From NCBI GenBank assembly GCA_013387215.1, contig WARW01000001.1:119301-183300 (forward strand): a stretch of DNA of 64,000 nt. Reading direction: 5' to 3'. Both the position numbers and the translations under genes were made by a program. The notes beneath the pieces were generated by a model that saw only the letters and a program-made list of their open reading frames with translations, searched no databases and had not been told where the DNA came from. Of the stretch, positions 1 to 64,000 are shown in pieces (within the stretch, counting starts at the first letter, position 1; every line of letters starts with the position of its first letter). The stretch comes from Patescibacteria group bacterium (GTDB lineage: Bacteria > Patescibacteriota > Microgenomatia > UBA12405).

Positions 1-192
1 TTTTTTAATGCTTCGCTGATTACTGGCTCAATATTTTCAGAATGGGCTCTTTTGGCAATGTCTGGCACTACTCCTCCCCATTTTGCGTGTAAATCAGTTT
101 GAGATGAAATCACGTTAGAGAGTACTGAAGTATTGTTCAATACTGCAGCACACGTATCATCACAGCTGGTTTCTATAGCTAGTATTTTCATT
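1..192 (-). CDS. tsaD: tRNA N6-adenosine threonylcarbamoyltransferase TsaD (Kae1/YgjD), N-terminal part; gene continues beyond the window start
   Basis: Reverse translation from ATG at 190-192 gives [20 protein letters not shown]...[24 protein letters not shown], the canonical TsaD N-terminus (GIETSCDdT, GGVvPe.AsR.H). Truncated by the window edge. Confidence 0.7.
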
Positions 193-218
193 TGTTATAC
201 AAAAAACAGTTTTAAATA

Positions 219-932
219 ATGTATTATAAATTCATGGATCTAAATAGTGTCAAACTTAACTCGAAATCTAACACCATATATATTGTTTTGTCTGCCATCT
301 TAGTTATTTTATCAATTGCCGGAATTTTACTCCTTTTTCAAATAATTAAAACAGGAAATCAGAAAACTGCCGACACCATTTCTAATCAGGAAACTCCCAC
401 TCCTACCACTAATCCTATTCCTACTGAAGTCGTTGACATTAAACCGTCCGTTAAACCAACAATTGCTTTGTCACCAAAAGTTACTCAAACTGCATCCAAT
501 TCTGCTTTAAAATCTAATCCAACCTTAAAACCAACAATTGCTCCAAAACCAACCGCCACTTCAAGCGCCAATTTGCAACTTTTCTCAAGTCCTGACGATA
601 AATTCTCTGTTTCTTATAGTTCCTCAAGAAAATTAGTTCAAGACACAGAATCCACTGGAAATCGATATACTTTTTCCTCAGCTAACGGTAATTTTGCCAT
701 TCATGTCGCCACTGATGGTAAATGGGCCTGGACTAACACCTCCCGGGAATTTTCTACTGCCTTCACAGTCGCTGGCTTGCCTACCTTTAGATACGACATT
801 ACCACTCAGACTATTGTTGACTTCCAGTCCAACAATAAAAATTTCACCATTCAATGTATTCACAATGGTAAGAGTGATCTTAAAACCGAATGTGATGCTT
901 TCATAAAAAGCATAAAAGTAGCCGCCAACTAA
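219..932 (+). CDS. hypothetical membrane-anchored protein with Pro/Thr-rich linker
   Basis: N-terminal TM helix (IYIVLSAILVILSIAGILLLF), then a low-complexity PT-rich linker and a C-terminal globular region. No recognisable motif. Confidence 0.4.
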   Translation: MYYKFMDLNSVKLNSKSNTIYIVLSAILVILSIAGILLLFQIIKTGNQKTADTISNQETPTPTTNPIPTEVVDIKPSVKPTIALSPKVTQTASNSALKSNPTLKPTIAPKPTATSSANLQLFSSPDDKFSVSYSSSRKLVQDTESTGNRYTFSSANGNFAIHVATDGKWAWTNTSREFSTAFTVAGLPTFRYDITTQTIVDFQSNNKNFTIQCIHNGKSDLKTECDAFIKSIKVAAN

Positions 933-1990
933 AGTTCGTATTTTATTTCTCTGGTTGTTGGATTTAGGTATTCAAAATTTATGGAAATTACTTTAGCCAC
1001 TTTTTGTAATTCTAAAAAGTTTTCCTTTCCCATATTTTCTGGCCACTCAATGCAGGCAATTGAATTATTGGTAAAAAGTTCAAAAAACTTTATTTCTTGC
1101 AGCTCGAAGTCTGCCGTAATTCGGTATAAATCAAAATGTAAGAATTTTTTATCATCAGTTTGGTATTCATTGTAAATCACAAAAGTAGGGGAGGTGATTT
1201 TCTCTTTAACACCAAGCAAATGTCCTAATCTTCGGCTAAATACAGTTTTACCGCAGCCCAAATCGCCGCTTAACGAAAAGACAATTGGTTTTCCACTATT
1301 TTTTTCAATCGCTTTTTTCAATAAAAATTCCGCTACTTTTTCCGTTTCTTTTTCCGATTTAGACACCAATGTTTGCGAGCTTCCGGTAATCAAATCACCC
1401 CTTCTTAAAATTTTCAATTCCGGTTCAGTAGCGTCAACCACTGTTGATGGTTTATTATTTGGCAGTTTGCCTCCATCAACAATCAAATCAATCATATCTT
1501 TTTTCTTTTTTGACAACGGTCTTAGAAAACTTGCTACCGAATAGTTTGGAGTTCTTCCGGAAAGGTTGGCTGAAGTGGCAGTAACTGGTCTGTTCACTGC
1601 CATAACTAAATCATGAATATATTTATTATCAGGAATTCTAATTCCCAAAGTTCCATTTTCAGCTTCAATACCTTTTGCCACCTGATGTTTTCCTTTGCTG
1701 ACAATAGTAAATGGCCCTGGTAATAAATTTTTATAAATATTTTGAGCCGATTCGCTTAACTCCACATATTTTTCTGCCATTTTCTTATCTGTTACTGCTA
1801 CTGAAATTGCTTTTCCGGTCCATCTGTTTTTAAATCCCAAAAGTTTTTCCACGGCCGACTTGTTAGTTGGATCAACTGCCAAAATATAAACAGTATCAGA
1901 TGGAAAAATCACTAGTCTACCTGCCAAAATTGTCTGGGCGGTTTCCTTAATTACATTTTCATAATTGTCGTTAATATCAACGATTTTCAT
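929..1990 (-). CDS. fused L-threonylcarbamoyladenylate synthase (TsaC/YrdC domain) and TsaE (YjeE P-loop ATPase) for t6A biosynthesis
   Basis: N-terminal half has the YrdC/Sua5 fold signature (IFPSDTVYILAVDP...ISVAV). C-terminal half has the TsaE Walker A SGDLGCGKT followed by SPTFVIYNEY...HFDLYRI. The neighbouring tsaD supports a t6A cluster. Confidence 0.75.
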   Translation of the reverse strand: MKIVDINDNYENVIKETAQTILAGRLVIFPSDTVYILAVDPTNKSAVEKLLGFKNRWTGKAISVAVTDKKMAEKYVELSESAQNIYKNLLPGPFTIVSKGKHQVAKGIEAENGTLGIRIPDNKYIHDLVMAVNRPVTATSANLSGRTPNYSVASFLRPLSKKKKDMIDLIVDGGKLPNNKPSTVVDATEPELKILRRGDLITGSSQTLVSKSEKETEKVAEFLLKKAIEKNSGKPIVFSLSGDLGCGKTVFSRRLGHLLGVKEKITSPTFVIYNEYQTDDKKFLHFDLYRITADFELQEIKFFELFTNNSIACIEWPENMGKENFLELQKVAKVISINFEYLNPTTREIKYEL

Positions 1991-2001
1991 GTCCTATTCT
2001 A

Positions 2002-2634
2002 TCATTTCACACTATCTACCCATTCATTAATTTCCTCATGCCATTTTTTGTATTTATTTTGCATCTCTTTTAAATCCGGGAGTCCAAACTTTTCTTTAAA
2101 GCGTTTAAAAATCACCCCATAATCAGGATTAATATTATTTAATTCTTCCAACGATTCCTCAAAAAGATTAAATCCAGGATGTCCTTTGGAATGAAAATTA
2201 TCAGCATAGGCCACAATTTCTTCCTCTAAACTTATCGGAACATAGTTTCCCTTTGGGAAATCAATTTTTTCTTTTTCAATTTGTTCTTTATTTATTCCCA
2301 CTCCCACATGAGTCAAAGCAAACCTAGCTTTTTTCCGAGAGATTTTTTCTTTTATTAAAATGTCATAACCCATTTTTCCATGACGCACATATTGGCATAT
2401 TTTTTTATAATCATCATCAAAACAATCATAAAATCCAATATCGTGAAGCAAAGCTCCGGCCTCTATTAAATTCTTATCCACTTTAATTCCAAACTCTTTT
2501 TCTAAATTTTCCGCTATTTGCAAAGAAATATTTTTGACAATTAAACTATGGGTCCAAACAATTTGAAGCACTTTATCTTTATATTTTCCGTGAGAATATT
2601 TTTGGTGTAGTTTATAAATATCACTTTGTCTCAT
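2002..2634 (-). CDS. HD-domain phosphohydrolase
   Basis: LLHDIG motif and a downstream D, typical of the HD superfamily; 210 aa. Confidence 0.55.
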   Translation of the reverse strand: MRQSDIYKLHQKYSHGKYKDKVLQIVWTHSLIVKNISLQIAENLEKEFGIKVDKNLIEAGALLHDIGFYDCFDDDYKKICQYVRHGKMGYDILIKEKISRKKARFALTHVGVGINKEQIEKEKIDFPKGNYVPISLEEEIVAYADNFHSKGHPGFNLFEESLEELNNINPDYGVIFKRFKEKFGLPDLKEMQNKYKKWHEEINEWVDSVK

Positions 2635-2692
2635 TCCCTAAATTATATCTTATTGCCTAAAATTTGGTGCATATTCATGCTAAAATATTCCC

Positions 2693-4999
2693 ATGGAAAA
2701 AAGCTATAGTCCATCCTCTGAAGATAAAATATACGAACTTTGGCAAGATTCTGGCGCCTTTACACCAACCGTTCCCGAAGATCCAATAAAAGCTCGAAAA
2801 GAAAAAGAACCATTCACAATTATTTTGCCGCCGCCTAATGCCAACAATCCTTTGCACGCTGGTCACGCCCTTTATACTGTTGAAGATATTATGATTCGTT
2901 TCCATCGCATGTTGGATGGCAAAGATAAAACTCTTTGGCTTCCAGGAACCGATCACGCTGGTATTGAAACCCAGTTTGTCTATGAAAAACATCTCCAAAA
3001 ACAGGGCAAATCTCGATTTGACTATGACCGTGAAACTTTGTTTAAAATGATTTTTGAGTATGTGTCTGAAAATCGCGATGTTGCTAAAAACCAAATGAAA
3101 CGCCTTGGTTTTTCACTCGATTGGAGCCGTGAAAAATTTACTATGGACGAAGACCATATTAAACGTGTTTATGCCGTATTCAAGAAAATGGTTGATGAGG
3201 GACTTGTTTATCGTGATGAAAAAATCGTCAATTATTGTACTTTCTGTGGCACTGCTTTTTCCAACCTTGAAGTTGTCCACAAACCAGTTGCTTCTCATCT
3301 TTGGTATTTTAAATATCCAGTAGTTGGGCAAGAAGGTCGATTTGTTACTGTTGCCACCACCAGACCAGAAACCATGCTTGGTGATACTGCAGTTGCTGTA
3401 AATCCCAAAGATCCTCGTTATTCCGATCTTAAAGATAAAAAATTATTATTGCCATTAGTTAATAAAGAAATCCCTATTATTTTTGAAGATTCAATCGATA
3501 TGGAATTTGGAACTGGCGCTGTTAAAGTCACTCCGTCTCATTCTCCAGAAGATTATGATATGGGCAAGAAATTTAATTTGGAATTTGTCCGCATCATTGA
3601 TTTCGATGGAAAATTCAACAAAAACGTCCCTGAAAAATATCGAGGTTTATATTCAAATCAAGTTAGACAGGCAGTTATCGAAGACTTAACTACTGCTGGT
3701 TTAATGGAAAAAATCGAAGATTATACTCACGAAGTTGGTCACTGCTATCGTTGTGGCCGCCCAATTGAACCGTTAACTGCTCCTCAATGGTATGTCAAAA
3801 TCAAACCATTAGCCGACAAAGCTAAAGCTGCAGTTAGCGCTGATGAAGTCAAAATCTTCCCCAAAAGATTTAAAAAATCTTTCTTAACCTGGATGAAAGA
3901 CATCAAAGATTGGCCTATTTCAAGGCAAATTGTTTGGGGTCATCGCATTCCTGTTTGGTACAACATGGATGAAAATCCAGAAATTACTATTACTCTTATT
4001 ACTCCTCAAGGTGAAACATTATCTGGCACTTGGTCAGAATTAACTTCAAAATATTCTTATGAAGACATCAAAAAAGGTCTTCAAAGTTTAATAGCGCCAG
4101 TTAATGCTAAATTTTATCTTTCTGAAACTGAAGCTGCTAAAAAAAGTGAGTGCGTTCTTCAGGAAACTGATACTTTTGATACTTGGTTTTCCTCAGGTCA
4201 GTGGCCATATTCCACTCTCGGTTGGGAGCCAAACGGCAATCACTCTAAAGACTTTTTGTATTTTTACCCAACTTCAGTTCTAGACACCATGTGGGACATT
4301 CTTTTCTTTTGGGTTGCCCGTATGATCATGATGGGTCTTTATGTTACTGGTGAAGTTCCATTTAAAGTTGCCCACATGCATTCTCGGGTCGTCGATTCCA
4401 AAGGCCAAAAAATGTCTAAATCCAAAGGCAATGTTATCGATCCTGTCGTCACGGCTAATCTTTATGGTTCCGATGCTTTGCGTATGGCTTTGGTTTTCGG
4501 TGTTGCACCAGGCTCGGATATTGCCCTTTCTGATGACAAAATTCGTGCCCAACGCAATTTCGTCAACAAAATTTGGAACGCTTCCCGTTTTGTTCAAATG
4601 CTTATCGATCGTCTCAAAGAAACCAATCCAAATCTAAAAGTTTCTCTCAATATCGATAAAACTAAATTAACTTCCGAAGACAAAGATATTCTTGGTAACT
4701 TGAATAAAATTACCGAATCTACCACTAAAAATTTAAATAAATATCATTTTGGTCAAGCTTCTGAAGATCTTTATCATTTCTTTTGGAATGATTTTTGTGA
4801 TGTCTACATTGAACATGCCAAAAATAGGGGAGAAGATGTTGTTCCGGTTTTATTGACAGTTTTAATTAATAGTTTGAAACTCCTGCACCCATTTATTCCG
4901 TTTGTTACGGAAACAGTTTATCAAGATTTCAAAAACCTATTTGGGTTCAAAGAAGAGCTTCTAATCACCAGTTCCTGGCCAACTGTCAATGAAGTCTAA
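2693..4999 (+). CDS. valS: valyl-tRNA synthetase (short form lacking C-terminal coiled coil)
   Basis: Class I HIGH motif (PPPNANNPLHAGHAL) and KMSKS (GQKMSKSKGNVIDP). Editing-domain and anticodon-binding regions are colinear with ValRS. 768 aa. Confidence 0.9.
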   Translation: MEKSYSPSSEDKIYELWQDSGAFTPTVPEDPIKARKEKEPFTIILPPPNANNPLHAGHALYTVEDIMIRFHRMLDGKDKTLWLPGTDHAGIETQFVYEKHLQKQGKSRFDYDRETLFKMIFEYVSENRDVAKNQMKRLGFSLDWSREKFTMDEDHIKRVYAVFKKMVDEGLVYRDEKIVNYCTFCGTAFSNLEVVHKPVASHLWYFKYPVVGQEGRFVTVATTRPETMLGDTAVAVNPKDPRYSDLKDKKLLLPLVNKEIPIIFEDSIDMEFGTGAVKVTPSHSPEDYDMGKKFNLEFVRIIDFDGKFNKNVPEKYRGLYSNQVRQAVIEDLTTAGLMEKIEDYTHEVGHCYRCGRPIEPLTAPQWYVKIKPLADKAKAAVSADEVKIFPKRFKKSFLTWMKDIKDWPISRQIVWGHRIPVWYNMDENPEITITLITPQGETLSGTWSELTSKYSYEDIKKGLQSLIAPVNAKFYLSETEAAKKSECVLQETDTFDTWFSSGQWPYSTLGWEPNGNHSKDFLYFYPTSVLDTMWDILFFWVARMIMMGLYVTGEVPFKVAHMHSRVVDSKGQKMSKSKGNVIDPVVTANLYGSDALRMALVFGVAPGSDIALSDDKIRAQRNFVNKIWNASRFVQMLIDRLKETNPNLKVSLNIDKTKLTSEDKDILGNLNKITESTTKNLNKYHFGQASEDLYHFFWNDFCDVYIEHAKNRGEDVVPVLLTVLINSLKLLHPFIPFVTETVYQDFKNLFGFKEELLITSSWPTVNEV

Positions 5000-5450
5000 A
5001 CTAATTATTTCCTTAAAAATAATTATTGTTTTATCATTGGTTTTCACTGTCGGCATTAATATTTACCAACTTCTCTTTCATCGGGATCCATTTACTTCTG
5101 TCAAAGCTCAATCATCATACCTAAATTTAGGTGAAAAATATCAAGGCCGTTTAAACTTTTGGTATCTTATGGCTGAAAACGGCGATTGGTCTTCTGCTGC
5201 TAAAATCGAAAACACGCTCGATTCCAACGATATTAACAACTATAAAAGCGCCTATGAGCCTCAAGAACTTCAAAAAAAGTTAACCAATTTAAATGGTAAA
5301 CCCAATAAAACACCTGATGATTGGGTGGAACTAGCCCGCATTCAATCAATGATTGGCAATATCGTTGATGCTAAAAAATCCCTAACCGAAGCTTTCAAGC
5401 TTGATCCGGTTCGTGATGATATTCAAAAGCTTTATTATCAGTTCAATTAA
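4989..5450 (+). CDS. hypothetical membrane-anchored protein
   Basis: N-terminal TM helix, then helical repeats of TPR-like character. Overlaps the valS stop by 11 nt. Confidence 0.35.
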   Translation: MKSKLIISLKIIIVLSLVFTVGINIYQLLFHRDPFTSVKAQSSYLNLGEKYQGRLNFWYLMAENGDWSSAAKIENTLDSNDINNYKSAYEPQELQKKLTNLNGKPNKTPDDWVELARIQSMIGNIVDAKKSLTEAFKLDPVRDDIQKLYYQFN

Positions 5451-5460
5451 TTTGTTCCAC

Positions 5461-5495
5461 AAAAAAACCACGGGTTTTAACCGTGGTTTTTGATT
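5461..5495. terminator. bidirectional rho-independent terminator between convergent genes
   Basis: AAAAACCACGG-GTTTTAA-CCGTGGTTTTT: perfect 9-11 bp stem flanked by A-run and T-run, between the 4989..5450 (+) gene and rplY (-). Confidence 0.6.
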
Positions 5496-5515
5496 TACTT
5501 ATTAAAAAGTAAGAA

Positions 5516-6196
5516 TTATTTTTCTTCTTTTTCTTCTTTCTTTTCAGCTTCAGCTTTAGCTAATTCTTCAGGAGATTTTTGGGCAGTAGCTGGAACTTCA
5601 CCAGGAGCAACTTCAGCAACAACTGGTTCTTCTTCTTCACGAGGTTCTTCAACTTTAACGATCACTTGTTCAGCATCAGTTAAAATTTCCACCTTAGATC
5701 TATCAACATCCAAATCAGCCACAGTCACCATAGAATCGACATTTTCCAAAACGGAGATATCGACAATAATGCTTTCTGGTAAATCAGTTGGCAATGCTTC
5801 AACTTCGACTTCTTCAGTAACTGGAACTAAAATGTTTCCAGCTTTAACAGTTGCAGATTCACCCACAAATTCGATTGGTACGAAAGTAGTGATTTTTTCT
5901 TTTAAGTTAACTTTGTAGCAGTCGATGTGCATCAAATCACCGCTAACTGGGTGGTATTGAGCGTTTCTAAATAAGACTGGTAATTTTTCTTTATCTAAAT
6001 GTAAATCAATTAAGCCTGATTCTCCAACTTCTTCGTAAATCTTTTCTAATTCCACAGTTGGAACTTGAATAGAAATAGGTTCAAAACCTTTTCCGTAGAC
6101 AGTAGCAGGAATTAAACCGCTCTTTCTTAACTGTTTAACTTTTCGGCCTAAAACAGTTCTGTTTTGAGCACTGATTTTATGATTTTCTTTTGTCAT
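5516..6196 (-). CDS. rplY: 50S ribosomal protein L25, general stress protein Ctc form
   Basis: N-terminal L25/Ctc domain (RTVLGRKVKQLRKSGLIPATVYGKG) with an acidic C-terminal tail. A GAAGGGG RBS is upstream. Confidence 0.8.
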   Translation of the reverse strand: MTKENHKISAQNRTVLGRKVKQLRKSGLIPATVYGKGFEPISIQVPTVELEKIYEEVGESGLIDLHLDKEKLPVLFRNAQYHPVSGDLMHIDCYKVNLKEKITTFVPIEFVGESATVKAGNILVPVTEEVEVEALPTDLPESIIVDISVLENVDSMVTVADLDVDRSKVEILTDAEQVIVKVEEPREEEEPVVAEVAPGEVPATAQKSPEELAKAEAEKKEEKEEK

Positions 6197-6327
6197 TTAA
6201 AACTTTTGCTTCAACCCCTTCAGCTTTAGCTTACCTGGTTTCAGCTCTAATAAACTAGAGTGTATTATAGCAGTAAATTTTATTTTTCGGCAATGTTACA
6301 ATTGATGTATCTTTAAAGTAAAAAATT

Positions 6328-7329
6328 ATGACAAATTCTAATAAACCTCGCATTCTCACTGGTGATCGGCCAACTGGTCCGCTTCACCTTGGTCATTACG
6401 TTGGCACTCTTGCCAATCGTGTTAAGTTGCAAAGCAAATACGATTGCTACTTTATCATGGCCGATTTGCATACTTTAACCACCAATTTTTCCAGAGAAAA
6501 AACTTCCACTATTAACGAACGTGTTCGAGGTTTAGTTTTGGATTATCTATCGGTGGGCATTGATCCGGAAAAATGTGTCATCTATCAGCAATCAAAAGTT
6601 CCAGAAGTAACCTATCTTTCCGCCTTATTTTCAAACCTAGTCACTGTGCCTCGGGCTCAAAGAGTTCCCACCCTTAAAGAAGTCATGCACGATTTGAATA
6701 TTGAAAAACCGTCTTTAGGTCTTTTAAATTATCCGGTTTTGCAGGCAGCCGACATCTTAATGGTCAAAGCTAATTTAGTTCCGGTTGGTAAAGATCAAGT
6801 TAGCCATGTTGAAGTTACCCGTGAAATTGCCACTGATTTTAACCGAATTTACGGCGAAGTTTTTCCTATTCCTGAAGCTTTAGTTGGTGATGTTGGTACT
6901 CTTGTTGGCACCGATGGTCAAGCCAAAATGAGCAAATCTATTGGAAATTGTATTTATTTGGGCGACGACGAAGCCACTGTCAATCAAAAAGTCCGTGGCA
7001 TGTATACCGACCCAACTCGTATCAAAGCTACTGATCCAGGCAAAGTTGAAGGTAATCCTGTTTTTATATATCACGATGCTTTCAATCCCAACAAAGCCGA
7101 AGTTGAAGATCTTAAAGCTCGCTACCGCGAAGGTAAAGTGGGGGATGTTGAGGTAAAAACCAAGCTGGCTTTAGCCATAAATCAATTTTTAGAACCAATT
7201 CGTGAAAAACGACGATTTTACGAAACCAAAACTGATTTAATTGAAAATATTATTGAATCTGGTTCCAAAAAAGCTCGTCTCGAAGCTCAAGACACTCTCA
7301 ATCAAGTTCTAAAAGCCATGGGCATCTAA
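6328..7329 (+). CDS. trpS: tryptophanyl-tRNA synthetase
   Basis: HIGH motif ([11 protein letters not shown]) and KMSKS (AKMSKSIGN); 333 aa, typical TrpRS size. Confidence 0.9.
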
Positions 7330-7381
7330 AAAAAATCCCCGGTTTCATCTAGCTTTACGCTAAAATCCACCAGGGATAAGG

Positions 7382-7849
7382 TCAAAGACTACGAAAGAGT
7401 TCAATTTCCGGTGATGGCAGGCGATCAAAACCGGAAGTCCAGACTATGTCATTAATTAATTCCCAAAAACCGGCAACCTCTGTCGCTTGGAGTTGTGCGT
7501 AACGATGATTATTATTCCCATTATTTGCTTGGGTTGAAAAAATTTTCACCCCGTCTGGAAGTCGATTCTCCAAATAATAATTTTCAAAAACTCCTTTTAC
7601 CCACCAGCATCCACTGTCTCTCATGAGTTCATACGTGTCGATTTTTCCGACCGCAAAAATTTCGTCGCCCAGAATCAGCAACGTGAAATTCAGCCTTAAT
7701 CTGGCATCCAAAAGCTCCTTAAGATAACCCATTTTCTTTTGTCTTTTTTGGTACTGCATGTCTGCATAATTCACAAAAAACACCTCTTTCCTTTTAATGT
7801 GCAAGTTAAAACCGCTATTAGTTTTACTTGGTCGTATTCTAGCACACAA
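7382..7849 (-). CDS. hypothetical protein
   Basis: ORF only; no confident motif. The real start may be the internal Met at MQYQKRQKK. Confidence 0.3.
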   Translation of the reverse strand: MCARIRPSKTNSGFNLHIKRKEVFFVNYADMQYQKRQKKMGYLKELLDARLRLNFTLLILGDEIFAVGKIDTYELMRDSGCWWVKGVFENYYLENRLPDGVKIFSTQANNGNNNHRYAQLQATEVAGFWELINDIVWTSGFDRLPSPEIELFRSL

Positions 7850-8110
7850 TTAAAATGGTACTTTTTCCAGGTTAATATAAGTTCCAATTGCATTTCCGGC
7901 CGCGTAAGCAACTAAAATAGGGAAGTTTCCGTGTAAATTATTAGCAATCTCATAAATTATAAAAATTGCGATGAAATTTTCAAAAAATACCAAGAGGGCC
8001 GCTTTTTTGGATTGGCCTTTTGAAATCCAATAAGTTCTTTGTGTTGCCAAAAACATCTCCACGAATCCTACGGCAAAATATCCTAGTGCTTGCAAAATAA
8101 AATGCATCAT
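7850..8110 (-). CDS. small membrane protein
   Basis: Two to three predicted TM helices. AAGGAG RBS 8 nt upstream of the ATG at 8108-8110. The overlapping alternative ORF 7980..8192 was rejected. Confidence 0.4.
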   Translation of the reverse strand: MMHFILQALGYFAVGFVEMFLATQRTYWISKGQSKKAALLVFFENFIAIFIIYEIANNLHGNFPILVAYAAGNAIGTYINLEKVPF

Positions 8111-8289
8111 AACTACTCCTTATGAATTTAAAAAGTCTCTGTATGCCCTGAGGTTCCGACGGAGGCTCAGACAAAGTTTGTTTTTGTTTCATTTTGGAAA
8201 AATTTAACTTATTGGCTACAAATTCTACCTATTGAAGCTAATTTAAACAAGCCAAAATCTCACAAAATTATTTTTTATATAATCAATAT

Positions 8290-8724
8290 ATGGATCATGT
8301 GGCTATTTTAAAATCATCACTCGGTTTTTTGGAAAAAATAAAAAACGGCACTAAAACTATCGAATCGCGTTGGTATTCCAAAAGAATAAGTCCCTGGAAT
8401 CAGATCAAAGCGGGTGAGATTATTTATTTTAAAAACTCTGGTTCCCCAATAACCCTCAAATGCCAGGTTGAAAAAGTCCTTCAATTTTCTGATTTAACTT
8501 CTACGAAAATTGAGGAATTACTCCGTAAATATGGTAAATATATAGGATTTACGCTTCAACAACAGGAATTATTTTACAAAGAGATTTGTCATAAAAATTA
8601 CGCCATCCTCATCTTTTTAAGTCAAGTGCAGTCTTTAAAACCGTTTGATATTGATAAAACCGGCTTTGGCAACATGTCAGCCTGGCTTTCAGTCGCCGAT
8701 ATTAATCTTATTAAAAAACTTTAA
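8290..8724 (+). CDS. ASCH-domain protein
   Basis: Small beta-barrel-type protein with TIESRW...GEIIYFK pattern resembling the ASCH/PUA-like fold. Confidence 0.4.
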   Translation: MDHVAILKSSLGFLEKIKNGTKTIESRWYSKRISPWNQIKAGEIIYFKNSGSPITLKCQVEKVLQFSDLTSTKIEELLRKYGKYIGFTLQQQELFYKEICHKNYAILIFLSQVQSLKPFDIDKTGFGNMSAWLSVADINLIKKL

Positions 8725-9201
8725 TTATTTTGGAAATATTATTCTAAAAAGATCTTTTTCTTTATCAAGACTCCCATATTTATTTGCTTCCAAATCGCCC
8801 TTTTTAAAAAGTAAAATCAAAATCAAAACAACATTTACGAGCACGAAATATTCATTTATAAACTGAAGAAATAAAACTAGAAGTAAAATTCCTGGAGCAT
8901 TAAAATCATGCAGCCTTCTGTATGCTAGAGAAAAAGTCAAAAACAAAACAAAAATACTGATTATTAAAGTTATCGTTGAAGCAGTTTGGTTAATAGTGTC
9001 TATTTGTGAATAAGTAATTTTTAGTTGTTCTTCACTGATTAAATCAGCTCTGGAAACATAAATCCTGTCAGTCAATAATTTTGACACCATTCCTATGGCA
9101 AAAGATATTATCCCCACAAAAACCACTAATGTTAAAACTGAGGAAAAATAGTTAATTCTTTTTATTCTCCCTGTAAAAAATTTCTTCAAAAACCACACCA
9201 T
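8725..9201 (-). CDS. DUF805-family inner membrane protein
   Basis: FTGRIKRINYF motif (the GRI.R..Y hallmark of DUF805) followed by several TM helices. Confidence 0.45.
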   Translation of the reverse strand: MVWFLKKFFTGRIKRINYFSSVLTLVVFVGIISFAIGMVSKLLTDRIYVSRADLISEEQLKITYSQIDTINQTASTITLIISIFVLFLTFSLAYRRLHDFNAPGILLLVLFLQFINEYFVLVNVVLILILLFKKGDLEANKYGSLDKEKDLFRIIFPK

Positions 9202-9257
9202 GATTAACTAATCTTATCAGGAAATTGAAAAACATATCTTTTCACACAAGCGTTTTG

Positions 9258-9324
9258 AGTGGGTATGCATGTCCCTAGATCCCCCTTGAGGGGAGATTCG
9301 AACCATTACCAGGCACTTGATTAG
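9258..9324 (-). other. tRNA 3'-half relic with duplicated tRNA-Ile 3' end
   Basis: Immediately 3' of tRNA-Ile, 14 nt of its 3' end (CATGCATACCCACT) recur after a 53-nt insert. The insert contains a T-loop-like GGTTCGAATC and a CCCCTCAAGGGGG hairpin. Confidence 0.35.
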
Positions 9325-9398
9325 TGGGTATGCATGGATTCGAACCATGGACCCCCGACTTATAAGATCGGTGCTCTAACCAACTGAGCTACATACCC
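9325..9398 (-). tRNA. tRNA-Ile with anticodon UAU (unusual in bacteria)
   Basis: Reverse complement folds as GGGTATG-TA-GCTC-AGTTGGTTA-GAGC-A-CCGAT-CTTATAA-GTCGG-GGGTC-CATGG-TTCGAAT-CCATG-CATACCC-A. Anticodon positions 34-36 read TAT. The 5' half closely resembles tRNA-Ile. No CCA encoded. Confidence 0.65.
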
Positions 9399-9412
9399 AA
9401 AATATAAAAAAG

Positions 9413-9486
9413 TAGCAGGGGCGGGAATCGAACCCGCGACCTTAGCGTTATGAATGCTACGCTCTAACCATCTGAGCTACCCTGCC
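9413..9486 (-). tRNA. tRNA-Met (anticodon CAT), elongator-like; tRNA-Ile2(LAU) not excluded
   Basis: Reverse complement folds as GGCAGGG-TA-GCTC-AGATGGTTA-GAGC-G-TAGCA-TTCATAA-CGCTA-AGGTC-GCGGG-TTCGATT-CCCGC-CCCTGCT-A with anticodon CAT. One A-C mismatch closes the anticodon stem; the first acceptor pair is a G-U wobble. Confidence 0.7.
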
Positions 9487-9666
9487 GTACTCGCTATTAT
9501 ATCAAAATTATTTTAAAGTCTCCCTTGCTTAAGGCAATCAAATTCAAAGGAAATTTTAGTAATAACAGAGTCAGGATACAAAAAAGCCGTCAAATTAATG
9601 ACGACCTCTCTGTTTCAATATTCGTTTGGACAAGTAGTAACATAAACGATAGGTTTATGTTCTTTG

Positions 9667-9736
9667 TTGCGGGGCCAGGAGTTGAACCTGGCCTGTGAGA
9701 TTATGAGCCTCACGTGCAGCCGTACACTACCCCGCA
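9667..9736 (-). tRNA. tRNA-Met (anticodon CAT), initiator-like
   Basis: Reverse complement TGCGGGG-TA-GTGT...TGAGG-CTCATAA-TCTCA-CAGG-CCAGG-TTCAACT-CCTGG-CCCCGCA-A. The CTCATAA anticodon loop and the 3' end GGTTCAA.TCC..CCCCGCAAC closely resemble bacterial tRNA-fMet. Position 1 is U, not C, so the 1-72 pair is not the classical C-A mismatch. Confidence 0.6.
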
Positions 9737-9771
9737 TGTTAAATGGACTTCGGAAGTTTATCACAACTTTT

Positions 9772-10128
9772 TTACTTAGTAAACAAATCAAACCACTGTT
9801 GAAATTTGGGCTTAACCGTCCCGATATTCTTATCTTCAAACAAATTTGTCTTTTTTTCTGGTGTCACTTGTATCCATACATCGTTTTCTGTGCCTAAGGC
9901 AAACTTATCTCTAGCTTGCTCTTCAAGATATGCGCTTGAACTTGCATATTCAATTTGGCTGATTAATTTTCGGTTGCTGATTTTTCGTTCAACTACGTTT
10001 TTTTCTAGCTCTTGAACTTGCGATCTGGCCATAACCAAAGCCGAAAACTGGCGGCTGATATTGATCCCAGCCGAAGCCGATACGATTAATACTACCAAAA
10101 GTAAGGTTATAAACTTGATTTGCTTCAT
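9772..10128 (-). CDS. septum formation initiator (FtsB/DivIC-like) protein
   Basis: 118 aa with an N-terminal TM helix, a coiled coil and a C-terminal motif similar to FtsB (SSAYLEEQARDKFALG). Confidence 0.45.
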   Translation of the reverse strand: MKQIKFITLLLVVLIVSASAGINISRQFSALVMARSQVQELEKNVVERKISNRKLISQIEYASSSAYLEEQARDKFALGTENDVWIQVTPEKKTNLFEDKNIGTVKPKFQQWFDLFTK

Positions 10129-10191
10129 ATAGCTTGTAGTTTATCCCAATTTGTGTTACTATAAGTCATATTTTACATAATTTAACGCCTT

Positions 10192-11061
10192 ATGTCCGAT
10201 TTATCTTTAGATGGAGCCTTAAATCTATTTGTCAACGCCCTTTCCAAGAAGGGTAAATCTACTAATACTATAGTAGCTTACAAAGGCGACATCAATCAAC
10301 TAATTAGCTTCTTAAAAGCGCAATCTAACGTTGCCACTATTGACGTTATCCAAGGTTCAGATATTGATAACTTCAAAAAAGACCTAATTAAAAACAACTA
10401 TACTGCGAAATCAGTTTCTCGAAAATTGAATTCCATCAAAAATTTCTTCTCTTTTCTAAAGACCGAAGGAGTAATTTCTGCCGATCCATCTTCAGAAATT
10501 AAACATCCTCGATACGAAAACGATCTTCCAAAGATTTTAAAACCGATTGAATATCGTTCACTTCGCGATGCCTGCCGAAATGATTCTCGTGCTACTGCTA
10601 TCGTCGAATTGATGCTTCAAGCTGGTTTAAGAATCAAAGAAATTGAAAATCTTAAACTTGATAACGTTAAAGACAATGAAGTTTTCATCGAAAGCTATGA
10701 AAGTCATTCTGATAGAATCGTTCCTTTAAATAATTCTGCTAAAACTGCTTTAAAAAAGTACCTTGATGAAGGCCGTTACAACAGCAAATCTAAAAATGTA
10801 TTTGTCACTAAAACTGGTCGAACTCTTTTAGCTAGAAACATTCGTAGTCTTTTGAACCGTTATTTTGATAAAGCCGATATTAAAGGTGTCAAAGTCAACG
10901 ACTTGCGTAACACTTTTATCGTTTTTCAACTTAAATCCGGTGTTCCAATCGATGTTGTCTCTCAAATCGTTGGTCACAAAAGAATTTCTACTACCGAAAA
11001 GTATTTGGAATTAATTGATTCTAAAGAAGAAGGTAAGGGAATTAAACTTAAAGAACTATAA
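10192..11061 (+). CDS. tyrosine site-specific recombinase, XerC/XerD-like
   Basis: N-terminal SAM-like core-binding domain; the C-terminal catalytic region has conserved R...LR and VGHKRISTTEKY (the H-x-x-R...Y of tyrosine recombinases). 289 aa. Confidence 0.7.
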   Translation: MSDLSLDGALNLFVNALSKKGKSTNTIVAYKGDINQLISFLKAQSNVATIDVIQGSDIDNFKKDLIKNNYTAKSVSRKLNSIKNFFSFLKTEGVISADPSSEIKHPRYENDLPKILKPIEYRSLRDACRNDSRATAIVELMLQAGLRIKEIENLKLDNVKDNEVFIESYESHSDRIVPLNNSAKTALKKYLDEGRYNSKSKNVFVTKTGRTLLARNIRSLLNRYFDKADIKGVKVNDLRNTFIVFQLKSGVPIDVVSQIVGHKRISTTEKYLELIDSKEEGKGIKLKEL

Positions 11062-13389
11062 TCTAGCTCTTCTAGCTATCTCTGCTTCAACGATTGCTCT
11101 TGGTCGGCCATATTTTAAGGCTGACAATTTCTTAATCATCTCAGCCATCTTAGGATTGCCTGGCATTTTCTTTTCTTTGGCGGCCACTTTTAAAGAGAAT
11201 GGAGTTTCCGGAACTCCATTAATCATGGTTTTCATATAAATTTCTCCAGTGCCTAAATTCAAAAGATCATGTTCGCTGAAAGTTGGACTGAATTGTTTTT
11301 GTAAAAAGCCGGCATCGGAAATACCCAATCGGAAACTAGAAATTGTACCCACGTTTCCAAAAACAGCATTTTTAACTTCATCATCCATCTGGGAAATAAA
11401 CTGGTTGGCCACGGTTAAATTCAAATGATATTTTCTGGCTTCCGACAAAATCACTGCAAAATCTTGAGTAGCAAAATTTTGGAATTCGTCCACATATAGG
11501 TAAAAATCTTTTCTCATTGCTTCTGGTACATCTTGTCGGCTCATGGCGGCAATTAATATTTTTGGAATCAAAACTAAGCCCAAGAAAGCCGAATTTTCTT
11601 CTCCAATTGTTCCTTTTGCCAAATTAATTATCAAAATTTTTCCGTCATCCATTGCCTGTCTGAAATTAAAAGATGAGGTAGATTGGCCAATAATATTTCT
11701 CATCATGGTGTTAGTAATGAAACGGCCGAATTTAGACACGATATAATCCAACACTTCTGATTTATGAAAGTCGTTTGTTTGGGCAATTTGATCGGTCCAA
11801 TATCTTTTCACCATTGGATCGTTCAATTTTGGCAATAATTCCTGGACATATGATGGATCAGTTAAACAACGGACAATTTCGATAAATGTGGCTCCTTTTT
11901 CCGTCATTACCGTCAACATGATGTTTCTGATAGCATGTTCAAATCGGGGGCCCACGATTCCAGTTTTGTATGGATCGTATAATTTATACATTAAGTTGAT
12001 AATTGAAGAAGTCACAAAATCTTTTTGATCTTCCCGTTCGCATTCCATCACGTTAAAACCCATTGGTCTTTCCACCATGCTTGGGTCAAAATAAATCACA
12101 TCATCAACTCTTTCTGGAGGGATTCTTTCCAAAATACTTTCAAATGTATCATGTGGATCAATAAAACAAACTCCGTGTCCCGCTTTAATATCCTGAAGTG
12201 CCATATCTGCCAAAAGCCATGATTTACCCACACCTGTTTGCCCCACAATATAAAAGTGTCTTTGTCGATCAACTGGACTCATGCAAAACTTTTTGCTTAC
12301 TCCTCGATATAAATTATCTCCAATATACATACCTTCCTGAGGTGAGTTAATTGGAGCTGGAGCTTTTTTCGATTTTAGCCAATAAATATTTGGTGTTTCA
12401 ATTGATTTATTTGGTAAATGAAAAATCGAAACAATTTCGTCTGAAGATAAAATAGTTTTGTGTTTTTGCCAAAAAATCACTTGATATTTATAGATAAAAT
12501 CATCCATAAACAAATTCTTAAATCGGATCTTTTTACTTGAAAGTTTATTCCATGGAGATTCAAGATGACCAAAAGATGCCTTAATATTGGACAAATTCAT
12601 TTTGGCAATTTCCTGGCTTCCTGCCACCGACACAATTCTAATGGCTGTTTCAAATCCTGGTTTGCCGCATTTAGTTTCGATTGCCTCTAGTTGTCTAGCA
12701 TCAACCTTGTAAGAGGCTTTTTCTGGATTGGATTCTGATTTTTTAGTTGCGCTGATAAAACTTCGTCCCGCCTTAGACCAGGTACCATCAGTCGGGGAAA
12801 TAACAAATTGTATTGCCACTGCCTCATCTTTATTTAATTTTGATAAAGCTGAAGTAATCGAGGCCAGGGGATCAGTTGGAATTTCTTTGTAAGTTTTTAA
12901 AGGATAGTGAGATATTTTTTTTAAGGACAACCAGGCATATTCGACCGAACCGTTTTCGCAAAAAATATTTGGCTCATCAACCACTTGAATGTCTGCTCCG
13001 GCGTACACACTATATATTTGTTTTTCAATTAAATCCTGATAATTAGCCGGAATCGAAACATAAAATCTAATATCCTCATTGGTTCCCACAATTTCCAATG
13101 ATGCAACGGCTTGAGAATGTAAAGTTTGCAAAAATTTAAACTTTGCTGATTTATACATGCTCGATATGGCATTTATTATTTGCTCCATCGCATCAATCTT
13201 AACTTCATTGTCCTGAGGCACGGCAATTAACAGTGTTACTAATTTAAGTGAAGCTTCTTCTCTGTCTCTCCATCTATACCAAAGCAGTAGTGCATATCCA
13301 AGCATGGATAAAAGTATTAAAACCAAAACAATTACTCCTACTAAAAATAGGAGGCTAATTAATTGTCCGGTCAATGAATCTAGAGTCAT
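11056..13389 (-). CDS. VirB4/VirD4 (TraC/TraG)-superfamily P-loop NTPase with N-terminal TM segment; type IV secretion or DNA-transfer ATPase-like
   Basis: Walker A YIVGQTGVGKSWLL, then the CFIDPHD motif (the DPKGE-like motif of T4SS ATPases), Walker B YLYVDEFQNF and a C-terminal SEARKYHLNLTVANQ motif. A hydrophobic N-terminus precedes a long N-terminal domain. Confidence 0.5.
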   Translation of the reverse strand: MTLDSLTGQLISLLFLVGVIVLVLILLSMLGYALLLWYRWRDREEASLKLVTLLIAVPQDNEVKIDAMEQIINAISSMYKSAKFKFLQTLHSQAVASLEIVGTNEDIRFYVSIPANYQDLIEKQIYSVYAGADIQVVDEPNIFCENGSVEYAWLSLKKISHYPLKTYKEIPTDPLASITSALSKLNKDEAVAIQFVISPTDGTWSKAGRSFISATKKSESNPEKASYKVDARQLEAIETKCGKPGFETAIRIVSVAGSQEIAKMNLSNIKASFGHLESPWNKLSSKKIRFKNLFMDDFIYKYQVIFWQKHKTILSSDEIVSIFHLPNKSIETPNIYWLKSKKAPAPINSPQEGMYIGDNLYRGVSKKFCMSPVDRQRHFYIVGQTGVGKSWLLADMALQDIKAGHGVCFIDPHDTFESILERIPPERVDDVIYFDPSMVERPMGFNVMECEREDQKDFVTSSIINLMYKLYDPYKTGIVGPRFEHAIRNIMLTVMTEKGATFIEIVRCLTDPSYVQELLPKLNDPMVKRYWTDQIAQTNDFHKSEVLDYIVSKFGRFITNTMMRNIIGQSTSSFNFRQAMDDGKILIINLAKGTIGEENSAFLGLVLIPKILIAAMSRQDVPEAMRKDFYLYVDEFQNFATQDFAVILSEARKYHLNLTVANQFISQMDDEVKNAVFGNVGTISSFRLGISDAGFLQKQFSPTFSEHDLLNLGTGEIYMKTMINGVPETPFSLKVAAKEKKMPGNPKMAEMIKKLSALKYGRPRAIVEAEIARRARL

Positions 13390-13739
13390 TCTTGATTAAA
13401 TTTTACCTTACCTTTTTTAATTTTTATCACTCTAAACACGAATTCAGATAACCATCTTCCTGCATCAGACACGGTTTTGTTGAACCCATCTGAAAATGTT
13501 CTTTGGCTGATTGGTAAAACGATACTTGGATCAGTTGGTGCACTTGGTTTCAATATTGGCTGCCCACTGGTGTCATCAAAAACAGTTGGTGTTTGAGTTT
13601 GATTAGCCTCAACTTTTTCCATCCATGTTTTTACTTCCCGGGGAATCGTATCTCTGTCAGGTTTAATATCTATTATATCAACTACCTTTTTGGGTTTTTC
13701 TTCAATTGGGTTAAACATTCGTTCTTTATTTTCTGCCAT
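13386..13739 (-). CDS. hypothetical protein, coupled upstream of the T4SS-like ATPase
   Basis: Stop overlaps the ATPase start by 4 nt. Start set at the internal Met (MAENKERMF) to avoid overlap with the divergent gene at 13778. Confidence 0.3.
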   Translation of the reverse strand: MAENKERMFNPIEEKPKKVVDIIDIKPDRDTIPREVKTWMEKVEANQTQTPTVFDDTSGQPILKPSAPTDPSIVLPISQRTFSDGFNKTVSDAGRWLSEFVFRVIKIKKGKVKFNQE

Positions 13740-13777
13740 ACTATAAAAAGTATATGTTAAATTGATACAATCGACCA

Positions 13778-14935
13778 GTGGAACAAAACAACTACAAGCT
13801 ATCATCTATAACCAAAATCGATAAAAGAGCCCGTCTTCTACCTTGGTCTACTACTTTCATGATTTTAATTTTGATTGTAGTCTTTATTTGGTTTTTCCGT
13901 GGTGGCAGTTTTCGTTTTTATACCAGTATGTTTTTTGGCTTTTATGATTTGACCCAAGAAGCCTGGATATCTATCTTATTGGTAGGTCTAGCCCAGACAA
14001 TTATCTTTTTGCCATTTCGTTTTATTGGCGCCATTCTTAATCCTGATTTAAAAGAATTTGAGACTGAACTGGAAAAAACCAAAACCGATAATCAATATCT
14101 TATCTTTCATGAAAAAGTTCGCCAGGGGAATTCCTCTGTAGTTTTTTATATTTTAAATTTTGTTCTACTTGGTTTGGCTTTTTTCTCGGTTGGTCGTGTA
14201 TTTTTACTCGATTTTTACAATGAAAAAATTAATCCTGTTTACCTTTACCACTTTATTCCATACCCTGAATATCCGATTAAGGGCACAGATTTTGAATTCC
14301 CATTTTTCCATATAAATAGCACTTTTGCTCTGAATTGGCACACCATTTTTACTGCTTGGGGTATGGTTTTGGCAGTTATGGTCGCTTTAAGACTGCTTTG
14401 GATTATTCTAAAAAGATTTCTCAGTAAAAACAAATCTCTTCTTAATATCCGCATTAGTTATAATCGGCTGGTTTTAATTGGAAGCGGTTTTGCTGGCACT
14501 TTATTCATAGTATCCACTATATTTTTGCGCCATATTCCAAACTCCATTCAGTTCGTCTTTCTTTCTGCTGATCTCACCAAGCAAAATACAGTTTTCAATA
14601 TTATTACTGCTATTTGTACTTGTTTAGCCACTATCCACTCAGGTTACACTCACAATAAAGAAGCGGTCATTGTTGCCCGAAACAACAAAATCCCCGAAGC
14701 TGTTATCAATAAAGTTTTTAAAAATAATATGTCTGTCAGTTTAAGAAATGGCATATTTTTGGCTCTGCTGACCTATTGGATTACCCACCAAATGCCCAGT
14801 TCTCACGACTTATCAGTTTTATCTTTTGAATTTTTATACTTAATTTCGCCTTTTACTTTTGATATGTTAATTCCCAAAAAGACCAAAAAGATTACACTTC
14901 CCGATTTACCATATAATGTGCCAGTTCAACAATAA
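13778..14935 (+). CDS. polytopic membrane protein
   Basis: At least 8 predicted TM helices; no catalytic motif recognised. Confidence 0.4.
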   Translation: MEQNNYKLSSITKIDKRARLLPWSTTFMILILIVVFIWFFRGGSFRFYTSMFFGFYDLTQEAWISILLVGLAQTIIFLPFRFIGAILNPDLKEFETELEKTKTDNQYLIFHEKVRQGNSSVVFYILNFVLLGLAFFSVGRVFLLDFYNEKINPVYLYHFIPYPEYPIKGTDFEFPFFHINSTFALNWHTIFTAWGMVLAVMVALRLLWIILKRFLSKNKSLLNIRISYNRLVLIGSGFAGTLFIVSTIFLRHIPNSIQFVFLSADLTKQNTVFNIITAICTCLATIHSGYTHNKEAVIVARNNKIPEAVINKVFKNNMSVSLRNGIFLALLTYWITHQMPSSHDLSVLSFEFLYLISPFTFDMLIPKKTKKITLPDLPYNVPVQQ

Positions 14936-15953
14936 ATTCGATTGCTTCCCGATTTAAATCAAAGTTATATAATTTTTTAGCTGTTTCTACCGATTTTAAG
15001 GCATATTCTTTGGCAAGATTTTTTGAATATTCCCAAGAGCCGCTGTCTATAATTGCTTTTTTAGCCAAATCTACAAAAGCTTTATCATCAACTCCTTTAC
15101 CCCAAACATCTTTGATTGCTTTTACTTGTTCTTTTGAACCCATTTCTAAAGCTTTTAAAATCAACAAAGTTCTTTTGCCGTGAATCAAGTCTGAATTATC
15201 TGATTTGCCGGTTTTTTCAGAATCGCCAAAAATTCCTAAAATATCATCCTGAAGCTGAAAAGCCACTCCGCCATCCATTGAATATTTGCTTAAAATTTCT
15301 AAGACTTCTGGTTTTAACTGAGCAATAATTCCGCCGATTAATAGGGGATTTTCATAAGTATAAATAGCAGTTTTGCTTTTGTGTAAAGTCACCACATCCT
15401 CCTCAGACCAATTTTCCATTTTCTCAAGTCCGACATCAAAACTTTGCCCAAAAGTAGTATTAGTAATTCCCCTTATAAACTTTATAGATGCATTTTTTAT
15501 TGCCTCTTGCTCAAAGTTTGCTTTCAAAAGCATCTCAAACCCCAAACAAATCAATCCATCTCCTAAATTGTATGCCATCGATTCCCCGAAATGTTTGTCG
15601 CCTTGGCTAAAATACACATGAGTAGTTTCCTTGCCTCGTCTCAATTCATCTTGATCCATGACATCATCTTGCATTAAAAGACCGGTGTGAGCCAGCTCTA
15701 CTGCCATCATGGCCTTAAAAATTTCTTCGTTAAATTCTTTATTCCCCAGAAGATAGGCGTAATAAACAAATGCGGCTCTGAGTCTTTTGGCGTTTCTCAA
15801 ATTATGATCTTTGGCATGAAGAAGCATTTTTTTGACCAAATCTTTTTGGTTTTGATTAAAACCAAAATTAAGACTTATTTCTTCATCCCAATATTTTTCT
15901 AATTTTTGATCGGTCAAAAGAGCTATTTCTTTTAATTTTTGTTTTACGTCCAT
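14892..15953 (-). CDS. polyprenyl diphosphate synthase (trans-isoprenyl diphosphate synthase family)
   Basis: First DDxxD motif (LMQDDVMDQDELRRGK) and second (FQLQDDILGIFGD...KTGKSDNSDLIHGKRT) diagnostic of FPP/GGPP synthases. Confidence 0.75.
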   Translation of the reverse strand: MDVKQKLKEIALLTDQKLEKYWDEEISLNFGFNQNQKDLVKKMLLHAKDHNLRNAKRLRAAFVYYAYLLGNKEFNEEIFKAMMAVELAHTGLLMQDDVMDQDELRRGKETTHVYFSQGDKHFGESMAYNLGDGLICLGFEMLLKANFEQEAIKNASIKFIRGITNTTFGQSFDVGLEKMENWSEEDVVTLHKSKTAIYTYENPLLIGGIIAQLKPEVLEILSKYSMDGGVAFQLQDDILGIFGDSEKTGKSDNSDLIHGKRTLLILKALEMGSKEQVKAIKDVWGKGVDDKAFVDLAKKAIIDSGSWEYSKNLAKEYALKSVETAKKLYNFDLNREAIEFIVELAHYMVNREV

Positions 15954-16001
15954 TACATATTGTAGTCGTTATATATTTAAGATGCATTCGCCCTCAACTT
16001 T

Positions 16002-17195
16002 TTGTTAATCTTATTTATGACCACAATTAAAAATAGCTTGTTCACAGTTACTTTAGGTGGTTGGTATCAGCGCACGACTTTGCATTTAAGTGAAATTTAC
16101 GATTTATTCGCTCTCTCAAAATCCAAATTAAATCTGTCCTCTCAAAAAATTAACAATTATTATAACGAGCTTAATCTTATTTCAGTCACCCGCGAATCTG
16201 GTTATTTGGAATATATAAAAGCCATAACTACTGATGGCATTGAAATCCGGTATTACGAAGATGGATTATATATTTTAAGTACTAAATCCACTGATATTAA
16301 AAAGTCAGAAACTCAGCTCAAAAATTATTACGAACAATGTCTAAATCCGGCCATTTCCTACATTTTTTCCCTCGGCGCTCCAACTCCCAAAGTTCTTGCT
16401 GATATCAAAACTGAACACCCGATTGTTGTTTCAGCCAATAAAATAACTTTAAAACCAAGTGAAATTATAAAAAAATATGGTGAAATTTATAGCCAAATAG
16501 TTTCCGAAAATATATCCGTTCTCAAAACTCCCGATTATATTTTTATTATCAGTCCCAAAAGTAACAACAATATTAACGAACTCATTGAAATGCAAATATT
16601 TTTCCGGGAATTCAAAGATCAGCTGGAAAAATATTTATCAATTCACAGAACCATTTGGGAAGAAATTTCTAAAATTAAAGAGCAGGGAATCATCAAAGGC
16701 AATGAAGTTGAAAAAGTCCGAAATCAGCTGGATTCTTATCAAAAAACCGTTAATTTGATTTCCAGCCGCATAAATCAAATGGGCGCTTATCTTAACACCC
16801 GCGCCTCCATCACTAAGCGTTTAGAAATTGAGAAGCAGCTTTTGGATATTTTTCAATACAAATTTGAGACGCTTTCAGACACCCATCTCTACATCAAAGA
16901 AATTTGGAAAATGACCAACGATTATCTTTCCACTGCTATTCAGGTTGTGGTTGAAGTCCGTAATATGACCACCAACAACAGCATCCAATCACTGCGAATC
17001 ATTACTACTATTGGTGTTTTATCTGGAATTGTTGGTTATCTTTCTAAAGATCAATTTCCCCGCCTTACTTTAACTGGCATTTGGTACTTTGTCGTTTTAA
17101 TTTTGGCAACTTGGGCTATAAATAAAATTGTCAGTCTGACTTATCAAAACATGAAATATAAACTTAAATTTTCTCAGGATCAAAAAAAGCTATGA
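16002..17195 (+). CDS. hypothetical protein with C-terminal TM hairpin
   Basis: Soluble N-terminal ~330 aa followed by two C-terminal TM helices (CorA-like topology but no GMN motif). Confidence 0.3.
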   Translation: MLILFMTTIKNSLFTVTLGGWYQRTTLHLSEIYDLFALSKSKLNLSSQKINNYYNELNLISVTRESGYLEYIKAITTDGIEIRYYEDGLYILSTKSTDIKKSETQLKNYYEQCLNPAISYIFSLGAPTPKVLADIKTEHPIVVSANKITLKPSEIIKKYGEIYSQIVSENISVLKTPDYIFIISPKSNNNINELIEMQIFFREFKDQLEKYLSIHRTIWEEISKIKEQGIIKGNEVEKVRNQLDSYQKTVNLISSRINQMGAYLNTRASITKRLEIEKQLLDIFQYKFETLSDTHLYIKEIWKMTNDYLSTAIQVVVEVRNMTTNNSIQSLRIITTIGVLSGIVGYLSKDQFPRLTLTGIWYFVVLILATWAINKIVSLTYQNMKYKLKFSQDQKKL

Positions 17196-18283
17196 ATCCG
17201 AAGTTGGTTAAAGCTATTTTCTTGCAATTTTCTGGCATAGTCGGAGCCGGAATCTTCACTTTGCCCTACCTTTTTTATCATTCCAATTTTATCTTTTCCG
17301 TATTTTTGCTATCAACTATTGCCGTTATTACCATCATATTGAACATCTTCTATATTGAAATTATTCTCAAAACTCCCGGCGATCATCAGCTTTCTGGGTA
17401 TGCCGAAATTTACTTAGGTAAATTTTTTAAAGTAGTCAGCTCTCTTAGTATATTTTTAATCGCTTTTGGAGCACTTCTGGTCTATATGAAGTTGGCTTCA
17501 GTTTTTTTGGCCGTTATTTTTCCTTTTTTGTCAGGCATTTTGGGAATTATCTTTTTTCTTTTAATCTTTACTGTCACTAATTTTCTCCATCTAAAACCAT
17601 CAGGTAAATTTTTTGAAGCTCTGCCCTTTCTAATATTTATTTCTATAATTTTAATTTTCTTTTTTTCTTTGAAGTTTCCAAGTTCAACCTTAATCAGCTT
17701 TTCCGCTCCTTCTATTTCATTTTTAGGCATCATCATCTTTACTATCAGTGGTTTTACGATTATTCCCGAGATTGAAGAGCTGCTCAGGTCTACTTATCAC
17801 AAAAAAGAATATTTAATTAAATCTTCTATCATTGGCACTCTCATATCGGTCCTAGTTTATACATTGTTTACTTACTCGATTATAAAAATTAATGGTTCCT
17901 CCGTTAGTCCTGACACTATAAGTGGCCTTGTTGCCTCTCATCCATTGGTTGCCAAATCATTAGCTCTCTTGGGTTTGGTTATAATTTTTAAGGCCGGTCT
18001 TAATATGATTTTAATTATTAAAGAAGTTTTTTACCGCGACTTTTCTATTTCTCAGAAAAAATCATATCTTTTATCGAGCCTAATTCCATTTTCCATTTTT
18101 CTTTTTTTATCCGTTTCGTTTCTTAGTATAATTTCAGTTACCGGTGCAGTTTCTGTGGCATTATCGGCTATAATTATTTGTCTTATGCGTCTAAAAATAA
18201 GCCATTCAATTCTTGTTGATGTCTTCATTTTTTTGATAATTTTTACATTTGTTGTCGGACTATTGTCAATTTTTCCGCTATAA
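17192..18283 (+). CDS. amino acid permease-like polytopic membrane transporter
   Basis: 10-11 TM helices. N-terminal FSGIVGAGIFTLPY resembles the G-x-G-I/L-x-x-LP signature of aromatic amino acid/SLC-type permeases. Start overlaps the preceding gene stop (ATGA). Confidence 0.4.
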   Translation: MNPKLVKAIFLQFSGIVGAGIFTLPYLFYHSNFIFSVFLLSTIAVITIILNIFYIEIILKTPGDHQLSGYAEIYLGKFFKVVSSLSIFLIAFGALLVYMKLASVFLAVIFPFLSGILGIIFFLLIFTVTNFLHLKPSGKFFEALPFLIFISIILIFFFSLKFPSSTLISFSAPSISFLGIIIFTISGFTIIPEIEELLRSTYHKKEYLIKSSIIGTLISVLVYTLFTYSIIKINGSSVSPDTISGLVASHPLVAKSLALLGLVIIFKAGLNMILIIKEVFYRDFSISQKKSYLLSSLIPFSIFLFLSVSFLSIISVTGAVSVALSAIIICLMRLKISHSILVDVFIFLIIFTFVVGLLSIFPL

Positions 18284-18329
18284 AATTAATATTTTTCAAG
18301 ATCATACCGAAAAATGTTAAAATTGGGTT

Positions 18330-20120
18330 GTGGAGAACCAGGTAGACGAAATCAAGCAAAAAATAAATATTGTCGATATCATCAATCGCTACGTCCCTTT
18401 AAAAAAACGTGGCCGGCATCATATTGCCTGCTGTCCTTTTCACGGCGAAAAAACCCCATCTTTTACTGTTTCTGAAGAACTTCAAATTTATAAATGTTTT
18501 GGCTGCGGCAAAGCCGGCGATGTTTTTAATTTTTTAGAAGAATATGAAAGAATTGATTTCCGTGAAGCTTTGGAAGAACTTGCCAAAATTGCTGGAGTCG
18601 TCTTGGTCAGGAGCGACAACTATAGCCAGGAAGAAAAAAATAAAAAGCTTTTGATTGAAATCAACAATGAAGTTGCCAAATTCTACAACTATATTCTTTT
18701 GTCCCATCCCTTGGGTGAAAAAGCTCTTGAATATGTTCTAAATCGGGGTATAACCAAAGAAACTCTGAAAAAATTTAAAGCTGGCTATTCTCCTGCCAAC
18801 ACTCAATTAATTACCAACTATTTACTTAAAAAAGGTTTCAAAATCCCAGAACTTATTGCCACCGGTACTTTTGGCCAAAGCAATTATGGCGGCAACAAAC
18901 TATACGATCGTTTTCAAGACCGGCTTACTTTTCCATTAACCAACTATCGCGATCAAATTCTTGGTTTTTCTGGCCGAATTTTGCCCACCAGTGCCAATCC
19001 AAATCTTGCTAAATATATTAATTCACCAGAAACGGAAATTTATCACAAAAGCCAAATGCTTTTTGGCCTAAATCTAGCCAAGGAAGCCATCAGACTGGAA
19101 AATTCCGTCATTATTGTCGAAGGTGAGTTTGATATGATTTCTCCCTACCAAGCTGGTTTTCAAAACATTGTGGCTCTAAAGGGGACTGCTTTTACTCAAG
19201 AACAGCTTCAGCTTTTAAGACGCTATACTGACACTCTAATTTTAGGTCTCGATTCTGATTTTGCCGGCAACAATGCCGCCCGAAAAAGCATTGAACTTGC
19301 CGATTCTCTTGAATTTGATATTCGTGTTTTAACTTTGGGAGATTACAAAGATCCCGATGAAGCCATAAAAGGTGATTTGGAATTTTTCAAAAAACAGCTC
19401 AAAAATACTGTTCCAGTCTGGGATTTTATCATTGAATCTGTGGCCAAAGCTAATGATTCTTCCACAATTAAGGGTAAAAAAGAGATTTTGGCTCAAGTGT
19501 TGCCGTTTTTGGTAAAAATCAACAATTCCGTTATCCGCGCCGATTATTTCAAAAAACTTTCCAACGAGCTTGGTTCCGACGAAGAATCAATTTATCAGGA
19601 AGCCCAAAGATATCAGCTCAGCACCAGTCCATCCAACAATTATTCTTATGCTCCAAAAGAAAATATTGCCGATTCATCGCCTAAAACAGAGAGGTATGAG
19701 GAACTGCTTTTAATGCTGGTTTTTAGCGCCCACAAACCTGTTGCCCTCGCCAAAAAGATCGAAAAATATTTAAACCTTTTCAACACTCCTAAATTCAAAA
19801 CTTTATCATCTGCGCTTTTAAGCCAAATTGAATTTGAGCCTCGGGTTTATCAAGACAGTATCCCAGCCGAACTCCGGCCGATTTTTCAAAATTTATACTT
19901 AAACGGCACTGCTTTGCAGCTTGATTCTCAAAACCGGCTTAAAGAAATCAAAAAAGTCGCTACTCAGCTAAATGTTTTAGTTCTTAAAGACCAAATTCAG
20001 GAATTAACCAAAAAAATCGCCAAACTCGAGCTTAATGAAGAGGAAGAAGAGCTTAAACAAGCCGAATTGGACTACAATTTACTCCTAGCAAAATTGTCGA
20101 AATTACAGTTGAAAAAATAA
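18330..20120 (+). CDS. dnaG: DNA primase
   Basis: CHC2 zinc finger (CPFHGEKTPSFTV...YKCFGCGKAGD) and TOPRIM motif (VIIVEGEFDMIS...LGLDSD). Confidence 0.85.
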   Translation: MENQVDEIKQKINIVDIINRYVPLKKRGRHHIACCPFHGEKTPSFTVSEELQIYKCFGCGKAGDVFNFLEEYERIDFREALEELAKIAGVVLVRSDNYSQEEKNKKLLIEINNEVAKFYNYILLSHPLGEKALEYVLNRGITKETLKKFKAGYSPANTQLITNYLLKKGFKIPELIATGTFGQSNYGGNKLYDRFQDRLTFPLTNYRDQILGFSGRILPTSANPNLAKYINSPETEIYHKSQMLFGLNLAKEAIRLENSVIIVEGEFDMISPYQAGFQNIVALKGTAFTQEQLQLLRRYTDTLILGLDSDFAGNNAARKSIELADSLEFDIRVLTLGDYKDPDEAIKGDLEFFKKQLKNTVPVWDFIIESVAKANDSSTIKGKKEILAQVLPFLVKINNSVIRADYFKKLSNELGSDEESIYQEAQRYQLSTSPSNNYSYAPKENIADSSPKTERYEELLLMLVFSAHKPVALAKKIEKYLNLFNTPKFKTLSSALLSQIEFEPRVYQDSIPAELRPIFQNLYLNGTALQLDSQNRLKEIKKVATQLNVLVLKDQIQELTKKIAKLELNEEEEELKQAELDYNLLLAKLSKLQLKK

Positions 20121-20169
20121 ATATTTCAAAATATAGATTTATTCCCGTAATTCATATACAATATACGAC

Positions 20170-21255
20170 ATGGCAGCCACGTTAAACATATCCAAAGTCA
20201 AGCAAAACTTACTTAATCAGGCGAAGAAGCTTCATTATCTTACCAATGATGAAATTCTAAGTCAAATCCCTGAACCAGAAAAACACATTGAAGAGGTAGA
20301 TGAAGTTTTTGACTATCTTTTCGAAAGAGGGATTGATGTATTCGATAAAGTTGAATCCAAAGAAATAATTGATATTGAAAAAGATAAGATAAGTTCTTCC
20401 GATCTTTTGAGTCTTTTAGTTCAAAAGGGAAATGTTGACTCAGTCAGAATGTACTTAAAAGAAATCGGTAAAATCGATCTTTTAAGTTTCGATGAAGAAG
20501 TTTCTCTCGCAAAAGATATTGAAAAAGGTTCTAAAGCTGCTCGTGAGGCCTTAATTAACGCCAATTTGAGACTTGTTGTTTCCATTGCTAAAAAATATAT
20601 CGGCCGTGGTTTAACTTTCCTCGATCTTGTTCAGGAAGGAAATCAAGGTTTAATGCGCGCTGTTGAAAAATTCGATTGGACCAGAGGTTTCAAATTCTCA
20701 ACTTATGCTACTTGGTGGATCAGACAAGCAATCACTCGTGCTATTGCAGATCAGGCTAAAACCATCCGTATTCCGGTTCACATGGTTGAAACCATCAACA
20801 AAGTCTATAAAGCCACTCGTGCATTAACTCAAAGATTAGGTCACGAACCAACTATTGAACAAATTGCTGATGAAGTCGGTATTTCTATCGATAAGGTTGA
20901 AGAAATCTACAGAATTTCCCAAGATACCACTTCACTTTCCACCCCAGTCGGTGATGATGAAGATTCATTTTTGGGAGATTTTATTGAAGATACCACTCAA
21001 TTATCTCCATACGAAGAAACTTCCAAAGATCTTTTGCGTGAATCCATTGAAGAAGTTTTAAACACTCTTGATGAAAGAGAAACTAAAGTTTTATCTCTTC
21101 GTTTTGGTTTAATGGGTGAAACTCCAAAAACTCTTGAAGAAGTCGGTAAAATTTTCAACGTTACTCGTGAACGTATCAGACAAATCGAAGCCAAAGCTCT
21201 AAGAAAACTTCGCCATCCATCTAGAAGAAAGAAACTTCAAGATTATCTTGAATAA
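20170..21255 (+). CDS. rpoD: RNA polymerase primary sigma factor (sigma-70 family)
   Basis: Region 2 ([39 protein letters not shown]), region 3 and region 4 helix-turn-helix ([30 protein letters not shown]). Sits in the conserved dnaG-rpoD arrangement. Confidence 0.9.
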
Positions 21256-21523
21256 TTAAAAACTTTTTCTTTATAATTAAATTTGCCCTTCGTTTGTTTT
21301 CTCATCTTTTCGAAGATGCCATTTAATTATTTAGATGGTTAAAGACAAATTAAGGGCATTTTTGATTCAGGAAACTAAATAGGCGAAAAATGATATTTCT
21401 TGTAGCCATTTAAGAAGAAATATCATATTACATGATAAAATAGCATTTACCTTAACGTAAAAAAATACGATGGACTTTAGGCCAGAAGTATTTTATAATC
21501 AAAAACAGTCTACAGATAAACAT

Positions 21524-21599
21524 TCCCCTGTAGCTCAGTCGGTAGAGCGTCCGCCTGTTAAGCGGCAGGTCCTTGGTTCGAGTCCAAGCGGGGGAGCCA
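21524..21599 (+). tRNA. tRNA-Asn (anticodon GTT), CCA encoded
   Basis: TCCCCTG-TA-GCTC-AGTCGGTA-GAGC-G-TCCGC-CTGTTAA-GCGGC-AGGTC-CTTGG-TTCGAGT-CCAAG-CGGGGGA-G-CCA. Closely resembles canonical bacterial tRNA-Asn. Confidence 0.85.
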
Positions 21600-23177
21600 T
21601 ACTGGATTTGCAGGTCGCAAATCATCATTTTTCTCCATAATATCCGTATACTTTTGAGGTTCTAGCCAACCTTTATATTTTTCACTCCAATTTTGTTTAT
21701 CAGCCAATATTCCATATTCAGGTTTTAGCTTAACATCCACTAATTTATCAGTATTGAAGATGAGGTTCGCGCCAATAGTCATAAGAATCATTTGTTTATC
21801 AGCTCTAGAACCACTATTAAATTTGTATTGGCAAACTCTGGCAAATTCAATAGTATTTTCAACCTTGGTTCTCCAATCATCTAAGTCGTCAGTTGTACTA
21901 TCTAATTTGACCTTAATTTCATTTTTTTTAGCTTCAAGAATTTGTTTTTTCTCTTTGTAAGTTAGGTCATCAATAGTTTCATCCAGTTTCATGTCTAAAA
22001 GCTTATTCAATCGTCTTTCTATATTAGATAATTCTGTTTGTTGAGATTTAAGTTTTTCTTCTTTAAAACCAGATTCATCTTTATGAATGACAGAAAGCCA
22101 TTTGTTTGACCAATTAATGAAATCTTGGTCAGGAGTAAGTTTTATTAACAATGTGTCTAACTGTTTTAAAACATCTGCTTCGGTCAATGGTTTTGAATCA
22201 CACTTAATCTTTTTATTTTTCTTAGTGCAGTGGTAATAAGTGTAAGTAACAATTCGCCCAGTTCCTAAATAATGTTTAGTTTTTTGAGAAGCTGTTATTG
22301 CAGAACCGCATTTTTGACAACGAAATAACCCTGTTAAGTCAAAAGTATGGGTATGAGCAACTGGTTTACCAAATTTACCCAAAGCTTTCTGAACAATATC
22401 AAACTGTTCTCTGGTAATCATTGGTTCATGATGCCCATTAAACCAATTACCTGAACCTTGTGGATACTCAAATTCACCATAATAAAAAGGTTTATTAAGA
22501 ATATTGTAAAAAGTTGACCTTGAAAAAATTTGACCATGTTGGTTAGTTAATTTCCAAATCTCCGAAGCTTCTTTATAAACTTCAATTGCTTGTTTTCCTT
22601 TAATAACTTCCAAAAATAGTCTTTTAACCAAATCAAACCTTTCTTCGTCCTTAACAATTACTTTAAATCCTTTCTTTCTGTCTGGAGTATTCTTGTAACC
22701 CAACGGGGAAGATGATGGCATCCAGCCCATACCAGCTTTTGTACCCATTCCTCTTTTTGCATTTATTCCACGATTATCATTTTCTAATTTTGCCTGTCCA
22801 CATAAAATATTAAATAAAAATTTATCATTTGGATTGTTTCTAAAAACTTGGGTAGGAGTAATTATTTCGTCTAAAACATTTCTATCCATCATATAAATTA
22901 TTTGACCAGAATCTACTGAATTTCTGGATAGTCTGTCTGGATTCCATACAAGTATTTTTTTAACTTGTTGAGATTCCATATCTTTTAGTAATTGATTAAA
23001 AATTGGTCTTCCTGGCTTTTTGGCAGATTGTGATTCTTCATAATATGGAGTAACTAATTCAAGACCATCTCTTTTAGCTAATTTTTCTAAAGCTTCAATT
23101 TGAGAAGGGATAGAAAGAGCTTGTCTTTCTTCATCTTCTTGTGATTTTCTACAGTAAACAAAAACTTGGTTTTTCAT
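21558..23177 (-). CDS. large serine recombinase (resolvase/invertase N-terminal domain, recombinase and zinc-ribbon domains)
   Basis: N-terminus MKNQVFVYCRKSQEDEERQ...LSIPSQ (catalytic Ser region YxRxS), a long recombinase domain and a Cys-rich zinc ribbon (CQKCGS...YYHC). The last 14 codons (WLPRLDSNQGPAA) are encoded antisense to the tRNA-Asn 3' half; the stop codon lies in the anticodon loop. Start placed at the second Met. Confidence 0.8.
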   Translation of the reverse strand: MKNQVFVYCRKSQEDEERQALSIPSQIEALEKLAKRDGLELVTPYYEESQSAKKPGRPIFNQLLKDMESQQVKKILVWNPDRLSRNSVDSGQIIYMMDRNVLDEIITPTQVFRNNPNDKFLFNILCGQAKLENDNRGINAKRGMGTKAGMGWMPSSSPLGYKNTPDRKKGFKVIVKDEERFDLVKRLFLEVIKGKQAIEVYKEASEIWKLTNQHGQIFSRSTFYNILNKPFYYGEFEYPQGSGNWFNGHHEPMITREQFDIVQKALGKFGKPVAHTHTFDLTGLFRCQKCGSAITASQKTKHYLGTGRIVTYTYYHCTKKNKKIKCDSKPLTEADVLKQLDTLLIKLTPDQDFINWSNKWLSVIHKDESGFKEEKLKSQQTELSNIERRLNKLLDMKLDETIDDLTYKEKKQILEAKKNEIKVKLDSTTDDLDDWRTKVENTIEFARVCQYKFNSGSRADKQMILMTIGANLIFNTDKLVDVKLKPEYGILADKQNWSEKYKGWLEPQKYTDIMEKNDDLRPANPVWLPRLDSNQGPAA

Positions 23178-23459
23178 AAAATAAATTAAAAAATAAAAAT
23201 ACCCTCGCTGGTGCAACCAGAACTTATACAGCTCTGTCCAACGAGGGTATTTCTAAGTTGTATAAATTGTTCTGGTTGCATAATAATTATACTATTTTTG
23301 AATCATAAATTCACTATTTTTCTCCTAATAAACCAATAATATTAAATAGTTATTAAAGTAATAGTTACATTAATAAAATTAACCTTATAAGTAATAAATT
23401 ATTATTAATTTATTAAAGTAAAAGTTACTCTATAGTTAGAGTTACTATATACATAGTTA

Positions 23460-23798
23460 CTAGAAGGGTATTTCCTCTGGAATAATAATGTCTTCTATTG
23501 GTTCTTCGTTTAATTGCTTATTTTTGTAAGCTTCGTATATTTCTTTTTCCATTTTTCCCCAAGATGTTTCGTCTTCAACATAAACAATAGTTGGATATTT
23601 TCCATAAGCATTTCTTTGACTTGTTGGCTTAATGTTTATTTTTTCGTTTAATCTGCTATTCAAAATATCACTTTCCCAAATTTGAAAACCTTTTATTGTT
23701 ATCCATCCAAAACCTTCAGTTAGAAGGGTAATGTTGGCATTTGCTAATAATTTCCCCCTGTTTTGTATTTTTATATTTATTTTTATATTTTTGTCCAT
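23460..23798 (-). CDS. SpoVG-like protein (putative)
   Basis: INIKIQNRGKLLANANITLLTEGFGWITIKGFQIW follows the SpoVG pattern of an alternating beta-strand core with a conserved G-K-L-x-A; weak. Confidence 0.35.
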   Translation of the reverse strand: MDKNIKINIKIQNRGKLLANANITLLTEGFGWITIKGFQIWESDILNSRLNEKINIKPTSQRNAYGKYPTIVYVEDETSWGKMEKEIYEAYKNKQLNEEPIEDIIIPEEIPF

Positions 23799-23818
23799 AA
23801 ATCATTAAATAATTAACC

Positions 23819-24043
23819 TCAAATATCAAGAAAAATTTTCAATGCATAAATCAATTCAGGTTTTGTTTTATACTCTCCGCAATTGACCAACCCTTTTTCG
23901 TAAGTAACACGAACTTTATAAAGGCAATTTTGAAAATTATTAGCTTCAATGAATTTATTAATTCTTCTTATTTTTCTACTGGCAATACTTTTCACCACTT
24001 TTGAATTAGAAATTATTTTTATAGAAATATTAGGCTTGTTCAT
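23819..24043 (-). CDS. hypothetical protein
   Basis: ORF only. Confidence 0.25.
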   Translation of the reverse strand: MNKPNISIKIISNSKVVKSIASRKIRRINKFIEANNFQNCLYKVRVTYEKGLVNCGEYKTKPELIYALKIFLDI

Positions 24044-24473
24044 TTTTAGATGGGGTTTTACTAGTAATTAAGTACCTTAAATTTAAGAATGCTTCGGCTT
24101 TTATTTTTGCTTCGTTAAATTCCAACAGCACACCACACTTGTCTTTATAGATTTTTTGAAATTCAATTACTGCTTCTTCTGGCAAGTTCATAACATTTCA
24201 TGAATCCTTGCTTTTAGAGTTTTTGTTTGTGCAAAAAACTCAGAAGCATCAACTTGTAAATTTTTGTTCCAAAAGTTTGAAATCAATTCTCGTAGTTGGG
24301 GAGTATCATCAAAGCAAAATAAGCAGTTATTGTTAGTAGGGTCTTTTTCTATAGAAGTTATTGGTAGAAAAAGGGAGAGAGCTGATGCTAGAGATAATGA
24401 ATTTGTCTTGTATTTTTTCATTTAATGTAGAGTGTTTTAATTTCTCTACACTAATTCTCCCAAAGGGTACGGG

Positions 24474-25328
24474 TTATTTGGTTACAATTTTTCGGGTGGA
24501 TTTTTGTCGCTTTTTGCAAAATAAAACATTTATATCCCTGTCGTAGCTTTGTTTTAGTGTTGAACCTGGAGGAACATATCTAAATTTTCCACTAATTGTC
24601 ATTTTCGCTTCCATTGTGTCAAAAGTTATTTTATCTTTACTATCCTTCATTTTATGTATTTCCAATTCTTCTTCTGTTAAGGGTTTTTTGATGTGTTTGG
24701 GTAAGTTTTTCAATAGTCTGTTTAGTCTATTGCGTTTTTTCTTAATAAATTCAATTATTGCTTCAGGACTAACTTTTGAAGTTATCTTAATAAATACTGC
24801 TTTTTCATCGTTTTGATTTTCATCTCTATCTTTGTCACTTTCGTTGAATATTGTTTGGATTGAAATTCCGCCAAAATCACTATTATCTGATGACGATGGT
24901 ATTACAACATTTGCCAATAAAATTGATTTTATTTGTTTCTCTACAAAATGGTCACAATTGTATTTTTCTAGTATTTTATTAATTTCATTATCAACTTTTT
25001 TATTAAAATCTTTATTTATTTGTGCCAAATCAGGATTATCAAATGTATTGGTATTAAATGGGTAATAATATGATTTGAAATCATCATAATCTAAACCATC
25101 AATAGGTATTCCGATATTTTCTCTAGCTTTTAGTATTTCTTTTTTAAATACTGGATTAATCTCTAGTCTTTTTACCTTTTCACAATCTTCAGCCGAAAAA
25201 TTAGCTAAACCAGGATATTCATTCCTAATTTTTTCTAAATCGTTTAAGTTTTGTGTTGGATTAAAAAGCAATCCTCCTACAGCAAACCATATTTTCATCT
25301 GTATTTTATATTTATCTAGATAACACAC
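24474..25328 (-). CDS. hypothetical protein
   Basis: 284-aa ORF with no recognisable motif; lysine-rich C-terminus. Confidence 0.3.
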   Translation of the reverse strand: MCYLDKYKIQMKIWFAVGGLLFNPTQNLNDLEKIRNEYPGLANFSAEDCEKVKRLEINPVFKKEILKARENIGIPIDGLDYDDFKSYYYPFNTNTFDNPDLAQINKDFNKKVDNEINKILEKYNCDHFVEKQIKSILLANVVIPSSSDNSDFGGISIQTIFNESDKDRDENQNDEKAVFIKITSKVSPEAIIEFIKKKRNRLNRLLKNLPKHIKKPLTEEELEIHKMKDSKDKITFDTMEAKMTISGKFRYVPPGSTLKQSYDRDINVLFCKKRQKSTRKIVTK

Positions 25329-25360
25329 TTATTATCTCTTATTTAAGCCAAAATATACAC

Positions 25361-25552
25361 TCACAGCTTATTATGTCTAGCCTTATACTGTCTTAATCTT
25401 CTGAATATAAAATATGAAGCAATCAAAAACACTGGATACGCAAACAAATCAAAAGCCATTAATTTTTCAAAAACAACCATTATCATTAATCCGACAAAAG
25501 CCAATAATAAAGAAAATACAATATCTTTAATCAGATTAAAAACTTTTTTCAT
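25361..25552 (-). CDS. small membrane protein
   Basis: 63 aa with two TM helices. Confidence 0.3.
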   Translation of the reverse strand: MKKVFNLIKDIVFSLLLAFVGLMIMVVFEKLMAFDLFAYPVFLIASYFIFRRLRQYKARHNKL

Positions 25553-25582
25553 AATATTTTTTGATTTATTTATAAAGTTCGT

Positions 25583-26044
25583 CTATTTATTTAGGAAAAT
25601 TAAAATAGCCGAGATTATTAAAACTAATATACAAATGGCTACAACATTCTTTTGCGCGGTTGACCATGAATTAATTTCAGCAGATTCTTTCGGATACAGA
25701 CTTGCCAAAACTTCAGGATGTTTGAAAAATAATGGAATTATTCCAATTAGAAAATATAGTGAATAATTAAAAATAGGCAATGAATCAGAAATGTACTTTA
25801 GTATCTGTAAAGCCGACCCAACTAAAAAAATACCAACCGACATAAATCCTGATAAATATGCTAGTTTTTTACTCCAGTCACCTGATTTAAATTTTTCATC
25901 TTTAAGTATGGAGTAAAAAGTAAAAGGAAATAATATAGCAAGCACTACAATAACTATTGGAGCGATAGTGTTCAATAGTTTGCACATTGATAAATCTGGA
26001 TTTGAATTACAAGCCTGATTAATTTGACGGCTTAATATGCTCAT
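25583..26044 (-). CDS. membrane protein
   Basis: Four predicted TM helices. Confidence 0.35.
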   Translation of the reverse strand: MSILSRQINQACNSNPDLSMCKLLNTIAPIVIVVLAILFPFTFYSILKDEKFKSGDWSKKLAYLSGFMSVGIFLVGSALQILKYISDSLPIFNYSLYFLIGIIPLFFKHPEVLASLYPKESAEINSWSTAQKNVVAICILVLIISAILIFLNK

Positions 26045-26163
26045 ATTTATGTTTATGTAACCATTTTTACTATTAACTGGTGGTTAATGAAATATACCAT
26101 TATTCTGGTTCAAATCATAACCAGTGGTTAATAAACTTATATTGGATAGATTGGTAACTTTGT

Positions 26164-26385
26164 TTGATGGAAGACAGAAAAATTACCAAGAAAGATTTAC
26201 TTTTCGGAAAGAGGCTTCAGCGAGCAAGGAAAAGCGCTGGGTTTACACAGGAGAAATTGGCTGACAAAATTAGAATGAGCACTACATTTATTGGCTTAGT
26301 TGAGACGGGAAAAAGAAGACCAAGTATGAAGACATTACAAAAAATTGCTTCTGCTTTGAATGTAAACATTAGAGAACTGTTTTGA
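26164..26385 (+). CDS. XRE-family HTH transcriptional regulator
   Basis: Classic HTH_3: LRKSAGFTQEKLADKIRMSTTFIGLVETGKRRPSMKTLQKIASALNV. Confidence 0.7.
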   Translation: MMEDRKITKKDLLFGKRLQRARKSAGFTQEKLADKIRMSTTFIGLVETGKRRPSMKTLQKIASALNVNIRELF

Positions 26386-26406
26386 GTAAATAGTAGACAA
26401 GTTTGA

Positions 26407-26766
26407 TTGGTATTCATATTAACAATTTATTATCCACAGGTTTATAATGTGGTAAGGATAAATACAAATATGAAGTACATTTGCGTTATTTCTGCTTTAT
26501 TACTTCTAATAGCTATTCCAAATTGGCTACCATATGATTTTTATGTTCTGTTAAGGTGGATTATTTTTATCTCTTCAATTTACACTTCATACTTTTTTTA
26601 TAAGTCAAAGCAAAAAGGTTGGATTTTCGTTTTTATTGCCATAGCATTTTTATTCAACCCCATAATTCCTGTTTATCTAAATAAGTCCGACTGGATTCCA
26701 ATTGACCTAATTAGTCTAGTTTTATTCTCAATCGCAGCATTTTCAAATAAAAATGAAATTAAATAA
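26407..26766 (+). CDS. small polytopic membrane protein (first gene of the zinc-ribbon membrane operon)
   Basis: Three to four TM helices; overlaps the next gene by 14 nt. Confidence 0.4.
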   Translation: MVFILTIYYPQVYNVVRINTNMKYICVISALLLLIAIPNWLPYDFYVLLRWIIFISSIYTSYFFYKSKQKGWIFVFIAIAFLFNPIIPVYLNKSDWIPIDLISLVLFSIAAFSNKNEIK

Positions 26767-27472
26767 ATTTTATCCAACAGTAATTAATTTCGGCGCAAAT
26801 ACAATTTATATTTTTTCATTCTTAATTCTTATACTTAATTTTTTTTCAGGAATTGTAGGAGGATTATGGTTGTTATTTTCTGGCGGTTGGGGATTAATTG
26901 TATCTGGCATTGTAATGTCAATTTTTATGCCATATGGATGGTCTATTGCATTTTTACTTCAATTAATACTTGCTCCATTTTTAACAAAAGCAGCTGAAAA
27001 GGGCAGTAAATTTTGGGTGGCGATATTAGGTTTTATAGCTAATTTTTATGGTAATTTTTTAATTATTTTATGGACATATTTTGCGTTTAATTTTTTTATG
27101 GATTACCGAACAGAATATGCTCTTCTCCCATTGCTCTTGCTGGGTTATTCGGTCGCATTAGGTCCTCTTCAGTACATGGCAAAGAAAGAAGGTCCTGATA
27201 GTAGTGGTTCATTTTTAGGTGTTTTTCTTGCCCAACTGGGGTACATAGTTTTATCAATAGTCACATTAGCTGGTGGTGTTCCTAATTTTACTATACTTGT
27301 TTTAATTGCCCTTAGTTTTTCATTAATAATTGCAATAATAACTGCGACATCAATAAAACCATCTGTTTCAATGGTGGTAGAGGAGTCGTATTTAGTTGAT
27401 AATTGCCCTAATTGTGGCTTTAGTAAAAATGAGGGAGATTCTTTTTGTACTAATTGTGGTTATAAATTATAA
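26753..27472 (+). CDS. polytopic membrane protein with C-terminal zinc ribbon
   Basis: Six TM helices, then C-terminal CPNCGFSKNEGDSFCTNCGYKL (C-x2-C...C-x2-C). Confidence 0.45.
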   Translation: MKLNKFYPTVINFGANTIYIFSFLILILNFFSGIVGGLWLLFSGGWGLIVSGIVMSIFMPYGWSIAFLLQLILAPFLTKAAEKGSKFWVAILGFIANFYGNFLIILWTYFAFNFFMDYRTEYALLPLLLLGYSVALGPLQYMAKKEGPDSSGSFLGVFLAQLGYIVLSIVTLAGGVPNFTILVLIALSFSLIIAIITATSIKPSVSMVVEESYLVDNCPNCGFSKNEGDSFCTNCGYKL

Positions 27473-27478
27473 AAAAAT

Positions 27479-27985
27479 ATGAAATGCAATAAATGTAAAA
27501 AAAATAATCCAGAGGGTAGTAAATTCTGCTCATCCTGTGGTGCAAATTTGTCCGAAAAAACATCATTTGAACATCAAGAATTGATGGATAAAATTATAGA
27601 CCATCTGGAATTTATTGGATATGAAATTGATAAACCTATTGAATTAGAAGACGGAAAACATATGCAGGTTATTGCTATCAATAAAAACAGGTCAAACCTA
27701 ATAATCACCTTTAATGCCAGTGGTTTGGTTACATTTGTGTCTAATTATTCTATCAACCAGGATAAAGTAACCAAAAAGTGGCTAGATGCGTTAGAGTGTG
27801 TAAATAAGATGAACCTCGTCGCTTCAGTGTGTACTTATTGTTTTAATGAAAGTAAAGATGCGCTAGTCTGTTGTTCCTGGTATCCAAGTGAATATTCCAA
27901 GAAGACATTTTCTTTCTTTTTAGACATCTATGAGGCAGATATTAAAGCTAGATTTAATTCTAGTGGAATTATGGATTTTGCTTAA
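27479..27985 (+). CDS. zinc-ribbon protein with YbjN-like (putative sensory transduction regulator) domain
   Basis: N-terminal CNKCKKNNPEGSKFCSSCG zinc ribbon, then a ~130-aa alpha/beta domain whose pattern resembles YbjN/T3SS-chaperone-like folds; weak. Confidence 0.35.
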   Translation: MKCNKCKKNNPEGSKFCSSCGANLSEKTSFEHQELMDKIIDHLEFIGYEIDKPIELEDGKHMQVIAINKNRSNLIITFNASGLVTFVSNYSINQDKVTKKWLDALECVNKMNLVASVCTYCFNESKDALVCCSWYPSEYSKKTFSFFLDIYEADIKARFNSSGIMDFA

Positions 27986-27988
27986 AAT

Positions 27989-28750
27989 ATGTCTGAAAAT
28001 AAAGTTGAAACATGGATGTTTAAGGAAAAGGGAGAAGACTTAAATTTATTTTTTTCTATAGTTTTAACTATTATTTTGGGTATATTTTTTGCAAATGTAA
28101 ATTTCTGGCTTACGATTGGTCTTGCATTTATCGGAATTATTTATATAAAACTTCAACAAGCTCAATTAATTGGTAGTGCGTTAGAAATTTCAGAAAACCA
28201 GTTTTCAGAAATTTACCAAATTTTCAGTGAGTATAAAAATAGACTTGGTATCAAACACGCTAGATTATTTATTGTTCAAGACCCGAATCCAAATGGTTTT
28301 ACTATTGGCTTTCCTAAGGCATCAATTGTTTTGACATCATCGCTGGTTGAAGGTTTGAATTTAGATGAATTAAGTTTTGTGATTGGTCATGAGCTAGGAC
28401 ATATTAAAGCCAGGCACAATTTTATACTTACATTCATCAGCCCTTTTGGCTCAAATATTCCCGCTGCAACATACTTATTTTCTTTTTGGCAGAGAAAAGC
28501 AGAATACACTTGTGACAAATGCAGCTTAATACTGAATAAAAAAATTGAACCAGCCATTGATACATTAATGAAAATCAGTATTGGAATGAAATTAATAAAA
28601 AAAGTGAATCTTGATGCATACAAAGAGCAGTTGGTTGGTTCAGAGAGTGGTATAACCAAAACGAGTGAATTGTTGTTTGACCATCCATTAACAACAAACA
28701 GAATTAAAAAAATGGTGGCATTTTGGAGAAATAATTTTATAATTAAATAA
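27989..28750 (+). CDS. membrane-embedded zinc metallopeptidase (M48/M56-like, HExxH)
   Basis: Two N-terminal TM helices followed by VIGHELGHIKARHN (HExxH) with a downstream Glu-containing helix. Confidence 0.5.
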   Translation: MSENKVETWMFKEKGEDLNLFFSIVLTIILGIFFANVNFWLTIGLAFIGIIYIKLQQAQLIGSALEISENQFSEIYQIFSEYKNRLGIKHARLFIVQDPNPNGFTIGFPKASIVLTSSLVEGLNLDELSFVIGHELGHIKARHNFILTFISPFGSNIPAATYLFSFWQRKAEYTCDKCSLILNKKIEPAIDTLMKISIGMKLIKKVNLDAYKEQLVGSESGITKTSELLFDHPLTTNRIKKMVAFWRNNFIIK

Positions 28751-28752
28751 AT

Positions 28753-29484
28753 ATGTTGTGCAAAAAATGTGGACAAAACAACGAAAATGATGGTAAGTTT
28801 TGTATTAAGTGTGGATTTGTATTAAAACCGAGTGGAAAAAAGAGAGTTGAAGATGTTCTCTTCATTCCACAAAAAGAATCTAAAAAACATAAAACGAATT
28901 GGTTTCTGATTATTTTTTCAGTCTTTGTCATAGGAATAGTTTTTATTGCCTTAGTTGCTGCAAGTGGAAACAATTCAACAACTAACAGTAATTCATCAAT
29001 TAATTCAGAAACAAAAAATGGTGAATGGCAACCATTTTCTTCTGCTGAACATGGATTTAGTATTGATTTTCCAGGGTATCCATCAACCGAAAGGGAGCCA
29101 AAGACTACATTGGAGAATGGTTATAGTTATTCTTCCACACAGTATTCATCTCAAGACAAAGATGGAGTTGATTATCTGGCATTAAGTGGAGATTATGATA
29201 TACCTCCAGAAGATTACGATAATATTACTGGACTAGAAGGAATGATTAATTATATGAATAAGCCAGGAGAGATAATAATAAGTGATACAAAACTGACAAC
29301 AATTAAGGGTTACGATGCGATTACTTTTTCCTTTAATAGTATTAAAGAAAAATACATCGGTAAAGGTATAGGGATAATTCGTGACGATTTACAATACATA
29401 AAATCATTTATTTTTATGGTTGGGTCACCAACGGGTAATATTCCAAATTACCAAAAGTTTATTAATTCATTGGAGTTTAAATAA
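28753..29484 (+). CDS. zinc-ribbon, single TM helix, extracytoplasmic domain protein
   Basis: CKKCGQNNENDGKFCIKCG zinc ribbon, one TM helix, then a Ser/Asn-rich linker and a ~170-aa outside domain. Confidence 0.45.
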   Translation: MLCKKCGQNNENDGKFCIKCGFVLKPSGKKRVEDVLFIPQKESKKHKTNWFLIIFSVFVIGIVFIALVAASGNNSTTNSNSSINSETKNGEWQPFSSAEHGFSIDFPGYPSTEREPKTTLENGYSYSSTQYSSQDKDGVDYLALSGDYDIPPEDYDNITGLEGMINYMNKPGEIIISDTKLTTIKGYDAITFSFNSIKEKYIGKGIGIIRDDLQYIKSFIFMVGSPTGNIPNYQKFINSLEFK

Positions 29485-30302
29485 TGTTTTGCAATAAATG
29501 TGGTAAAGAAATTAATCAAAATAGTAAATTTTGTAATTATTGTGGAAATAAAATTATTTTAAAAAAAGCTAATCAAAAATCTGAGATTGCGGAACAGACT
29601 CATGTTGAATCTGCTGAAGACTATATTTGGACTTGCGATTATTGTGGTAAGGAATTTGATTCTAAATCTGAATCGGATAGGCATGAAGAAACTTGTGAAA
29701 AAAATCCTAAAAATATTAAAGACGAATCAAAAAATATTTGTTCTAAGTGTGGAAGTGATAATAAAATTGAAGCAAAATTCTGCAAAAAATGTGGGAATGA
29801 AATGTTGGTAGAACAATATAATTATGCTGGTTTTTGGGTTAGATTAGGGGCATGGTTAATTGATTACGCTGGTGTTTTATTTTTTTCAGTAATTATTTAC
29901 ATTGTATTAGCGGTATTTGGATTTGAGTTAGGGGATATTGAGACTGGAGTAGACTATCTTCTTACATATGTTTATATGGTCTTATATTTCACATTTTTTA
30001 TCGCAACATGGTCAACTACTCCTGGTAAAAGAATTTATGGACTGAAAGTTGTTAATGAAGATGGAGGTAAAGTCAGTTGGTCAATGTCTTTTAAAAGAGC
30101 TTTATTGCAACCCCTTTCAACTTTTCTTTTTGGTGTTGGATATGCAGATATGAACAAAAACGGAAAAGAACAAGCTTGGCATGGTAGAAAAAGTCACACA
30201 ATTCTTACACAACAAGAAGGAGCTATTTATTTCTTTCCAATTGTATTATCAATACTAGGTTTTGTAATTTATGCTTGGGTGAGAAGTCTGTCATCAACAT
30301 AA
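29484..30302 (+). CDS. triple zinc-ribbon RDD-family membrane protein
   Basis: Three C-x2-C...C-x2-C ribbons (CNKCGK..CNYCG; CDYCGK..H..C; CSKCGS..CKKCG). An RDD-family TM domain follows (RLGAWLIDYAGVLFF...TPGKRIYGLKVV). Confidence 0.5.
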   Translation: MFCNKCGKEINQNSKFCNYCGNKIILKKANQKSEIAEQTHVESAEDYIWTCDYCGKEFDSKSESDRHEETCEKNPKNIKDESKNICSKCGSDNKIEAKFCKKCGNEMLVEQYNYAGFWVRLGAWLIDYAGVLFFSVIIYIVLAVFGFELGDIETGVDYLLTYVYMVLYFTFFIATWSTTPGKRIYGLKVVNEDGGKVSWSMSFKRALLQPLSTFLFGVGYADMNKNGKEQAWHGRKSHTILTQQEGAIYFFPIVLSILGFVIYAWVRSLSST

Positions 30303-30643
30303 TTCACAAGTTTTCTGGTTAGCCAAGAAAAAGTCTTATTTTATAATTTTTAATAACAGTGTAAATTGATTAAATATTATCGTGGAGATAGGGGGTAATT
30401 TGTTTTAGTAGTTATTAAATTACTTTACATAAAAATACTCATAAATATACACCAAAAAAGACATAATTGAGTACAAAACTAATTCAATAGTATTCTTTAT
30501 TTCAAAATTCTAAAAAGATTTTATGTAGATAATTTAGATTATTCACATGGTCGTTAACTCGTCATAAAAAGGCAGTTAGTAAGAGGTAATTTTCGTAAAA
30601 CAGTGGTAAATTATGATACATCTAAAAATAGATAAAAATACAA

Positions 30644-31216
30644 ATGACAGTAGAAGAAATTGAAGAAATACTTGAAGCTGGAAAAGAGACCCAAAAGGTT
30701 GATTATAAAGAGTCGTGTCCTTGGGATGAATTTACATTTATTAAAGACTTTCTTGCGATGGCAAATAATCAAGATGGTGGAATGATTGTAATCGGAATGA
30801 AAGAAGATGGTCAAACATTTACGAGACAAGGAATAATACCAGAACACAAAACTACTTATAAGATTGATGTTATGAAAGATAAAGTTGGCAAGTACGCCGA
30901 CCCTTATGTTTTTTTTGATGTTGACTTTCCAAAAGACAAAAACGGTCTTGAATATGTCGTAATAACTATATCCCCATTTGATAAAGTACCAGTCATTTGT
31001 AAAAAAGATGGTAAAGAAAATTTTGTAACAATCGGAAGTATTTACCATCGCGGATTTAATAGGCGAGCTGAGAGTACAAGAGTTTCAAGTTATTTTGATA
31101 TGAGAGAAATTATTGAAAGAGCAACAGTTAAGATGATGCAACACTTTGAAAAATTAGATTTAAAACCATCAAAAACAATAGAGGATAAATTTAAATCAGA
31201 AAGAGGTGACCTATGA
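30644..31216 (+). CDS. AlbA_2 (Schlafen-like) domain protein
   Basis: ETQKVDYKESCPWDEFTFIKDFLAMANNQDGGMIVIGMKEDGQ matches the AlbA_2/Schlafen core (E..d.K.....i.AfaN..GG.i.iGv.d.g). Confidence 0.5.
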   Translation: MTVEEIEEILEAGKETQKVDYKESCPWDEFTFIKDFLAMANNQDGGMIVIGMKEDGQTFTRQGIIPEHKTTYKIDVMKDKVGKYADPYVFFDVDFPKDKNGLEYVVITISPFDKVPVICKKDGKENFVTIGSIYHRGFNRRAESTRVSSYFDMREIIERATVKMMQHFEKLDLKPSKTIEDKFKSERGDL

Positions 31217-31938
31217 CAAGTAATGAAATAATTGCCAAGATTAAAACTAGAGGATATTGGAGAATTGTTTTTGAACCATTAGAGTTTATACCTGATAAGT
31301 ATCCTATTTCAGACTGCAAGGAACTAGTCAATAAAAACAAAGTTAGTATGAGAGGTTGGGACTACCCTCATTATCCTGTTAGACAAGATGATGATTCAAA
31401 ACTTGAACCTGGGAATAACTATTGGCAAGGATGGATTGATTGGGAAAGATATAAAGAATTCTGGAGGTTTTATCAGAGCGGACAATTTGTTCACTATCTT
31501 GGTGTTCGTGAGGACTGGTCGGAAGACATCATTTTCAAAAATATGTGGGAGCAAGGCGATAGAACAATAAAACCAGGAGAGGCGCTCGGGGTAGTAAGTA
31601 CAACCTTTTTAATGACAGAAATTTTTCATTTTTTATCACGACTTATGATTGATGGGGTTTATCAAACAGGTGTAAAAGTCAAAATTTCGCTGATAAATAC
31701 AAGCAATAGACAACTTTTTATTGAGTCTTTTGATAGGGTGCCATTTACTTCACCAAGAACTACTGCAGGTTCAGAATTAAATTACGAAATCACCTTGTCA
31801 AAAGGTGATTTACTGACCGATATAAATAAAGCTGCCGAACAAGTAATTGTATTTTTCTATAAAAGATTTGGTTGGGACCCACCTAATATAGAAGTAATCA
31901 AATCAGACCAAGAAAAACTTGTAAGTGGAAGATTGTAA
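31213..31938 (+). CDS. hypothetical protein, translationally coupled to the AlbA_2 gene
   Basis: ATGA start/stop overlap with the upstream gene; no recognisable motif. Confidence 0.35.
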   Translation: MTSNEIIAKIKTRGYWRIVFEPLEFIPDKYPISDCKELVNKNKVSMRGWDYPHYPVRQDDDSKLEPGNNYWQGWIDWERYKEFWRFYQSGQFVHYLGVREDWSEDIIFKNMWEQGDRTIKPGEALGVVSTTFLMTEIFHFLSRLMIDGVYQTGVKVKISLINTSNRQLFIESFDRVPFTSPRTTAGSELNYEITLSKGDLLTDINKAAEQVIVFFYKRFGWDPPNIEVIKSDQEKLVSGRL

Positions 31939-32132
31939 ATAGTATATCAAAATGTATCAGTAGTATATTTGAAAATATTATAAAAATATAAGTAAGAAAT
32001 GTTTTTATCAGTCAAAGTTCTTTTTATCCTTATTTTTCTATTCACAAACCGCTTTACTGGGCTTACATTCAAAAGTGATGGGTGGGGTATATCTTAATCA
32101 AAATGTACAAGAGATATTGATACAATTCCAAT

Positions 32133-32981
32133 ATGACTACAAATTGGGTAAAAGCTTACAATGCTGGTTACGATTCAGCAAGTCAAACATTCAGAACCCA
32201 TCTAAACTATGTTAAATGCATGGACAGGCTTACTCTTGGTTTGAGTATTACAGTAAACAATTCTGCAAGTCAAACATTATCAAAACAAAAAATAGCAAAG
32301 TTTGAAACTTTGGCTCATATTACTGAAATTAGTATTGGCGGAGAAAAGACTGCATGCGACAATCAAAAGGAATATGCACAGGTGGCATCACCTTGGATAC
32401 CTGTTAAGTGTTACTACTACCTATATTATCTTGAATCTGTATTCCTTTATTTACTAAACAGTTCTGAAGCTGGATTTAACCATAATGGTCACTCAACTGT
32501 GAAAAGCATGTTGTTATCAATGATAAAAAATAATGAGATTACTTTAGTTGGTTCTGGGTCGTCAAGTTTGTCAACCATCACTACATGGCTCCAAGCTGAT
32601 AATTTTAAAACACCAGGTTCAACACTTAGCCCAAGCTATCATTCATCTACAGACTGTGAGAACTCATTGAGAGGAAAAATTGCTGAATACATTGAGGTTG
32701 ATTGGAAACAGAGTTTAAAAATAAAAGACTATAAAAAAAATACAGCTAAAAATCTGAAGGTAACTCTTCTCCAACCAAAAGAATTCTGTTTATTGGACTA
32801 TTTTTACTGGATGAGAATCAAATCAAATTATCGCGATATTGATTTTCTTGATTTTGATAATAATGTAAATGAAAGTGATGCCTATGAGTATTTAACATAT
32901 TATATTAAAACAACTTTTCAGTATGCCAATGCACTAAAATCTTCTATTCAAGCTTTAAAACAAAATAGGGGAATGGTGTAA
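32133..32981 (+). CDS. hypothetical protein
   Basis: 282-aa ORF; no motif. Confidence 0.3.
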   Translation: MTTNWVKAYNAGYDSASQTFRTHLNYVKCMDRLTLGLSITVNNSASQTLSKQKIAKFETLAHITEISIGGEKTACDNQKEYAQVASPWIPVKCYYYLYYLESVFLYLLNSSEAGFNHNGHSTVKSMLLSMIKNNEITLVGSGSSSLSTITTWLQADNFKTPGSTLSPSYHSSTDCENSLRGKIAEYIEVDWKQSLKIKDYKKNTAKNLKVTLLQPKEFCLLDYFYWMRIKSNYRDIDFLDFDNNVNESDAYEYLTYYIKTTFQYANALKSSIQALKQNRGMV

Positions 32982-33020
32982 AAGTCTTAATTTGTTAGTC
33001 AAAATGATATCATTTGTCTA

Positions 33021-33479
33021 ATGATTGAAGAAAAATTAAATTCAGTATTAACGGGGGTATCTGGGGAATATTTTGTAGCTGCAGAATTGTCTAAAAGAGG
33101 ATTTTTAGCTTCAATTACTTTAAGAAACACCAAGGGTGTTGATATTCTTTGTTCAAACTCAGATGCATCCAAAACAGTCGGAATACAAGTTAAATCAAAC
33201 AAGGGTTCAAATAGAAGTTGGATATTAAATCAAAAAGCTGAAGATTATTTTGCTGATAGTCTGTTTTATGTTTTTGTTTGTCTGAATGATAATCAAAAAC
33301 ATCCTGATTATTTTATTGTTCCAAGTAAGGTTGTTGCCAATTACTGCAAGAGCGGTCATTCAAATTGGCTAAAAACACCAAGCAAGAAAGGACAACAACA
33401 CAAAGATACTCCAATGAGAAAATTTGACGACCCAAAAGAAAATTATTTAGACAAATGGAATTTATTACTAGGGGAATAG
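33021..33479 (+). CDS. PD-(D/E)xK-type nuclease-like protein (DUF4365-like)
   Basis: GEYFVAAELSKRGF...GVDILC...VGIQVKSN fits the D...(E/Q)xK restriction-endonuclease-like core. Confidence 0.4.
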   Translation: MIEEKLNSVLTGVSGEYFVAAELSKRGFLASITLRNTKGVDILCSNSDASKTVGIQVKSNKGSNRSWILNQKAEDYFADSLFYVFVCLNDNQKHPDYFIVPSKVVANYCKSGHSNWLKTPSKKGQQHKDTPMRKFDDPKENYLDKWNLLLGE

Positions 33480-33506
33480 TCAGTTGTTTAATTGTTTATT
33501 TTTAGA

Positions 33507-35063
33507 TTAAAACCCACAAACAGCAGTCCTGATTGAATCTAGGACGGGGAGCAAGTTGCTTGTTAATATAAGTGATTTTTGTTTGATCAGCTCAGCCACT
33601 AAAGGAGAATATTCCACACTTACAATGTTTTTATTATCCACATTAATTCTATTGAAGAAAAAATTTAAATATCTTCTTTTAAGAAAAACGGGGGAGTTAG
33701 AATAAGTTTTTGGGATATTTCTTGTAATGGAGAGCACTTCTGAAAGCAAATCAAAATCAAATTCTCTATTCGTATCCAATTTAGCCAATTCAGTATTTAC
33801 ACAATAAATATCATTCTGAATAATCGGATTTTGTGCTTTATAGTCTTCAGGTTCAATAGTTTCATCAAGTAAACGTGCCAATAAAATCTCAGCCTTTTTA
33901 GTTAACTCATTCTTCCTTCTCATAAGTCTATTTCTTTCCTTATCCTCTTCCTTTTTTCGCTCTTTTAGATATCTCTTTATTTTTACGACTAAAGCATTTG
34001 TAAACGCTTTTGAAAATTTAATATTTTGGAAATAGTTTTCAACCTTTCCTTCTAATTCATTTACTTCAACGCTTGGAGCATCACACGGAAACCTTTTGGC
34101 GCAATGATATATGCCATATTTTCCATCCCATTTTGCAAACTTAACATTATCATAATGATATTCTGCGGTATATCTCTGACCGCAACGATCACAAAAAATA
34201 ACGCCTCTTAAAAGGAAATCGTATTTTCTTTCCCTTATAATAAAATTTCTATGTTTAGCAGCTACCTGTTGGCACAAATCGAATGTCCGTTTAGAAATCA
34301 AAGGAATATGTTTACCAAGTTTTTGCTGCCCTTTCCATTGCATTAGACCATAATAAAAAGGATTGGTTAGAATTTTATTCATTGTGGAATGTGCTAATGG
34401 TTTTCCAGTTCTTGTTCTTAACCCCTTTTTTGATAAAAAGCTAATAAGACGAAACAAACTATAATTACCAGTCGAATATTTTTTAAAAGCAAGTGTAATA
34501 AAAGGACTAATTTTCTTATCGATTACAACTATTCCTTTATTATTCTTCCTTTGATTTTTGTAACCTAAAGGTGCCCATCCAGGCCACCAACCTTCTTCCC
34601 ATTTTCGGTCTAACCCTCTTTTAGTTTTTCTACTCAGGTCTTCTGAATAAAATTGATTTATACCTGCCATAAATGTATCCAACATCTTTCCTTCTGGAGA
34701 TTCGTCAAGCATAGGCTGTACAACCGAGATTAGTCTTGTGCCCACCGCTTTTATTCTTTCTTTAATTAAAAAATGGTCTGTTGCATTACGAGCGAATCTA
34801 TCGGTGTTATATACAATTATTGCTGCAGGTTTTATTGTATCCACCTGCTCTAACATTTTTAGAAATTCAGGTCTGTTTGAAACCGTAGCACTTTGACCTT
34901 CATCAACAAACGTATTTAAAACATTGTAATGTTGCCTTTTAGCCTCTTTTAGACAAATATCTTTTTGAGCATCAATAGAGTACCCTTCTTTTGCTTGTTC
35001 TTCAGTAGAAACTCTACAATAAATAAAACAATTTAATTTATTATTATCGTTTTCCATATCCAT
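33507..35063 (-). CDS. large serine recombinase 2
   Basis: N-terminus FIYCRVSTEEQAKEGYSIDAQ (catalytic Ser), recombinase domain and zinc ribbon (CDRCGQ...YHC). C-terminal tail PVLDSIRTAVCGF is encoded antisense to the relic tRNA 3' half, parallel to recombinase 1. Confidence 0.8.
   Translation of the reverse strand: MDMENDNNKLNCFIYCRVSTEEQAKEGYSIDAQKDICLKEAKRQHYNVLNTFVDEGQSATVSNRPEFLKMLEQVDTIKPAAIIVYNTDRFARNATDHFLIKERIKAVGTRLISVVQPMLDESPEGKMLDTFMAGINQFYSEDLSRKTKRGLDRKWEEGWWPGWAPLGYKNQRKNNKGIVVIDKKISPFITLAFKKYSTGNYSLFRLISFLSKKGLRTRTGKPLAHSTMNKILTNPFYYGLMQWKGQQKLGKHIPLISKRTFDLCQQVAAKHRNFIIRERKYDFLLRGVIFCDRCGQRYTAEYHYDNVKFAKWDGKYGIYHCAKRFPCDAPSVEVNELEGKVENYFQNIKFSKAFTNALVVKIKRYLKERKKEEDKERNRLMRRKNELTKKAEILLARLLDETIEPEDYKAQNPIIQNDIYCVNTELAKLDTNREFDFDLLSEVLSITRNIPKTYSNSPVFLKRRYLNFFFNRINVDNKNIVSVEYSPLVAELIKQKSLILTSNLLPVLDSIRTAVCGF
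33513..33550 (+). other. degenerate copy of the tRNA-Asn 3' half (attR-like relic)
   Basis: CAGCAG-TCCTGATTGAATCTAGGACGGGGAGC aligns with tRNA-Asn positions ~39-73 (CGGCAGGTCCTTGGTTCGAGTCCAAGCGGGGGAGC). It has the same orientation as the tRNA and is overlapped antisense by the C-terminus of the second serine recombinase. Confidence 0.45.
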
Positions 35064-35391
35064 TTAACTAAATAATTAATAATATAATCTAACGGTTATT
35101 TAGGACAACTTTTATCATTATTAATATTATTTTCTAATCCATTCTTGCTAAGACATTCTTTCGATTTATCTACATTCAATACTTGTATTTTCTTCTGGCT
35201 TTGCTGATATTCAATAGTAGCCATTGCTATTTCAAACCACTGGTTTACAGCTGTATCTAAGCTGCTTTCCGTTAAAGCAGGTAATTTTTTACCTATATCC
35301 ATAAAGACTCCTTACTCACATCCATAAGTGCGGATACTTATCAGGAGCCTGTGGATAGGCTTTGAACGAGAATTAATTAATAATTAATAAC

Positions 35392-35706
35392 TTACATAGT
35401 TATATTTTTTGCCTTATATAACTCATTTTTAAATCTATCAACGCTTTCTAATAGGTCGATAGGGTGAATCATTGGCGCTGTCCGGTTATAAAAGGCGTTA
35501 ATAGCCTTGATGACTATTGCTTCAGGTGAAAATTTAAAATAAATTATTCCGGCAATTTCTTCAGTTCCAAGATAATTCAATTCAGGTAATAAAAAAAGGA
35601 AAGGTATAAGGCGTTTGTCTTTTTCGAAATGTATTTTATAGTTTTGCTTATCCATAATAAATCCATAAATTAGGTGAATGGTAAATAATAAAAAAAACCG
35701 CGGCAT
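35392..35706 (-). CDS. hypothetical protein
   Basis: 104-aa ORF flanked by a 12-bp direct repeat CCTGTGGATAGG (35348-35359 and 35739-35750). Confidence 0.3.
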   Translation of the reverse strand: MPRFFLLFTIHLIYGFIMDKQNYKIHFEKDKRLIPFLFLLPELNYLGTEEIAGIIYFKFSPEAIVIKAINAFYNRTAPMIHPIDLLESVDRFKNELYKAKNITM

Positions 35707-35879
35707 TCACCTCGGTTTCACTTTCGAATAAGCTCTTCCCTGTGGATAGGGATTAAACCTATATAAACGATATCAAATGATATCTTTACTGTCAAACATT
35801 AGGAAAAGACACTTAATCACCCCTCTTTTACCCCCTTTATAGCACCTATAAAACACCTAAGTCTTACACGAATCAGAAA

Positions 35880-36212
35880 TTAGTTGTTATATTTCAAGTT
35901 AAAAGCATCATCCGACATGGACAAGTATATAATCCCTTCAATAAAGCTAACTAACCAAAGAATTACCAGTCCTATTCCAAATGTGAGTAAGCTAATTACT
36001 AAATAAATTATTCCGACTTTGCTTTTTCCTAAATAAAATTTGTGGATTCCTAAACCCCCTAAGAAAAAGGCAAATAAGGCAGCTCCTACTTTAGATCTAT
36101 TTTCTTTCTTTAAAGAAGGTTGTCTAACTCCACACTTAGGGCACACCTCTGCTTCTTCAAATAACTCATTTCCACACTTATAACAGAACTTTTTACTGTT
36201 ATTATCCACCAT
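35880..36212 (-). CDS. zinc-ribbon plus TM2-domain membrane protein
   Basis: CYKCGNELFEEAEVCPKCG zinc ribbon followed by the TM2 domain (GGLGIHKFYLGKSKVGIIYLV...). Confidence 0.5.
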   Translation of the reverse strand: MVDNNSKKFCYKCGNELFEEAEVCPKCGVRQPSLKKENRSKVGAALFAFFLGGLGIHKFYLGKSKVGIIYLVISLLTFGIGLVILWLVSFIEGIIYLSMSDDAFNLKYNN

Positions 36213-36375
36213 AACTGTATTATATATGATTTGTAATATTTCTCAACTTTAGTCTAAAAAGTAAGACTAATATTTATAAATAATTTGAACAGTAATTTCT
36301 GTAATTTTTAACCAAAAAGAACAAATCTCTTGTTTAAATTTTTGTAATAGTGAGTACAATATCAGTAAATCGTAT

Positions 36376-37818
36376 ATGGATCTAAGATTTTCAAAATATT
36401 TTAAATTAGAAAAAAAACAGCATGAGCTTGATTTTGTTGATGTACCTTTAAATACTGATATTCGACTATTTATTGACCCTTACACGCTCTCTATAAGAAG
36501 CGACGAATTTTCAATGCAATGTAGCAATATAGTTATAAATTTTTTTCAAAGAATAATTGATGATATTAAAGACGGTCGATTTGAAAGTGCAAAATATAAC
36601 TTGAATAGACTTAGAGAACCTAATGAAACACACCTTGGTTTATCAAATGAAAATCCAATAGGTAAAGGAGTAAGTGGTAAACAGTCAATCGATATTTTTG
36701 AAAAATTAAAAAATAGTAGAGCTACAAAAACTGGTTTTTTAAAAGATTTATCTGATTGTGAATTGGTAATACCAGGGATTAGTAGGGATAAAATTTCCGA
36801 CATAGTTACTAATATTATTAAGATAAAATTATTAGAATATACACAGGCACAGTGTAATACATATAATATTCCCACCATTCCCGTTTCTTCAGGAAAATAT
36901 TGGAATCCCCAAAAAGGTATATGGGAAGAAGAATATTTTAATTTGCCTGTATATAAAAATAAAAAAATTATTTTAGTTCCTAAAGCAATTGTTCGTTATA
37001 CCTTAGAATACAATCAAAAAAAATATTACAATGGTTTCGTTTTAGAGTTTCTGCAGGAAGAACATCTCAATGCCAATACAGCCTTAGTACAATTGTTAAA
37101 AAATGGTACAAGAAGGGTAACTAAAAAGGATTTAAAAAAAGATCCTCGTTATAAACCAACAAAACAATTTTTATATGAATTTTCTAACGAGCATCCAGAA
37201 GTATTCGAGAAATACACTGACTCTCTACCTGAAAATGTTCCTTCATTATCAAATGAACAAATAGAGGCTAAACAACAAATTAGTGAAGATTTCGATTATG
37301 ATGCTTTAATCGAAAATCTTAAAAAGATTCCTACTGGTAAAGAAACTGAAGACGATTACCACAACTTGATAATAGGTATCTTAGAAGTAATTTTTTATCC
37401 AAATTTATTTAGCCCAGAAAAGGAAGTTCGAATTCATAATGGTAGGAAAAGAATAGATATTACTTATCAAAATGCAGCTAAGGATGGATTTTTTGAATAC
37501 ATAATTAACCACGTACCTTGTCCCTTTATTATCGCTGAATGTAAAAACTATAGTGAAGATCCTCAAAACCCAGAACTCGATCAATTAAGCGGTAGGTTTT
37601 CACCAAGAAGAGGTAGATTCGGCTTTTTAGTTTGTAGAAAAGTTGAAAATAAGGATTTGATGGATCAAAGATGTAAAGATACCGCGTGTGATGATAGAGG
37701 TTACATAATGGTGTTAGATGATAATGACTTGATAACTCTTATTAATTTTAGAAAAAGAAATGATCAACAATCGATTGAAGATTTTTTAACTAAAAAATAT
37801 AAAAACTTAGTAATGTAA
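36376..37818 (+). CDS. protein with C-terminal PD-(D/E)xK nuclease domain (first gene of a three-gene operon)
   Basis: C-terminal RIDITYQN...PFIIAECKNY...GFLVCRK matches the D...ExK restriction-endonuclease-like core; N-terminal ~330 aa of unknown function. Confidence 0.4.
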   Translation: MDLRFSKYFKLEKKQHELDFVDVPLNTDIRLFIDPYTLSIRSDEFSMQCSNIVINFFQRIIDDIKDGRFESAKYNLNRLREPNETHLGLSNENPIGKGVSGKQSIDIFEKLKNSRATKTGFLKDLSDCELVIPGISRDKISDIVTNIIKIKLLEYTQAQCNTYNIPTIPVSSGKYWNPQKGIWEEEYFNLPVYKNKKIILVPKAIVRYTLEYNQKKYYNGFVLEFLQEEHLNANTALVQLLKNGTRRVTKKDLKKDPRYKPTKQFLYEFSNEHPEVFEKYTDSLPENVPSLSNEQIEAKQQISEDFDYDALIENLKKIPTGKETEDDYHNLIIGILEVIFYPNLFSPEKEVRIHNGRKRIDITYQNAAKDGFFEYIINHVPCPFIIAECKNYSEDPQNPELDQLSGRFSPRRGRFGFLVCRKVENKDLMDQRCKDTACDDRGYIMVLDDNDLITLINFRKRNDQQSIEDFLTKKYKNLVM

Positions 37819-37820
37819 AA

Positions 37821-38558
37821 ATGAAGAAGATACGAAGAAGTAGCTTAAGAAGCCATAAGATAAAAAACAAAGAATTGGAATCTATATTTTCAGGATTAAA
37901 AATGAGCCAAGTTTACTGGCATAAAGATTTGCTTCCAGAATTTTTCTGGATAGAAGCACTTGTTAATTATTATGGAGAAGAGAGAGCAAATCATTATTAC
38001 AACGAATTTTTAGATTCTATTGAAAAGATATTTATTAATAATTCAAATATATATATTGGTATAGTAAGTGATTTTGGAGATATACCAGAAAAATATAGAA
38101 ATAAAATTGTAGAAAATAATAAATTATTAATTGAAGATGTAATTTACAAACCATTTGCGAATATTATAAAAATTTATCCAAATATTCCAATGAAATGGTT
38201 ATTGCAAGGTTTTGACTTATCAAAGATCGATGAACAAGATGGAATAAAACAAGTTGTTGAAGCTATTAAAAGACTGTATCCTGCAAAGGATAATCATTGT
38301 GGTTTTTGTAGGGCAATTCCACTTAATAGATATTTTAAACATAAAAAAATATTTCTAACGTCAAATTTAGCAGAAACAATAAAAGCAGTTGAACAATATC
38401 CATTGGGAGATAGATACAGGGTTGAAACTTTAGCAAGAAATATAATTAACCACGATATCTTAAATAAAATTAACTCTTGTATGATCTCTGATAAGTTACT
38501 TTGGTCAAAAGATTTTTGGTGTACTAATTATAAATTGACAAAATGTGATGAACAATGA
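37821..38558 (+). CDS. hypothetical protein (operon gene 2)
   Basis: Starts 3 nt after the upstream stop; no recognisable motif. Confidence 0.35.
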   Translation: MKKIRRSSLRSHKIKNKELESIFSGLKMSQVYWHKDLLPEFFWIEALVNYYGEERANHYYNEFLDSIEKIFINNSNIYIGIVSDFGDIPEKYRNKIVENNKLLIEDVIYKPFANIIKIYPNIPMKWLLQGFDLSKIDEQDGIKQVVEAIKRLYPAKDNHCGFCRAIPLNRYFKHKKIFLTSNLAETIKAVEQYPLGDRYRVETLARNIINHDILNKINSCMISDKLLWSKDFWCTNYKLTKCDEQ

Positions 38559-39355
38559 TTTCAAAAAAACAAAGAAGCTCTATAAATAAACTCAGACAAG
38601 CAACTAATCGCGGAAGAATAATGATTGATGATGTATTAGAGATCATCAGGAACCAAGTAGACAATCAACAAGTAAACATATATGAACCAGAAGAAAACGA
38701 AGTGATAAATGGATTATTTTTTAGAGTTCTACGTTTTTATCACTCTTATGTAATAAGTTTTCACTTTTGGGCAGAAGATATGCATAGAATAATTACAAGA
38801 ACCATTATTGAATCATTTATTTATCTTTCATATTTAATAAATACCAATAAAAAAGAAATCTACCTGGAATTTATTAAATATGGTATTGGTCAAGAAAAGT
38901 TATATAAACTCCAATTAGCAAAATTAATTGAAGAGAAAAAAATACAACCGTCAAGTGAAATAATAGATTATATAAATTCTGATAGTGATGAGGAAATTTG
39001 GGATGAATTAATATCAATAAAATTAAAAAATTTTGAGGACTTGAGAAAACTGTCAAATAAAATAAACGAAAGCGAACTTTACAGTATTAAATATCAACCC
39101 TATTCTGATGTCATACACGGACATTGGATGGCTTTAAAAAAATATTATCTAAAGAAATGTTCTAACCCAATGCATAGATTTCATTACATACCAAACTTTA
39201 TATTGCCAAACATTAATCCAATAGGTTTAGTTGAAATTACTAATCTCTTTTATCAATGCTATTTATTATGGATTAAGAAAAATAATTTTGAAAATAAAAT
39301 TGAGAAAGTAATTGATTCTTATCTAAATGATTTAAATCAAATATTCTCAATATAA
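38555..39355 (+). CDS. hypothetical protein (operon gene 3)
   Basis: ATGA overlap with the gene 2 stop; no recognisable motif. Confidence 0.35.
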   Translation: MISKKQRSSINKLRQATNRGRIMIDDVLEIIRNQVDNQQVNIYEPEENEVINGLFFRVLRFYHSYVISFHFWAEDMHRIITRTIIESFIYLSYLINTNKKEIYLEFIKYGIGQEKLYKLQLAKLIEEKKIQPSSEIIDYINSDSDEEIWDELISIKLKNFEDLRKLSNKINESELYSIKYQPYSDVIHGHWMALKKYYLKKCSNPMHRFHYIPNFILPNINPIGLVEITNLFYQCYLLWIKKNNFENKIEKVIDSYLNDLNQIFSI

Positions 39356-39461
39356 AATTAAATATCTACACTGAGTGTAAGACCAGTCGAACCAAAATTA
39401 TTTATAACATCAATTATTTTTTTAATCGATTCATTTATATTAAGACTTGGACTGGGGAGCA

Positions 39462-39650
39462 TTAGTTTAATAATGAGTCAAAATCATTTCTTTTAGTCTT
39501 ATAATTACTTTCATCAAAACTAAATTCTTTTAATATTTCACAGCCTTTGGTTTGGTAATATTTCTTTAGTCTCTCAACCTCAGCTGGGAATGATATTCCA
39601 GCCTCTTTTTGTTCGTCTGTACCAACCCGCGCAATTATTATTGATTTCAT
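39462..39650 (-). pseudogene. serine recombinase/resolvase N-terminal fragment with catalytic Ser replaced by Gly
   Basis: MKSIIIARVGTDEQ...LKKYYQTKGCEILKEFSFDESNYKTKRNDFDSLL aligns to the resolvase N-terminus (ARVSTdeQ ... G.sG....R.gl..LL) but stops after 62 aa; S to G at the catalytic position. Confidence 0.55.
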
Positions 39651-40865
39651 TTATTTCCCGGATTTAATGCGGTTGTCATCTTTACAAAGCATTTGACAGT
39701 TGGCATAATCTGTTTTACCGCCTAATCTCCAAGGTTTTATATGATCAGCTTCCATTTCACCATATTCAAAATGTGCATTACCACAAACAGCATTTTTAGC
39801 GACACAAATACCTTTTTGTTCATTGTATTTTTTAATCTTAGTTTTCTCGTCAAATGTACGTAAACTCAAAGTTCGTTCATCACCCGTTAAGACATACTCA
39901 TAGATGCCTCTTTTATTCTCTACTTCATCATCGTCAATCAATTCTATAATCCTCTTTTCCAAAGTTTCAGAATTTAAACTCTCATCTTTATGTTGGTTAT
40001 AAAACCTTCCCCATTCCAAACCTTTCATTAACTGTACGCGAACACTCGTTTGGTTAGGGAAAACTTTATTCGCCCAATCAACTACATTGCGATAGTAACC
40101 ACGAATCTCGTCAGCGTTCTCGGTGTTCTGGTGATCAGCCATATACTCCTCAATACCCTTATGACTATTGTCGTAATCATGACTAATCCAACGTAAGGCC
40201 GTTTCTAAAATTTTTTGCCTGTTTGCTTCGCCAGTAACAAGATTTTTACCAAGTTCAATTGCTGGCCCGCCGGTTTTACTAAAAAATCTTTTTGCATCCA
40301 TTAGCCATTTACCGGTATAGTTTGCATTGCGAATTTCTTGGGGTGTTTGTTCCAGACCAGCAATATTTATAACATTAAACCATGTTATTTTTTCATTTGG
40401 TGTGCCTTCACAAATATAAATTGACAATTCATAGTCTAAAAACTCATTTTGCTGATCGCGAGTTAAATTGCTAAACTTTTTAGGAGCACCTTCCCAGTTA
40501 ATTGAAAACTCACCGCTTAAATACTGACCTTGCTCACCAATTTCTGCCTTGGTAATATCGCCCACATACTGACAGATACTTATAGTGCGTTGTTGACCAT
40601 CTATTACTTCGTATTGATCATTGCCGATTTTTGCCCAGTACATCACATTGAGGGGAAAGCCATGTCGGACAGTTTCTATTACCAAATTTCGTTGTTTCTC
40701 ACCGTATACAAAGTTGCGCTGAAAAGCCGGACGAATGTTTAACTTACCACCGTAACCAACAACTGGTCCTTCTTGCTCACTTTCGTCGCAGTAACCTGCA
40801 ACTAAATCACGAACAGTTATTTTTGGTGCTCCATCCTCACGACCGGAGAGTTTAATTTGCATCAT
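39651..40865 (-). CDS. DUF262 (ParB-like) plus DUF1524 (His-Me finger/HNH) nuclease, GmrSD-like
   Basis: N-terminal VIDGQQRTISI (DGQQR motif of DUF262/GmrS). C-terminal ADHIKPWRLGGKTDYANCQMLCKDDNRIK (HNH-like DUF1524). Confidence 0.65.
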   Translation of the reverse strand: MMQIKLSGREDGAPKITVRDLVAGYCDESEQEGPVVGYGGKLNIRPAFQRNFVYGEKQRNLVIETVRHGFPLNVMYWAKIGNDQYEVIDGQQRTISICQYVGDITKAEIGEQGQYLSGEFSINWEGAPKKFSNLTRDQQNEFLDYELSIYICEGTPNEKITWFNVINIAGLEQTPQEIRNANYTGKWLMDAKRFFSKTGGPAIELGKNLVTGEANRQKILETALRWISHDYDNSHKGIEEYMADHQNTENADEIRGYYRNVVDWANKVFPNQTSVRVQLMKGLEWGRFYNQHKDESLNSETLEKRIIELIDDDEVENKRGIYEYVLTGDERTLSLRTFDEKTKIKKYNEQKGICVAKNAVCGNAHFEYGEMEADHIKPWRLGGKTDYANCQMLCKDDNRIKSGK

Positions 40866-41923
40866 TATGTTATCTCCTTTCTTTTAATAAAAATACGTGC
40901 ATAAATAAGTTTATATTCATCGCCAACTTTTATAGAGCCGCGCCTGTTTAAGTCGCCATATTTAGGGCTATCGGCAGATGTGTAAACTCTTGTTTTCAAA
41001 CCTGAGTTATTATCTCTATCAGTTATCCCTAAAATCTCAAATTGATCAGGGTTGTACTTATCCAGAAAAGTTATTGGCACACCCATTGGCTCAAAATAAT
41101 CTTCGGGAATATCTTTAACCTTGTCAATTTCTATTGCGTCGTAGTTATCATATTTTGGATATTGTTCTGGTAAATAGCGTCTATATAAATCTAATGGTTC
41201 GTGGCGTTTACTGACATCTAAATTTGTATACCAACCTTTATTTCCAAATTTTTTCAGTGTTCCGTTTGGTTGCATAAACTCTTTTACTCTTTTATAACCG
41301 CGCCAAATTTTATTATTTTTGATCAACGGAAAAACTTCTTTTAAAGTAATCCAGTTATCATCCCCAATTATTAAAAATTCTTTTTTGTATTCAAATAATT
41401 GCGCAATGTATTCACGCGCCAAACTAAAAGGAGGATTAGTACACACAATGTCTGCTTCTTTTAATAATTCAACACACTCGGCGCTTCTAAAATCGCCATT
41501 ACCTTTGAGGGGTGTCGCAACATTTTTATTATTTTGCAACAGCCACTGTACATCGGAAATATCCACTGCACCATCATTATTGCTGTCGGGCACCTGATTT
41601 ATTTCTATTTTGAGTGGTGTTTTATTTTTTCTCGATGATACTATCTCACGCGCACCAGCAATGTCACCGATTGATAATTGCGTGAAAGCTATAGGTGATG
41701 GAATGTAACTCGTGGCAATCAGTTTCCTAAGTCCTAATGCATTAAAACTGCTAGCAAAATATTTAAAGAAATTGCTCTCAAACGGATCATCGCAATTCAG
41801 AAGAACTATTTTATTTCTAAACTGCATTGTATAGTATCTTAGCTCGTTTTCTATATCGGCAAGTTGAGTGTAGAACTCATCGTTTCTTACCTCTCTGGCC
41901 TTAATTAGATTTGTGTTAGTCAT
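40865..41923 (-). CDS. DNA methyltransferase (amino-methyltransferase, NPPF motif IV)
   Basis: Motif IV DIVCTNPPFSL and N-terminal SAM-binding-like region (LLNCDDPFESNFF). Stop overlaps the start of the DUF262 gene (ATGA). Confidence 0.6.
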   Translation of the reverse strand: MTNTNLIKAREVRNDEFYTQLADIENELRYYTMQFRNKIVLLNCDDPFESNFFKYFASSFNALGLRKLIATSYIPSPIAFTQLSIGDIAGAREIVSSRKNKTPLKIEINQVPDSNNDGAVDISDVQWLLQNNKNVATPLKGNGDFRSAECVELLKEADIVCTNPPFSLAREYIAQLFEYKKEFLIIGDDNWITLKEVFPLIKNNKIWRGYKRVKEFMQPNGTLKKFGNKGWYTNLDVSKRHEPLDLYRRYLPEQYPKYDNYDAIEIDKVKDIPEDYFEPMGVPITFLDKYNPDQFEILGITDRDNNSGLKTRVYTSADSPKYGDLNRRGSIKVGDEYKLIYARIFIKRKEIT

Positions 41924-42235
41924 AAATATTTCAATTCATTAATATTTTGATCAAGGTCTTCATTTTTAACCCAACACTCTTGTAAATATAAAAATTTATC
42001 TTCTTATAAATGTAATATATATCACAATAAATAACATATCAACAACCAATACTTCTCGTCATAACTATTAATTTGTGATTTACCAGCCAAACAATTTTCT
42101 CTAGGCGATTAAGTTACAAAAAAAGATTTTAAAGGGGACATCGTTAATTAAACGATAAAGTACTAGATCGAAATTACTCCGCTAAGATAGCTAGTAAAAA
42201 TTAATCAAAATATTAAAAATGTTACACTTAAATCA

Positions 42236-42823
42236 ATGAACCAAGTAGCAAATGAAATCGCATTAGGAATTTTAAAAGCTATTCCTTGGTGGCTTTGGGT
42301 TATTATCATAATTTTTGCCATTCTTGGACCAGAAGAGAATATCCGTCGCCGTCGTCATTCATATAAAACAAAAGGTATTTTAGAAATCTTTGTTGATTGG
42401 ATTTGGTATCAATTAGCTGAAAAGAAAAAAATTGAGAAATCAGGTATTAATAATATTGACCGTATGAGCGGTTATCAATTTGAAAAATATTTAATCAATC
42501 TTTTTATTCGTCTTGGCTACAAAGTTCGTCATGTTGGAAGTAATTACTATCAGCATCATGGTGATTTTGGGGCCGACTTAATTGTTGAAAAAGATGGTGT
42601 TAAAACCGCCGTTCGAGCCAAAAACTATAATAATCTAGTGGGTATTGAAGCTGTTCGTCGAGTTCTTGGTGCTATTAACTATTATCAATGCCAAAGGGGA
42701 ATTGTTGTTACTAATAATTTCTTTTCTTTCGACGCTAGAACTCAAGCTAGTGTGAGTAATGTTGAATTGTGGGATCGAAATAATCTTATTGATGTTATTT
42801 CTAAATTAAACACCAATAAATAA
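42236..42823 (+). CDS. membrane-anchored Mrr-cat (restriction endonuclease-like) domain protein
   Basis: N-terminal TM helix plus RRRRH; Mrr_cat-like core (QFEKYLINLFIRLGYKVRHVG...GDFGADLIVEKDGVKTAVRAKNY). Paralog of 45063..45740. Confidence 0.55.
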   Translation: MNQVANEIALGILKAIPWWLWVIIIIFAILGPEENIRRRRHSYKTKGILEIFVDWIWYQLAEKKKIEKSGINNIDRMSGYQFEKYLINLFIRLGYKVRHVGSNYYQHHGDFGADLIVEKDGVKTAVRAKNYNNLVGIEAVRRVLGAINYYQCQRGIVVTNNFFSFDARTQASVSNVELWDRNNLIDVISKLNTNK

Positions 42824-42852
42824 GTGGGGATATTTATTCTATCGAGTAGAAA

Positions 42853-44496
42853 TCAATAACTACTTTTTATATAGTAGTAACCAATCAATCCTATGATAAT
42901 TATCCAAAACAAATAAATACTTATAGCTCCCGCAATAATTAAAACAATACCAATCAAAACTATATTCCAATATTTTTTTTGATTTGTTTCATATTTTTGC
43001 CTTGTTTCTCCAAAATAATCCAAAATATATTGCCACCTATCCGTTGCTTTTATATATCCAAGCATCTTTTGTAACTCTGACTCTTCAATCTGTTTGATTT
43101 GTATTTTTTCTTCGTTGGTTAGTTTCTTCTTACTGCTTTGTAAAGATTTTTCATTAATATACCTCACTAAACCAGCATCACCTTCTCCAAAAAATAAGAC
43201 TGCTTTTGATTTTTTACCGTCTCTTCCAATTCTTCCCATTTGCTGGTAATAATCTTCAATGTTTTGAGGAATACACCAATGTATAGCAATTCTAATATCA
43301 GGAATATTTACACCCATTCCAAAAGCCGAGGTACAAATTAATACTTTCCATTTTGATGGAACAGTTCCTTTGTATTCATCTTGAATTCTTATTTTGTCTT
43401 CTCTGTTTTGTTTGCCATAAAAGAATTCGCAGTTAACATCTTTTCTTACGAGTTCCCTCCAAACCAAACTTCCTATTTTGATTGTTGGCACAAATATAAT
43501 GATTCTTTCATCGTTGTATTCACTAATTATATTAATAATTAAATTTATTTTTTCTTCATCAACTTGTTCCTTTTGACCGTCAAATATTTTTACATATAAA
43601 TCAATTTCTGGTCTGTAAAATCCGGTCACAAAAACAGCAGGATGAACCAGTCCTAATGAAGTAATAATATTTTGTTGTACACGTTTTGAAGCTGAAGCAG
43701 TTAAAGCTATGGTTTTGGGATACCCCAACACCTTTCTTAACTCTTTAAGTTGTGCATAAGAAGGTCTAAAACTTCGGCCCCATTTATCAATACAATGTGC
43801 TTCATCAATAGCTAATAAATCAAATTCATTTTGTAGAAGGGGATGATTAAGTTTAATTTTATTGTCCTGGTATTTATCAAAAAATTGTTCTGGTGCCACA
43901 TAAATAAAACGAAACAATTTTTGAGCAAACATACTTAATCTATTTTCTTTTTCTTCTTGTTCCAAGTCACTATTAATAAATGTTGCAGGAATTCTTTTTT
44001 CCCATAAATTTTCCACCTGATCTTTCATTAATGCTTTCAGCGGTGTAATTACCATTGTTTGATTTTCCAAAGCGATGCCTGGTAATTGAAAGCAAACTGA
44101 TTTTCCTGAACCTGTTGGCATAACAACTAAAACATCTCTACCATTAAGCACAGCTTTAATAATTTCTTGTTGATGTAATCTAAATGTTGTTTTGTGGGTA
44201 AGAAGATAAAGTAATTTTTTTAAATCTTTCTGTTCGGGAAGTTGTAATACATTTCTAAAAAGATTGTTTAATCTAAAAACGATATCTGAAAAATATTTTG
44301 TTTGATATTCGATGTGTTTGCTTGAGTGGCATGTTCGACACAATGTTACAAGATTTGACGGATTATTTTCACCACCCCATTTTTCTGGGATTACATGATG
44401 AATATTTAAATTCTCTTTACTGCCACATTCGATGCACTGATGATGGTCTCTATTTAAAACTAAATTTCTTATTTCGTCCGATAAATATATTTTCAT
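42853..44496 (-). CDS. HNH endonuclease fused to RecQ-family DEAH helicase, with C-terminal TM helix
   Basis: N-terminal HNH (HHQCIECGS...NIHHVIP...NLVTLCRTCH). Helicase motifs I VVMPTGSGKS, II DEAH, V TSAFGMGVNIPDIR, VI QQMGRIGRDG. Hydrophobic C-terminal 35 aa. Confidence 0.7.
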   Translation of the reverse strand: MKIYLSDEIRNLVLNRDHHQCIECGSKENLNIHHVIPEKWGGENNPSNLVTLCRTCHSSKHIEYQTKYFSDIVFRLNNLFRNVLQLPEQKDLKKLLYLLTHKTTFRLHQQEIIKAVLNGRDVLVVMPTGSGKSVCFQLPGIALENQTMVITPLKALMKDQVENLWEKRIPATFINSDLEQEEKENRLSMFAQKLFRFIYVAPEQFFDKYQDNKIKLNHPLLQNEFDLLAIDEAHCIDKWGRSFRPSYAQLKELRKVLGYPKTIALTASASKRVQQNIITSLGLVHPAVFVTGFYRPEIDLYVKIFDGQKEQVDEEKINLIINIISEYNDERIIIFVPTIKIGSLVWRELVRKDVNCEFFYGKQNREDKIRIQDEYKGTVPSKWKVLICTSAFGMGVNIPDIRIAIHWCIPQNIEDYYQQMGRIGRDGKKSKAVLFFGEGDAGLVRYINEKSLQSSKKKLTNEEKIQIKQIEESELQKMLGYIKATDRWQYILDYFGETRQKYETNQKKYWNIVLIGIVLIIAGAISIYLFWIIIIGLIGYYYIKSSY

Positions 44497-44628
44497 CTAT
44501 AGATTATTTTTACACTTGTTTATAAAAGTAATAAAGTAAACAATCGTAAATGAAAAACAAAACCACTTTGACAATTGATTAAACTTTGTGTTCATTTTTC
44601 ATTCATTTTCTCATTATATAATTTCGTC

Positions 44629-45042
44629 ATGAAAAACATTGTAAAAATCGGCTACATTTTATTTTTGTTTTTAGTTCTGCCAATTTTATTTATAAAACCT
44701 ATACAAGCTAAAAGTGGATGTTGCTCACATCACGGAGGAGTTTGTGGTTGCGACACAAATATTGGTAGCCAGGTTTGTTGCGATGGCTCTTATAGTCCAA
44801 CTTGTGGCTGTACAATCGTTAAAAAACCAACACCTACACCTATTAAAGTTGTTAAAACCAATCCTCTTGTTCAAAACAAAACAATTAAAACTATGAAAAT
44901 TACCATACCTCAAGTAAAGAAAAGCGGTACAGGTATTTGTCATCAAAAAGGAAGTACTTATTATAACCAAACTCTTAAATTCACTTCTTATAATTCTCTT
45001 CAAGAATGTTTAAAATCTGGTGGGAGATTACCAAAAAGATAA
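44629..45042 (+). CDS. secreted cysteine-rich small protein
   Basis: Signal peptide/TM, then SGCCSHHGGVCGCDTNIGSQVCCDGSYSPTCGC (10 Cys in 35 aa). Start set at the second Met (MKNIVKIGY). Confidence 0.35.
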   Translation: MKNIVKIGYILFLFLVLPILFIKPIQAKSGCCSHHGGVCGCDTNIGSQVCCDGSYSPTCGCTIVKKPTPTPIKVVKTNPLVQNKTIKTMKITIPQVKKSGTGICHQKGSTYYNQTLKFTSYNSLQECLKSGGRLPKR

Positions 45043-45062
45043 TTTGTAATATACTTAATTAA

Positions 45063-45740
45063 ATGACACAAACAGTTGGTATGGGTGACATAATTTGGCA
45101 AATAGTTAAAGGAATTCCTTGGTGGTGTTGGATAATTATACTAATAAGTGCTGTTGCAAGCCCGACTACTAGAAGAAGATATAAAAGACGTAGGTATTAT
45201 AGTAATTACAATAAATCTCTATTCGATGAAATAACTGATTCTATGGTTAATTTTATATTGAACTGTTTCAAAAGAAATTTTTCAGTAAAAAGACAAACTT
45301 TTTCGCAAACATACGCAACTAATTCCACTCAACAATCTACTATGAACCAAGAATCAAGTATCTGGGAAATTGATCAAATGACTGGTAGAGAATTTGAAAA
45401 ATATTTAGAAAAATTATTTATTAAACTAGGTTACAAAGTAAATAGGGTTGGAACGTGTTGGTATGACCATAGAGGGGATTTTGGTGCCGATTTGATTGTT
45501 GAAAAAGATGAAATTAAAACTGCAATTCAGGCTAAAAATTATAAAAATAATAATTTAGTAGGAATTAATTCTGTAAGAGAAGTTATCGGTGGTCTTAGTC
45601 ATTATAATTGTCAAAAAGCTGCTGTTATAACAAACAGTTATTTTACTAATGATGCTAAAGTTCAAGCAGGGGACAGTAATGTGAAATTACTTAATAGAGA
45701 TGATTTAATTAAACTCATTTCACGAACTGAAATAAAATAA
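45063..45740 (+). CDS. membrane-anchored Mrr-cat domain protein (paralog)
   Basis: Same architecture as 42236..42823 (TM, RRRYKRRR, Mrr_cat core REFEKYLEKLFIKLGYKVNRVG...GDFGADLIVEKDEIKTAIQAKNY); ~60% identical over the C-terminal domain. Confidence 0.55.
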   Translation: MTQTVGMGDIIWQIVKGIPWWCWIIILISAVASPTTRRRYKRRRYYSNYNKSLFDEITDSMVNFILNCFKRNFSVKRQTFSQTYATNSTQQSTMNQESSIWEIDQMTGREFEKYLEKLFIKLGYKVNRVGTCWYDHRGDFGADLIVEKDEIKTAIQAKNYKNNNLVGINSVREVIGGLSHYNCQKAAVITNSYFTNDAKVQAGDSNVKLLNRDDLIKLISRTEIK

Positions 45741-45741
45741 A

Positions 45742-46173
45742 TTGAGCTTAGACAATATGTCCCGCATTTACTCAAACAACGATCCAATTGAAATTCCTTT
45801 TCCTACCGATAAATTCCAAAAATATTTATCTCTTCTTAAAATAAACGAAAAAGATTTAAATTTAATTAATATTGAATTAATTTTTGCCTTAAGTTTCCTT
45901 GATTTTAAAACTGGTAAAAATTCTTTAGATGAATTTTCCGAAATTTCTAATCATCTTTTAAGCCTCTTAGATATCGTAACCAAAACAACTAATGATTTTG
46001 GAAAGGCTCTTGAATCAGCTGCAGAACTAAATTTTTATATCCGCAATATTGAAGATTCTAATGATAATTCAGTTGCAAATTTTATGACCACAATTGAAAA
46101 TTATTTTCAAAAACTTAGACCCGGATTATTAGACCAAGCCAAAAAAAATAAAGTTCTAAAACAGTCCACTTAG
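45742..46173 (+). CDS. hypothetical protein
   Basis: 143-aa ORF immediately after the Mrr-cat paralog. Confidence 0.3.
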   Translation: MSLDNMSRIYSNNDPIEIPFPTDKFQKYLSLLKINEKDLNLINIELIFALSFLDFKTGKNSLDEFSEISNHLLSLLDIVTKTTNDFGKALESAAELNFYIRNIEDSNDNSVANFMTTIENYFQKLRPGLLDQAKKNKVLKQST

Positions 46174-46186
46174 CCAGCACTCTCAT

Positions 46187-46795
46187 TTATCTCTCTTCTG
46201 AATCCACCACCTCTCCTGTTTTCACTTCTCCCTCCCTTCTATACGTTGCAAATATCACCCCGCTAGGTGTTGTTTTAGATTCAACAAGTCTAAATGCAGC
46301 CGGTTTTGTTCCTTTGTCAAACAACCGTTTTCCCGTACCCAATATAATTGGAAATATTTTTAGCCAAAATTCATCCACCAAATCATTTTCCATTAATGTC
46401 TGAACAAGATTGCCGCTTCCGTATACTTGCAAATCTGGACCGTTTGAATTCCTTATTTTTTTCAATTCATCAATATCTTTGACTACTACTGTATTTTCCC
46501 ATGATGGTTCTGTTAAAGTTTTCGAGACAACATATTTTGTTATTTTATTTACCTGTGGCCACGTTTCTGAGTGTTGAGGCCAATATCCCGCAAAAATGTC
46601 ATATGTTTTACGTCCTAGCAAGAGATCATATTCTCCTTTTATCTGTTTATCCATTTCTTTTCCCGACAATTCATCAAAGTAGGGACTTGTCCATCCCCCG
46701 TACTCAAAACCCTCGGCAGTATCTTCTTTGGATCCGCCCGGTGCCTGCATAACGCCATCAAGAGTCATAAATTCCAGAACTATTATCTTTCTCAT
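46187..46795 (-). CDS. dihydrofolate reductase-family protein (RibD C-terminal domain / YyaP-like)
   Basis: MRKIIVLEFMTLDGVMQAPGG...YGSGNLVQTL matches the RibD_C/DHFR-like family. Confidence 0.6.
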   Translation of the reverse strand: MRKIIVLEFMTLDGVMQAPGGSKEDTAEGFEYGGWTSPYFDELSGKEMDKQIKGEYDLLLGRKTYDIFAGYWPQHSETWPQVNKITKYVVSKTLTEPSWENTVVVKDIDELKKIRNSNGPDLQVYGSGNLVQTLMENDLVDEFWLKIFPIILGTGKRLFDKGTKPAAFRLVESKTTPSGVIFATYRREGEVKTGEVVDSEER

Positions 46796-47009
46796 ATTGC
46801 AGTTAAAGCTCGATAATTATTAATACTGTATTATTAATGCAGATAAAAAGAAGCAGGTTAATGAAACAATAGAAACAGGTAAGTATCACGAAAATCCAGA
46901 ATCTTTACAAAAAGCCGCGGCTCTTCTTGGATTGATTTAAGTCTGATCCAAAATCTTTTCCTTCTCGAAATCAAGCTAGGTTTGAATTATACTCTTCAAT
47001 TATTAGGGT

Positions 47010-48410
47010 ATGAATACCGGTAAAATAAATCCCAAATTATTGATATTTCTGATAGCTATTTTTATCATCGGATTTTTGTTGAGATTAAATCAATCTTTAA
47101 ATTTCCACGTTGCCTTTGCGGGGGACGCTTGCCGTGATTTTTATATGGCCAAAGAAATTGCCATTAAAGGTACTAAAAATATTCCCATTCCTGAGTGTGG
47201 CGGATGTTATTTTGCTGCAGGTAATTTACTGAAAAACTCAAATTTTTATTTTTATTTTTTATCCGTTCCATATTTTTTATTTAAATCACCAATAGGAATT
47301 CCCATTTTTAATTTAATAAATGGCTTAGTCTTTTGCTTTTTTTCGTTTCTGGTTATCCGCAAAGTTTCTAATGAAAGAATCGCCTGTTTTTCCTTAATAA
47401 TTGCTATTTTTAGTAAGTTTTTTATTGTTTATAACACCGTAACTTTTCAGTCTTATTACATTGCCACATTCGCTGCCATCATTATTTGGCTTTCATTAAA
47501 AAATAAATTTTGGAGTTATGTTTTAGCCTTAATTTTGGGTTTTATTTCTACTGAAATACATCTGGCCACACTTCCGCTTTTATTTTTTATATTTTATAGA
47601 ATAATTAGAAATTTCCCGAAATATAAAATAATTCAAAAATTATTTTTTCTATTATTAAGCATTTCATTTTTATCAATTTTCCTAAAAATTAATGTTGACT
47701 TTAGTCGTTTTGGATATATTTACAACTCTTCCATAAAACATTTTTCTTTATTAAATATTTACAATAATATTTCCAATATTTTCACCCGGGCTCTATATTT
47801 TAGAGGTACGTTTTTAATAGTTTTAATTACTGTAATTTTAAATATAAAGAAATTTAAAGTATTTTATCCGCTAATCTTCACACTTTTGTTTACTGGATTC
47901 ATGGACACTGTTGAATATAGTGGCTACTATTCGGTTTATTATTTATTATTCTTATTTACGATCGGATTTTGCATCGACTACATTTATTTAAATAATAAAT
48001 ACATTGTCATTGGAATATTTGCTGTTTTTTTATTAAAAAGCAATCCTTGTACCTTTTTTGACCAAATTAATTTCTATACTCTTAAAAACTATAAAAATGA
48101 TTGGTATCAACAATCAGTTATCTATGAAATAAACAAAATCAATCCTCTCCATCTTCCAATATCTGCTGGTTATCATGATAATCTAGAGCCTATTTACAAC
48201 TATTACTATTATGCCAACGACTACGATTTGGAAAGTTTTTTAAAAATTAAAAACGATCTTTCTCAACAAAAGTACAAAGAGGGAATTTTAATGTGTTACG
48301 ACGCTAAAGATGGTTTATGTCCCTTTGTTGAAAATAATAAAAACGAAAAAGACTTTACTTTAATCCGCACTATTGAAGGCTATCCCTTCTATTATTGGCA
48401 AAGAAAATAA
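47010..48410 (+). CDS. polytopic membrane protein, GT-C-type glycosyltransferase-like
   Basis: ~12 TM helices with a first extracytoplasmic loop carrying an acidic motif (AGDACRDFYMAKE), as in PMT/ArnT-like GT-C enzymes; weak. Confidence 0.35.
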   Translation: MNTGKINPKLLIFLIAIFIIGFLLRLNQSLNFHVAFAGDACRDFYMAKEIAIKGTKNIPIPECGGCYFAAGNLLKNSNFYFYFLSVPYFLFKSPIGIPIFNLINGLVFCFFSFLVIRKVSNERIACFSLIIAIFSKFFIVYNTVTFQSYYIATFAAIIIWLSLKNKFWSYVLALILGFISTEIHLATLPLLFFIFYRIIRNFPKYKIIQKLFFLLLSISFLSIFLKINVDFSRFGYIYNSSIKHFSLLNIYNNISNIFTRALYFRGTFLIVLITVILNIKKFKVFYPLIFTLLFTGFMDTVEYSGYYSVYYLLFLFTIGFCIDYIYLNNKYIVIGIFAVFLLKSNPCTFFDQINFYTLKNYKNDWYQQSVIYEINKINPLHLPISAGYHDNLEPIYNYYYYANDYDLESFLKIKNDLSQQKYKEGILMCYDAKDGLCPFVENNKNEKDFTLIRTIEGYPFYYWQRK

Positions 48411-48473
48411 ACTTACTCAAAAAATAGTTTCCTCCACATTTGACAAATTCCACAATTTTGGGATGATTTATTT

Positions 48474-49103
48474 ATGAAGAAACAAAAAAAGTCATCAAAA
48501 AGAATACTGTTTGCTTGCGGAATTTTTGCCTCACTTGTTTATATTTTAATTGATATTTTTGCTGCTTTTCAAACCCCTGGCTATAACTATATCAATCAAA
48601 CAATCAGTGAATTGTCTGCTGTTGGAGCACCCGCCAGACCTATTTGGATTGCGATGAGTTTTATTTTTAATCCGCTTTTGATTGCTTTTGGCATCGGGAT
48701 TCTTCTGTCAGTCCGGAAAAAATCTCTTTTTACTACCGGTGTTCTTTTGGTTTTGTGGGGATTGCTTGGTTTTGTTTGGTTATTTTTTCCGATGCATCAA
48801 AGAGGTTCTATTGGTTCCACTACCGACACCATGCATCTAGTAATGGCAGCAATCACTGTGCCACTTATGATGCTATTTATTGGTTTTGGGTCAGTTTCTT
48901 TGGGAAAAAAATTCCGTCTTTATTCAATTTTAACGATTATTTTAATGTTAATTTTTGGCGCATTAACTGGTCAACAAGCTCCAAAAGTGGCTGCTCAACT
49001 GCCAACTCCGGGTTTAGGAATAATGGAAAGAATAAGTGTTTACTCTCCCATGATTTGGGTAATGGTGTTATCCGTAATACTTTTAAAAACCAAAAAAGAT
49101 TAG
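48474..49103 (+). CDS. DUF998-family membrane protein
   Basis: Six TM helices and a TISELSAVGAP motif reminiscent of DUF998. Confidence 0.4.
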   Translation: MKKQKKSSKRILFACGIFASLVYILIDIFAAFQTPGYNYINQTISELSAVGAPARPIWIAMSFIFNPLLIAFGIGILLSVRKKSLFTTGVLLVLWGLLGFVWLFFPMHQRGSIGSTTDTMHLVMAAITVPLMMLFIGFGSVSLGKKFRLYSILTIILMLIFGALTGQQAPKVAAQLPTPGLGIMERISVYSPMIWVMVLSVILLKTKKD

Positions 49104-49657
49104 AAACTGGTGCGGTAAAGTTTTTGAGTTTCTTGCCAGCGGTTTTGATCTAAAGATTCGTCTCTATTTAAAACTTCTTGTGTCACAAAATCATAAGAAA
49201 ACCAAATTCTTTTACCATCGCCATTTTTAGCGTCACGAATGCAAGTTAAACGAAGCATAGCCATTTCAGTTCTAGAAATCGGCTCACTTTCCGGTTCTAT
49301 GGTTAAATGCAAAATTTTTTCCTCATTCAATTTAGTGTCAAAGACGACCATTCCCTCTAAAAGTTTTTCTAAATCAGTGTCAAAATTTTGCAACTCATTG
49401 CTTTCTACTGGTATATAAGAAATATTTTCATCAAATTTTTTCTTTCCTTTCAAGACAAATGGTATAGGTTTTTTATCTTTACAATATTCGATTATTTTTT
49501 TCTTAACCTCTTCTGCATTATCCTTAATGCTAAATGGTCTAACAAAAGTCACATGTAAGTGTTTTTCGTTTTGTGGATTGTCAGAAATTGTTGTTCTTAA
49601 ACCAGGTAATTCGTTTCCATGAATATGTGTTTCCAAAAAATACCTTTCTTTCGACAT
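49100..49657 (-). CDS. 2H phosphoesterase superfamily protein (LigT-like)
   Basis: Two H-x-T/S-x motifs (HVTFV and HLTIE) spaced ~80 aa apart. Confidence 0.45.
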   Translation of the reverse strand: MSKERYFLETHIHGNELPGLRTTISDNPQNEKHLHVTFVRPFSIKDNAEEVKKKIIEYCKDKKPIPFVLKGKKKFDENISYIPVESNELQNFDTDLEKLLEGMVVFDTKLNEEKILHLTIEPESEPISRTEMAMLRLTCIRDAKNGDGKRIWFSYDFVTQEVLNRDESLDQNRWQETQKLYRTSF

Positions 49658-49700
49658 TTAGATGCATTTTAACATAGATAATCATAATTGATGATTAAAT

Positions 49701-49865
49701 TTGCATATTTATCACTTTAGGTGTAAGATTCTGGCAAAAATATAATTAACTCAGTTTCGCACTGAACATTAATTATCTTTGTTCTTTAACAACTAGATCT
49801 TTTGAAAATAAGAGGTTAACCCCTCATTATATAAATAATCATATAAAAATAAAGGGAAAAGAAGG
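49701..49865 (+). promoter_or_regulatory. sigma-70-type promoter (TTGCAT-17-TAAGAT) plus ~130-nt conserved structured leader; paralogous copy at 56655..56826
   Basis: -35 TTGCAT 49701-06 and -10 TAAGAT 49724-29. The leader contains hairpins TCAGT-TTCGC-ACTGA and GAGG-TTAACC-CCTC that are conserved, with loop changes, in the second copy. Confidence 0.45.
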
Positions 49866-51998
49866 GTGATTTTTGTGAAGAGAATTATAATTTATCTTAC
49901 TATTGTGTGTCTCTTGATACTTTCAATGGCTAACACTTGCTATGGCATTGTCCTTAAGAAACCGGTTCCAGCTCCCATTTATAAGATTTACGGTTTAGAT
50001 TATTCCCCTTATATTGGAGCTAATCAAAGTCCAGGAAACAGTATTAGTGAAGACCAGATCAGAAAAACTCTGATGCAGATCAAGCCATATACGACTTGGA
50101 TTCGAACTTATGGCTGCACAGATAGTTTAGCCAATGTTGGTAAAATAGCCCATAGTTATGGACTAAAAACTGCTATTGGCGCTTGGTTGAGTAAGGATTT
50201 GGTTGCAAATGACAAAGAAATTGCCAATTTGATTAAAATTGCCAAAGCAGGACAAGCCGATCTTTTGATTGTTGGTAGCGAAACTTTGTATCGTCATGAC
50301 CTGACTGAAACTCAATTGGTTCAGTACATTAATAAGGTCAAAAACGAAGTACCAAAGATTCAAGTTGCTACGTCTGATACGGCTAATATGTTTATTCTGT
50401 ATCCATCAATCATAAATTCTATCGACAGTGTTCTTGCTAATATTTATCCTTATTGGGATGGTCAGGACATAAATAATGCTATGACTTCTCTAAACTCCCA
50501 ATATGTGCAGCTAAAAAAAATTGCTAAAGACAAAAAGGTTATTATTTCAGAAACAGGCTGGCCAAGTTCAGGTAACACTATTAACAAAGCTGTTCCTTCC
50601 GTGGAAAACGCAGCATTTTATTTCAAGAATTTCATTTCTTGGGCTAAAGCTACCAAAACCCAATATTTTTATTTTGAAGCCTTTGATGAACCCTGGAAGG
50701 GAACACCTCAGGCTCCTCAAGAAGCTCATTGGGGTATTTGGGATAACAACCTAAAGATGAAGTCCAAAATGATTGATGTTTTTCAAGGAAAAACCATCAA
50801 AAATAATTGGACTACTCCTAATCAAAAGTCGGTTTCCTTACCTGATCTAACCTTAGACAGTATTGCTTCCAATAGATATCTTGGCTCTTATGGAGATGCA
50901 AGCATATCAAGCAAGACAACCAGCAATTTTACCCTTACTTTAGGTAAAGATGTTAATACATGGGGTTCAGTTGCGGTTGATGTTGGTACTTGGGTAGGTG
51001 AGAAAGCTCTAGATTTATCTGGTTATAAGTATGCCATTATTCGTGCCAAAGGTGCCAAAGGTGGCGAGAAGTTTAGATTTGGTCTAGGTGTTGGTCCGAC
51101 AGATTATTTGTACGATAAAGGTTTAACTACTAATTGGCAAAACATAGTTATTGATCTTTCAGTTAGTATAAGAAACCTTAAGGATGTCAAACAGATTGGA
51201 TTTGAAATTGGTAGTCAATGGACAGGTAATAAAGTAGGGACAAAAATTTATATCGACGGTATAACGTTTAGTACTTCTAAAACACTAAAACCTGTACCTA
51301 CACCAACCCCGAAACCGACAATGACACCCAGTCCGACTCCGAGGCCTACGGCTACACCAAGCCCAACACCAAGTCCGACTCCTGTTCCAACCCCCAGTCC
51401 TACGCCCGTTACTACACCTAGCCCTACACCAACCCCGAAACCGACAATGACACCCAGTCCGACTCCGAGGCCTACGGCTACACCAAGCCCAACACCAAGT
51501 CCGACTCCGAGGCCTACGGCTACACCAAGCCCAACACCAAGTCCGACTCCTGTTCCGCTTCCAGATCTTCCAATATCAAGCATCACAGGCAACAGTTTTT
51601 GTTCCTATGGTGACGCTGGTTTATCCGATTATGCTAGTAATAGCTCTTTCGCAATAAACTTGCTCAGAAACACTGATACTTGGGGTTCGGTTGCAGTCAA
51701 TGTTGGTACTGGTGCTAATGTAACTGCTTTAGACCTATCTGGCTACAAGTATGCGATTATTCGTGTCAAAGGTGCTGTCGGAGGCGAAAAATTCAGATTT
51801 GGTCTGGGTTATGGTCCTACTGACTTTTATTACAATCAAGGTTTAACAACAGATTGGCAGGATATCAAAATTGATATAAGCAATTTTTCAAGAAACTTGA
51901 AAGATGTTAAGCAGATCGGTTTTGAAATAGGCAGTCAGTGGACTGGTAATGCTGTTGGGACCAAAATATATATTGGTGGAATAAAATTCACCGATTAA
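49866..51998 (+). CDS. secreted glycoside hydrolase family 17-like (beta-1,3-glucanase-like) enzyme with PT-rich linkers and two copies of a ~130-aa C-terminal domain
   Basis: Signal peptide. The catalytic domain ends in the [11 protein letters not shown] signature (the ETGWPS motif of GH17). Then a tandem PT-rich linker and two ~130-aa domains (SYGDA...TWGS...[29 protein letters not shown]...GLTT.WQ.I.ID...[25 protein letters not shown]). Confidence 0.55.
51296..51560. repeat. 126-bp tandem repeat (2.3 copies) encoding a Pro/Thr/Ser-rich linker
   Basis: Unit ACACCAACCCCGAAACCGACAATGACACCCAGTCCGACTCC... at 51300-51383 repeated identically at 51426-51509, plus a partial third copy; lies in-frame inside the GH17 gene. 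Confidence 0.65.
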
Positions 51999-52020
51999 TT
52001 TTCAAAAGATCTCAGGTTGA

Positions 52021-52070
52021 TACCGCTGGTTTACACAGTAATGTGTACATAAATCCAGCGGTATTTTTTT
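52021..52070 (+). terminator. rho-independent terminator (paralogous to the one at 58907..58946)
   Basis: TACCGCTGG...inner hairpin TACACAgtaaTGTGTA...CCAGCGGTA followed by TTTTTTT. Confidence 0.55.
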
Positions 52071-52131
52071 AAAATCTTTTCTTACATTTTTCTTTAAACA
52101 ATCTCATAATTAGAAGTTATCTTAAAAAGAT

Positions 52132-52467
52132 ATGGCCCAAGAAATTAAATTAATTGTTTATCCCGTTAAAGACATAGAAACTGCCAAGAAATTTTATTCA
52201 AAATTCTTAGGAGTTGATCCTTATGTTGACGGTCTTTATTATGTCGGATTCAGAATAGGTGATCAGGAAATAGGTTTGGATCCAAACTCCATATCTCCCA
52301 CACCTATTGGGTACATAAACGTTGAAAATATAAGCACTTATTTGCAAGACATGGTGGATGCTGGAGCCCAAATTGTGGAAGACATAAAAGACGTTGGACA
52401 AGGATTACAGGTTGCTCAAATAAAAGATGCCGATGGCAACATTTTAGGTCTCAGGCAATTTCCTTAA
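52132..52467 (+). CDS. glyoxalase/bleomycin-resistance (VOC) family protein
   Basis: 111-aa single VOC module pattern (KDIETAKKFYSKFLG ... DADGNILGL). Confidence 0.55.
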   Translation: MAQEIKLIVYPVKDIETAKKFYSKFLGVDPYVDGLYYVGFRIGDQEIGLDPNSISPTPIGYINVENISTYLQDMVDAGAQIVEDIKDVGQGLQVAQIKDADGNILGLRQFP

Positions 52468-52547
52468 TCATTTAACTTTTTAATAGCCCCAAGGTGTTTT
52501 TTTCTTATTTCCATTGATCCCTTTGCCATAATTAGTTATCATAAATT

Positions 52548-53003
52548 ATGAACTTGAAAGTGCTTGTGGGCAGCGGAGAAAAAATCGGACGGCTTGTTTT
52601 GCCGTTTTTAATAATTGGTTTGGTTTTGAATATTCTAGATCCTTCTTTGTTCAGCGTTGGTGGTCCCTCAATGGTTTTAAAAACAGTTTCAATTATTGTT
52701 TTGATTCCGGGAATAATAAATTGGGCTTGGTCAGTAATTTTAATCTTAACCAAAATACCTCAAAAAAAACTCATCACCACTGGTCCTTATTCCTTAGCTA
52801 AACATCCTTTATACACTGGTGTCGCCTTGCTAGTCCTGCCTTGGGTGGGATTTCTTCTTAACACCTGCTTGGGTGTCTTAATTGGCATCATTGTTTATAT
52901 TGGTTCAAGAATATATTCGCCTGAAGAAGAAAAAATATTGTCAAAAACTTTTAGCAATTCCTGGAATCAATATTGTAAAAAAGTGAAAATACCGTGGCTG
53001 TAA
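52548..53003 (+). CDS. isoprenylcysteine carboxyl methyltransferase / PEMT-like membrane methyltransferase
   Basis: Four TM helices and LITTGPYSLAKHPLYTGVALLVL (the HP.Y.G motif of the ICMT/PEMT/NnrU family), plus a C-terminal EEE motif. Confidence 0.5.
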   Translation: MNLKVLVGSGEKIGRLVLPFLIIGLVLNILDPSLFSVGGPSMVLKTVSIIVLIPGIINWAWSVILILTKIPQKKLITTGPYSLAKHPLYTGVALLVLPWVGFLLNTCLGVLIGIIVYIGSRIYSPEEEKILSKTFSNSWNQYCKKVKIPWL

Positions 53004-53139
53004 ATAAACATCTAATAATATAAAAAGACACCTTAGGATTTGGTACTTTGTTTGCGTTTCCTCTTCTCGTTGCTTGGCAAATAAATAAAATAAACACGTA
53101 TCTTGTTGATAAATAATCAATAAAAATATATCATTAAGT

Positions 53140-53370
53140 ATGACTAAAGAACAAAATACTTCAGAATGCTGCGGTGGAAATAAAAAACATACTTATCATC
53201 ATTATAATCATGGCAGTTCAGACGCCATTTATGGGCTGGGTATCATTGGCTCTTTATTTTATTTTTTGCAGGGCGCCACTACTTTTACAGCGGTAATCAT
53301 TGGTATTGGAAAAGCAATTTTTTGGCCAGCTTTCTTAATATTCAGAGTACTCACAATTCTGCATCTCTAA
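53140..53370 (+). CDS. small membrane protein with Cys/His-rich N-terminus
   Basis: SECCGGNKKHTYHHYNHGSS followed by two TM helices; possible metal-binding tail. Confidence 0.3.
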   Translation: MTKEQNTSECCGGNKKHTYHHYNHGSSDAIYGLGIIGSLFYFLQGATTFTAVIIGIGKAIFWPAFLIFRVLTILHL

Positions 53371-53413
53371 ATTTATCTTAAGATTTTTTCCAAATACGCC
53401 TTACAATTAAAAA

Positions 53414-53986
53414 ATGTGCGACCAATACGCTTTCCATCCAAGCCCAGATTTTTATTCCCGATTTTCTTTAAATAATAAACTGCCGGCTCTTTTAAGTGTT
53501 AACAAAGCCGCTCCAGACAGTTTTATGCCAATTATTTTTTGGGAAAATGGCTCAAAAATAGATATTATGAGGTGGGGATTTGTACCTCAATGGGCAAAAA
53601 ATCTGGATTTTGGCACCAGATTGTTTAATGCCAAAGCTGAAACTGTTTTGGAAAACAAAGCCTATTGTGGTTCATTCAATTCTTGCCGTTGCCTTATTCC
53701 GGTAAATAACTTTTCTTTTTCTAAAAGCAATCGGTCTTTTAAGCTCAAATACGAATCTATGTTTTGTCTGGCTGGTCTTTATTCGCTTTGGGAATCGCCC
53801 GATGGCAGCTTTTTGCCCACCTTCACGATTTTGACCACTCATTCTAATTATTTGATTCGGCCTTTTTCCGACCGTATGCCAATTGTTATTTCTAAAAAAG
53901 ATGAAAGGCTTTGGCTCAACCCCATAGCACCGTCTGGAAAGTTATTTCCCTTAATGCGGCCTTATTCTTTGGAACTAATGATCTAA
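53414..53986 (+). CDS. SOS-response-associated peptidase (SRAP/YedK/DUF159)-like abasic-site processing protein
   Basis: Begins MC (catalytic Cys2 after Met removal) and contains IMRWGFVPQWAK (the mRWGl.P.W motif of SRAP). Confidence 0.55.
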   Translation: MCDQYAFHPSPDFYSRFSLNNKLPALLSVNKAAPDSFMPIIFWENGSKIDIMRWGFVPQWAKNLDFGTRLFNAKAETVLENKAYCGSFNSCRCLIPVNNFSFSKSNRSFKLKYESMFCLAGLYSLWESPDGSFLPTFTILTTHSNYLIRPFSDRMPIVISKKDERLWLNPIAPSGKLFPLMRPYSLELMI

Positions 53987-54050
53987 AATTCATTTTATAA
54001 ATTATTTATCAACCAATTGAATTTTGCCCTTAATTAAGTAAAATTTATAC

Positions 54051-54740
54051 ATGGAATATATAAATAATATAATCAGCGATAATGTCACTGATGAACCTAC
54101 TATTCCTCAACCAGTTCAGCCAATAATTACTCCGCCAAATAACCCGCAGCCAATTTTGGAACAACCACCGATCATCCCTCAGAATAACAAAAATAAAAAC
54201 ACAAAATTTTATATTATTTCCGGTGTTTTGGTTTTATTTTTATTAACGCTTTGCTATCTATTAGCTTTTCAATCTAAAAGAATCACCAGCCTGCTTCCCC
54301 AAAAGAAAACAACTCCTGTTCCAATTCCGACTGTTACTGTTGTCAAAACTACTCCTACTGCTAGTTCTAAAGATGCTTATTTAAAAATGAAAGCAGAAGA
54401 AGACCATCTTAATACTTTTGATGAATATTTAGTTTTTTTGAATAAATACGGCACCAAAGAAAAAAATGAAGAAGTAAATAAAGGTTTGGGTCAAATAAAT
54501 TTACTGCCTACTGGTTTTAAAGAGCAATTGATGAGTATGGTTAAATCAGGATCGCCTTTACTGAAAGACATCACTAATGTGGATGAAAAAGTTGAAGATA
54601 ATGTTTCCCTCTTAAAAATTACCAGCAATAACCCGCAACTTCAAGGAACCGTCAAACTTATTCTTGAAAACGGAATCTGGAAACTTGATAGTGAGGTTTG
54701 GGATCAATCACTAAAACCAAGTCCAAGTGTCACACCATAA
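54051..54740 (+). CDS. membrane-anchored protein with Pro-rich N-terminal region
   Basis: Proline-rich cytoplasmic N-terminus, single TM helix and an extracytoplasmic domain. Confidence 0.35.
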   Translation: MEYINNIISDNVTDEPTIPQPVQPIITPPNNPQPILEQPPIIPQNNKNKNTKFYIISGVLVLFLLTLCYLLAFQSKRITSLLPQKKTTPVPIPTVTVVKTTPTASSKDAYLKMKAEEDHLNTFDEYLVFLNKYGTKEKNEEVNKGLGQINLLPTGFKEQLMSMVKSGSPLLKDITNVDEKVEDNVSLLKITSNNPQLQGTVKLILENGIWKLDSEVWDQSLKPSPSVTP

Positions 54741-54763
54741 TCCAAGTCAGCTACAATATTGAA

Positions 54764-55072
54764 ATGATAAATTCTTGTAAAGCCTGTGGAAAATGCTGCA
54801 AATTATTTTTAATAAATCTCTCTCAAAAAGAATATCGATCAAAAGAATATCAAACCATGTTCCAAGAATACGGTTTTATTGATGATTTCTCTAAAGCCAG
54901 AAAATGCGGAGCTAATTTTTTAGCCAAAAATATCGATGAAAGTTGTATTTATTTAAAAGATAATAAATGTAGTATTCATCAATCTCGTCCTCAAGTTTGC
55001 CGTCATTTCTTTTGCACTTCAAAATCTAAAAAATTTGCCGGTATGATCCAAATCATTAAATCTAGTCTTTAA
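54764..55072 (+). CDS. YkgJ-family putative Fe-S/zinc cluster protein (CxxCGxCC)
   Basis: MINSCKACGKCCKLF...C...CRHFFC pattern typical of UPF0153/YkgJ. Start set at the internal Met just downstream of the preceding gene stop. Confidence 0.45.
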   Translation: MINSCKACGKCCKLFLINLSQKEYRSKEYQTMFQEYGFIDDFSKARKCGANFLAKNIDESCIYLKDNKCSIHQSRPQVCRHFFCTSKSKKFAGMIQIIKSSL

Positions 55073-55085
55073 ATATTTTTAAGCA

Positions 55086-55116
55086 CCAAAAATCCCCTCA
55101 AAAGAGGGGATTAATT
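55086..55116 (-). terminator. rho-independent terminator of the RRM gene
   Basis: In minus orientation AATCCCCTC-TTTTGA-GAGGGGATT followed by TTTTT. Confidence 0.55.
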
Positions 55117-55133
55117 GAAGTTTTAAAAACAAA

Positions 55134-55457
55134 TTAGAATCTGTTTCCGCCGCCGAAACCACCGCGGTTGCCGCCATTAGAGTAATTATCTCTTCGTGGA
55201 GGTCTTTCTTCCATTGGTCTGGCTTCATTAACCTTGACGGTACGACCCTCAAGTTCTTTTTCGTTCCACATCTCAATTCCAGCATTTGCTTCTTCGTCAG
55301 TTGACATTTCTACAAATCCGAAACCTTTTGATCGACCGGAAAATTTATCTTTAATAACTATTGCTGATACAACTGTACCAACTTGAGCGAACGCTGCTCT
55401 TAAACCTTCATCAGTGGTTTGAAAAGACAAGCCGCCGACATACAACTTTTTTGCCAT
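55134..55457 (-). CDS. RRM-type RNA-binding protein with glycine-rich tail
   Basis: RNP2 LYVGGL and RNP1 KGFGFVEM motifs; C-terminal RGG/GGF tail. Confidence 0.7.
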   Translation of the reverse strand: MAKKLYVGGLSFQTTDEGLRAAFAQVGTVVSAIVIKDKFSGRSKGFGFVEMSTDEEANAGIEMWNEKELEGRTVKVNEARPMEERPPRRDNYSNGGNRGGFGGGNRF

Positions 55458-55827
55458 TATTTTGCAAACTTATAAATGTAGCGACCTCTCTTTACATCAA
55501 AAATCTCTACATCGCTATTATACAGCACATATTAATTTATAGTTAATGATTCGTTTTGCCGACACTAATAAAGTCAAAAGCCGATTCATTCATTAAATCG
55601 TTGCTTATCTAAATTTATTTAAGCTCAATTTATACCTAAGTTTGACATTAATTTTATCGTTTAGTAAAATCACACACTTTTAAAATAAACTAAAGCGTTT
55701 ATTTAAAAAGAATTTGTACCTTAAAAAAGAAAGAGAGCTGCCAAAATAGGTATTATCCTTTGTGTATTTCATACACCTTGGTATTGCCTATTTTGGTGAT
55801 AAAAATAAATTGATTGGAGGATTTTTT

Positions 55828-56280
55828 ATGAGTAACTTGTTAAAAGTAGCTATTGGTATTGTGGCAACTGTGCTTCTTGGTTTCTTCTTTTTTTGGTTAT
55901 TGTGTTTGAATCATGTCAGCGTCAATCACATTGGTATTGCCTATGACTCTGGAAATGGCACTATAACTATACAAAAGAAACCTGGTTGGTATTTAACCTC
56001 GCCGATGGTAAGAACAACTTGTTTAAGCACTGTCCCAATGAAAGTCACCATTCCCTCAGAAGCCCAAGTAATCATTTCTAAAGTTGTTCGGTTTAAACCA
56101 GAAGGTGTCGATGAATATATTCGGCTTCAAGGTTTTTATTACAACATGGATTCAAGCCTAAATAGCGTATTACTTGGCTATGCTTTTTCCGGAAAAGACT
56201 ATCCTTTCCTAGAAATAATGCAGGAAGCTGCTCCTGAAAATATTAATGTGGACCCGCTTTATAAGGTAAAAGGTAACTGA
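55828..56280 (+). CDS. membrane-anchored protein with SPFH/band-7-like N-terminal segment (short)
   Basis: GGAGG RBS 8 nt upstream of the ATG at 55828. TM helix, then HIGIAYDSGNGTI...KPGWYLTSPMV resembling the start of SPFH domains; too short for a full SPFH. Confidence 0.35.
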   Translation: MSNLLKVAIGIVATVLLGFFFFWLLCLNHVSVNHIGIAYDSGNGTITIQKKPGWYLTSPMVRTTCLSTVPMKVTIPSEAQVIISKVVRFKPEGVDEYIRLQGFYYNMDSSLNSVLLGYAFSGKDYPFLEIMQEAAPENINVDPLYKVKGN

Positions 56281-56282
56281 TT

Positions 56283-56546
56283 ATGAAAAAGTATTTGATT
56301 TTAAATCGATGGAAACTATCGGTTGTTACAATTTGCACTTTAATAATTATTGTAATTTTATTTAATAAGGCTTGGATTGTGAATCTTGTTTGGATGAATG
56401 CTGCCGCAATTGGCCATACTTTTCACCAACAAGGTCCTCACACTTCAATTGCTATTTTGATAGTAGCTTTTTACATTTTCATTATTTGGAACCTGTTCTG
56501 GAAAATTTATTCTCTTATCGCCCGGATTAAACCATTTATTAGCTGA
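56283..56546 (+). CDS. small membrane protein
   Basis: 87 aa, three TM helices; starts 3 nt after the upstream stop. Confidence 0.3.
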   Translation: MKKYLILNRWKLSVVTICTLIIIVILFNKAWIVNLVWMNAAAIGHTFHQQGPHTSIAILIVAFYIFIIWNLFWKIYSLIARIKPFIS

Positions 56547-56654
56547 CTCTCTTTTTTTTATTATTGACCTATCAAAGCTTGGTTTTTAGCCAATCCATTT
56601 GATGGGTCTTTTTTTTTATATAAAAATAAAAAAACTTCACAAACTTCCAAAAAT

Positions 56655-56826
56655 TTGCATATTTACGACTTCGGGTGTAATATCCTGGCAAAACAATAAT
56701 TAGTTCAGTTTTTGCACTGAAATTTAACTATTGGTACTTTAACAACTAAAGATCTTTTGAACTCAAAAATATGAGGTTTAGCCTCTTTATATATAGCTCC
56801 AAATAAAAATAATATAAAAGGGATAG
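56655..56826 (+). promoter_or_regulatory. paralogous promoter (TTGCAT-17-TAATAT) and conserved leader upstream of the LRR surface-protein gene
   Basis: -35 TTGCAT 56655-60 and -10 TAATAT 56678-83. The leader aligns with 49701..49865, including hairpins TCAGT-TTTTGC-ACTGA and GAGG-TTTAG-CCTC. Confidence 0.45.
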
Positions 56827-58875
56827 GTGATTTGTATGAAAAAGCTAAGTTTTATCTTAGTTGTTTTCCTTATTCTGTCATTTTTGGCCCCGTCCAGTTT
56901 TGCTGCCACCAAAACTACTGATTCAACAGTAATTAAGTTCGCCAGCAAAGTCTTGGAAAAAGCAGTCAGAGAAGAAATCAAAAAACCAACAGGAAATATC
57001 TTTAAAAAAGATGTTTTATCTATTAAAAGTTTAGAAATAAACTTTACTCCAATTGGAAAAATAGATGGCATCGAAAATCTCCAAAATTTAGTTTATCTTC
57101 ATCTTGAAAATGGTGAAATAAGAGACATTAGTCCGCTTAAATCATTAAAAAAACTTGAAGATCTTGACTTGTGGGATAACTATATTACCGATCTTACCCC
57201 ATTATTAGGATTAACTAAATTAACAAGCTTGGAACTTAACGATAATTATTTTTGCGACCTTACTCCGCTTAAAGGCTTGATAAATCTTACTCATCTTTAC
57301 TTGGTAAACAGTAGATCTGGTAATAAAATCTCAGATATTACTCCACTTTCCAACCTGAAGAATATAATTTCAATTGCCTTGGCTTGTAATAATGTAAGTA
57401 ACGTTGAGCCCTTAAGTAAGCTTCCCAAGATTCAAGAATTGTATCTACATCACAATCAAATCCAAAATGTAGCACCGCTTGGTAAAATAAAAACCTTGCA
57501 GATATTATATTTGGAAGATAACCCGATCACAGACTATAAACCATTAAAAGCTATTTACAGTAAGCTCTACAAAAAAGATTTTACTTTAAACAGTCCGGTT
57601 GCAACTCCAAAACCAAGTTCCACTCCAGACTCTACTCCAACGCCAGAAATTACTCCGACTCCTGGACCTTCATTAATTCCAACTCGGATTTTGGATCCAA
57701 CCAAAGTAATCACATTTCCCGACAAAAATTTTGAGCAAACCATCAGAAAAGCGATCAACAAACCTACAGGAGATATCCTTAAAAAGGATATTTTTTCCAT
57801 CACTCAGCTTTATGGATGGAGTGGAATAAAAAGTATTGAAGGGATTCAAAATCTCGAGAATTTGACTACTATTGAAATTCTTGACGGTCAAATTTCCGAC
57901 TTAACTCCTTTAAAATCGCTCAAACATTTAACCCGTCTCAATCTTTGGAACCAGCGTATTACAGACATTAGTCCACTAGCCAGTATACCCACTCTTGAAG
58001 AGCTTATTCTTAGTGATAACTACTTTTTTGACCTTAGTCCCTTAAAAGGCTTGGTTAATTTAAAAAAACTTTCTATTTTTTACAGCCGGATTGGCGCTGG
58101 ATTGTCAGATATTTCTCCAATATCATCTTTGACAAATCTTGAAACCTTGTCCTTAGCTGATAATGTCATCACCGATTTAAGCCCTTTAAGTAAATTGCCC
58201 AAAATACGGGAACTATATTTAATGAATAATAAAATCAGCAATGTTGAGCCATTGAGTAATCTCAAAACTTTAAAAGTTTTATATCTTAAAGATAATCCGG
58301 TTGTTAGCTTTGCACCTCTAAAAAATATGTTTAGTCAATTAATCGATAAAGATTTTACTCTATCAAGTCCAACGTTTTCGCCTCCAGTTGCTATTAACTA
58401 TTCCAGCACTGATCTGCTTATGGCTGATATCTCCAAATATGGCTTTTGTCATTATGGCGATGCTGTCATAGCAGATGAGAAAAGTAACAGCCAGTTTACT
58501 ATGATTTTAAAGAAGAATGATGATACCTGGGGTTCGATTGCTAGGGATATTGGTGAAGGTCCGGGTGGAAAAAATATGGATTTATCCATGTATAAATATG
58601 TAATTCTTCACATGAAAGGCCTAAAAGGTGGCGAAGAGTTCATGTTTGGTTTTGGCTATGGGCCGACAGATTATTATTATAGTCAGGGTTTAACTACTGA
58701 TTGGCAGGACATTGTTATAGACATTTCTAATAACAAAAGTCTTAAAAGTGCTTATCAATTTGGGTTTGAAATTGGAACTCAATGGACAAATAATGAAGTC
58801 GGTGCGACTATTTTTATTGACGGCATCAAATTTTCCAATCAGTTGCCAACTGGACCCTACACCACCCCTAAATAG
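56827..58875 (+). CDS. secreted leucine-rich-repeat (internalin-like) protein with internally duplicated LRR module and the shared ~130-aa C-terminal domain
   Basis: Signal peptide, then two ~230-aa blocks of 22-residue LRRs (LxxLxxLxLxxNxIxDIxPL) each preceded by a KPTGdI.KKD cap and separated by a PT-rich linker. The C-terminal domain is homologous to the two in the GH17 protein. Confidence 0.6.
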   Translation: MICMKKLSFILVVFLILSFLAPSSFAATKTTDSTVIKFASKVLEKAVREEIKKPTGNIFKKDVLSIKSLEINFTPIGKIDGIENLQNLVYLHLENGEIRDISPLKSLKKLEDLDLWDNYITDLTPLLGLTKLTSLELNDNYFCDLTPLKGLINLTHLYLVNSRSGNKISDITPLSNLKNIISIALACNNVSNVEPLSKLPKIQELYLHHNQIQNVAPLGKIKTLQILYLEDNPITDYKPLKAIYSKLYKKDFTLNSPVATPKPSSTPDSTPTPEITPTPGPSLIPTRILDPTKVITFPDKNFEQTIRKAINKPTGDILKKDIFSITQLYGWSGIKSIEGIQNLENLTTIEILDGQISDLTPLKSLKHLTRLNLWNQRITDISPLASIPTLEELILSDNYFFDLSPLKGLVNLKKLSIFYSRIGAGLSDISPISSLTNLETLSLADNVITDLSPLSKLPKIRELYLMNNKISNVEPLSNLKTLKVLYLKDNPVVSFAPLKNMFSQLIDKDFTLSSPTFSPPVAINYSSTDLLMADISKYGFCHYGDAVIADEKSNSQFTMILKKNDDTWGSIARDIGEGPGGKNMDLSMYKYVILHMKGLKGGEEFMFGFGYGPTDYYYSQGLTTDWQDIVIDISNNKSLKSAYQFGFEIGTQWTNNEVGATIFIDGIKFSNQLPTGPYTTPK

Positions 58876-58906
58876 TTTTCAAAAGATCTTTGGTTTATAC
58901 CGTGGG

Positions 58907-58946
58907 TTGACACTTTTGTGTTAATAAATCCCACGGTATTTTTTTA
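58907..58946 (+). terminator. rho-independent terminator (paralog of 52021..52070)
   Basis: TACCGTGGG...TTGACACttttGTGTTAA...CCCACGGTA followed by TTTTTTT. Confidence 0.55.
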
Positions 58947-59010
58947 TCTCTCCCGCAATTAATTGATTGCATTTACAATCTTTTAATTTTTGGGAGAGAT
59001 AACCTTTTAG

Positions 59011-59802
59011 CTAACGTCTTTCCGTTAATAAATCGCTGTGATTAGTTTTTGGATGTGTTGGTAATGGCGGTTCTGGTTGTTCAAAGGTAATCCATGTACC
59101 ATCAATTAGCCATGTTCTCGGTGCCTTGTAATATGGAGTATAGAGATCTTTTTTTGTTCCCGGACTGGCTTGATTTAGCCACCAATCAGGATAATTTACT
59201 GGTTCTCCTTCCAAACCGGATGGATCAATTTTTGATACTTCTACATTTTCCAGTCGCCAATTTAAAATCTTATCATCATCAGATACCATGCCCCATCGCT
59301 TTGCCGTAATCCAACTGACTTCCACAATTTCTTTACGATATTTAATTATCGGCATAATATCTCCATGCGACGCGCAATCTACTACCAAAAATGGTCCCTC
59401 CCATATTCCATCGGGCTTTTTTAGCCATACTTTTAATCCAATGTCTGCAGGTGACATTAATGCCACCCCGTCTATATATCCGTCTAGAGACAAGCCTCGA
59501 ATTTTTGCATTAGCCGACATTGCCCCTGGTCCATAAAATACTGCATTTCCATATGCCCAAATGGGAGCTGGAGCAAACCATGAATTTACTGACGGATAAA
59601 ACGGTATCCATACTAATTTTCTCCACCAATATCCATTAGTAACATCTCCGTCTTTACACTTTGGATCAAATTGTTCAACGCATCCTCCACCCGTATTTAA
59701 GGTTGCTGAGCTTGGAACAAAAAGTGTTACAGCCAAAATCAAACCTGCCGTTTTTCTAAACATTCTACCCTCCATTCTGTAAAGGTTCTTAGTCGGCAAC
59801 AA
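59011..59802 (-). CDS. secreted hypothetical protein
   Basis: Probable start at MFRKTAGLILAVTLFVPSSA (signal peptide); Trp/Pro-rich mature protein; no confident domain. Confidence 0.35.
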   Translation of the reverse strand: MLPTKNLYRMEGRMFRKTAGLILAVTLFVPSSATLNTGGGCVEQFDPKCKDGDVTNGYWWRKLVWIPFYPSVNSWFAPAPIWAYGNAVFYGPGAMSANAKIRGLSLDGYIDGVALMSPADIGLKVWLKKPDGIWEGPFLVVDCASHGDIMPIIKYRKEIVEVSWITAKRWGMVSDDDKILNWRLENVEVSKIDPSGLEGEPVNYPDWWLNQASPGTKKDLYTPYYKAPRTWLIDGTWITFEQPEPPLPTHPKTNHSDLLTERR

Positions 59803-60088
59803 TTTGCAGACTAACCGAGCATAAAAAATGTTTATTAAAAATCAATAAGTTCTTCTTAATAAATGTGTATATGAATAAAACGGTATTTTTTTTGTAAAAA
59901 TTATTATCTTGCAAAGATAGGGCATAATTAGTAAACTTGGGCGTGATTAATAATACAGATGCCGGTCCTAGCTCAAGTATTCTGTTTTATCTTTCGCAGG
60001 CTCATTAAAATTGCGGAAAAGGTATCTAAATTAAAAGGGGGTCAATACACCAGGTCAATTTAAAACACTAAAGAAAGGTGTGTTGACG

Positions 60089-60697
60089 ATGAAAAAAATC
60101 TTAATAATTGCTTTGATTGTTGCAGTTCTCTTGTTGTTTTTATCTTTCAAATTGAATAATGTTGTGGCTCCGATTGCTGACATGACAAAACAACTTAAAC
60201 CAGGACCAATGGTTATTATTCCTGACCCGCTTGTAATTGCCAAAGAAATCCAGCATCTAGCCAAACTTGAAACTGCTTCCCTTTATCTCACCAGAACTCT
60301 TCGTGTCGAAAAAGACAATAACCGTTTATGGGGAATTTTTGGAGAAAGATTAATCTTTGTGGCTAATGGGGAAGTAACGGCTGGAGTTGATTTGAGTCAA
60401 CTTCAAGAAAACCAAATACAAGTTATTGATCAAACTACTATTTATATTCAATTGCCCGAAGCTGAAATTTTCACTGTTTCGCTTGATAATAACAATTCTT
60501 ATATTGCCAGCCGGGAAAAAGGAATATTAGCCGTCTCTGATTCTCAATTGGAAACAAGAACTCGAAGAAGAGCTCAACAAGAAATCGAAAAAGCAGCACT
60601 TGAATCAAATCTTTTGGACACTGCCAATCAAAGTGCCCAGGATGACATCAGGAGTCTTTTAAAAAAACTTGGTTTTGTAAATATTAAATTCATCTAA
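60089..60697 (+). CDS. DUF4230-family membrane-anchored protein
   Basis: N-terminal TM helix. Pattern IFVANGEVTAGVDLSQL...IYIQLP is typical of DUF4230. Confidence 0.4.
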   Translation: MKKILIIALIVAVLLLFLSFKLNNVVAPIADMTKQLKPGPMVIIPDPLVIAKEIQHLAKLETASLYLTRTLRVEKDNNRLWGIFGERLIFVANGEVTAGVDLSQLQENQIQVIDQTTIYIQLPEAEIFTVSLDNNNSYIASREKGILAVSDSQLETRTRRRAQQEIEKAALESNLLDTANQSAQDDIRSLLKKLGFVNIKFI

Positions 60698-60769
60698 AAA
60701 AAACAACCTTTCCGCAATTACTAAACCGCCTGGAATTAGTAGAAATTTTCTACAACTATTCCAGGCTTT

Positions 60770-61285
60770 TTAATTTCTTTTATCTAAAATTTTCTTTACA
60801 TCTTCTCTGACCACAGCATAATCTTTTTTGGTAACCAAAGAAATTTCTTGGCATAAGTGTTCCAAAATTTGTTCCACCAAATTTGCATCATTTTTATTCA
60901 ATGTCAGAATATTTTTCCAATAAAAGATTAAAACCGACACCATTCTTTGAGGATTATTGGAGTAAAATTCCTCTTTTGCTCGAATAATATCGTATTCATC
61001 TTCACTGGTTTTGCTTTTTAAATCTTTTAAAATCTGGGCGATTTCTCCAGTCGTAAGCACTTTTCTGATACCAGACAGCTTAAAATTTTTTAAAGGTATT
61101 GACGCTGTAAACACCTTATCTGTTCCACTGGTAGGTTCATAGTAAACATACATTGCGCCATTATCTTCATCTTCTTTTACAGCTGTTACCTTGTAAATAT
61201 AAGAGGAATCAATAATATAGTCTCCCGCTGCTAACTCAAAGTTCATAATTTTCCTTGGTAAATTCTTAACGATAGCTAAAGCCAC
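60770..61285 (-). CDS. CarD/CdnL-family transcription factor
   Basis: N-terminal RNAP-interacting Tudor-like segment (FELAAGDYIIDSSYIYKVTAV) followed by a CarD C-terminal helical domain (LSGIRKVLTTGEIAQILKDL). Confidence 0.5.
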   Translation of the reverse strand: MALAIVKNLPRKIMNFELAAGDYIIDSSYIYKVTAVKEDEDNGAMYVYYEPTSGTDKVFTASIPLKNFKLSGIRKVLTTGEIAQILKDLKSKTSEDEYDIIRAKEEFYSNNPQRMVSVLIFYWKNILTLNKNDANLVEQILEHLCQEISLVTKKDYAVVREDVKKILDKRN

Positions 61286-61373
61286 TAAATCTATCTTTAT
61301 TAATAAAATTATACCAAAATTCGAAGTTTCTAACCAGCTGCAGCTTAACGTTTTATAATTATATTAAAATTTA

Positions 61374-62168
61374 TTATCTATTTTTCAGCTTTAATTCTCT
61401 CAAATGCCAAACAGCCATTCCCAAAAATGCCAGCGATAAAATTAATGCTGGCAGCCATCCGCCAGTCTCTGGATTTGTACCAAAATACGGTTTAATTATA
61501 TCTGCCAATGCTAGAGAAAAAATTTCAATAAATCCTAAAATAAAAATAATTGGAGCCAGTACAATTCCAATTCCCTTGTTTTTAATCATCTTAAAAGAAA
61601 TTATTAAAAATGCCGGCATAATAAAACAAAGATCAAGAATATATATTGAATACAGAAATTCAATTTTTATACCCTGCGTAACCAATGGAATTAATTGGCT
61701 TATCCACAGGGGAATAAAAACTAACGGCTGAAGTATAGCCAAAACTACTGAAAAATTGCGGGTGATTTTTGGTATCTCAATATTATCAATTTGATCTTTA
61801 TCAATATTTTGAACTGCCGAAAAGATAGACCAAAATGACAAAGAAAAAATAGCCATATAGATAAAATATAAAGGATTGTAGACCCGTTCTATTACATAAA
61901 TTCCATATCCATAAAAAAAGTATCCCAAAATTCCCAAAATAATAATCTGTTTTTTAAAATCATTATTTTTCAGTCTATAAATCAAAACCAATGCTGTTAC
62001 AGAGGCAATAATGGTTAACAAATCAGGTGTAAACACAGCTGGCATTAAATTAGGGCTGACAACTTTTTGATATATATTCATATCAAAAACTCCGATTATT
62101 CCAGCAATCAAAGCCAAAATAGAACAGGTAACCCATAAGGTTTTATTAAATTTCAACTGATTAATCAT
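61374..62168 (-). CDS. polytopic membrane protein
   Basis: Eight TM helices; no motif. Confidence 0.35.
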   Translation of the reverse strand: MINQLKFNKTLWVTCSILALIAGIIGVFDMNIYQKVVSPNLMPAVFTPDLLTIIASVTALVLIYRLKNNDFKKQIIILGILGYFFYGYGIYVIERVYNPLYFIYMAIFSLSFWSIFSAVQNIDKDQIDNIEIPKITRNFSVVLAILQPLVFIPLWISQLIPLVTQGIKIEFLYSIYILDLCFIMPAFLIISFKMIKNKGIGIVLAPIIFILGFIEIFSLALADIIKPYFGTNPETGGWLPALILSLAFLGMAVWHLRELKLKNR

Positions 62169-62308
62169 TTGACTAAATTATAATTCACTTTGTTTTAAAA
62201 CAATAATCTATTTTATTTGACTATGCCTTACTTTAGGCTTATAATTTACTATTATCTATTCTTAACCTCTCCCTTTAGAAGTGTTTAGATATTTTCTGGT
62301 CAAAATTT

Positions 62309-63580
62309 ATGAACATCAAAAATATTCTTCTTTTTATTCCTCGAAAAATTCGTCAATTTATAAATTGGTATCTTCACACTAATTGGGTTAAGCGAATTGC
62401 TGTTTCCCTAGCTGTCATTTTTGCCATTATTATTCTGAAAAATATTTTCTTTTCCAATAAAAAAGCCAAATATACTTTTGATACTGTCCAAAAAGGCGAT
62501 ATTACCCAACTTGTCACTGAAAATGGCAATGTTCTTTCTGGAAATCAGACCGACATTTATTCCCCATCGACTGGTGTTTTAGACACTCTTTATGTCAAGA
62601 ATGGTGACACAGTTAAAAAAGGCGATAAATTATTTACTGTTCGTTCTACTGCTACTGTCCAAGAGCAGACTGCTTCTTTAGCTAGTTTTCAACAAGCTTC
62701 TTCAAATTTCGATAGCGCTAACAATAATTTACGCGCTGCTCAAGCTAGCCTTGAACATACTTTAGATGATATTCATCTTTTTCAATATGGCAACGGTGGC
62801 TTTTCTAATGTTGGTTCTGCTAATGAAACTGAAGCCCAAAAAGATGCCCGCACTCGTGCTCAAACAGCTGTCGACACTGCTCAAAGTGCTGTTACTGCTG
62901 CTTCTGCTTCAAGAACTTCCGCTTTATTAGCCTATCAAGCCACTCAAAATGCGGTTGTTACTGCTCCAACAAATGGTACTATTCAAAATATTATTGGTCT
63001 TCCTGGTTCTAAAATAATTGCTCAGCTCAACAGCACCACTGCTGCTCAATCAACTCAAACTGGTGCTGCTACTCCAGTTTTGATTATTGGAGACAATAAA
63101 AATCAGGCCATAAAAACTGCCGTTTCTGAAGTTGATATCAATAAAATTGCTCTAAATCAAAAAGTCGATATTGTTTTTAGTGCTATCCCTAATAAAACCT
63201 ATACTGGCCACGTCATTCAAACCGATTTTTCTGGCACCGATACTCAAGGAGTTATTACTTATAACGTCTTTATTGCTATCGATAATCCAGACGAAAACAT
63301 AAAACAAAACATGAGCACTAGTTTAACTATTAATACTGCCGCTCGTCAAAATGTGGAAACTGTCGCCAATGCTGCCATTGTTCCATACCAAAGTGGCAAA
63401 GCTGTTCAAATTCTTGATACTAAAGGAAAATTAACTTTTGTGCCAGTTGTTATTGGTCTTAGAGGTTTCACTCGTTCTGAAATAATCAGTGGTGTTTCTG
63501 AAGGCACCAAAGTAGTTCTTGGTAACACTCAATTAACCAATAATCAAAGCGGTGGTCCAGGAGGTGGCCCGCTTGATTAA
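62309..63580 (+). CDS. efflux periplasmic adaptor (HlyD/MacA membrane fusion protein family)
   Basis: N-terminal TM helix, biotin-lipoyl-like hairpin (YSPSTGVLDTLYVKNGDTVKKGDKLFTV), a long coiled-coil (Ala/Gln-rich) region and a C-terminal beta-barrel. Confidence 0.65.
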   Translation: MNIKNILLFIPRKIRQFINWYLHTNWVKRIAVSLAVIFAIIILKNIFFSNKKAKYTFDTVQKGDITQLVTENGNVLSGNQTDIYSPSTGVLDTLYVKNGDTVKKGDKLFTVRSTATVQEQTASLASFQQASSNFDSANNNLRAAQASLEHTLDDIHLFQYGNGGFSNVGSANETEAQKDARTRAQTAVDTAQSAVTAASASRTSALLAYQATQNAVVTAPTNGTIQNIIGLPGSKIIAQLNSTTAAQSTQTGAATPVLIIGDNKNQAIKTAVSEVDINKIALNQKVDIVFSAIPNKTYTGHVIQTDFSGTDTQGVITYNVFIAIDNPDENIKQNMSTSLTINTAARQNVETVANAAIVPYQSGKAVQILDTKGKLTFVPVVIGLRGFTRSEIISGVSEGTKVVLGNTQLTNNQSGGPGGGPLD

Positions 63581-63595
63581 TTACCATGAAAAATA

Positions 63596-64000
63596 AAACT
63601 GCACCCTTAATTAGTCTCCAAAATATTGTCAAAGAATATCAGACTGGTGATACTGTTTTTCAAGCTTTAAAAGGCATTAATCTTGATATTTATCAAGGCG
63701 AATTTGTGGCCATTATGGGTCCTTCAGGCAGCGGCAAATCGACTACTATGCATATTATTGGAGCCTTAGATGTTCCCACAAGCGGCACTTATCTTCTCAA
63801 TAATACCAATGTTACTCGTTATACTGAAGATCAGTTGGCCGAGATTCGTAACAAAGAAATAGGTTTCGTTTTTCAATCTTTCAATTTATTGCCTCGCACT
63901 ACTGTTCTCAAAAATGTCGAACGTCCCATGATGTATGGCAATGTTCCAGTTGAAGATCGTGAACCCAGAGCCATGGAAATGTTGAAATTAGTTAATTTGG
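63596..64000 (+). CDS. ABC transporter ATP-binding protein (MacB/LolD-type), N-terminal part; continues past the window end
   Basis: Walker A GPSGSGKST and Q-loop region (IGFVFQSFNLLP); immediately downstream of the adaptor gene. Confidence 0.75.

Follow-up and report, generated by a model that had tools for sequence, protein, structure and literature searches.

The 64,000-nucleotide stretch of DNA analysed here (the window) was confirmed to carry a genuine tRNA-Ile gene with a genomically encoded UAU anticodon, far beyond what chance would produce, and we consider it highly probable that this member of a conserved tRNA cluster reads AUA directly as isoleucine. Telling AUA (Ile) apart from AUG (Met) is a classic problem in decoding, which nearly all bacteria studied solve by means of TilS and lysidine; TilS is regarded as essential. 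To our knowledge, the system of Mycoplasma mobile is the sole bacterial UAU tRNA-Ile system studied experimentally. While an encoded bacterial tRNA-Ile(UAU) and the M. mobile type of AUA decoding are already established, what is new, if modest, is that the gene is, across the sequences compared, fixed and clustered in a broad CPR clade.

On the minus strand, ARAGORN placed a tRNA-Ile with the anticodon tat at 9324-9398, and the Rfam family RF00005 matched 9398-9325 from end to end with 74.5 bits (gathering score 29; E-value 1.8e-14). The alignment covered model positions 1-71 of 71, and zero non-canonical pairs were flagged. As aligned by Infernal, the anticodon stem CCGAU/GUCGG consisted of C27-G43, C28-G42, G29-C41, A30-U40 and U31-G39, the last of these being the single G-U pair, and enclosed the 7-nt loop CUUAUAA (C32 U33 U34 A35 U36 A37 A38) with UAU at positions 34-36. 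The initial annotation had described a minus-strand tRNA-Ile with an encoded UAU anticodon, U33 and A37 in a seven-base loop, and a five-pair stem with one G-U pair; ARAGORN and RF00005 agreed on the gene, and every structural detail matched the alignment. Neither ARAGORN nor the RF00005 alignment supported another anticodon register for this gene, including the TTA-type reading that had been considered as an alternative. The same alignment showed the discriminator A73 together with A37, A38 and U12-A23, which we take to be identity elements recognized by E. coli IleRS. No CCA end was encoded when the sequence of the gene was read. The features of the window relevant here are listed in Table 1; ARAGORN found four tRNA genes in total.

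Table 1. Positions of features in the window and the basis of their assignment.
Feature	Position	Strand	Basis
Fused TsaC/Sua5-TsaE gene (t6A37 biosynthesis)	929-1990	-	Pfam Sua5_yciO_yrdC + TsaE; NCBIfam TIGR00057 + TIGR00150
Short ValRS	2693-4999		
TrpRS (trpS)	6328-7329		
Partial second copy of the tRNA-Ile(UAU) 3' end	9258-9306	-	Exact direct repeats
tRNA-Ile(UAU)	9325-9398	-	ARAGORN; RF00005 74.5 bits; covariation in relatives
tRNA(CAU), most likely elongator tRNA-Met	9413-9486 (ARAGORN 9412-9486)	-	Rfam 68 bits
tRNA(CAU), initiator-like	9667-9736 (ARAGORN 9666-9736)	-	Rfam 49.2 bits
DivIC-like protein	9772-10128	-	
Xer-type tyrosine recombinase	10192-11061		
tRNA-Asn(gtt)	21524-21599	+	ARAGORN
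Ribosomal protein L25, HerA-like ATPase, DnaG, RpoD	window genes		

Two tRNA(CAU) genes had also been noticed alongside, and both were recovered by ARAGORN and Rfam on the minus strand. According to Silva et al. (2006, PMC1635315), whose rules for telling Met from Ile2 among CAU tRNAs were derived from 234 non-CPR genomes and may not fit CPR bacteria, tRNA-Ile(CAT) genes are marked by G3, A3, C70 or T70 with C4-G69 and C5-G68 being frequent, while C3-G70 is usual in Met and fMet tRNAs. Both local CAU tRNAs had C3-G70 and neither C4-G69 nor C5-G68; by these criteria (PMC1635315) they differ from the canonical tRNA-Ile2 in the acceptor-stem features common there. The tRNA adjacent to tRNA-Ile(UAU) showed G1-U72, G2-C71, C3-G70, A4-U69 and G5-C68, the loop UUCAUAA and an A31xC39 mismatch, and C3 was present in all 61 distinct forms of its orthologues. 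Judging from these positions, it is most likely an elongator tRNA-Met and not a tRNA-Ile2. Across many contigs the elongator-like tRNA-Met commonly had G1-U72 together with a non-Watson-Crick 31-39 combination (AxC, U-G or AxA) closing the loop UUCAUAA.

The third tRNA of the cluster had the acceptor stem UGCGGGG/CCCCGCA followed by A73, containing U1-A72, G2-C71 and C3-G70, the loop CUCAUAA, and A29G30G31/U39C40U41. The acceptor stem presumably matches that of E. coli tRNA-fMet closely. In the set of Silva et al. (PMC1635315), initiators have C1/A72 (A1-U72 or U1-A72 in 1.5%), G2, C3, G70, C71 and R29G30G31/Y39C40Y41, and A11-T24 occurs in 100% of bacterial tRNA-fMet genes. The weak 1-72 pair, G2-C71, C3-G70 and R29G30G31/Y39C40Y41 were all found in the present tRNA, and the Rfam alignment placed U11-A24 where initiators have A11-U24. 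Also atypical were its D loop of 6 nt and its variable loop of 4 nt. On account of U11-A24 we call it initiator-like and not a proven initiator. It was near-invariant in seven species genomes, and its pattern appeared in more than 120 metagenome stretches; the features were almost unchanged in L058-L065 and L138-L217. A11-U24 is a determinant of formylation, and one may ask if Met-tRNAi is formylated at all in bacteria with such a tRNA. If both CAU assignments are right, the cluster would be a full set of readers for AUG at initiation, AUG at elongation and AUA, and any tRNA-Ile2(CAU) would be a fourth gene located elsewhere.

The cluster of Candidatus Shapirobacteria and allied CPR bacteria lay between the Xer-type recombinase/DivIC genes and trpS, in the order of initiator-like tRNA(CAU), elongator tRNA-Met(CAU) and tRNA-Ile(UAU) as the third member. 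ARAGORN found the identical three-tRNA set adjoining trpS in five Shapirobacteria species genomes (L058, L059, L060, L061 and L063). In the tRNA-Ile(UAU) sequences of six species, the window included, the cloverleaf was 100% paired, six pairs showed compensatory changes, and the anticodon arm CCGAUCUUAUAAGUCGG was invariant. The orientation and spacing of tRNA-Ile(UAU) varied in L059, L063 and others. In a Patescibacteria single-cell genome (L065), no third tRNA was found within the 95 nt available downstream of the elongator-like tRNA.

The distribution of the gene was further investigated by a metagenome scan. As the near-invariant initiator-like tRNA, not the UAU tRNA, served as the query, the third slot of the cluster was sampled without bias. 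The scan returned more than 120 stretches, and 80 of them were examined as loci. By protein identity to the window, these fell into two ranges, one Shapirobacteria-like (Xer 76-83%, TrpRS 73-81%) and the other distant (Xer 44-54%, TrpRS 36-41%), and UAU tRNAs occurred in both groups. A tRNA(UAU) was detected by ARAGORN in 49 of the 70 sequences holding an elongator-like CAU tRNA, and was directly adjacent (300 nt or less away, on the same strand) in 35 of the 49. In 16 of the 70, all more distant loci, a downstream flank of 400 nt or more held none near the cluster, and the remaining five were truncated. The 16 loci indicate that the trait may be non-universal in the wider clade or that these genomes may have the gene at another place. 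Among 38 distinct UAU sequences, taken from metagenome contigs and from related genomes, 99.9% of cells were paired and 18 of 21 pairs covaried, while none of 500 shuffles matched the observed pairing and covariation, and slid controls were only 16-44% paired. The seven loop bases CUUAUAA were invariant in 38 of 38. By this comparison of sequences, tRNA-Ile(UAU) is taken to be a functional gene under strong purifying selection, and a trait of the lineage rather than an oddity of one genome. The rarity claimed for such a tRNA stood in part: bacterial tRNA-Ile(UAU) is still described as 'rare cases' in a 2026 preprint (bioRxiv 10.64898/2026.02.03.703510), but within this lineage, at 49 of 70 related loci, it is the rule.

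The window itself is cellular chromosomal DNA, not viral, with a G+C content of 28-37%. With one genome per prokaryotic species, the best matches of its TrpRS showed 74-81% identity; five of them were Candidatus Shapirobacteria MAGs, and L058 (81%) and L064 (74%), labelled as uncultured Gammaproteobacteria, are taken to be mislabelled members of this group because they share its gene order. They were followed by the Patescibacteria single-cell genome with 70%; all other phyla gave 67% or less. The expectation of an AT-rich, ultra-small genome was borne out by this affiliation. Frequent use of AUA had also been foreseen, and the codon count agreed: among 18,383 codons in 65 non-overlapping ORFs of the window, 416 were ATA, which corresponded to 22.6 per 1000 and made up 24.5% of the codons for Ile. 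The syntenic core (1-21.5 kb) used ATA at 14.3 per 1000, and a low-GC island (21.5-40 kb) used it at 32.1 per 1000; a recent survey termed values above 10 per 1000 "high" (PMC12514573). In alignments with Shapirobacteria orthologues, the ATA codons of the window were paired with ATT (28%), ATA (13%) and ATC (8%), 48% together, and ATG was outside their ten commonest partners; ATG codons of the window were aligned with ATG in 57% of cases. When 72 distant orthologues were compared, both ATA codons of trpS, the only two available for this test, stood on Ile-dominated columns (Ile in 73% of cells). As ATA pairs with ATT, ATA and ATC in relatives and falls on Ile columns in trpS, AUA behaves, on these alignments, as an isoleucine codon in this lineage.

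The proposed mechanism is that the transcript with the UAU anticodon would read the abundant AUA codons as isoleucine through direct U34-A pairing. AUU and AUC would be left to a tRNA-Ile(GAU), presumed to lie outside the window, and AUG to the two CAU tRNAs. The t6A pathway, to which the fused TsaC/Sua5-TsaE gene of the window belongs, is expected to modify A37 of ANN-reading tRNAs, tRNA-Ile(UAU) included. By the precedent of M. mobile, A37 would be t6A, the tRNA would be charged by an IleRS tolerating U34, and AUG would be kept from being misread by tRNA-Met competing for it and/or by a ribosomal property. In that bacterium, tRNA-Ile(UAU) carries t6A, IleRS accepts U34, which E. coli IleRS rejects, via a single Arg at the W905 position, and AUG misreading is limited by tRNA-Met competition together with a ribosome property (PMC3575796). 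The present tRNA resembles M. mobile tRNA-Ile2(UAU) in its encoded UAU, in A37, and in occurring in a small AT-rich genome with many AUA codons (PMC3575796; PMC1635315), where it stands at the point at which a dedicated AUA reader is needed. Unlike M. mobile, one of the Mollicutes, the bacteria here belong to the CPR, and many species share the gene as a fixed trait, in one cluster with the Met and initiator tRNAs. For M. mobile, the loss of tilS, the W905-equivalent IleRS residue, the state of U34 and the ribosomal discrimination were established by experiment. Like the canonical tRNA-Ile2(CAU), converted by TilS to a lysidine (LAU) anticodon, the tRNA would read AUA as Ile and spare AUG; in contrast to it, the anticodon is encoded as TAT and not CAT, so there is no cytidine from which lysidine could be formed. 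An encoded UAU tRNA-Ile is shared with another pair of bacteria, Lactobacillus plantarum and L. casei (PMC3575796).

A reading in which the tRNA gives AUA a meaning other than Ile, or in which the gene is a pseudogene or its anticodon was read in the wrong register, is considered exceedingly improbable. The exchange of ATA with ATT and ATC, and not with ATG, in relatives argues against the former, and the full-length 74.5-bit match with no mismatched pair, the strong covariation and the invariant loop rule against the latter. It is likewise very unlikely that the gene is an accessory tRNA from a phage or an integrative element, serving AT-rich mobile genes and not the core genome. As many as 57 IMG/VR viral contigs carried a tRNA(UAU) sharing the anticodon and the general D-arm shape, the gene is closely followed by a partial copy of its 3' end and by lineage-specific ORFs, and ATA use peaks in the island. 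None of the 57 viral contigs, however, shared the anticodon arm, the core genes also use ATA, and the gene occupies a core chromosomal position, its synteny with trpS, Xer, HerA and both CAU tRNAs being kept among many species at 44-83% protein identity. Rather than cargo, tRNA-Ile(UAU) looks like an integration target.

Whether the directly reading tRNA-Ile(UAU) replaces the tRNA-Ile2(CAU)/TilS lysidine system, rather than supplementing it, is a question on which the chances appear about equal. That Ca. Shapirobacteria and neighbouring Microgenomates-type lineages wholly gave up lysidine, having neither tilS nor tRNA-Ile2(CAU), is a tentative proposal to which we give slightly less than an even chance. 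A redundant stage, in which the UAU tRNA is functional while tilS and tRNA-Ile2(CAU) are kept elsewhere and AUA is read by two tRNAs, is also a serious possibility, put somewhat further below one half. Such a stage was explicitly proposed in the evolutionary model of Taniguchi et al. (2013, PMC3575796), and in L. plantarum and L. casei tilS is documented alongside tRNA-Ile(TAT) (PMC3575796). As these species carry both systems, a UAU tRNA does not safely imply the absence of tilS. In addition, about 98% of annotated bacterial genomes have tilS (PMC12514573), and the window shows about 6% of a roughly 1-Mb genome. The evidence against redundancy is indirect and weak, and leans towards a loss of tilS. 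ARAGORN found no third CAU tRNA in 89 related sequences around the cluster, where the UAU tRNA and the two AUG readers together make a complete AUG/AUA set. Neither the window nor the related loci (about 677 kb), which together represent one syntenic neighbourhood of about 1-Mb genomes, contained an ORF with a PP-loop (SGGxDS).

The surroundings of ftsH also bear on this question, since ftsH is a neighbour of tilS in Mycoplasma (PMC1635315). In 13 CPR loci of more distant relatives (L065, L138, L149, L156, L161, L166, L171, L172, L174, L188, L192, L196 and L202), trpS and the cluster of Met/fMet(/Ile-UAU) tRNAs were separated from ftsH by zero to two genes. Upstream of it was a GNAT acetyltransferase, a stand-alone tRNA-binding-domain protein (PF01588) or trpS, and neither TilS nor Hpt was found beside ftsH in any of the 13, which is likewise indirect evidence against a retained tilS. 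Pfam scans of most window ORFs of at least 100 aa detected no TilS, IleRS or U34-modification enzyme, and tblastn with the window ValRS detected no IleRS in the window or the 677 kb of related loci, again one neighbourhood. A ValRS paralogue with 28% identity in L061 and L190 was considered as a candidate IleRS and rejected, as it proved to be an archaeal-type ValRS. This enzyme (NCBIfam PRK13208, 931 bits; 28% identity to the window ValRS) is encoded at 6026-8440 of L061 and 4483-6639 of L190, where other Shapirobacteria have a bacterial-type ValRS, and is read here as an in-place displacement of an aminoacyl-tRNA synthetase.

If lysidine has indeed been abandoned, these lineages would be by far the largest bacterial group known to decode AUA, at more than 20 per 1000, without it. 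This would imply an adaptation of IleRS throughout the lineage, together with a ribosome or U34 chemistry that keeps AUG from being read as Ile. CPR species using AUA heavily would then offer a natural, species-rich test bed for IleRS and the ribosome without lysidine. If tilS is present, tRNA-Ile(UAU) shrinks to an ordinary redundant isoacceptor. In either case, the tRNA trio adjoining trpS provides a simple genomic marker for the lineage. By 2013, nine bacterial species in three clades without tilS, some species with both systems, and 371 unique tDNA-Ile(TAT) sequences from metagenomes were known (PMC3575796). In the literature on CPR, Patescibacteria, Saccharibacteria, Microgenomates and Parcubacteria, we found no link to lysidine or tilS.

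The partial second copy of the tRNA-Ile(UAU) 3' end, 18 nt downstream of the gene, comprises 26 nt, namely a 12-mer from the T-loop/T-stem and a 14-mer from the acceptor 3' strand, which are split by a 23-nt GC hairpin insert. The corresponding exact direct repeats are 9258-9271/9323-9336 and 9295-9306/9337-9348. Between this copy and trpS, three ORFs at 7382-9201, one of them a DUF805 protein, had no homologue in related genomes, and downstream repeats of a similar kind were observed in L139, L196 and L201. An integration or excision event at tRNA-Ile(UAU), the 3' end of which appears to be a recombination hotspot, may have left the partial copy behind. A role of the hairpin as a terminator was rejected: the search for terminator-like sites found none, and shuffled sequences folded as well as 9240-9330 itself (z = -0.25).

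Further along the window, tRNA-Asn(GUU) shares its 3' end with the ORF of a large serine recombinase (21558-23216, minus strand). From this tRNA on (21.5 kb), a variable region of low G+C content (28-32%) extends over 21.6-46 kb and contains a second large serine recombinase (33507-35063), zinc-ribbon membrane proteins and restriction/defence genes, along with a GmrSD-HNH protein, an EcoRI-like adenine methyltransferase, two Mrr-type nucleases and an HNH-RecQ helicase. The window contains no further copy of the tRNA-Asn 3' end by which the distal boundary of the island could be recognized.

Unusual genes sharing parts with tRNA-Ile(UAU) were observed among the metagenome loci. Tandem tRNA-like genes at 5231-5383 of L201 and 1206-1280 of L193 have the 5' half of tRNA-Ile(UAU), the palindrome CCGACGTACGTCGG in place of the anticodon arm, and a weak acceptor stem; ARAGORN reported a 2-base anticodon for them. 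At 334-409 of L206, a chimeric tRNA has the tRNA-Ile(UAU) body behind a 5' acceptor strand that belongs to the elongator tRNA-Met; it may have arisen by recombination of adjacent similar genes or may be an assembly artefact.

Follow-up and report, generated by a model that had tools for sequence, protein, structure and literature searches.

Large serine integrases, such as those of Listeria A118/LI, phiC31, Bxb1 and SPbeta (SprA/YokA), are composed of a Resolvase domain, a Recombinase domain and a zinc ribbon with a long coiled coil. Their genes lie at the end of the element, the junctions share a very short stretch of identity, and the attP-type arm carries its motif 5 bp further out than the attB-type arm does (the offset rule of Rutherford et al. 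2013, PMC3783163). Mageeney et al. 2020 (PMC7192596) called serine integrases 'not known for targeting tRNA genes' and described such targeting as previously unreported, with 14 predicted cases among 297. The paper also cites the phiRSM recombinase as a site-specific integrase of the serine family (PMC7192596). This protein comes from a Ralstonia filamentous phage, is small and resolvase-like, and lacks the Recombinase and zinc-ribbon domains. Its target is the 3' end of tRNA-Ser. Among the tyrosine recombinases, Mx8 also targets the 3' end of a tRNA gene. According to the Islander literature (PMC4383910, PMC5861418), the Mx8 and SSV integrases 'extend across attP', and Tojo et al. 1996 is cited there for an altered C-terminus of Mx8 IntP. 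In both systems attP lies inside the int reading frame, and integration changes (Mx8 IntP/IntX) or splits (Sulfolobus SSV-type) the integrase. Mx8 and SSV are thus precedents, among tyrosine integrases, for an int gene split by integration; no literature report of it was found for serine integrases. The tRNA islands of the Islander type, which carry a tyrosine integrase, use the tRNA 3' end as target, restore the tRNA, keep int next to it, and accumulate in tandem with defence-rich cargo.

The window analysed here is a 64-kb stretch of DNA from a Shapirobacteria-like member of the Patescibacteria (Candidate Phyla Radiation). It very probably holds at least three small islands placed head to tail, each put into the extreme 3' end of tRNA-Asn by a large serine recombinase of its own, with the integrase gene crossing the junction. 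The features of the array are:

21524-21599, + strand: intact tRNA-Asn(GTT), the attachment target (ARAGORN; Rfam RF00005, 67.2 bits)
21558-23174, - strand: int1, large serine recombinase (Pfam Resolvase 1.3e-23, Recombinase 3e-10, Zn_ribbon_recom 3e-9)
21591-21597, + strand: junction core 1, GGGGAGC, left junction of element 1 (homology breaks; L250 repeat)
21605-21623, + strand: terminator-like hairpin GATTTGC-AGGTC-GCAAATC, then a T-run, within the int1 coding sequence
21591-33552: element 1, 11,955 bp core to core (blastn against relatives; Pfam)
33507-33545, - strand: far-end attachment arm (P arm) of element 1 (conserved in L247/L248 and L250)
33507-35063, - strand: int2, intact large serine recombinase (Pfam Resolvase 3.7e-29, Recombinase 7e-15, Zn_ribbon_recom 1.7e-6)
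33546-33552, + strand: junction core 2, GGGGAGC, boundary of elements 1 and 2
33546-39460: element 2, 5.9 kb
33563-33571: TTAATATAA, inverted-repeat partner of 39435-39443
39358-39453, - strand: far-end arm of element 2, including TTATATTAA at 39435-39443
39454-39460, + strand: junction core 3, GGGGAGC, boundary of elements 2 and 3
39462-39650, - strand: int3 remnant, 62 N-terminal codons (Resolvase match, E 2.3e-4)
39651-46173: element 3 remnant with defence cargo, right end provisional (Pfam; PADLOC)

The locus shares with the large serine integrases the domain architecture, the position of int at the element end, the short junction identity (here 7-8 bp) and, in several relatives, the 5-bp arm offset. 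On the other hand, the targets here are tRNA 3' ends, with at least ten isotypes represented, the crossover site falls within the reading frame, the protein has an extension of ~65 residues past the zinc ribbon and coiled coil, and no recombination directionality factor was identified. Unlike Mx8 and SSV, the enzyme is a serine recombinase, exchange is limited to the last 12-33 codons, and integration gives the protein a tail antisense to the tRNA. Unlike the Islander-type islands, the array contains neither a tyrosine integrase nor a displaced tRNA fragment of 15-50 nt, but only the 7-8 nt repeat.

GGGGAGC occurs three times in the 64 kb (21591, 33546 and 39454), always on the + strand, and each copy abuts the 3' end of one recombinase reading frame (int1, int2 or the int3 remnant). 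The count is ordinary (shuffles gave a mean of 2.0, and 35 of 100 reached three); it is the placement, rather than the number, that stands out. These 7 nt are the only sequence common to the three junctions. Within the tRNA, core 1 corresponds to the 3' strand of the acceptor stem, the discriminator and C74. The relatives L081 (81-88% nucleotide identity) and L242 (74-80%) have an int1-like 3' end beside different DNA, and the homology stops at window positions 21592 and 21590, respectively, inside GGGGAGCCA. The final ~8 nt of tRNA-Asn (GGGAGCCA) are therefore borne by element 1. In L250, a complete single insertion of 12.0 kb with an Int2-type integrase occupies a tRNA-Asn with a group I intron; it is flanked only by the 8-bp direct repeat GGGGAGCC, and its far arm encodes LPALDSIRTAVCGY followed by a stop. 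Together, these breaks and this repeat indicate that the contribution of the element to the tRNA is limited to roughly its last 8 nt. Sequence comparison places the recombination junction within the 7-8 nt core GGGGAGC(C), outside the anticodon loop and the T loop; the element consequently replaces only the last few bases, and the tRNA stays intact.

The order rpoD, tRNA-Asn, large serine recombinase reported by the first-pass annotation is present (ARAGORN, Rfam, Pfam), with rpoD (20170-21255) ending 270 nt before the tRNA. The relative L002 (RpoD 90% identical) provides an unoccupied site, with rpoD followed by tRNA-Asn, no recombinase within 9.9 kb and GGGCGAGC at the core position of the tRNA. 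The last 14 codons of int1 are, as also reported, antisense to tRNA-Asn, and the TAA stop (21558-21560) overlaps the anticodon loop. The int1 frame has no stop as far back as a TTG at 23216 (ORF 21558-23216, - strand), and the ATG at 23174 is the likely start. The protein ends in WLPRLDSNQGPAA before the stop, the W codon TGG being the complement of the CCA end. The last 10 codons and the stop (21558-21590) are host tRNA DNA read in antisense, so that the acceptor and T-arm provide the tail RLDSNQGPAA. Int1 can be aligned with YokA, the integrase of SPbeta, over residues 4-472, and the AlphaFold model has pLDDT <50 for residues 524-539; the modelled tail is probably unstructured. The terminator-like hairpin begins 6 nt past the tRNA end, where the int1 codons read DLRPANP, and this stretch is identical in L082, though the L082 integrase is only 56% identical to Int1.

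Int2 is ~35% identical to Int1 and ends in LLPVLDSIRTAVCGF before the stop. The second recombinase expected ~12 kb further on is an intact gene with a tail past its junction, but the arm it overlaps belongs to element 1 and is not a displaced host tRNA copy. Read on from the L-P codons of the core, this arm encodes VLDSIRTAVCGF and a stop, and gives Int2 its tail. Related elements from three other samples (L247, L248 and L250) have the arm sequence at their far ends. Window positions 33508-33552 are 93% identical in L247/L248, with divergence right after GGGGAGC, and the arm is 90% identical in L250, where homology again ends at the core. This far-end position, with homology ending right after the core, identifies 33507-33552 as the attachment arm of element 1 itself. 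All four changes between the window and the L247 arm are silent, including TAA to TAG; against L250, five of the seven differing codons are silent and the two replacements are conservative. The frame encoded under this mostly silent change is LP(V/A)LDSIRTAVCG(F/Y). The pattern indicates that the far arm is under constraint and is maintained instead of decaying. Conservation also runs ~20 nt past the stop codon, and some of the constraint may bear on the DNA instead of the peptide.

The two arms of element 2 contain a perfect 9-bp inverted repeat, each copy 10 nt from its own core. In a position-locked comparison the arms match at 16 of 30 sites, 9 of 9 among them, and the background rate of 9-nt inverted repeats gives a chance of ~4e-4 for such a placement. 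The inverted-repeat symmetry of the reconstructed element 1 attP is weak. Translation from the L-P codons onward into the far arm of element 2 gives SPSLNINESIKKIIDVINNFGSTGLTLSVDI and a stop. The peptide resembles the homologue tail P0013 LPVPSLNKTHNFQSIID (score 43, against 29.8 +/- 4.0 for shuffles) and also the LPSPxLI class of homologue tails.

The arrangement is not confined to this locus. Int1 and Int2 belong to a large Patescibacteria clade whose proteins have the conserved end ...NPxWL(P), with a further 3-50 residues encoded past the junction. A survey of 68 metagenome loci in which the ORF end was resolved looked for tRNA in the final 160 nt of each ORF: an antisense tRNA 3' end was found in 38, against ~0.4 expected by chance, and a sense tRNA in none. 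These antisense tRNAs represent ten isotypes. The register is fixed, the N codon of NPxWL lying 9 nt (CCA encoded) or 11 nt (CCA not encoded) before the tRNA end. Among the 120 best homologues of Int1, at least 55 have terminal peptides antisense to tRNA, and Int2 homologues likewise have tRNA-antisense and non-tRNA tails. The arrangement recurs, with tRNA-Gly and tRNA-His, in IMG/VR proviruses of 17-60 kb. Similar recombinase-led arrays are present in the contigs L081 and L245, and also in L102 and L161. In related elements, the position of the antisense T-loop heptamer TTCGAAC is fixed in all 16 of 16 tRNA junctions, and it lies 5 nt further out in 7 of 12 non-tRNA junctions, a shift that matches the known attB/attP offset of serine integrases. 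In the far arm of element 1 the best TTCGAAC-like match is unshifted (5/7), and the 5-nt offset is ambiguous there.

From the sequences, each integrase gene points at its junction with a frame that crosses it, and the last residues of the protein consequently change with the sequence on the other side: antisense acceptor and T-arm beside the tRNA (Int1), the far-end arm of the neighbour within the array (Int2). The proposed dependence of the recombinase C-terminus on the attachment site thus holds across the family, in both the survey and the homologue tails. In the excised circle, the tail would be encoded by the far-end arm of the element itself. Integration would then split int, leaving its last 12-33 codons 6-12 kb away at the other island end. 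Mobility is deduced from comparison, not observed: the IMG/VR scan found no circular or attP junction of element 1, and the same species provided no empty tRNA-Asn site. The elements adjoining the tRNA would be the youngest, since a newcomer would use the tRNA-side junction and push older elements outward. To our knowledge, serine integrases are not normally expected to target an attL-type site, which counts against this route of array formation. Decay rises with distance from the tRNA, Int1 and Int2 being intact and Int3 a stub; outer elements may lose the integrase, as with Int3, and remain in place as carriers of defence genes. The zinc-ribbon domain of the integrase may, in related elements, read the T loop. 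More speculatively, the tail switch might tune integrase activity or expression between the integrated and excised states, and convergent tRNA transcription into int might act similarly.

The serial integration proposed by the first-pass annotation stands as regards recombinase-led islands stacked head to tail at one tRNA locus, but not as regards displacement of tRNA halves. That version has each element bring a tRNA 3' half by crossover in or near the anticodon loop, with 33513-33550 and 39440-39460 as decaying displaced halves. We consider it very unlikely and already largely refuted. A weak in-register likeness of arm and tRNA remains (L-P-x-L-D-S, GATTGAATC vs GTTCGAGTC), a T-arm-like hairpin lies at 33526-33545, and a 17/18-nt repeat of the tRNA end flanks the element in the distant relative L103, which shows that junction geometry varies across the family. 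However, outside the 7-nt core the similarity of 33507-33545 to the tRNA is not significant (local alignment p ~0.17), and the arm gave no tRNA match by blastn-short and no tRNA-like Rfam match at E<=1, so that 33513-33550 is not demonstrable as a degenerate direct copy. On either side of element 1 the homology ends at its core, just 8 bp flank the L250 element, and the arm is kept at 90-93% identity with mostly silent changes in other metagenomes, though the L250 tRNA-Asn differs.

A single composite island of ~25 kb, moving as a unit with several serine recombinase genes as in some conjugative elements and SCC-type cassettes, would account for the shared orientation of the three genes, and a search of the right end of the array, previously placed at 46180, found no terminal junction. 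Such a unit is nevertheless highly improbable: element 1 is also present by itself, with both ends unchanged and other neighbours (L081/L248, L247), a separate core and arm pair marks every internal boundary, neighbours differ from array to array, and Int3 is dead. The recombinases could also be resolvases or invertases unrelated to insertion, their position at the tRNA and GGGGAGC being coincidental or an effect of gene calling. The unremarkable number of core sites would fit, as would the absence of any observed recombination. The full three-domain serine integrase architecture of Int1 and Int2, the excess of antisense over sense tRNA at ORF ends, the fixed frame register and the coincidence of homology ends with cores make this last reading extremely unlikely, and the survey already contradicts it.

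The tandem islands of the preferred reading differ in content. Element 1 contains int1, a DUF5659 gene, a 284-aa ORF and an HTH regulator (26164-26385), has a cargo of membrane, zinc-ribbon and M48 peptidase proteins at 26.4-30.3 kb, and further includes a Schlafen/AlbA_2 protein and ORFs of 241, 282 and 152 aa (Pfam); phage structural genes were sought in PHROGs without a match. L081/L248 match it at 81-88% identity (blastn), with a ResIII helicase and an N6_N4 methyltransferase in place of the central cargo. Element 2 contains int2, a TM2/zinc-ribbon protein, a PDC-M36A-like protein (36376-37818) and a DitA-like/DUF5677 pair (37821-39355). The third, truncated resolvase N-terminus described earlier is present and catalytically dead, Gly replacing the catalytic Ser (IARVGTDEQ); its Resolvase match of 21.7 bits is slightly below the Pfam cut-off of 23.3 bits. 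The remnant is fused to within ~9 nt of core 3, and an internal int3 deletion of ~1.4 kb is implied. The cargo of element 3 comprises a type II restriction enzyme (GmrSD_N-HNH) with an EcoRI-like methyltransferase, two Mrr-like nucleases and an HNH-DpdF/RecQ-like helicase.

The window is of low GC content (~35%) and its host belongs to the Patescibacteria, with nearest RpoD relatives among Candidatus Shapirobacteria MAGs (84-92% identity). The genes dnaG and rpoD are followed downstream by a tRNA-Asn gene that remains complete after the insertion (ARAGORN; Rfam 67.2 bits). The GC content drops from ~0.35 to ~0.30 over 22-50 kb. The core heptamer GGGGAGC has three copies in the window (at 21591, 33546 and 39454), all on the + strand and each abutting one of three recombinase frames. 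The main features are:

21524-21599: intact tRNA-Asn(GTT)
21558-23216, opposite strand to tRNA-Asn: Int1 ORF, three-domain large serine recombinase
33507-35063: Int2, intact second recombinase, ending in LLPVLDSIRTAVCGF
39462-39650: Int3 stub, 62 codons with a Resolvase N-terminus match, Gly replacing the catalytic Ser
21591-33552, 33546-39460 and 39651-46173: element 1, element 2 and the element 3 remnant

Int1 and Int2 are bona fide large serine recombinases. Both match the Resolvase (PF00239; 1.3e-23 for Int1, 3.7e-29 for Int2), Recombinase (PF07508) and zinc-ribbon (PF13408) domains, and the catalytic Ser12 is invariant across a 40-sequence alignment. Int1 residues 4-472 align to the SPbeta integrase YokA and residues 215-446 to the C-terminal domain of the A118 integrase, and its predicted model contains long helices at 351-455. 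No ORF scanned between 21.5 and 46.2 kb has a Phage_integrase match of the kind expected of a tyrosine integrase. The first-pass annotation had proposed that the recombinase next to tRNA-Asn ends antisense to it, and that a second large recombinase and a truncated, catalytically dead one follow. These claims are borne out: the last 14 codons of Int1, WLPRLDSNQGPAA, are antisense to the part of tRNA-Asn that runs between its CCA end and its anticodon loop, and the intact Int2 and the dead stub are both in place.

The same annotation had taken 33513-33550 for a decayed, displaced copy of the tRNA-Asn 3' half, and this part does not stand. Similarity outside the core is not significant (p ~0.17), and neither blastn-short nor Rfam returned a tRNA-like match at 33.5 or 39.4 kb. 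A search for long direct repeats linking the tRNA 3' half to either downstream site (repeat finding, Smith-Waterman against random windows, blastn-short and Rfam) found nothing beyond the 7-nt core. A displaced tRNA 3' fragment is absent as far-end direct repeat, GGGGAGC alone being repeated.

The position of the junctions is given by related loci. Two of them, L081 (Logan SRR8996944; 81-88% nucleotide identity to element 1) and L242 (JGI; 74-80%), have the same int 3' end. Their similarity to the window stops at 21592 and 21590, respectively, inside GGGGAGCCA, and neither junction is next to a tRNA. At the other end, L247/L248 match window 33508-33552 at 93% identity and diverge directly after GGGGAGC, with a T-run in place of the window's int2 3' end. 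L250 holds one complete insertion of 12.0 kb, bounded on one side by a tRNA-Asn with a group I intron (91.7 bits for Rfam Intron_gpI) and on the other by a far arm 90% identical to window 33523-33552; its two junctions have only GGGGAGCC in common. The shared core measures 7-8 bp, and the homology breaks in the relatives coincide with it. Together, these breaks and L250 imply that the element supplies ~8 nt of the tRNA. The Int1 tail beyond WLP is host DNA, and the tRNA-like stretch at 33.5 kb is element 1's own far-end attachment arm. A crossover in the T loop was also considered, prompted by the 17/18-nt repeat of another locus, L103, and an inverted repeat centred there, and was rejected for the window on account of the homology breaks and L250. 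L242 was likewise rejected as an excised circle, having no terminal repeat, and an exact-pattern scan of IMG/VR for the circular junction of element 1 gave no match. The frames of Int1 and Int2 cross GGGGAGC, and the junction sequences suggest that the crossover site lies inside the int frame, integration altering or splitting the protein; family-wide, the tails belong to a tRNA-antisense or an attP-arm type.

In L103, the direct repeat of the tRNA-Asn 3' end (1176-1193 and 11569-11586) flanks a 10.4-kb element with an integrase of 34% identity, and is much longer than the 7-8 nt of the window. Subfamilies may differ in their junction geometry. In L250 (2426-2737), the intron lies within the tRNA-Asn anticodon loop, and the gene was missed by ARAGORN. 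The integrase frame passes the 3' exon into the intron and ends in ...DSNHGPIAYKNPKVS; 'AYK' in homologue tails probably marks intron-bearing tRNA-Asn genes.

Translated onwards from the core's L-P codons, the far-end arm of element 1 gives LPVLDSIRTAVCGF and a stop in the window and L247, and LPALDSIRTAVCGY and a stop in L250; a second, diverged copy in L247 encodes MLDSIITVVCGY and a stop. All four differences between the window and L247 arms are silent, TAA>TAG included, as are five of the seven differing codons between the window and L250. The conservation extends ~20 nt beyond the stop codon, so part of the constraint may act on DNA. These comparisons argue that the arm is maintained and not decaying. 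The reconstructed attP of element 1 has no significant symmetry by gapped or position-locked scores. The two arm copies of L247/L248 (4383-4420 and 4695-4739) are 284 nt apart; the outer is the one 93% identical to the window, and the inner is diverged with a degenerate core (…CATGAGCG). The double arm may be the remnant of an earlier resident element.

The int-side arm is also unusually conserved at the DNA level: 36 nt are identical in the related locus L082 despite an Int identity of 56%, and third-position identity is 9/12 in the arm and 19/48 upstream. Within the int1 codons DLRPANP, a hairpin on the + strand (21605-21623; 7-bp stem, 5-nt loop, then a T-run) starts 6 nt past the tRNA-Asn end and is terminator-like on the tRNA strand. 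Its stem is intact in L081, L082 and L242 (with a different loop in the latter) and broken in L083. Such a hairpin could terminate tRNA transcripts ahead of an antisense run into int1. The heptamer TTCGAAC, antisense of the T loop, has a constant position in the tRNA junctions of relatives (first base at nt 27 in 16 of 16), and 7 of their 12 non-tRNA junctions have it from nt 32; the window's own arm is ambiguous. Taking G71-A72 as the centre puts the T loop at half-site positions 11-19. The shift between nt 27 and nt 32 matches the 5-bp offset of the zinc-ribbon motif between attB and attP of the Listeria integrase, the motif being more distant from the centre in attP (PMC3783163). Given the ambiguous arm of the window, this analogy is a lead only.

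A perfect inverted repeat of 9 bp is shared out between the arms of element 2 (TTATATTAA, 39435-39443; TTAATATAA, 33563-33571). Each copy is 10 nt away from its core, a placement of probability ~4e-4 when set against the 277 pairs of this kind in the local 6 kb. The far arm codes for LPSPSLNINESIKKIID... and resembles tails of homologues, those of the LPSPxLIITL class included. All that remains of element 3 is the int stub, fused at most ~9 nt from the core, and defence genes. The int3 deletion (~1.4 kb lost) ends at most ~9 nt from the core (39454-39470), which hints at a recombinase-mediated and not a random event.

Database searches (E <= 0.001) returned at least 2,361 matches for Int1 and at least 975 for Int2; those with a named source are almost all from Patescibacteria. 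Conservation of the family stops at ...NPxWL(P). The tails that follow are tRNA-antisense peptides (e.g. RVDSNHGPIA, RQGSNLRHPP, GWDSNPRP), stops inside two codons, or non-tRNA sequences, either the recurrent L..L(D/E)x(I/V)R(T/N) or the long WLPxPxLIITLxDxxYMxxLKEKLxEIK. The ORF end could be resolved in 68 metagenome loci. In 38 of these, against ~0.4 expected by chance, the final 160 nt of the ORF contain an antisense tRNA 3' end; a sense one is present in none. The 38 comprise Asn (13), Gln (11), Tyr and Leu (3 each), Ser and Glu (2 each) and one each of Met, Val, Gly and Ala. The overlap ranges from 10 to 151 nt. The register is fixed, the N codon of NPxWL preceding the tRNA end by 9 or 11 nt. 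More distant members occupy the ends of predicted proviruses of 17-60 kb (IMG/VR), adjoining tRNA-Gly or tRNA-His, and recombinase arrays recur in L081, L245, L102 and L161. A phage-like region in L243/L244 (7864-11620; Rad52, PDDEXK, RuvC, S24 repressor, SAVED) contains a pair of neighbouring serine integrase genes. One of them, the first, finishes with a tRNA-like fragment (…RGGWDSNL…), no tRNA gene being detected there, and the second has a long ...IITILEDFEYMASLKEQL... tail.

In the proposed mechanism, the attachment site of the circular element would span the int 3' end, one arm being the last int codons and the other a short 'exon' with a native tail and stop. Recombination inside GGGGAGC(C) would couple int to the tRNA and leave the exon at the island's opposite end. 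The predicted junction of the element 1 circle is ...CAGCAGTCCTGATTGAATCTAGGACGGGGAGCCATACTGGATTTGCAGGTCGC..., and that left after loss of element 1, with the tRNA fused to int2, is ...GAGTCCAAGCGGGGGAGCAAGTTGCTTG.... This layout predicts different integrase proteins in the integrated and excised states. Disorder is predicted for the tRNA-encoded tail, and tail length is not conserved; a tolerated appendage is the simplest reading, and a regulatory role is speculative. It seems doubtful that integration and excision are done by two isoforms of one serine integrase. The episomal isoform would have a conserved C-terminal peptide encoded at the element's opposite end, xLDSIRTAVCG(F/Y) here and the long LIITL tail, helix-like over 30-40 residues, in other lineages; the integrated isoform would have a disordered tail templated by the host tRNA antisense. 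The tail swap, perhaps with convergent tRNA transcription, would then serve as an inbuilt switch of directionality or expression. The same proposal supposes that the family recognises the universally conserved T loop and acceptor end, in which case almost any organism would offer natural landing sites in its tRNA genes.

For the insertion of large DNA, serine integrases are the principal tools, and they are regarded as avoiding tRNA genes. The present clade, with thousands of matches, appears to target tRNA 3' ends of many isotypes through a 7-8 bp core. If the enzymes read the T loop and acceptor end, these would be pre-existing, highly conserved landing sites, and the clade a natural system for how one enzyme family retargets between tRNAs. 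As in known large serine integrases, Resolvase, Recombinase, zinc-ribbon and coiled-coil domains are combined with a short core and hybrid attL/attR. As in classical tRNA islands, the target tRNA is restored intact, but the tyrosine integrase and displaced tRNA 3' fragment of such islands are both absent. The gene layout is that of Mx8 IntP/IntX and the SSV type, whose integrase genes run across attP (PMC4383910; PMC5861418). Those enzymes are tyrosine recombinases, so that Int1 and Int2 are not members, and the split int gene would extend the Mx8/SSV principle to the other recombinase superfamily. Mageeney et al. 2020 state that serine integrases are not known to target tRNA genes, such use being unreported (PMC7192596). 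No later description of serine integrases at tRNA genes in Patescibacteria was found in the literature searched, whose incomplete coverage makes this absence no proof. The mechanism belongs to a familiar class, but its target, its split reading frame and the breadth of the clade are unfamiliar. Many odd recombinase C-termini in databases (DSNH, DSNQ, GSNLRP and similar) are explained as tRNA-antisense tails, and the elements represent a major route of defence-island build-up in the very small Candidate Phyla Radiation genomes.

The gene content 3' of rpoD is variable in the RpoD relatives L001-L005; synteny of L002 with the window resumes only at 55181-55481, beyond the island, and the window lacks a homologue of the 184-aa gene that adjoins rpoD in L001 and L002. 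In L002 (RpoD 90%), the core position of tRNA-Asn (11767-11841) reads GGGCGAGC and the nearest 9.9 kb contain no recombinase, and L001, the closest relative (RpoD 92%), is without any tRNA in the 10 kb after rpoD; the core sequence may decide site occupancy. A terminal junction of the array was not found at its right end: the search gave no further GGGGAGC or GGAGC site, no inverted-repeat partner of the int3-side arm, no arm-like DNA and, in six frames, no arm-like peptide. The backbone ORFs match an HTH regulator and families of unknown function alone, with no virion structural, packaging or lysis genes (Pfam, PHROGs), and no recombination directionality factor was recognised among the small ORFs.

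The cargo of element 1 includes three adjacent genes that open with paralogous zinc-ribbon N-termini (MxCxKCG...), at 27479-27541, 28753-28815 and 29484-29546; several encode membrane proteins, and one neighbour is an M48 peptidase. A GmrSD_N-HNH nuclease and EcoRI-like methyltransferase pair is common to window 39651-41923 and L245 (1485-3873), a 462-kb contig where the pair is cargo of a serine-integrase element with integrase P0075, labelled Woesebacteria by one source. Defence cassettes appear to be exchanged between serine-integrase elements. Two paralogous Mrr-like nuclease genes (42236-42823 and 45063-45740; 70% identity over 197 nt) have N-terminal membrane segments and enclose an HNH-DpdF-like helicase. 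Outside the array, a tRNA-Ile(TAT) and two tRNA-Met form a cluster on the - strand (9324-9736), syntenic with L002 and L003, and 49866-51998 encodes a secreted 710-residue protein with an internal duplication and long Pro/Thr-rich linkers, which gives rise to a local GC spike of 0.43.

What the first reader, a model, noticed from the sequence alone, without database searches (positions are those of the whole stretch)
26164..30302. Operon of six membrane proteins dominated by zinc ribbons with an HExxH membrane peptidase, preceded by an XRE regulator
Six genes are densely packed with start-stop overlaps. The set includes a polytopic protein with a C-terminal zinc ribbon, a zinc ribbon fused to a YbjN-like domain, an M48/M56-like HExxH membrane peptidase, a zinc ribbon with TM helix and outside domain, and a triple zinc ribbon on an RDD-family membrane domain. 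Zinc ribbon on a TM helix is the architecture of anti-sigma factors and regulated-proteolysis sensors, and the BlaR1-like peptidase plus XRE repressor supports a signal-transduction role. The combination as a single island-borne operon is not a named system.
Basis: inference. Interest (0 to 1): 0.55.

Follow-up and report, generated by a model that had tools for sequence, protein, structure and literature searches.

The report
Zinc-ribbon membrane protease cassette on mobile island
A tightly packed six-gene set is a real, recurrent cassette carried by integrative elements of uncultivated bacteria: membrane proteins sharing one small zinc-binding tag, a chaperone-like soluble partner and a membrane protease, with no named equivalent and an untested function.

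Summary
In 16 of 18 non-redundant lineages, a zinc-ribbon-fused YbjN/T3SS-chaperone-like gene (G3) has neighbours that combine a zinc ribbon with TM helices. None of 24 lineages with ribbon-less G3 relatives does (p=9e-10). The membrane domains swap (RDD, DUF2569, DUF805, DUF4234, DUF6804) and so does the protease (M48, trypsin-like, M10), while the 22-residue cytoplasmic ribbon and G3 stay constant. G2's membrane domain is homologous to the anchor of an FtsK/SpoIIIE+gamma ATPase subgroup. The cassette sits beside serine or tyrosine recombinases and near defence genes. A 17-bp box occurs three times, once inside the cassette promoter, so local XRE control is plausible. However, XRE is not a conserved partner, no sigma factor is present and the peptidase is not BlaR1-like. 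My best reading is a ribbon-assembled membrane protease complex with an envelope-level conflict or protection role. The function is untested.

The parts
26075..26091 (+). Operator-like box 1 (AACTGGTGGTTAATGAA) in the divergent intergenic region upstream of the XRE gene
   Evidence: three matches to AACCAGTGGTTAATAAA (<=3 mismatches) in the 64 kb window, 0.5 expected, and 0 of 100 shuffles reach three. The same box is present in L005.
26119..26135 (+). Operator-like box 2 (AACCAGTGGTTAATAAA), whose core TAACCA-G-TGGTTA is a perfect 13-nt palindrome
   Evidence: identical in L005.
26164..26385 (+). G0: 73-aa XRE/Cro-type HTH protein (HTH only); probable repressor or controller of the element and the cassette
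   Evidence: Pfam HTH_3 5e-16. PADLOC 'Control_protein' 1e-13 and HTH_VI 5e-14. 79% identical in L005. dN/dS 0.07.
26419..26448 (+). Sigma-70-like promoter of the cassette (TTAACA-18 nt-TATAAT, 11 of 12 matches)
   Evidence: It lies between the XRE stop and the G1 ATG. An equivalent promoter with an embedded box is in L005. The number of promoter-like hits in the region is not above chance, so the site rests on its position and conservation.
26426..26442 (-). Operator-like box 3 (AACCTGTGGATAATAAA), inside the spacer of the cassette promoter
   Evidence: Conserved in L005 although the flanking intergenic sequence has diverged.
26470..26766 (+). G1: small 3-TM protein of family DUF6804 (the ORF is open from TTG 26407; probable start ATG 26470)
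   Evidence: Pfam DUF6804 5.7e-22. Recurs next to G3-like genes in five ZnR-type loci and in L068, L079 and L085.
26753..27472 (+). G2: polytopic membrane protein (about 6-7 helices) with a conserved YMAxKEGPDSSGS loop and a C-terminal cytoplasmic C4 Zn ribbon. Its TM domain is homologous to the membrane anchor of an FtsK/SpoIIIE+gamma ATPase subgroup.
27479..27985 (+). G3: soluble protein with an N-terminal C4 Zn ribbon and a YbjN/T3SS-chaperone-fold domain (signature HLEFIGYE); the signature gene of the cassette
   Evidence: 833 family members at E<=1e-3. Distant members hit Pfam YbjN above its cut-off.
27989..28750 (+). G4: 253-aa membrane M48 zinc metallopeptidase (HtpX-like layout with an N-terminal TM hairpin). 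HELGH 134-138, Glu172 and His232 are invariant.
   Evidence: Pfam M48 5.5e-22; HtpX models 1e-16 but far below their cut-offs. Alignment. 48% identical orthologue in the distant cassette L042.
28753..29484 (+). G5: N-terminal Zn ribbon, basic linker, one TM helix and a PsbP_2-like extracytoplasmic domain
   Evidence: PsbP_2 is matched by 5 of 12 family members (best 1.2e-5); the window copy scores 18.3 bits, below the cut-off.
29484..30302 (+). G6: cytoplasmic head of C4 ribbon, C2HC finger and C4 ribbon (aa 1-107) on an RDD-family membrane domain
   Evidence: Pfam RDD 1.7e-22 and Zn_Ribbon_1 1.6e-12. Alignment. The same head, 56% identical, is fused to a DUF2569 domain in L008-L011.

Best explanation
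The six genes encode one membrane-associated assembly carried as cargo by a small integrative element.

Shown: five membrane proteins and one soluble protein are co-transcribed from a promoter that carries an XRE-type operator box. Four of the six carry the same 22-residue C4 zinc ribbon (C-x2-C-x10-C-x2-C, usually 'KFCxxCG') on the predicted cytoplasmic side. G3 joins that ribbon to a YbjN/T3SS-chaperone-fold domain. G4 is an M48 metalloprotease with an intact active site. The association of ribbon-fused G3 with ribbon-tagged membrane proteins, usually with a protease, recurs in many diverged lineages next to recombinases.

Inferred: the ribbon is a shared address that co-localises the subunits at the inner face of the membrane. 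G3 is the cytoplasmic adaptor or chaperone, docking first of all on G2, its most constant neighbour. The output is proteolysis, with the RDD protein G6 gating the M48 peptidase G4 in the way the RDD protein SppI gates the membrane protease SppA in Bacillus subtilis. The outward-facing and membrane parts are the variable, interchangeable modules.

Most likely biological role (inferred, weakest step): an envelope-level conflict or protection function that benefits the element's host, meaning exclusion of incoming DNA or phage, or protection against envelope-active agents. The element's own XRE keeps it under negative control.
For: - **Operon and domains:**
- **G3 fold:**. Distant G3 relatives hit Pfam YbjN above its cut-off.
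- **Conserved neighbourhood:** the G3-G4-G5-G6 order is kept at 48-88% amino-acid identity in L001-L006 and L039, with different flanks.
- **Statistics:** 16 of 18 non-redundant ribbon-fused G3 genes have at least one ZnR+TM neighbour, against 0 of 24 ribbon-less relatives (Fisher p=9e-10). None of 98 genes more than five positions away is of this type.
- **Neighbour repertoire (76 proteins, 18 loci):** Zn_Ribbon_1 37, RDD 7, DUF6804 5, DUF2569 4, M48 4, trypsin 4, M10 1, DUF4234 2, DUF805 1.
- **Protease displacement:** M48 in the window, L001, L005, L006 and L042; ZnR-TM-trypsin in L008, L012 and L047; ZnR-TM-M10 in L036.
- **M48 and RDD together:** every M48-bearing cassette also has an RDD gene.
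- **Precedent:** the RDD protein SppI forms a complex with the membrane protease SppA and inhibits it, and the two genes form a conserved operon (PMC7568657).
- **G2-G3 pairing independent of the ribbon:** a G2-type TM domain fused to an FtsK ATPase and gamma domain lies directly upstream of ribbon-less G3-like genes in six related loci.
- **Mobile or conflict context:** serine recombinases beside the cassette in the window, L001, L005, L006, L012, L039 and L042; tyrosine integrases in L067 and L074. SMODS and TerB_N genes lie in L001. GmrSD and Schlafen/AlbA_2 genes lie in the same window island. The superinfection-exclusion lipoprotein family Ltp (4e-47) and nucleases lie in the related L082 operon. 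ThsB_TIR lies next to a G2 homologue.
- **Operators:**
Against: - No experiment exists on any member, and no physical interaction has been tested.
- PADLOC finds no known or candidate defence model for G1-G6.
- No relatives were found in IMG/VR, GenBank phages, plasmids or PHROGs, so the carriers are not recognisable phages.
- The swapped proteases act on different sides of the membrane: M48 at the cytoplasmic face, and trypsin and M10 outside. This is awkward for a single conserved substrate.
- Ribbons within a cassette are no more alike than ribbons between cassettes (0.33 against 0.33), so there is no co-evolution signal for ribbon-ribbon contacts.
- The window's G6 has Gly in place of the third RDD signature Asp (WHG against WHD in five orthologues).
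- Defence-island association is guilt by association.
- Many of the loci are short metagenomic contigs.
Confidence: 0.4

Rival explanations
1. One reading: a transmembrane signalling device that works by regulated proteolysis. Zn-ribbon/TM proteins act like anti-sigma factors or sensors, the HExxH peptidase acts like BlaR1, and the XRE protein is the transcriptional output.
Against: No sigma factor, M50 site-2 protease or BlaI/MecI-type repressor was found in any of the 18 neighbourhoods. An XRE accompanies the cassette in only three lineages, once on the opposite strand. G4 has no sensor domain, and its M56 and BlaR1 scores are below the cut-offs (28.0 against 31; 28.8 against 400). The XRE is a 73-aa HTH with no domain to cleave. 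The protease family and its side of the membrane change between relatives.
Confidence: 0.1
2. A horizontally spread envelope maintenance module. It would be an HtpX-like quality-control protease with membrane cofactors that clears damaged or mis-inserted membrane proteins, and it would have no role in conflict.
For: G4's best named matches are HtpX models (1e-16), and its layout is HtpX-like. The SppA-SppI precedent is an envelope-stress (sigma-W) operon. Chaperone-fold G3 and an Hsp70-YbjN fusion among relatives fit protein handling.
Against: The HtpX scores are far below the equivalog cut-offs (59.5 against 355). The cassette is repeatedly element cargo next to recombinases rather than part of a core genome. 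Its composition is highly variable between close relatives (for example, the G2 slot is replaced in L005), which is unusual for housekeeping.
Confidence: 0.2
3. A remnant or accessory of the element's own DNA transfer apparatus. G2 would derive from the anchor of an FtsK/SpoIIIE (TraB/TcpA-like) DNA translocase, the small membrane proteins would act like 'spread' proteins, and the XRE would be a kor-like repressor of a kil-like function.
For: The G2 TM domain is homologous to that of FtsK+gamma proteins. A G2 homologue has a C-terminal tail in place of the ribbon and no ATPase, and it occupies the same cargo slot of the same element type; I read the tail by eye as gamma-like, with no Pfam hit on record. 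The element is small and encodes a recombinase. An operator lies in the promoter.
Against: There is no ATPase, relaxase or gamma domain anywhere in the window cassette. A protease and PsbP-like or DUF4352 ectodomains are not expected of a transfer apparatus. The FtsK-type clusters themselves sit with Ltp and nucleases, which points to exclusion rather than transfer.
Confidence: 0.1
4. There is no functional unit: individually common small membrane genes happen to be adjacent and are conserved only because the loci are recent copies of one element.
For: Each Pfam family (Zn_Ribbon_1, RDD, M48, DUF6804) is common on its own. Several loci are near-duplicates (L001-L004, L008-L011).
Against: After collapsing at 80% identity the association still holds (16 of 18 against 0 of 24, p=9e-10). 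It holds at 25-40% identity of G3, with shuffled gene order and different flanks. Synonymous sites are saturated while dN/dS is 0.07-0.17.
Confidence: 0.03

Closest known systems
SppA-SppI of Bacillus subtilis (membrane serine protease S49 with its RDD-family inhibitor; PMC7568657)
   Same: An RDD-family membrane protein is encoded in one operon with a membrane protease. The pairing is conserved, and it acts at the envelope (resistance to antimicrobial peptides).
   Different: The protease here is M48, not S49. The RDD protein carries a cytoplasmic head of three zinc fingers. Four further components (G1, G2, G3, G5) have no counterpart. The cassette is on a mobile element. No complex has been demonstrated.
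HtpX / M48 membrane metalloproteases
   Same: The Pfam M48 domain is above its cut-off. The HExxH motif and downstream Glu are intact. There is an N-terminal TM hairpin with further hydrophobic segments after the active site.
   Different: It scores far below all HtpX equivalog cut-offs. It is only 253 aa. It has an invariant CxxC next to the third zinc ligand. It is embedded in a multi-gene cassette.
BlaR1/MecR1-BlaI/MecI (M56 sensor-protease with a cleavable repressor)
   Same: A membrane HExxH peptidase is encoded near a small repressor gene.
   Different: The M56 match is below the cut-off. There is no extracellular penicillin-binding sensor domain. The repressor is XRE (HTH_3), not a BlaI-type winged helix, and it is not conserved with the cassette.
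YbjN family / type III secretion chaperones (SicP, CesT, ExsC, AmyR)
   Different: There is no T3SS. The domain is fused to a zinc ribbon. It is obligatorily linked to ribbon-tagged membrane proteins. The window protein itself gets no direct Pfam YbjN hit.
Repressor-adjacent superinfection-exclusion and defence cargo of prophages and ICEs (for example Ltp of phage TP-J34, lambda rexAB) and C-protein (controller) regulated modules
   Same: Membrane-protein cargo is encoded directly downstream of a small XRE regulator on an integrative element. Palindromic boxes lie upstream of the regulator gene. An Ltp-family gene heads the related L082 operon.
   Different: There is no sequence relationship to any known exclusion or defence protein (PADLOC and PHROGs negative). 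No phage structural genes are present in the window element. The exclusion phenotype is untested.
Membrane-anchored FtsK/SpoIIIE DNA translocases (FtsK, SpoIIIE, TraB, TcpA)
   Same: The G2 membrane domain is homologous to the anchor of one FtsK+gamma subgroup that is also followed by a G3-like gene and DUF6804.
   Different: G2 has no ATPase and no gamma domain; a zinc ribbon takes their place.

Membership tests
BlaR1/MecR1 (peptidase M56 signal transducers) | M56 peptidase domain scoring above the family threshold | tested here: not met
   Pfam M56 28.0 bits against a cut-off of 31; NCBIfam blaR1_generic 28.8 against 400.
BlaR1/MecR1 (peptidase M56 signal transducers) | C-terminal extracellular penicillin-binding/transpeptidase-like sensor domain | tested here: not met
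   G4 ends at residue 253, directly after the peptidase domain, and no further domain was found.
BlaR1/MecR1 (peptidase M56 signal transducers) | Partner BlaI/MecI-type winged-helix repressor | tested here: not met
   The adjacent regulator is HTH_3/XRE. It is absent from most related cassettes.
Peptidase family M48 | M48 domain above the gathering score, with HExxH and a downstream Glu ligand | tested here: met
   78.9 bits against 20.3. HELGH 134-138, E172 and H232 are invariant in five orthologues.
HtpX (equivalog) | Score above the NCBIfam HtpX equivalog cut-offs | tested here: not met
   Best score 59.5 bits against a cut-off of 355.
Anti-sigma factor / regulated intramembrane proteolysis cascades | Co-encoded ECF sigma factor and a site-2 (M50) protease | tested here: not met
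   Neither is among the window cassette genes. Neither family is among the 25 (of 42) Pfam families listed for the 76 neighbours in 18 loci.
RDD family (PF06271) | RDD domain above the gathering score | tested here: met
   80.6 bits against 24.1.
RDD family (PF06271) | Conserved Arg-Asp-Asp signature residues | tested here: inconclusive
   R119 and D126 are present. The 'WHD' Asp is Gly in the window copy but Asp in five orthologues.
SppA-SppI-type protease-inhibitor pair | RDD membrane protein co-encoded with a membrane protease | tested here: met
   G6 (RDD) and G4 (M48) are in one operon. M48 and RDD co-occur in the window, L001, L005, L006, L039 and L042.
SppA-SppI-type protease-inhibitor pair | The protease is SppA (S49), and the two proteins form an inhibitory complex | tested here: not met
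   The protease is M48, not S49. Complex formation cannot be tested with these tools.
YbjN / T3SS-chaperone-like superfamily | Characteristic alpha-beta-beta-beta-alpha-beta-beta-alpha fold | tested here: met
YbjN / T3SS-chaperone-like superfamily | Direct match to Pfam YbjN (PF10722) | tested here: not met
   The window protein has no hit at E<=0.1. Distant family members found with the G3 profile do hit it above the cut-off: P0063 at 28.9 bits and P0158 at 25.3 bits, against 22.
Known or candidate anti-phage defence systems (PADLOC-DB v2) | Match of the component proteins to a system model | tested here: not met
   G1-G5 have no hit. G6 has only a ribbon-level hit (PD-T4-6, 7e-4). The XRE hits generic HTH and controller models.
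FtsK/SpoIIIE translocases | P-loop FtsK/SpoIIIE ATPase domain (and a gamma domain) | tested here: not met
   G2 has neither domain. Only its TM domain is homologous to the anchor of FtsK+gamma proteins.
DUF6804 (PF20619) | Domain above the gathering score | tested here: met
   G1 scores 78.2 bits against 27.

The most novel reading that the evidence does not exclude
This would be a previously undescribed class of membrane-embedded conflict system carried by integrative elements of uncultivated bacteria; their taxonomy is unresolved, and the single taxonomic anchor is one Candidatus Saccharibacteria MAG. In this reading, a universal 22-residue cytoplasmic zinc ribbon has replaced the motor and DNA-reading (gamma) domains of an FtsK-type membrane translocase. 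The ribbon now recruits a YbjN-fold adaptor, interchangeable membrane or ectodomain modules and an interchangeable protease into one complex. That complex would intercept incoming DNA or phage at the envelope.
Probability: 0.2. Interest if true: 0.8.

Novelty: new variant of a known kind. Interest (0 to 1): 0.6.

Why it matters
Zinc-ribbon/TM proteins and the RDD, DUF2569, DUF805, DUF4234 and DUF6804 membrane domains are among the commonest uncharacterised bacterial membrane proteins. This cassette gives them a concrete, testable context: a shared cytoplasmic ribbon, a dedicated chaperone-fold partner and a protease, all under one promoter.

The work extends the one experimental precedent for RDD proteins (SppI gating SppA) to another protease family. 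It also links the set by homology to an FtsK-type membrane anchor. If the conflict role is right, it would add an envelope-level system to the known repertoire of mobile elements in uncultivated bacteria, possibly candidate-phyla-radiation lineages, whose accessory genes are largely unstudied.

Even if the role turns out to be envelope maintenance, the 'constant ribbon, variable membrane module' rule is a usable handle for annotating thousands of hypothetical proteins.

Tried and rejected
**Exact look-ups.** Look-ups of the window proteins G4 and G3 in the contig index found nothing, so the source genome was not identified.

**Taxonomy.** It rests on one anchor, L012, a Candidatus Saccharibacteria MAG. 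The GTDB scan was limited by its search patterns and otherwise returned only ribbon-level matches.

**Searches for the G3 family or cassette outside metagenomes.** There was no match in:
- IMG/VR
- GenBank phages
- PLSDB plasmids
- PHROGs

**Known defence systems.** PADLOC gave nothing for G1-G6.

**Fold and structure searches.**
- afdb50 was unavailable.
- A PDB sequence search with the G5 profile matched only the ribbon (ArnA, L40e), and G4 gave no hit.

**Ribbon co-evolution.** I tested whether ribbons within a cassette are more alike than ribbons between cassettes, which would signal co-evolution. They are not: 0.329 against 0.330.

**Island boundaries.** A search for att-like direct repeats bounding the island found none that were convincing.

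**Terminator.** No intrinsic terminator was found after G6.

**Alignment for the metagenome scan.** A broad 39-sequence alignment was too diverse to use, so a 17-sequence alignment was used instead.

**Literature.** Searches for 'YbjN + zinc ribbon', 'DUF6804', 'Patescibacteria + serine recombinase', 'zinc ribbon + superinfection exclusion' and 'FtsK gamma + anti-phage' found no description of this system.

**Interpretations considered and rejected.**
- BlaR1-like sensor, because the membership features failed.
- ImmA/ImmR-type cleavage of the repressor, because the XRE is a bare HTH and the peptidase is M48, not M78.

Full report
**1. What is there**

The + strand between 26164 and 30302 carries a 73-aa XRE gene followed by six co-directional ORFs. 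The junctions are tight. G1/G2 overlap by 14 nt and G5/G6 by 1 nt. G2/G3, G3/G4 and G4/G5 are separated by 6, 3 and 2 nt. An 84-nt spacer between the XRE stop and the probable G1 start (ATG 26470) holds a near-consensus promoter, TTAACA-18-TATAAT, at 26419-26448.

Domain searches give the following:
- **XRE:** HTH_3, 5e-16.
- **G1:** DUF6804, 6e-22.
- **G2:** a polytopic protein with a C-terminal C4 ribbon and no other family.
- **G3:** an N-terminal C4 ribbon followed by about 135 unassigned residues.
- **G4:** Peptidase_M48, 5.5e-22. M56 is matched only below its threshold.
- **G5:** ribbon, basic linker, one TM helix and an ectodomain with a sub-threshold PsbP_2 match. Five of 12 homologues match PsbP_2, best 1.2e-5.
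- **G6:** a cytoplasmic head of ribbon, C2HC finger and ribbon, followed by an RDD membrane domain, 1.7e-22.

**2. Context in the window**

The cassette lies in a low-G+C stretch (27-31% against about 35%). That stretch begins at a tRNA-Asn gene whose 3' end is overlapped by a large serine recombinase gene (21558-23216). It also contains a second serine recombinase (33507-35063). Housekeeping genes (valS, dnaG, rpoD) lie immediately upstream. Downstream in the same stretch are a Schlafen/AlbA_2 protein (weak PADLOC PDC-S50 hit), a DUF5677 protein and a GmrSD-type DUF262-HNH enzyme. I found no att repeats.

**3. Regulation**

The 17-mer AACCAGTGGTTAATAAA, whose core TAACCA-G-TGGTTA is a perfect palindrome, occurs three times in the 64-kb window at up to 3 mismatches. 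The expectation is 0.5, and none of 100 shuffles reaches three. Two copies lie 44 nt apart in the divergent intergenic region upstream of the XRE gene. The third, inverted, lies in the spacer of the cassette promoter.

The diverged locus L005 (G3 68% identical) has all three boxes in the same places, although the surrounding intergenic DNA differs. This makes XRE binding and repression of the cassette promoter a reasonable inference for this element. It has not been shown. No terminator was detected between the XRE gene and G1 or after G6.

**4. Conservation elsewhere**

A word-indexed search found only seven clusters of close G3 relatives. Their contigs keep G3-G4-G5-G6 in order, mostly with DUF6804 and G2 upstream. 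Amino-acid identity is 48-88%, and the flanks differ between loci.

A profile search of 1.84 billion representatives found 833 family members. About 50 of the best hits have the ribbon+YbjN architecture, and the rest are stand-alone. One scan of GTDB species representatives found a single full-length relative, in a Candidatus Saccharibacteria MAG (L012). A metagenome scan gave 60 more loci.

I scored neighbours mechanically, using a ribbon regular expression and Kyte-Doolittle TM prediction, for genes on the same strand at positions -3 to +4:
- 29 of 31 ribbon-fused G3 genes have at least one ribbon+TM neighbour (mean 2.45).
- 0 of 39 ribbon-less relatives have one.
- 0 of 98 genes more than five positions away are of this type.
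- After collapsing at 80% identity, the result is 16 of 18 against 0 of 24, Fisher p = 9e-10.

Pfam on 76 neighbours from 18 non-redundant loci gives Zn_Ribbon_1 37, RDD 7, DUF6804 5, DUF2569 4, Peptidase_M48 4, trypsin 4, M10 1, DUF4234 2, DUF805 1 and DUF4352 1. Orthologues of G1, G2, G4, G5 and G6 reappear in different combinations and orders around G3 genes that are only 25-40% identical to the window's.

**5. What is constant and what varies**

Two things are constant:
- The soluble ribbon+YbjN protein.
- The same 22-residue ribbon (C-x2-C-x10-C-x2-C, 'KFCxxCG') on the partners. It is at the N-terminus of single-pass or small polytopic proteins and at the C-terminus of G2-type proteins.

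Three things vary:
- **The membrane domain** (RDD, DUF2569, DUF805, DUF4234, others). The G6 three-finger head is 56% identical to the head of a DUF2569 protein in L008-L011.
- **The ectodomain** (PsbP-like, DUF4352/DUF5067, G5).
- **The protease.** It is a ribbon-less M48 in the window, L001, L005, L006 and L042. It is ribbon-TM-trypsin in L008, L012 and L047, and ribbon-TM-M10 in L036.

A protease motif is present in 10 of 18 lineages, although many contigs are truncated. Ribbons are not homogenised within cassettes.

**6. An unexpected relative**

G2 has no Pfam family and no informative structural neighbour. Its TM domain, including the YMAxKE..S.G loop, is homologous to the N-terminal anchor of 516-539-aa proteins that continue into an FtsK/SpoIIIE ATPase and an FtsK gamma domain. 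The support is hhalign probability 99.3% (E 5e-20) and BLASTP E 3e-13.

In six related loci that gene lies directly upstream of a ribbon-less G3-like gene, and DUF6804 often follows. In the longest of these loci (L082), the operon starts after an XRE that is 53% identical to G0. It contains an Ltp-family lipoprotein (4e-47; the family includes the TP-J34 superinfection-exclusion protein), a SHOCT protein, a T5orf172/MUG113-gamma protein and a GIY-YIG protein.

One G2 homologue has a C-terminal tail in place of the ribbon. I read that tail by eye as gamma-like; no Pfam hit is on record for it. This homologue has no ATPase and sits, with only a 90-aa gene beside it, in the cargo slot of the same type of serine-recombinase element. 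Another G2 homologue is next to a ThsB-type TIR gene.

So the G2-G3 pairing does not depend on the ribbon. In the window's G2, a ribbon occupies the place of a DNA motor and DNA reader.

**7. Mobile-element linkage**

The cassette lies beside site-specific recombinase genes of two families:
- **Serine recombinases:** the window, L005, L001/L039, L006, L012 and L042.
- **Tyrosine integrases:** L067 and L074.

L001 also carries SMODS, TerB_N, ParB-methylase and a terminase-like gene. No relatives were found in IMG/VR, GenBank phages, plasmids or PHROGs.

**8. Mechanism**

*Shown:* the operon, the domain architectures, the intact M48 site, the fold of G3, the conserved guild, the recombinase linkage, and the repeated box inside the promoter.

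*Inferred:*
- (a) The ribbons are cytoplasmic. They are Zn-binding, they are followed by basic linkers, and G2's C-terminus corresponds to the point where relatives continue into a cytoplasmic ATPase.
- (b) The ribbon is a shared address that brings G3 and the membrane proteins together. The basis is the all-or-none correlation in section 4.
- (c) G3 is an adaptor or chaperone that docks on G2.
- (d) Proteolysis is the output. The RDD protein gates the M48 peptidase, by analogy with SppI, the RDD protein that binds and inhibits the membrane protease SppA (PMC7568657). RDD is otherwise functionally unresolved: PMC12419801 notes a conserved intramembrane site facing the cytoplasm.
- (e) The role is envelope-level exclusion or protection for the element's host. 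The basis is the cargo position, the defence neighbours, the Ltp and nucleases in the related operon, and the pattern of a constant inside and a variable outside.

I put 0.4 on this package. Steps (b) to (d) are better supported than step (e).

**9. Rivals**

It has the XRE operator in its favour. It lacks a sigma factor, a site-2 protease, a sensor domain, a cleavable repressor and a conserved XRE partner.
- **A housekeeping HtpX-like quality-control module (0.2).** It fits G4 and the chaperone fold, but not the mobility and variability.
- **A role in the element's own DNA transfer (0.1).** It fits the FtsK link, but not the absence of any ATPase or the presence of a protease and ectodomains.
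- **A chance assemblage (0.03).** It is excluded.

**10. Novelty and limits**

I found no named system, PADLOC model or paper that describes this combination. The parts are known families, so I rate it a new variant of a known kind: mobile-element membrane cargo, or a protease-regulator membrane complex.

The limits are these:
- No experiment exists on any member.
- Host taxonomy rests on one MAG.
- Many loci are short metagenomic contigs.
- TM and ribbon calls in the survey are heuristic.
- Promoter and operator calls are matches to a consensus.
- Complex formation could not be modelled with the tools available.

Noticed in passing
L076:1244-2797, L082:5430-6977, L096:5388-7004 (also L085, L088, L068): A subgroup of FtsK/SpoIIIE ATPase + FtsK-gamma proteins uses a G2-type polytopic membrane anchor. 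It is followed directly by a ribbon-less YbjN-like gene and often by DUF6804. In L082 the same operon holds an Ltp-family lipoprotein, a SHOCT protein, a T5orf172/MUG113-gamma fusion and a GIY-YIG protein. It looks like a distinct, undescribed membrane DNA-handling cluster.
   Followed up: partly
window 29484-30302 (G6 residue ~231): The window's RDD protein reads WHG where five orthologues (L005, L001, L006, L042, L067) read WHD. One of the three signature RDD acidic residues is therefore lost in this copy.
   Followed up: partly
L008:3615-4418 versus window 29484-29804: The G6 head (C4 ribbon, C2HC finger, C4 ribbon; aa 1-107) is 56% identical to the head of a protein whose membrane body is DUF2569 instead of RDD. 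This is a clean case of head/body domain shuffling.
   Followed up: partly
L005:3912-5100 versus window 26753-27472: Between two otherwise close cassettes (G4 88% and G6 85% identical), the G2 slot is occupied in L005 by two unrelated genes (135 aa and 263 aa). The second shares only the C-terminal ribbon with G2.
   Followed up: no
window 9324-9398 (- strand): A tRNA-Ile with anticodon TAT lies next to two tRNA-Met(CAT)-type genes. A UAU-anticodon tRNA-Ile is uncommon in bacteria and may say something about the host lineage.
   Followed up: no
window 21524-23216 and 33507-35063: There are two large serine recombinase genes in the same orientation, about 12 kb apart. The first overlaps the 3' end of tRNA-Asn. 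This suggests two integrative elements in tandem. No att repeats were found.
   Followed up: partly
window 30644-31938: A Schlafen/AlbA_2-domain protein (Pfam 1.9e-11; PADLOC PDC-S50 4e-8) overlaps by 4 nt with a 241-aa gene of no known family. It is a possible two-gene defence candidate directly downstream of the cassette.
   Followed up: no
window 38555-40865: A DUF5677 protein and a GmrSD-type (DUF262 N-terminal domain + HNH) putative type IV restriction enzyme lie at the far end of the low-G+C stretch.
   Followed up: no
window 42853-44496 (- strand): A RecQ-family helicase has an N-terminal segment (aa 8-71) that matches the HNH region of IscB (NCBIfam guided_IscB, 1.2e-15). This is an unusual HNH-RecQ fusion.
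   Followed up: no
window 56827-58875: A 682-aa internalin-like leucine-rich-repeat protein (NCBIfam internalin_A 8e-65, far below its cut-off). It may be a surface adhesin of the host organism.
   Followed up: no
window 26750-29500 (regions upstream of the G2-G5 starts): The 20 nt upstream of the G2-G5 start codons are A/T-rich with no Shine-Dalgarno-like GGAGG; G1 has only a weak AAGGA and G6 has a GGAG. This is consistent with translational coupling or SD-independent initiation in this organism.
   Followed up: no

Follow-up and report, generated by a model that had tools for sequence, protein, structure and literature searches.

Do the three tightly packed genes at positions 36376 to 39355 of the window, the 64,000-nucleotide stretch of Patescibacteria DNA analysed here, form one anti-phage system or more than one? 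Gene A (480 aa, 36376..37818), gene B (245 aa, 37821..38558) and gene C (266 aa, 38555..39355) all lie on the + strand, as described in an earlier note on this DNA, which read the trio as a single three-gene system. The distribution of homologues speaks against that reading: neither B nor C was found near A at any of the 92 further A loci covered (80 in genomes of many phyla, over ±8 kb, and 12 on viral contigs), and A was absent from all 40 other B-C loci. A and B-C are independent of one another, and the locus is probably a pair of candidate anti-phage modules, each with a presumed defence function, that were joined by defence-island accretion. By sequence comparison both modules are already catalogued as candidates, A as PDC-M36A and B-C as a split homologue of DitA.

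The spacing of the genes had been taken as a sign of translational coupling. The ATGA start/stop overlap between B and C is present in the sequence (38555..38558, + strand), whereas the spacer between A and B is 2 nt and not 3 nt, consisting of AA between the TAA stop of A and the ATG of B (37816..37823, + strand); this junction is also the border between the two modules. Tight spacing is weak evidence of coupling in this window, where overlaps of up to 4 nt and gaps of up to 6 nt are usual and unrelated genes are packed equally tightly, including the resolvase remnant and its neighbouring restriction endonuclease (REase), the methyltransferase (MTase) and the same REase, and genes at 27-30 kb. 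No terminator was detected between the three genes, promoter-like and terminator-like matches around the operon do not exceed shuffled expectation, and Rfam models identify only four tRNAs in the window and nothing within the locus. GC3 is alike in A, B and C (0.18-0.20) compared with 0.30 in the restriction-modification (RM) genes. The 2-nt A-B junction, the lack of a detectable terminator and the similar GC3 are compatible with joint expression, and possibly with joint acquisition, in this genome.

The C-terminal D...ExK core that had been recognised in A is borne out. Both motifs, RIDITYQN (residues 358-366) and IIAECKNY (residues 385-392), were found, and all 32 A homologues compared (48-68% identity) share D361, E388 and K390 without exception. 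The catalytic core (37456..37545, + strand) runs from D361 at the start of β2 (GRKRIDI) to E388-C-K390 at the end of β3 (ECKNY), inside a FokI/Mrr-type PD-(D/E)xK nuclease domain that spans residues 308-480 (37297..37818, + strand). Structure prediction, which had been proposed as a check, places these residues in a nuclease fold: the AF2 model (pLDDT 88.2, pTM 0.89) has the alpha-beta-beta-beta-alpha-beta core of the PD-(D/E)xK superfamily, and its strands 361-366 and 384-389 bear the D361 and E388-K390 positions, a correspondence of strand positions rather than a residue-level superposition. The best structural matches are restriction-enzyme cleavage domains (FokI, BspD6I, AspBHI, LlaBIII and MspJI), and a Foldseek comparison of A with the PDB gave weak whole-chain matches to the same restriction enzymes. 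The modelled fold and the catalytic residues thus identify the C-terminal domain as a PD-(D/E)xK nuclease. Homology to a housekeeping pathway and loss of the catalytic residues, either of which the earlier note would have counted against its proposal, were looked for and neither was found.

Identity between A and the type IIS enzymes and nickases FokI and N.BspD6I/R.BspD6I is about 10%, the N-terminal part of A bears no resemblance to the DNA-recognition domains of FokI and, unlike type IIS enzymes, A has no conserved cognate methyltransferase next to it. MspJI and AspBHI are type IV enzymes with a C-terminal PD-(D/E)xK domain and LlaBIII has an Mrr-like nuclease domain, but the N-terminal domain of A is not SRA-like and matches nothing solved. 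Furthermore, A does not match the PADLOC mREase_IV or Pfam Mrr_cat models, and profile searches with A, B and C against PDB sequences returned nothing significant.

Family assignments place A among catalogued candidates. Two PADLOC PDC-M36A models match it, PDLC04597 at 2.3e-49 (best stretch residues 4-230) and PDLC04598 at 6.2e-20 (best stretch residues 312-476); the best stretch of each spans one half of A, with a second matched stretch also present. The phage protein family phrog_27295 matches over the full length at 2.7e-118. Homologues of A number more than 3,227 proteins, all of them PF28123; the family is found in 327 species genomes and is distributed patchily across many phyla. Homologues also occur on 12 IMG/VR viral contigs, and a tblastn search of INPHARED phages gave no match. 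Neither A nor B matched NCBIfam or the copy of Pfam used, which predates PF28123. The PDC candidates stem from guilt-by-embedding prediction, and most of them are unvalidated (PMC12988326). No mention of PDC-M36 was found in the literature, and a literature search for DitA, PDC-M36 and PF28123 in a defence context was without result. The M in PDC-M36 marks a multi-gene candidate, which implies further components. No model for another PDC-M36 component matched B, C or 10 neighbouring genes in the window, and such a component was also absent among the 25 most frequent families (92 flanking ORFs) around 78 A homologues.

The N-terminal domain of A (residues 1-300, 36376..37275, + strand), presumed to be a sensor or targeting module, is confidently modelled by AF2 as mostly helical with a small beta-meander. 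Its many invariant acidic and polar residues are E17, D19, D22, D28, D34, E81, N83, E129, D138, K139, S141 and D142, and the acidic residues among them could equally form a second catalytic site instead of part of a sensor. No solved structural relative of the domain was found, and no SAVED, CARF, STAND or SRA-type reader fold was detected in it. The domain also occurs alone, in homologues from very small plasmids that encode little else, and in one locus (L086) such a homologue adjoins a RelE/HTH toxin-antitoxin pair. PADLOC and PHROG models share either the N-terminal half or the nuclease half of A, and these profile matches suggest that the N-terminal domain is also joined to other C-terminal parts.

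The surroundings of A homologues are consistent with a gene that acts alone. In tblastx comparisons with the closest A loci (L001, L002, L009 and L026), similarity starts at 36358 and ends at 37812-37823, i.e. at the ends of the A ORF. No neighbouring family is conserved beside A, and the largest neighbour cluster is present in 7 of 80 loci. Type IIG, type I and type ISP RM, AbiL/RloB, MkoC, MADS and Nhi-like genes are among the defence genes around A homologues, and on Bacillus mycoides p419 the neighbours include Gabija and McrBC-type genes; several neighbourhoods contain housekeeping genes, e.g. those for ribonucleotide reductase, MutS and ArgRS. A conserved cognate methyltransferase, as expected of a type II/IIS enzyme, was not found across the 80 loci. 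Methyltransferase domains occur in few flanking ORFs and are parts of self-contained type IIG or type I enzymes. Two families, c1 (~110 aa, putatively MazG-like) and c2 (~650 aa), recur beside A in 4-7 of 80 loci. They were considered as the missing PDC-M36 partners, an idea rejected because c1 resembles PDC-S41/Nhi/AbiO, a candidate in its own right, and is found in less than 10% of loci.

Meanwhile, B and C, previously thought to lack recognisable motifs, match the two halves of DitA, and C is a DUF5677 protein. C aligns with positions 2-160 of the 166-position Pfam profile DUF5677 (PF18928) and scores 60.1 bits (E 3.8e-16), well over the gathering cutoff of 27.1. On the PADLOC DitA model, B covers positions 3-235 of 486 (E 1.4e-10) and C covers positions 252-444 of 486 (E 8.5e-23), colinear with B. 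The suggested profile-HMM search was therefore informative for C in Pfam and for both proteins in PADLOC, while B had no Pfam match. By BLASTP, B aligns with residues 1-194 of B. simplex DitA at 25% identity; the DitA sequences available from the preprint supplement of Millman et al. end at 399 aa. Identity of B and C to verified DitA proteins is 25-29% within the aligned stretches and the homology is remote. Invariant residues of C include H188, C202, H207 and H210.

The two genes recur together. A B profile recovered 817 cluster representatives (at 50% identity), and the top 149 include 59 split and 59 fused forms; in 59 of 59 fused relatives the C domain directly follows the B domain, and many fused proteins match verified DitA directly, down to 8e-15. 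Either an overlapping B-C pair or one fused protein of ~520 aa is present in 32 of 40 other loci, and the remaining eight are cut by contig ends. Six of the loci, on long contigs, have overlapping B and C genes and nothing else in common. The other 34 are metagenome loci in which C is adjacent to B in 17, fused to it in nine and cut off by a contig end in eight. The overlap itself is conserved: it measures 4 nt in L084 and 8 nt in each of the remaining five loci with called genes. Whether B-C might be a pseudogene, left by a frameshift in a fused DitA, was considered and rejected, the split form being conserved with overlapping junctions in 23 other loci and in 59 cluster representatives.

Millman et al. 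(2022, 10.1101/2022.05.11.491447) verified Aditi, which consists of DitA and DitB, as a two-gene system using Saccharibacillus kuerlensis genes in B. subtilis. B and C together correspond to the DitA component, remotely and split over two genes: they are colinear with DitA, their fused ~520-aa relatives keep the B-then-C order and, like DitA, they are without a known biochemical domain. DitA is a single polypeptide of 483 aa, whereas two overlapping genes are found here. Aditi requires both of its genes, but no DitB was detected beside B-C. Phmmer searches of window ORFs of at least 50 aa with both published DitB sequences found nothing at E≤1, and the PADLOC DitB model had no match among 13 window proteins. 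DitB was likewise not detected by tblastn in the six long-contig loci (E≤1e-3), in the 34 metagenome loci (E≤1e-3) or beside two fused relatives. Furthermore, A has no similarity to DitB (hhalign probability 0.2%).

These data bear on whether the trio could still be one integrated system, in which B-C is the sensor or regulator and the upstream A is the effector in the place of DitB. The 2-nt A-B spacer, the B/C overlap, the absence of a terminator-like site and the shared, very low GC3 would all fit such an arrangement, as would the absence of DitB, which could leave the partner slot open. One close C homologue (P0122) is fused to a NUDIX domain, and in a defence island (L091) the gene downstream of a fused DitA-like gene has, by eye, a PD-(D/E)xK-like D...ESK motif, hinting at varied effectors of DitA-like proteins. 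Against this, no other A locus carries B or C and no other B-C locus carries A, many B-C loci (e.g. L083 and L088) are without any plausible effector neighbour, the homology block of A stops at its own stop codon, A does not resemble DitB and tight junctions are generic in the window. An integrated system is consequently very unlikely. An extension of the same idea, that DitA-like proteins are sensor or regulator modules with interchangeable effectors, is a long shot; the candidate effectors may then be DitB, the NUDIX domain of P0122, the PD-(D/E)xK-like gene of L091 and, here, the upstream A. A separate long shot is that the N-terminal domain of A is a new defence-sensor fold present in thousands of proteins.

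The neighbourhood of the locus agrees with island accretion. It had been described as a defence island with a methyltransferase, a GmrSD-like nuclease and a recombinase remnant as neighbours, all of which were recovered, along with a full large serine recombinase. The latter (Resolvase, Recombinase and Zn_ribbon_recom by Pfam) is at 33507..35063 and a second one at 21558-23216 adjoins tRNA-Asn, while the remnant, a 62-aa serine recombinase N-terminus, is at 39462..39650, 107 nt from the end of C. Beyond it is a type II RM pair (39651..41923, PADLOC and Pfam) of a GmrSD_N+HNH nuclease (39651-40865, PADLOC REase_II 1.2e-111) and an EcoRI-like adenine methyltransferase (40865-41923, PADLOC MTase_II 1.2e-99); all of these genes are on the - strand. 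The methyltransferase pairs with its own REase_II and not with A. The low-GC island also contains Mrr-like nucleases, a DpdF-like helicase and a Schlafen-like gene besides its two large serine recombinases and one remnant; recombinases of the serine type have been described as marking defence loci (PMC12632615). No att-type direct repeats or copy of the tRNA-Asn 3' end were found to delimit the island.

Such surroundings might instead indicate that the genes serve a mobile element, for instance by maintaining a plasmid or island, by exclusion or in DNA processing, or that they are decaying cargo. A serine recombinase and a recombinase remnant flank the locus, A homologues are present on IMG/VR viral contigs, the N-terminal domain of A alone is carried by very small, gene-poor plasmids and, in the one test of a DUF5677 ORF that has been reported, performed in E. 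faecalis, it was not among the ORFs giving defence (PMC12632615). However, all three ORFs are intact and their family-invariant residues are conserved, which contradicts decay. The A family extends across many phyla where it adjoins known defence genes, and DitA is part of a defence system verified by experiment. A mobile-element role or decay is improbable. A further alternative, which retains a defence function, is that A is an abortive-infection effector in which a phage protein or small molecule, sensed by the N-terminal domain, sets off non-specific DNA cleavage and so kills the cell. The modularity of the N-terminal domain, which is found alone on small plasmids and beside the RelE/HTH pair, the other pairings suggested by models that share one half of A, and the lack of a conserved methyltransferase partner are in its favour, but in structure A comes closest to restriction-enzyme cleavage domains and not to CBASS or CRISPR effectors, and no SAVED, CARF or STAND ligand-binding fold was detected. 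It is a possible but rather unlikely explanation.

Under the preferred reading of two accreted modules, A would be a self-contained single-protein nuclease. Its C-terminal domain would be the effector that cuts DNA, probably only once two copies meet, by analogy with FokI, while sensing or targeting, which would set the time or place of cleavage, most likely falls to the N-terminal domain. A would either recognise a feature of foreign DNA, in a type IV-like manner, or be switched on by an infection cue, because no cognate methyltransferase is conserved beside it. B and C would presumably assemble into a DitA-like heterodimer, and this lineage may work alone or with variable partners because it has no detectable DitB. 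The two modules probably share a transcript here, for no other reason than the end-to-end packing of genes in this genome.

The locus illustrates that a system is defined by co-occurrence across genomes and not by coupling-style spacing in a compact Patescibacteria-like genome. If effectors of DitA-like proteins were interchangeable, A, B and C would make up a unique Aditi-like system of three parts with an effector of known biochemistry and would provide a first handle on the working of Aditi. PF28123/PDC-M36A is a large multi-phylum family that combines FokI-like cleavage with a conserved 300-residue domain without a solved relative; the family has the appearance of a single-gene system and would therefore be inexpensive to validate. 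DitA, in turn, is part of a far broader family, which comprises at least 817 clusters at 50% identity. Roughly half of its best-matching members are split into two genes, and with no DitB detected in any of the 42 loci examined the minimal Aditi-like unit may differ from the two-gene system.

The best-supported reading of the three adjacent plus-strand ORFs is that A, which encodes the 480-aa nuclease (36376-37818), and the downstream pair of B (245 aa, 37821-38558) and C (266 aa, 38555-39355) are two independent modules lying side by side. The ORFs lie exactly where the earlier note had placed them, the ATGA overlap common to B and C is present, and the motifs RIDITYQN and IIAECKNY occur in A as quoted, but the proposal that the genes form a single system is not supported by comparison across genomes. 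Relatives of A were sought in one genome per species, giving 327 positive genomes from the Patescibacteria, Proteobacteria, Acidobacteriota, Bacteroidota, Firmicutes, Chloroflexota and others, of which 80 loci were fetched. No B or C homolog was found within ±8 kb of A in any of the 80, nor on the 12 IMG/VR viral contigs that carry A, and no A homolog was found in 40 B-C loci, about 22 of which have upstream sequence long enough to hold one. In translated comparisons of the window with the four nearest A loci, the similarity starts at 36358-36379 and ends at 37812-37823, exactly the A ORF.

An integrated three-gene system in this one genome could be argued from the similar GC3 of A, B and C and from the A/B junction, where the spacer is 2 nt (TAA-AA-ATG) and not 3 nt as first described, but it has no comparative support. 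Close-packed junctions are frequent across the window, even for genes without obvious relation: a gene run at 27-30 kb has junctions from a 1-nt overlap to 6 nt, a resolvase remnant and the neighbouring REase abut at 0 nt, and MTase and REase overlap by 1 nt. Spacing alone therefore gives little information on functional coupling here. Promoter and terminator consensus scans around the genes gave no more sites than shuffled sequence, no terminator-like site was found on the plus strand between A, B and C, and Rfam detected no RNA element in the locus.

Taking the two modules separately, homologs of A number more than 3,227, and PF28123, a recent Pfam family, is found in all 120 of the matches listed, among which the top matches are Roizmanbacteria and other Patescibacteria (64-69% identity). 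A also matches PADLOC PDC-M36A (2.3e-49) and the full-length PHROGs family phrog_27295. PDCs are 'guilt-by-embedding' predictions, for the most part unvalidated (PMC12988326), and no paper on PDC-M36 was found. D361, E388 and K390 do not vary across 32 aligned homologs, and neither do E17, D19, D22, D28, D34, E81, N83, E129, D138, K139, S141 and D142 in the N-terminal part. The N-domain (residues 1-300) is modular: separate PADLOC and PHROG models have one of the two halves of A (N-terminal or nuclease) in common with it, and small Bacillus and Acinetobacter plasmids encode the domain on its own, as a ~315-aa protein. One such gene without nuclease (L085, 2500-3456) is on a 4.5-kb B. cereus plasmid with one other annotated gene, another (L086, 3980-4924) adjoins a RelE/HTH toxin-antitoxin pair on a 9.5-kb A. 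baumannii plasmid, and a distant relative is present on ~44 Staphylococcus plasmids; the annotation is always hypothetical.

Neighbour clustering gave no conserved neighbour family of A, the largest cluster (7/80 loci) being a PDC-S41/Nhi/AbiO-like helicase-nuclease, a separate candidate in its own right. Same-strand ORFs directly flanking A homologs include type IIG, type I and type ISP restriction-modification components, others encode AbiL/RloB, MkoC, MADS genes, Schlafen-type helicases, STAND NTPases and MazG-like proteins, and some direct flanks are housekeeping genes. On B. mycoides plasmid p419 the A homolog lies between a Gabija-type pair (TOPRIM and UvrD-helicase genes), an integrase and a McrBC-type pair (AAA-ATPase and McrC genes). 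In four loci (L032, L034, L061 and L076) the A homolog is followed on one strand by a ~105-141-aa gene, probably the MazG-like matches, and then a 620-730-aa PDC-S41/Nhi/AbiO-like helicase-nuclease, with spacers below 15 nt in L032 and L034.

FokI-like domains cleave DNA as dimers. A would act as a single-protein nuclease with its FokI-like domain as effector, most likely controlled or targeted by the conserved N-domain. Since there is no conserved methyltransferase partner, A would either recognise a feature of foreign DNA (type IV-like) or become activated on infection (abortive-infection-like); type IV-like recognition is slightly favoured, since restriction enzymes are the nearest matches in structure.

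B and C had been described as lacking recognisable motifs, which does not hold. C belongs to DUF5677 (60.1 bits, cutoff 27.1), and the 486-position PADLOC DitA model is matched by B on 3-235 (1.4e-10) and by C on 252-444 (8.5e-23). According to supplementary material of the preprint by Millman et al. (10.1101/2022.05.11.491447), the verified Aditi system from Saccharibacillus kuerlensis consists of DitA (483 aa) and DitB (372 aa), proteins in which its authors report no recognisable domain, even by HHpred. Pairwise, B aligns to positions 1-194 of the printed DitA sequences at 25% identity, while C aligns to positions 302-389, at 29-44% identity over 41-89 residues. On these matches B and C together are a split DitA homolog. 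An exhaustive B profile search gave 817 cluster representatives; the best 149 include 59 split forms (200-310 aa, without the C domain) and 59 long forms (at least 450 aa), in every one of which the B domain is immediately followed by the C domain; many of these proteins match verified DitA directly. B and C always occur together: they overlap by 4-8 nt in six long-contig loci, where they are the sole proteins in common, and of another 34 loci, from metagenomes, 17 have C next to B, 9 have the two fused and 8 are truncated by the contig end.

Whereas DitA of Aditi is one protein encoded alongside DitB, the DitA-like protein here is divided between two overlapping genes, and no DitB homolog was found in the window, in any of the 40 B-C loci or adjoining two fused relatives; no relationship between A and DitB was found either. 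B-C is colinear with DitA, yet DitB is undetected, so the homology to DitA holds while the composition of the locus is not that of Aditi. The second module is a split DitA-like protein, and the sole hints to its chemistry are an invariant His/Cys cluster in C (H188, C202, H207 and H210) and the fusion of one close homolog to NUDIX. This homolog, the closest to C (L084, 6001-7242; 413 aa, 52% identity), has the NUDIX domain at its C-terminus and still has an overlapping B homolog upstream.

Elsewhere, at L091 5001-7765, a fused DitA-like protein (525 aa), whose island also holds Mrr_cat, NucS_C/DUF5655, ThsB_TIR and an HsdM fragment, is followed by a 331-aa gene whose D...ESK pattern (SKIDLQM...VFLESKLG), seen by eye, is suggestive of a PD-(D/E)xK nuclease. 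A second, stand-alone DUF5677 gene (294 aa; L090, 4662-5546) precedes a B-C pair by 455 nt, so duplication or stacking of such genes is possible. A DUF5677 ORF assayed in E. faecalis was outside the set reported as protective (PMC12632615).

The A-B-C locus lies inside a low-GC stretch at ~22-50 kb (0.31 versus 0.35 in the flanks). This begins at tRNA-Asn (gtt, 21524-21599), directly followed by a minus-strand 552-aa large serine recombinase that extends to 23216, and the start of the low-GC stretch (~0.27-0.32) makes this site a likely island boundary. Searches for att-type repeats, and for another copy of the tRNA-Asn 3' end in the window, were negative. The second large serine recombinase (33507-35063) shares 26% identity with the first; one study proposes that serine recombinases mark defence loci (PMC12632615). 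A 62-aa resolvase N-terminal remnant (39462-39650, minus strand) has ARVGTDEQ in place of the CRVSTEEQ of the intact recombinase at 33507-35063, and by eye its catalytic serine appears to be replaced by glycine. The truncation of this gene, 107 nt from where C ends, suggests that the DNA was once rearranged there.

Around these recombinase genes, an EcoRI-like methyltransferase (1.2e-99) and a GmrSD_N+HNH nuclease (1.2e-111) score as a type II pair in PADLOC. Two paralogous small Mrr-like nucleases (42236-42823 and 45063-45740, plus strand), with hydrophobic N-termini, 70% DNA identity over 197 nt and matches to the PADLOC ZorD C-terminal, mREase_IV and PDC-S02 models, lie either side of a minus-strand, DpdF-like HNH-DEAD helicase (547 aa, 42853-44496). 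The latter has an N-terminal HNH, a DEAD/Helicase_C/RecQ_Zn_bind core and a hydrophobic C-terminal tail, and matches DpdF (2.8e-101) and PsyrT (5.5e-70) best; no further Dpd genes were found among the window proteins scanned. A 190-aa Schlafen AlbA_2 protein with a weak PDC-S50 match and a 241-aa gene without family match, overlapping by 4 nt (30644-31938, plus strand), are a possible further two-gene defence candidate in the same island. Elsewhere in the window, a minus-strand tRNA-Ile with anticodon TAT (9324-9398, ARAGORN) adjoins two tRNA-Met (CAT) genes; UAU isoleucine tRNAs are uncommon among bacteria. A degenerate tandem repeat (51290-51562, register shifts of 12-60 nt) apparently codes for a low-complexity segment rich in Pro, Thr and Ser, and GC reaches a local peak (0.43) there.

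Databases already list both families, as PF28123/PDC-M36A/phrog_27295 and DUF5677/DitA, so the locus does not represent a novel type of system. The new elements are modest: an N-domain of A for which no solved structural relative was found, DitA-like proteins that are often split, with detectable DitB in 0/42 loci examined, and the adjacency of A and B-C, which is unique among the ~130 loci examined.
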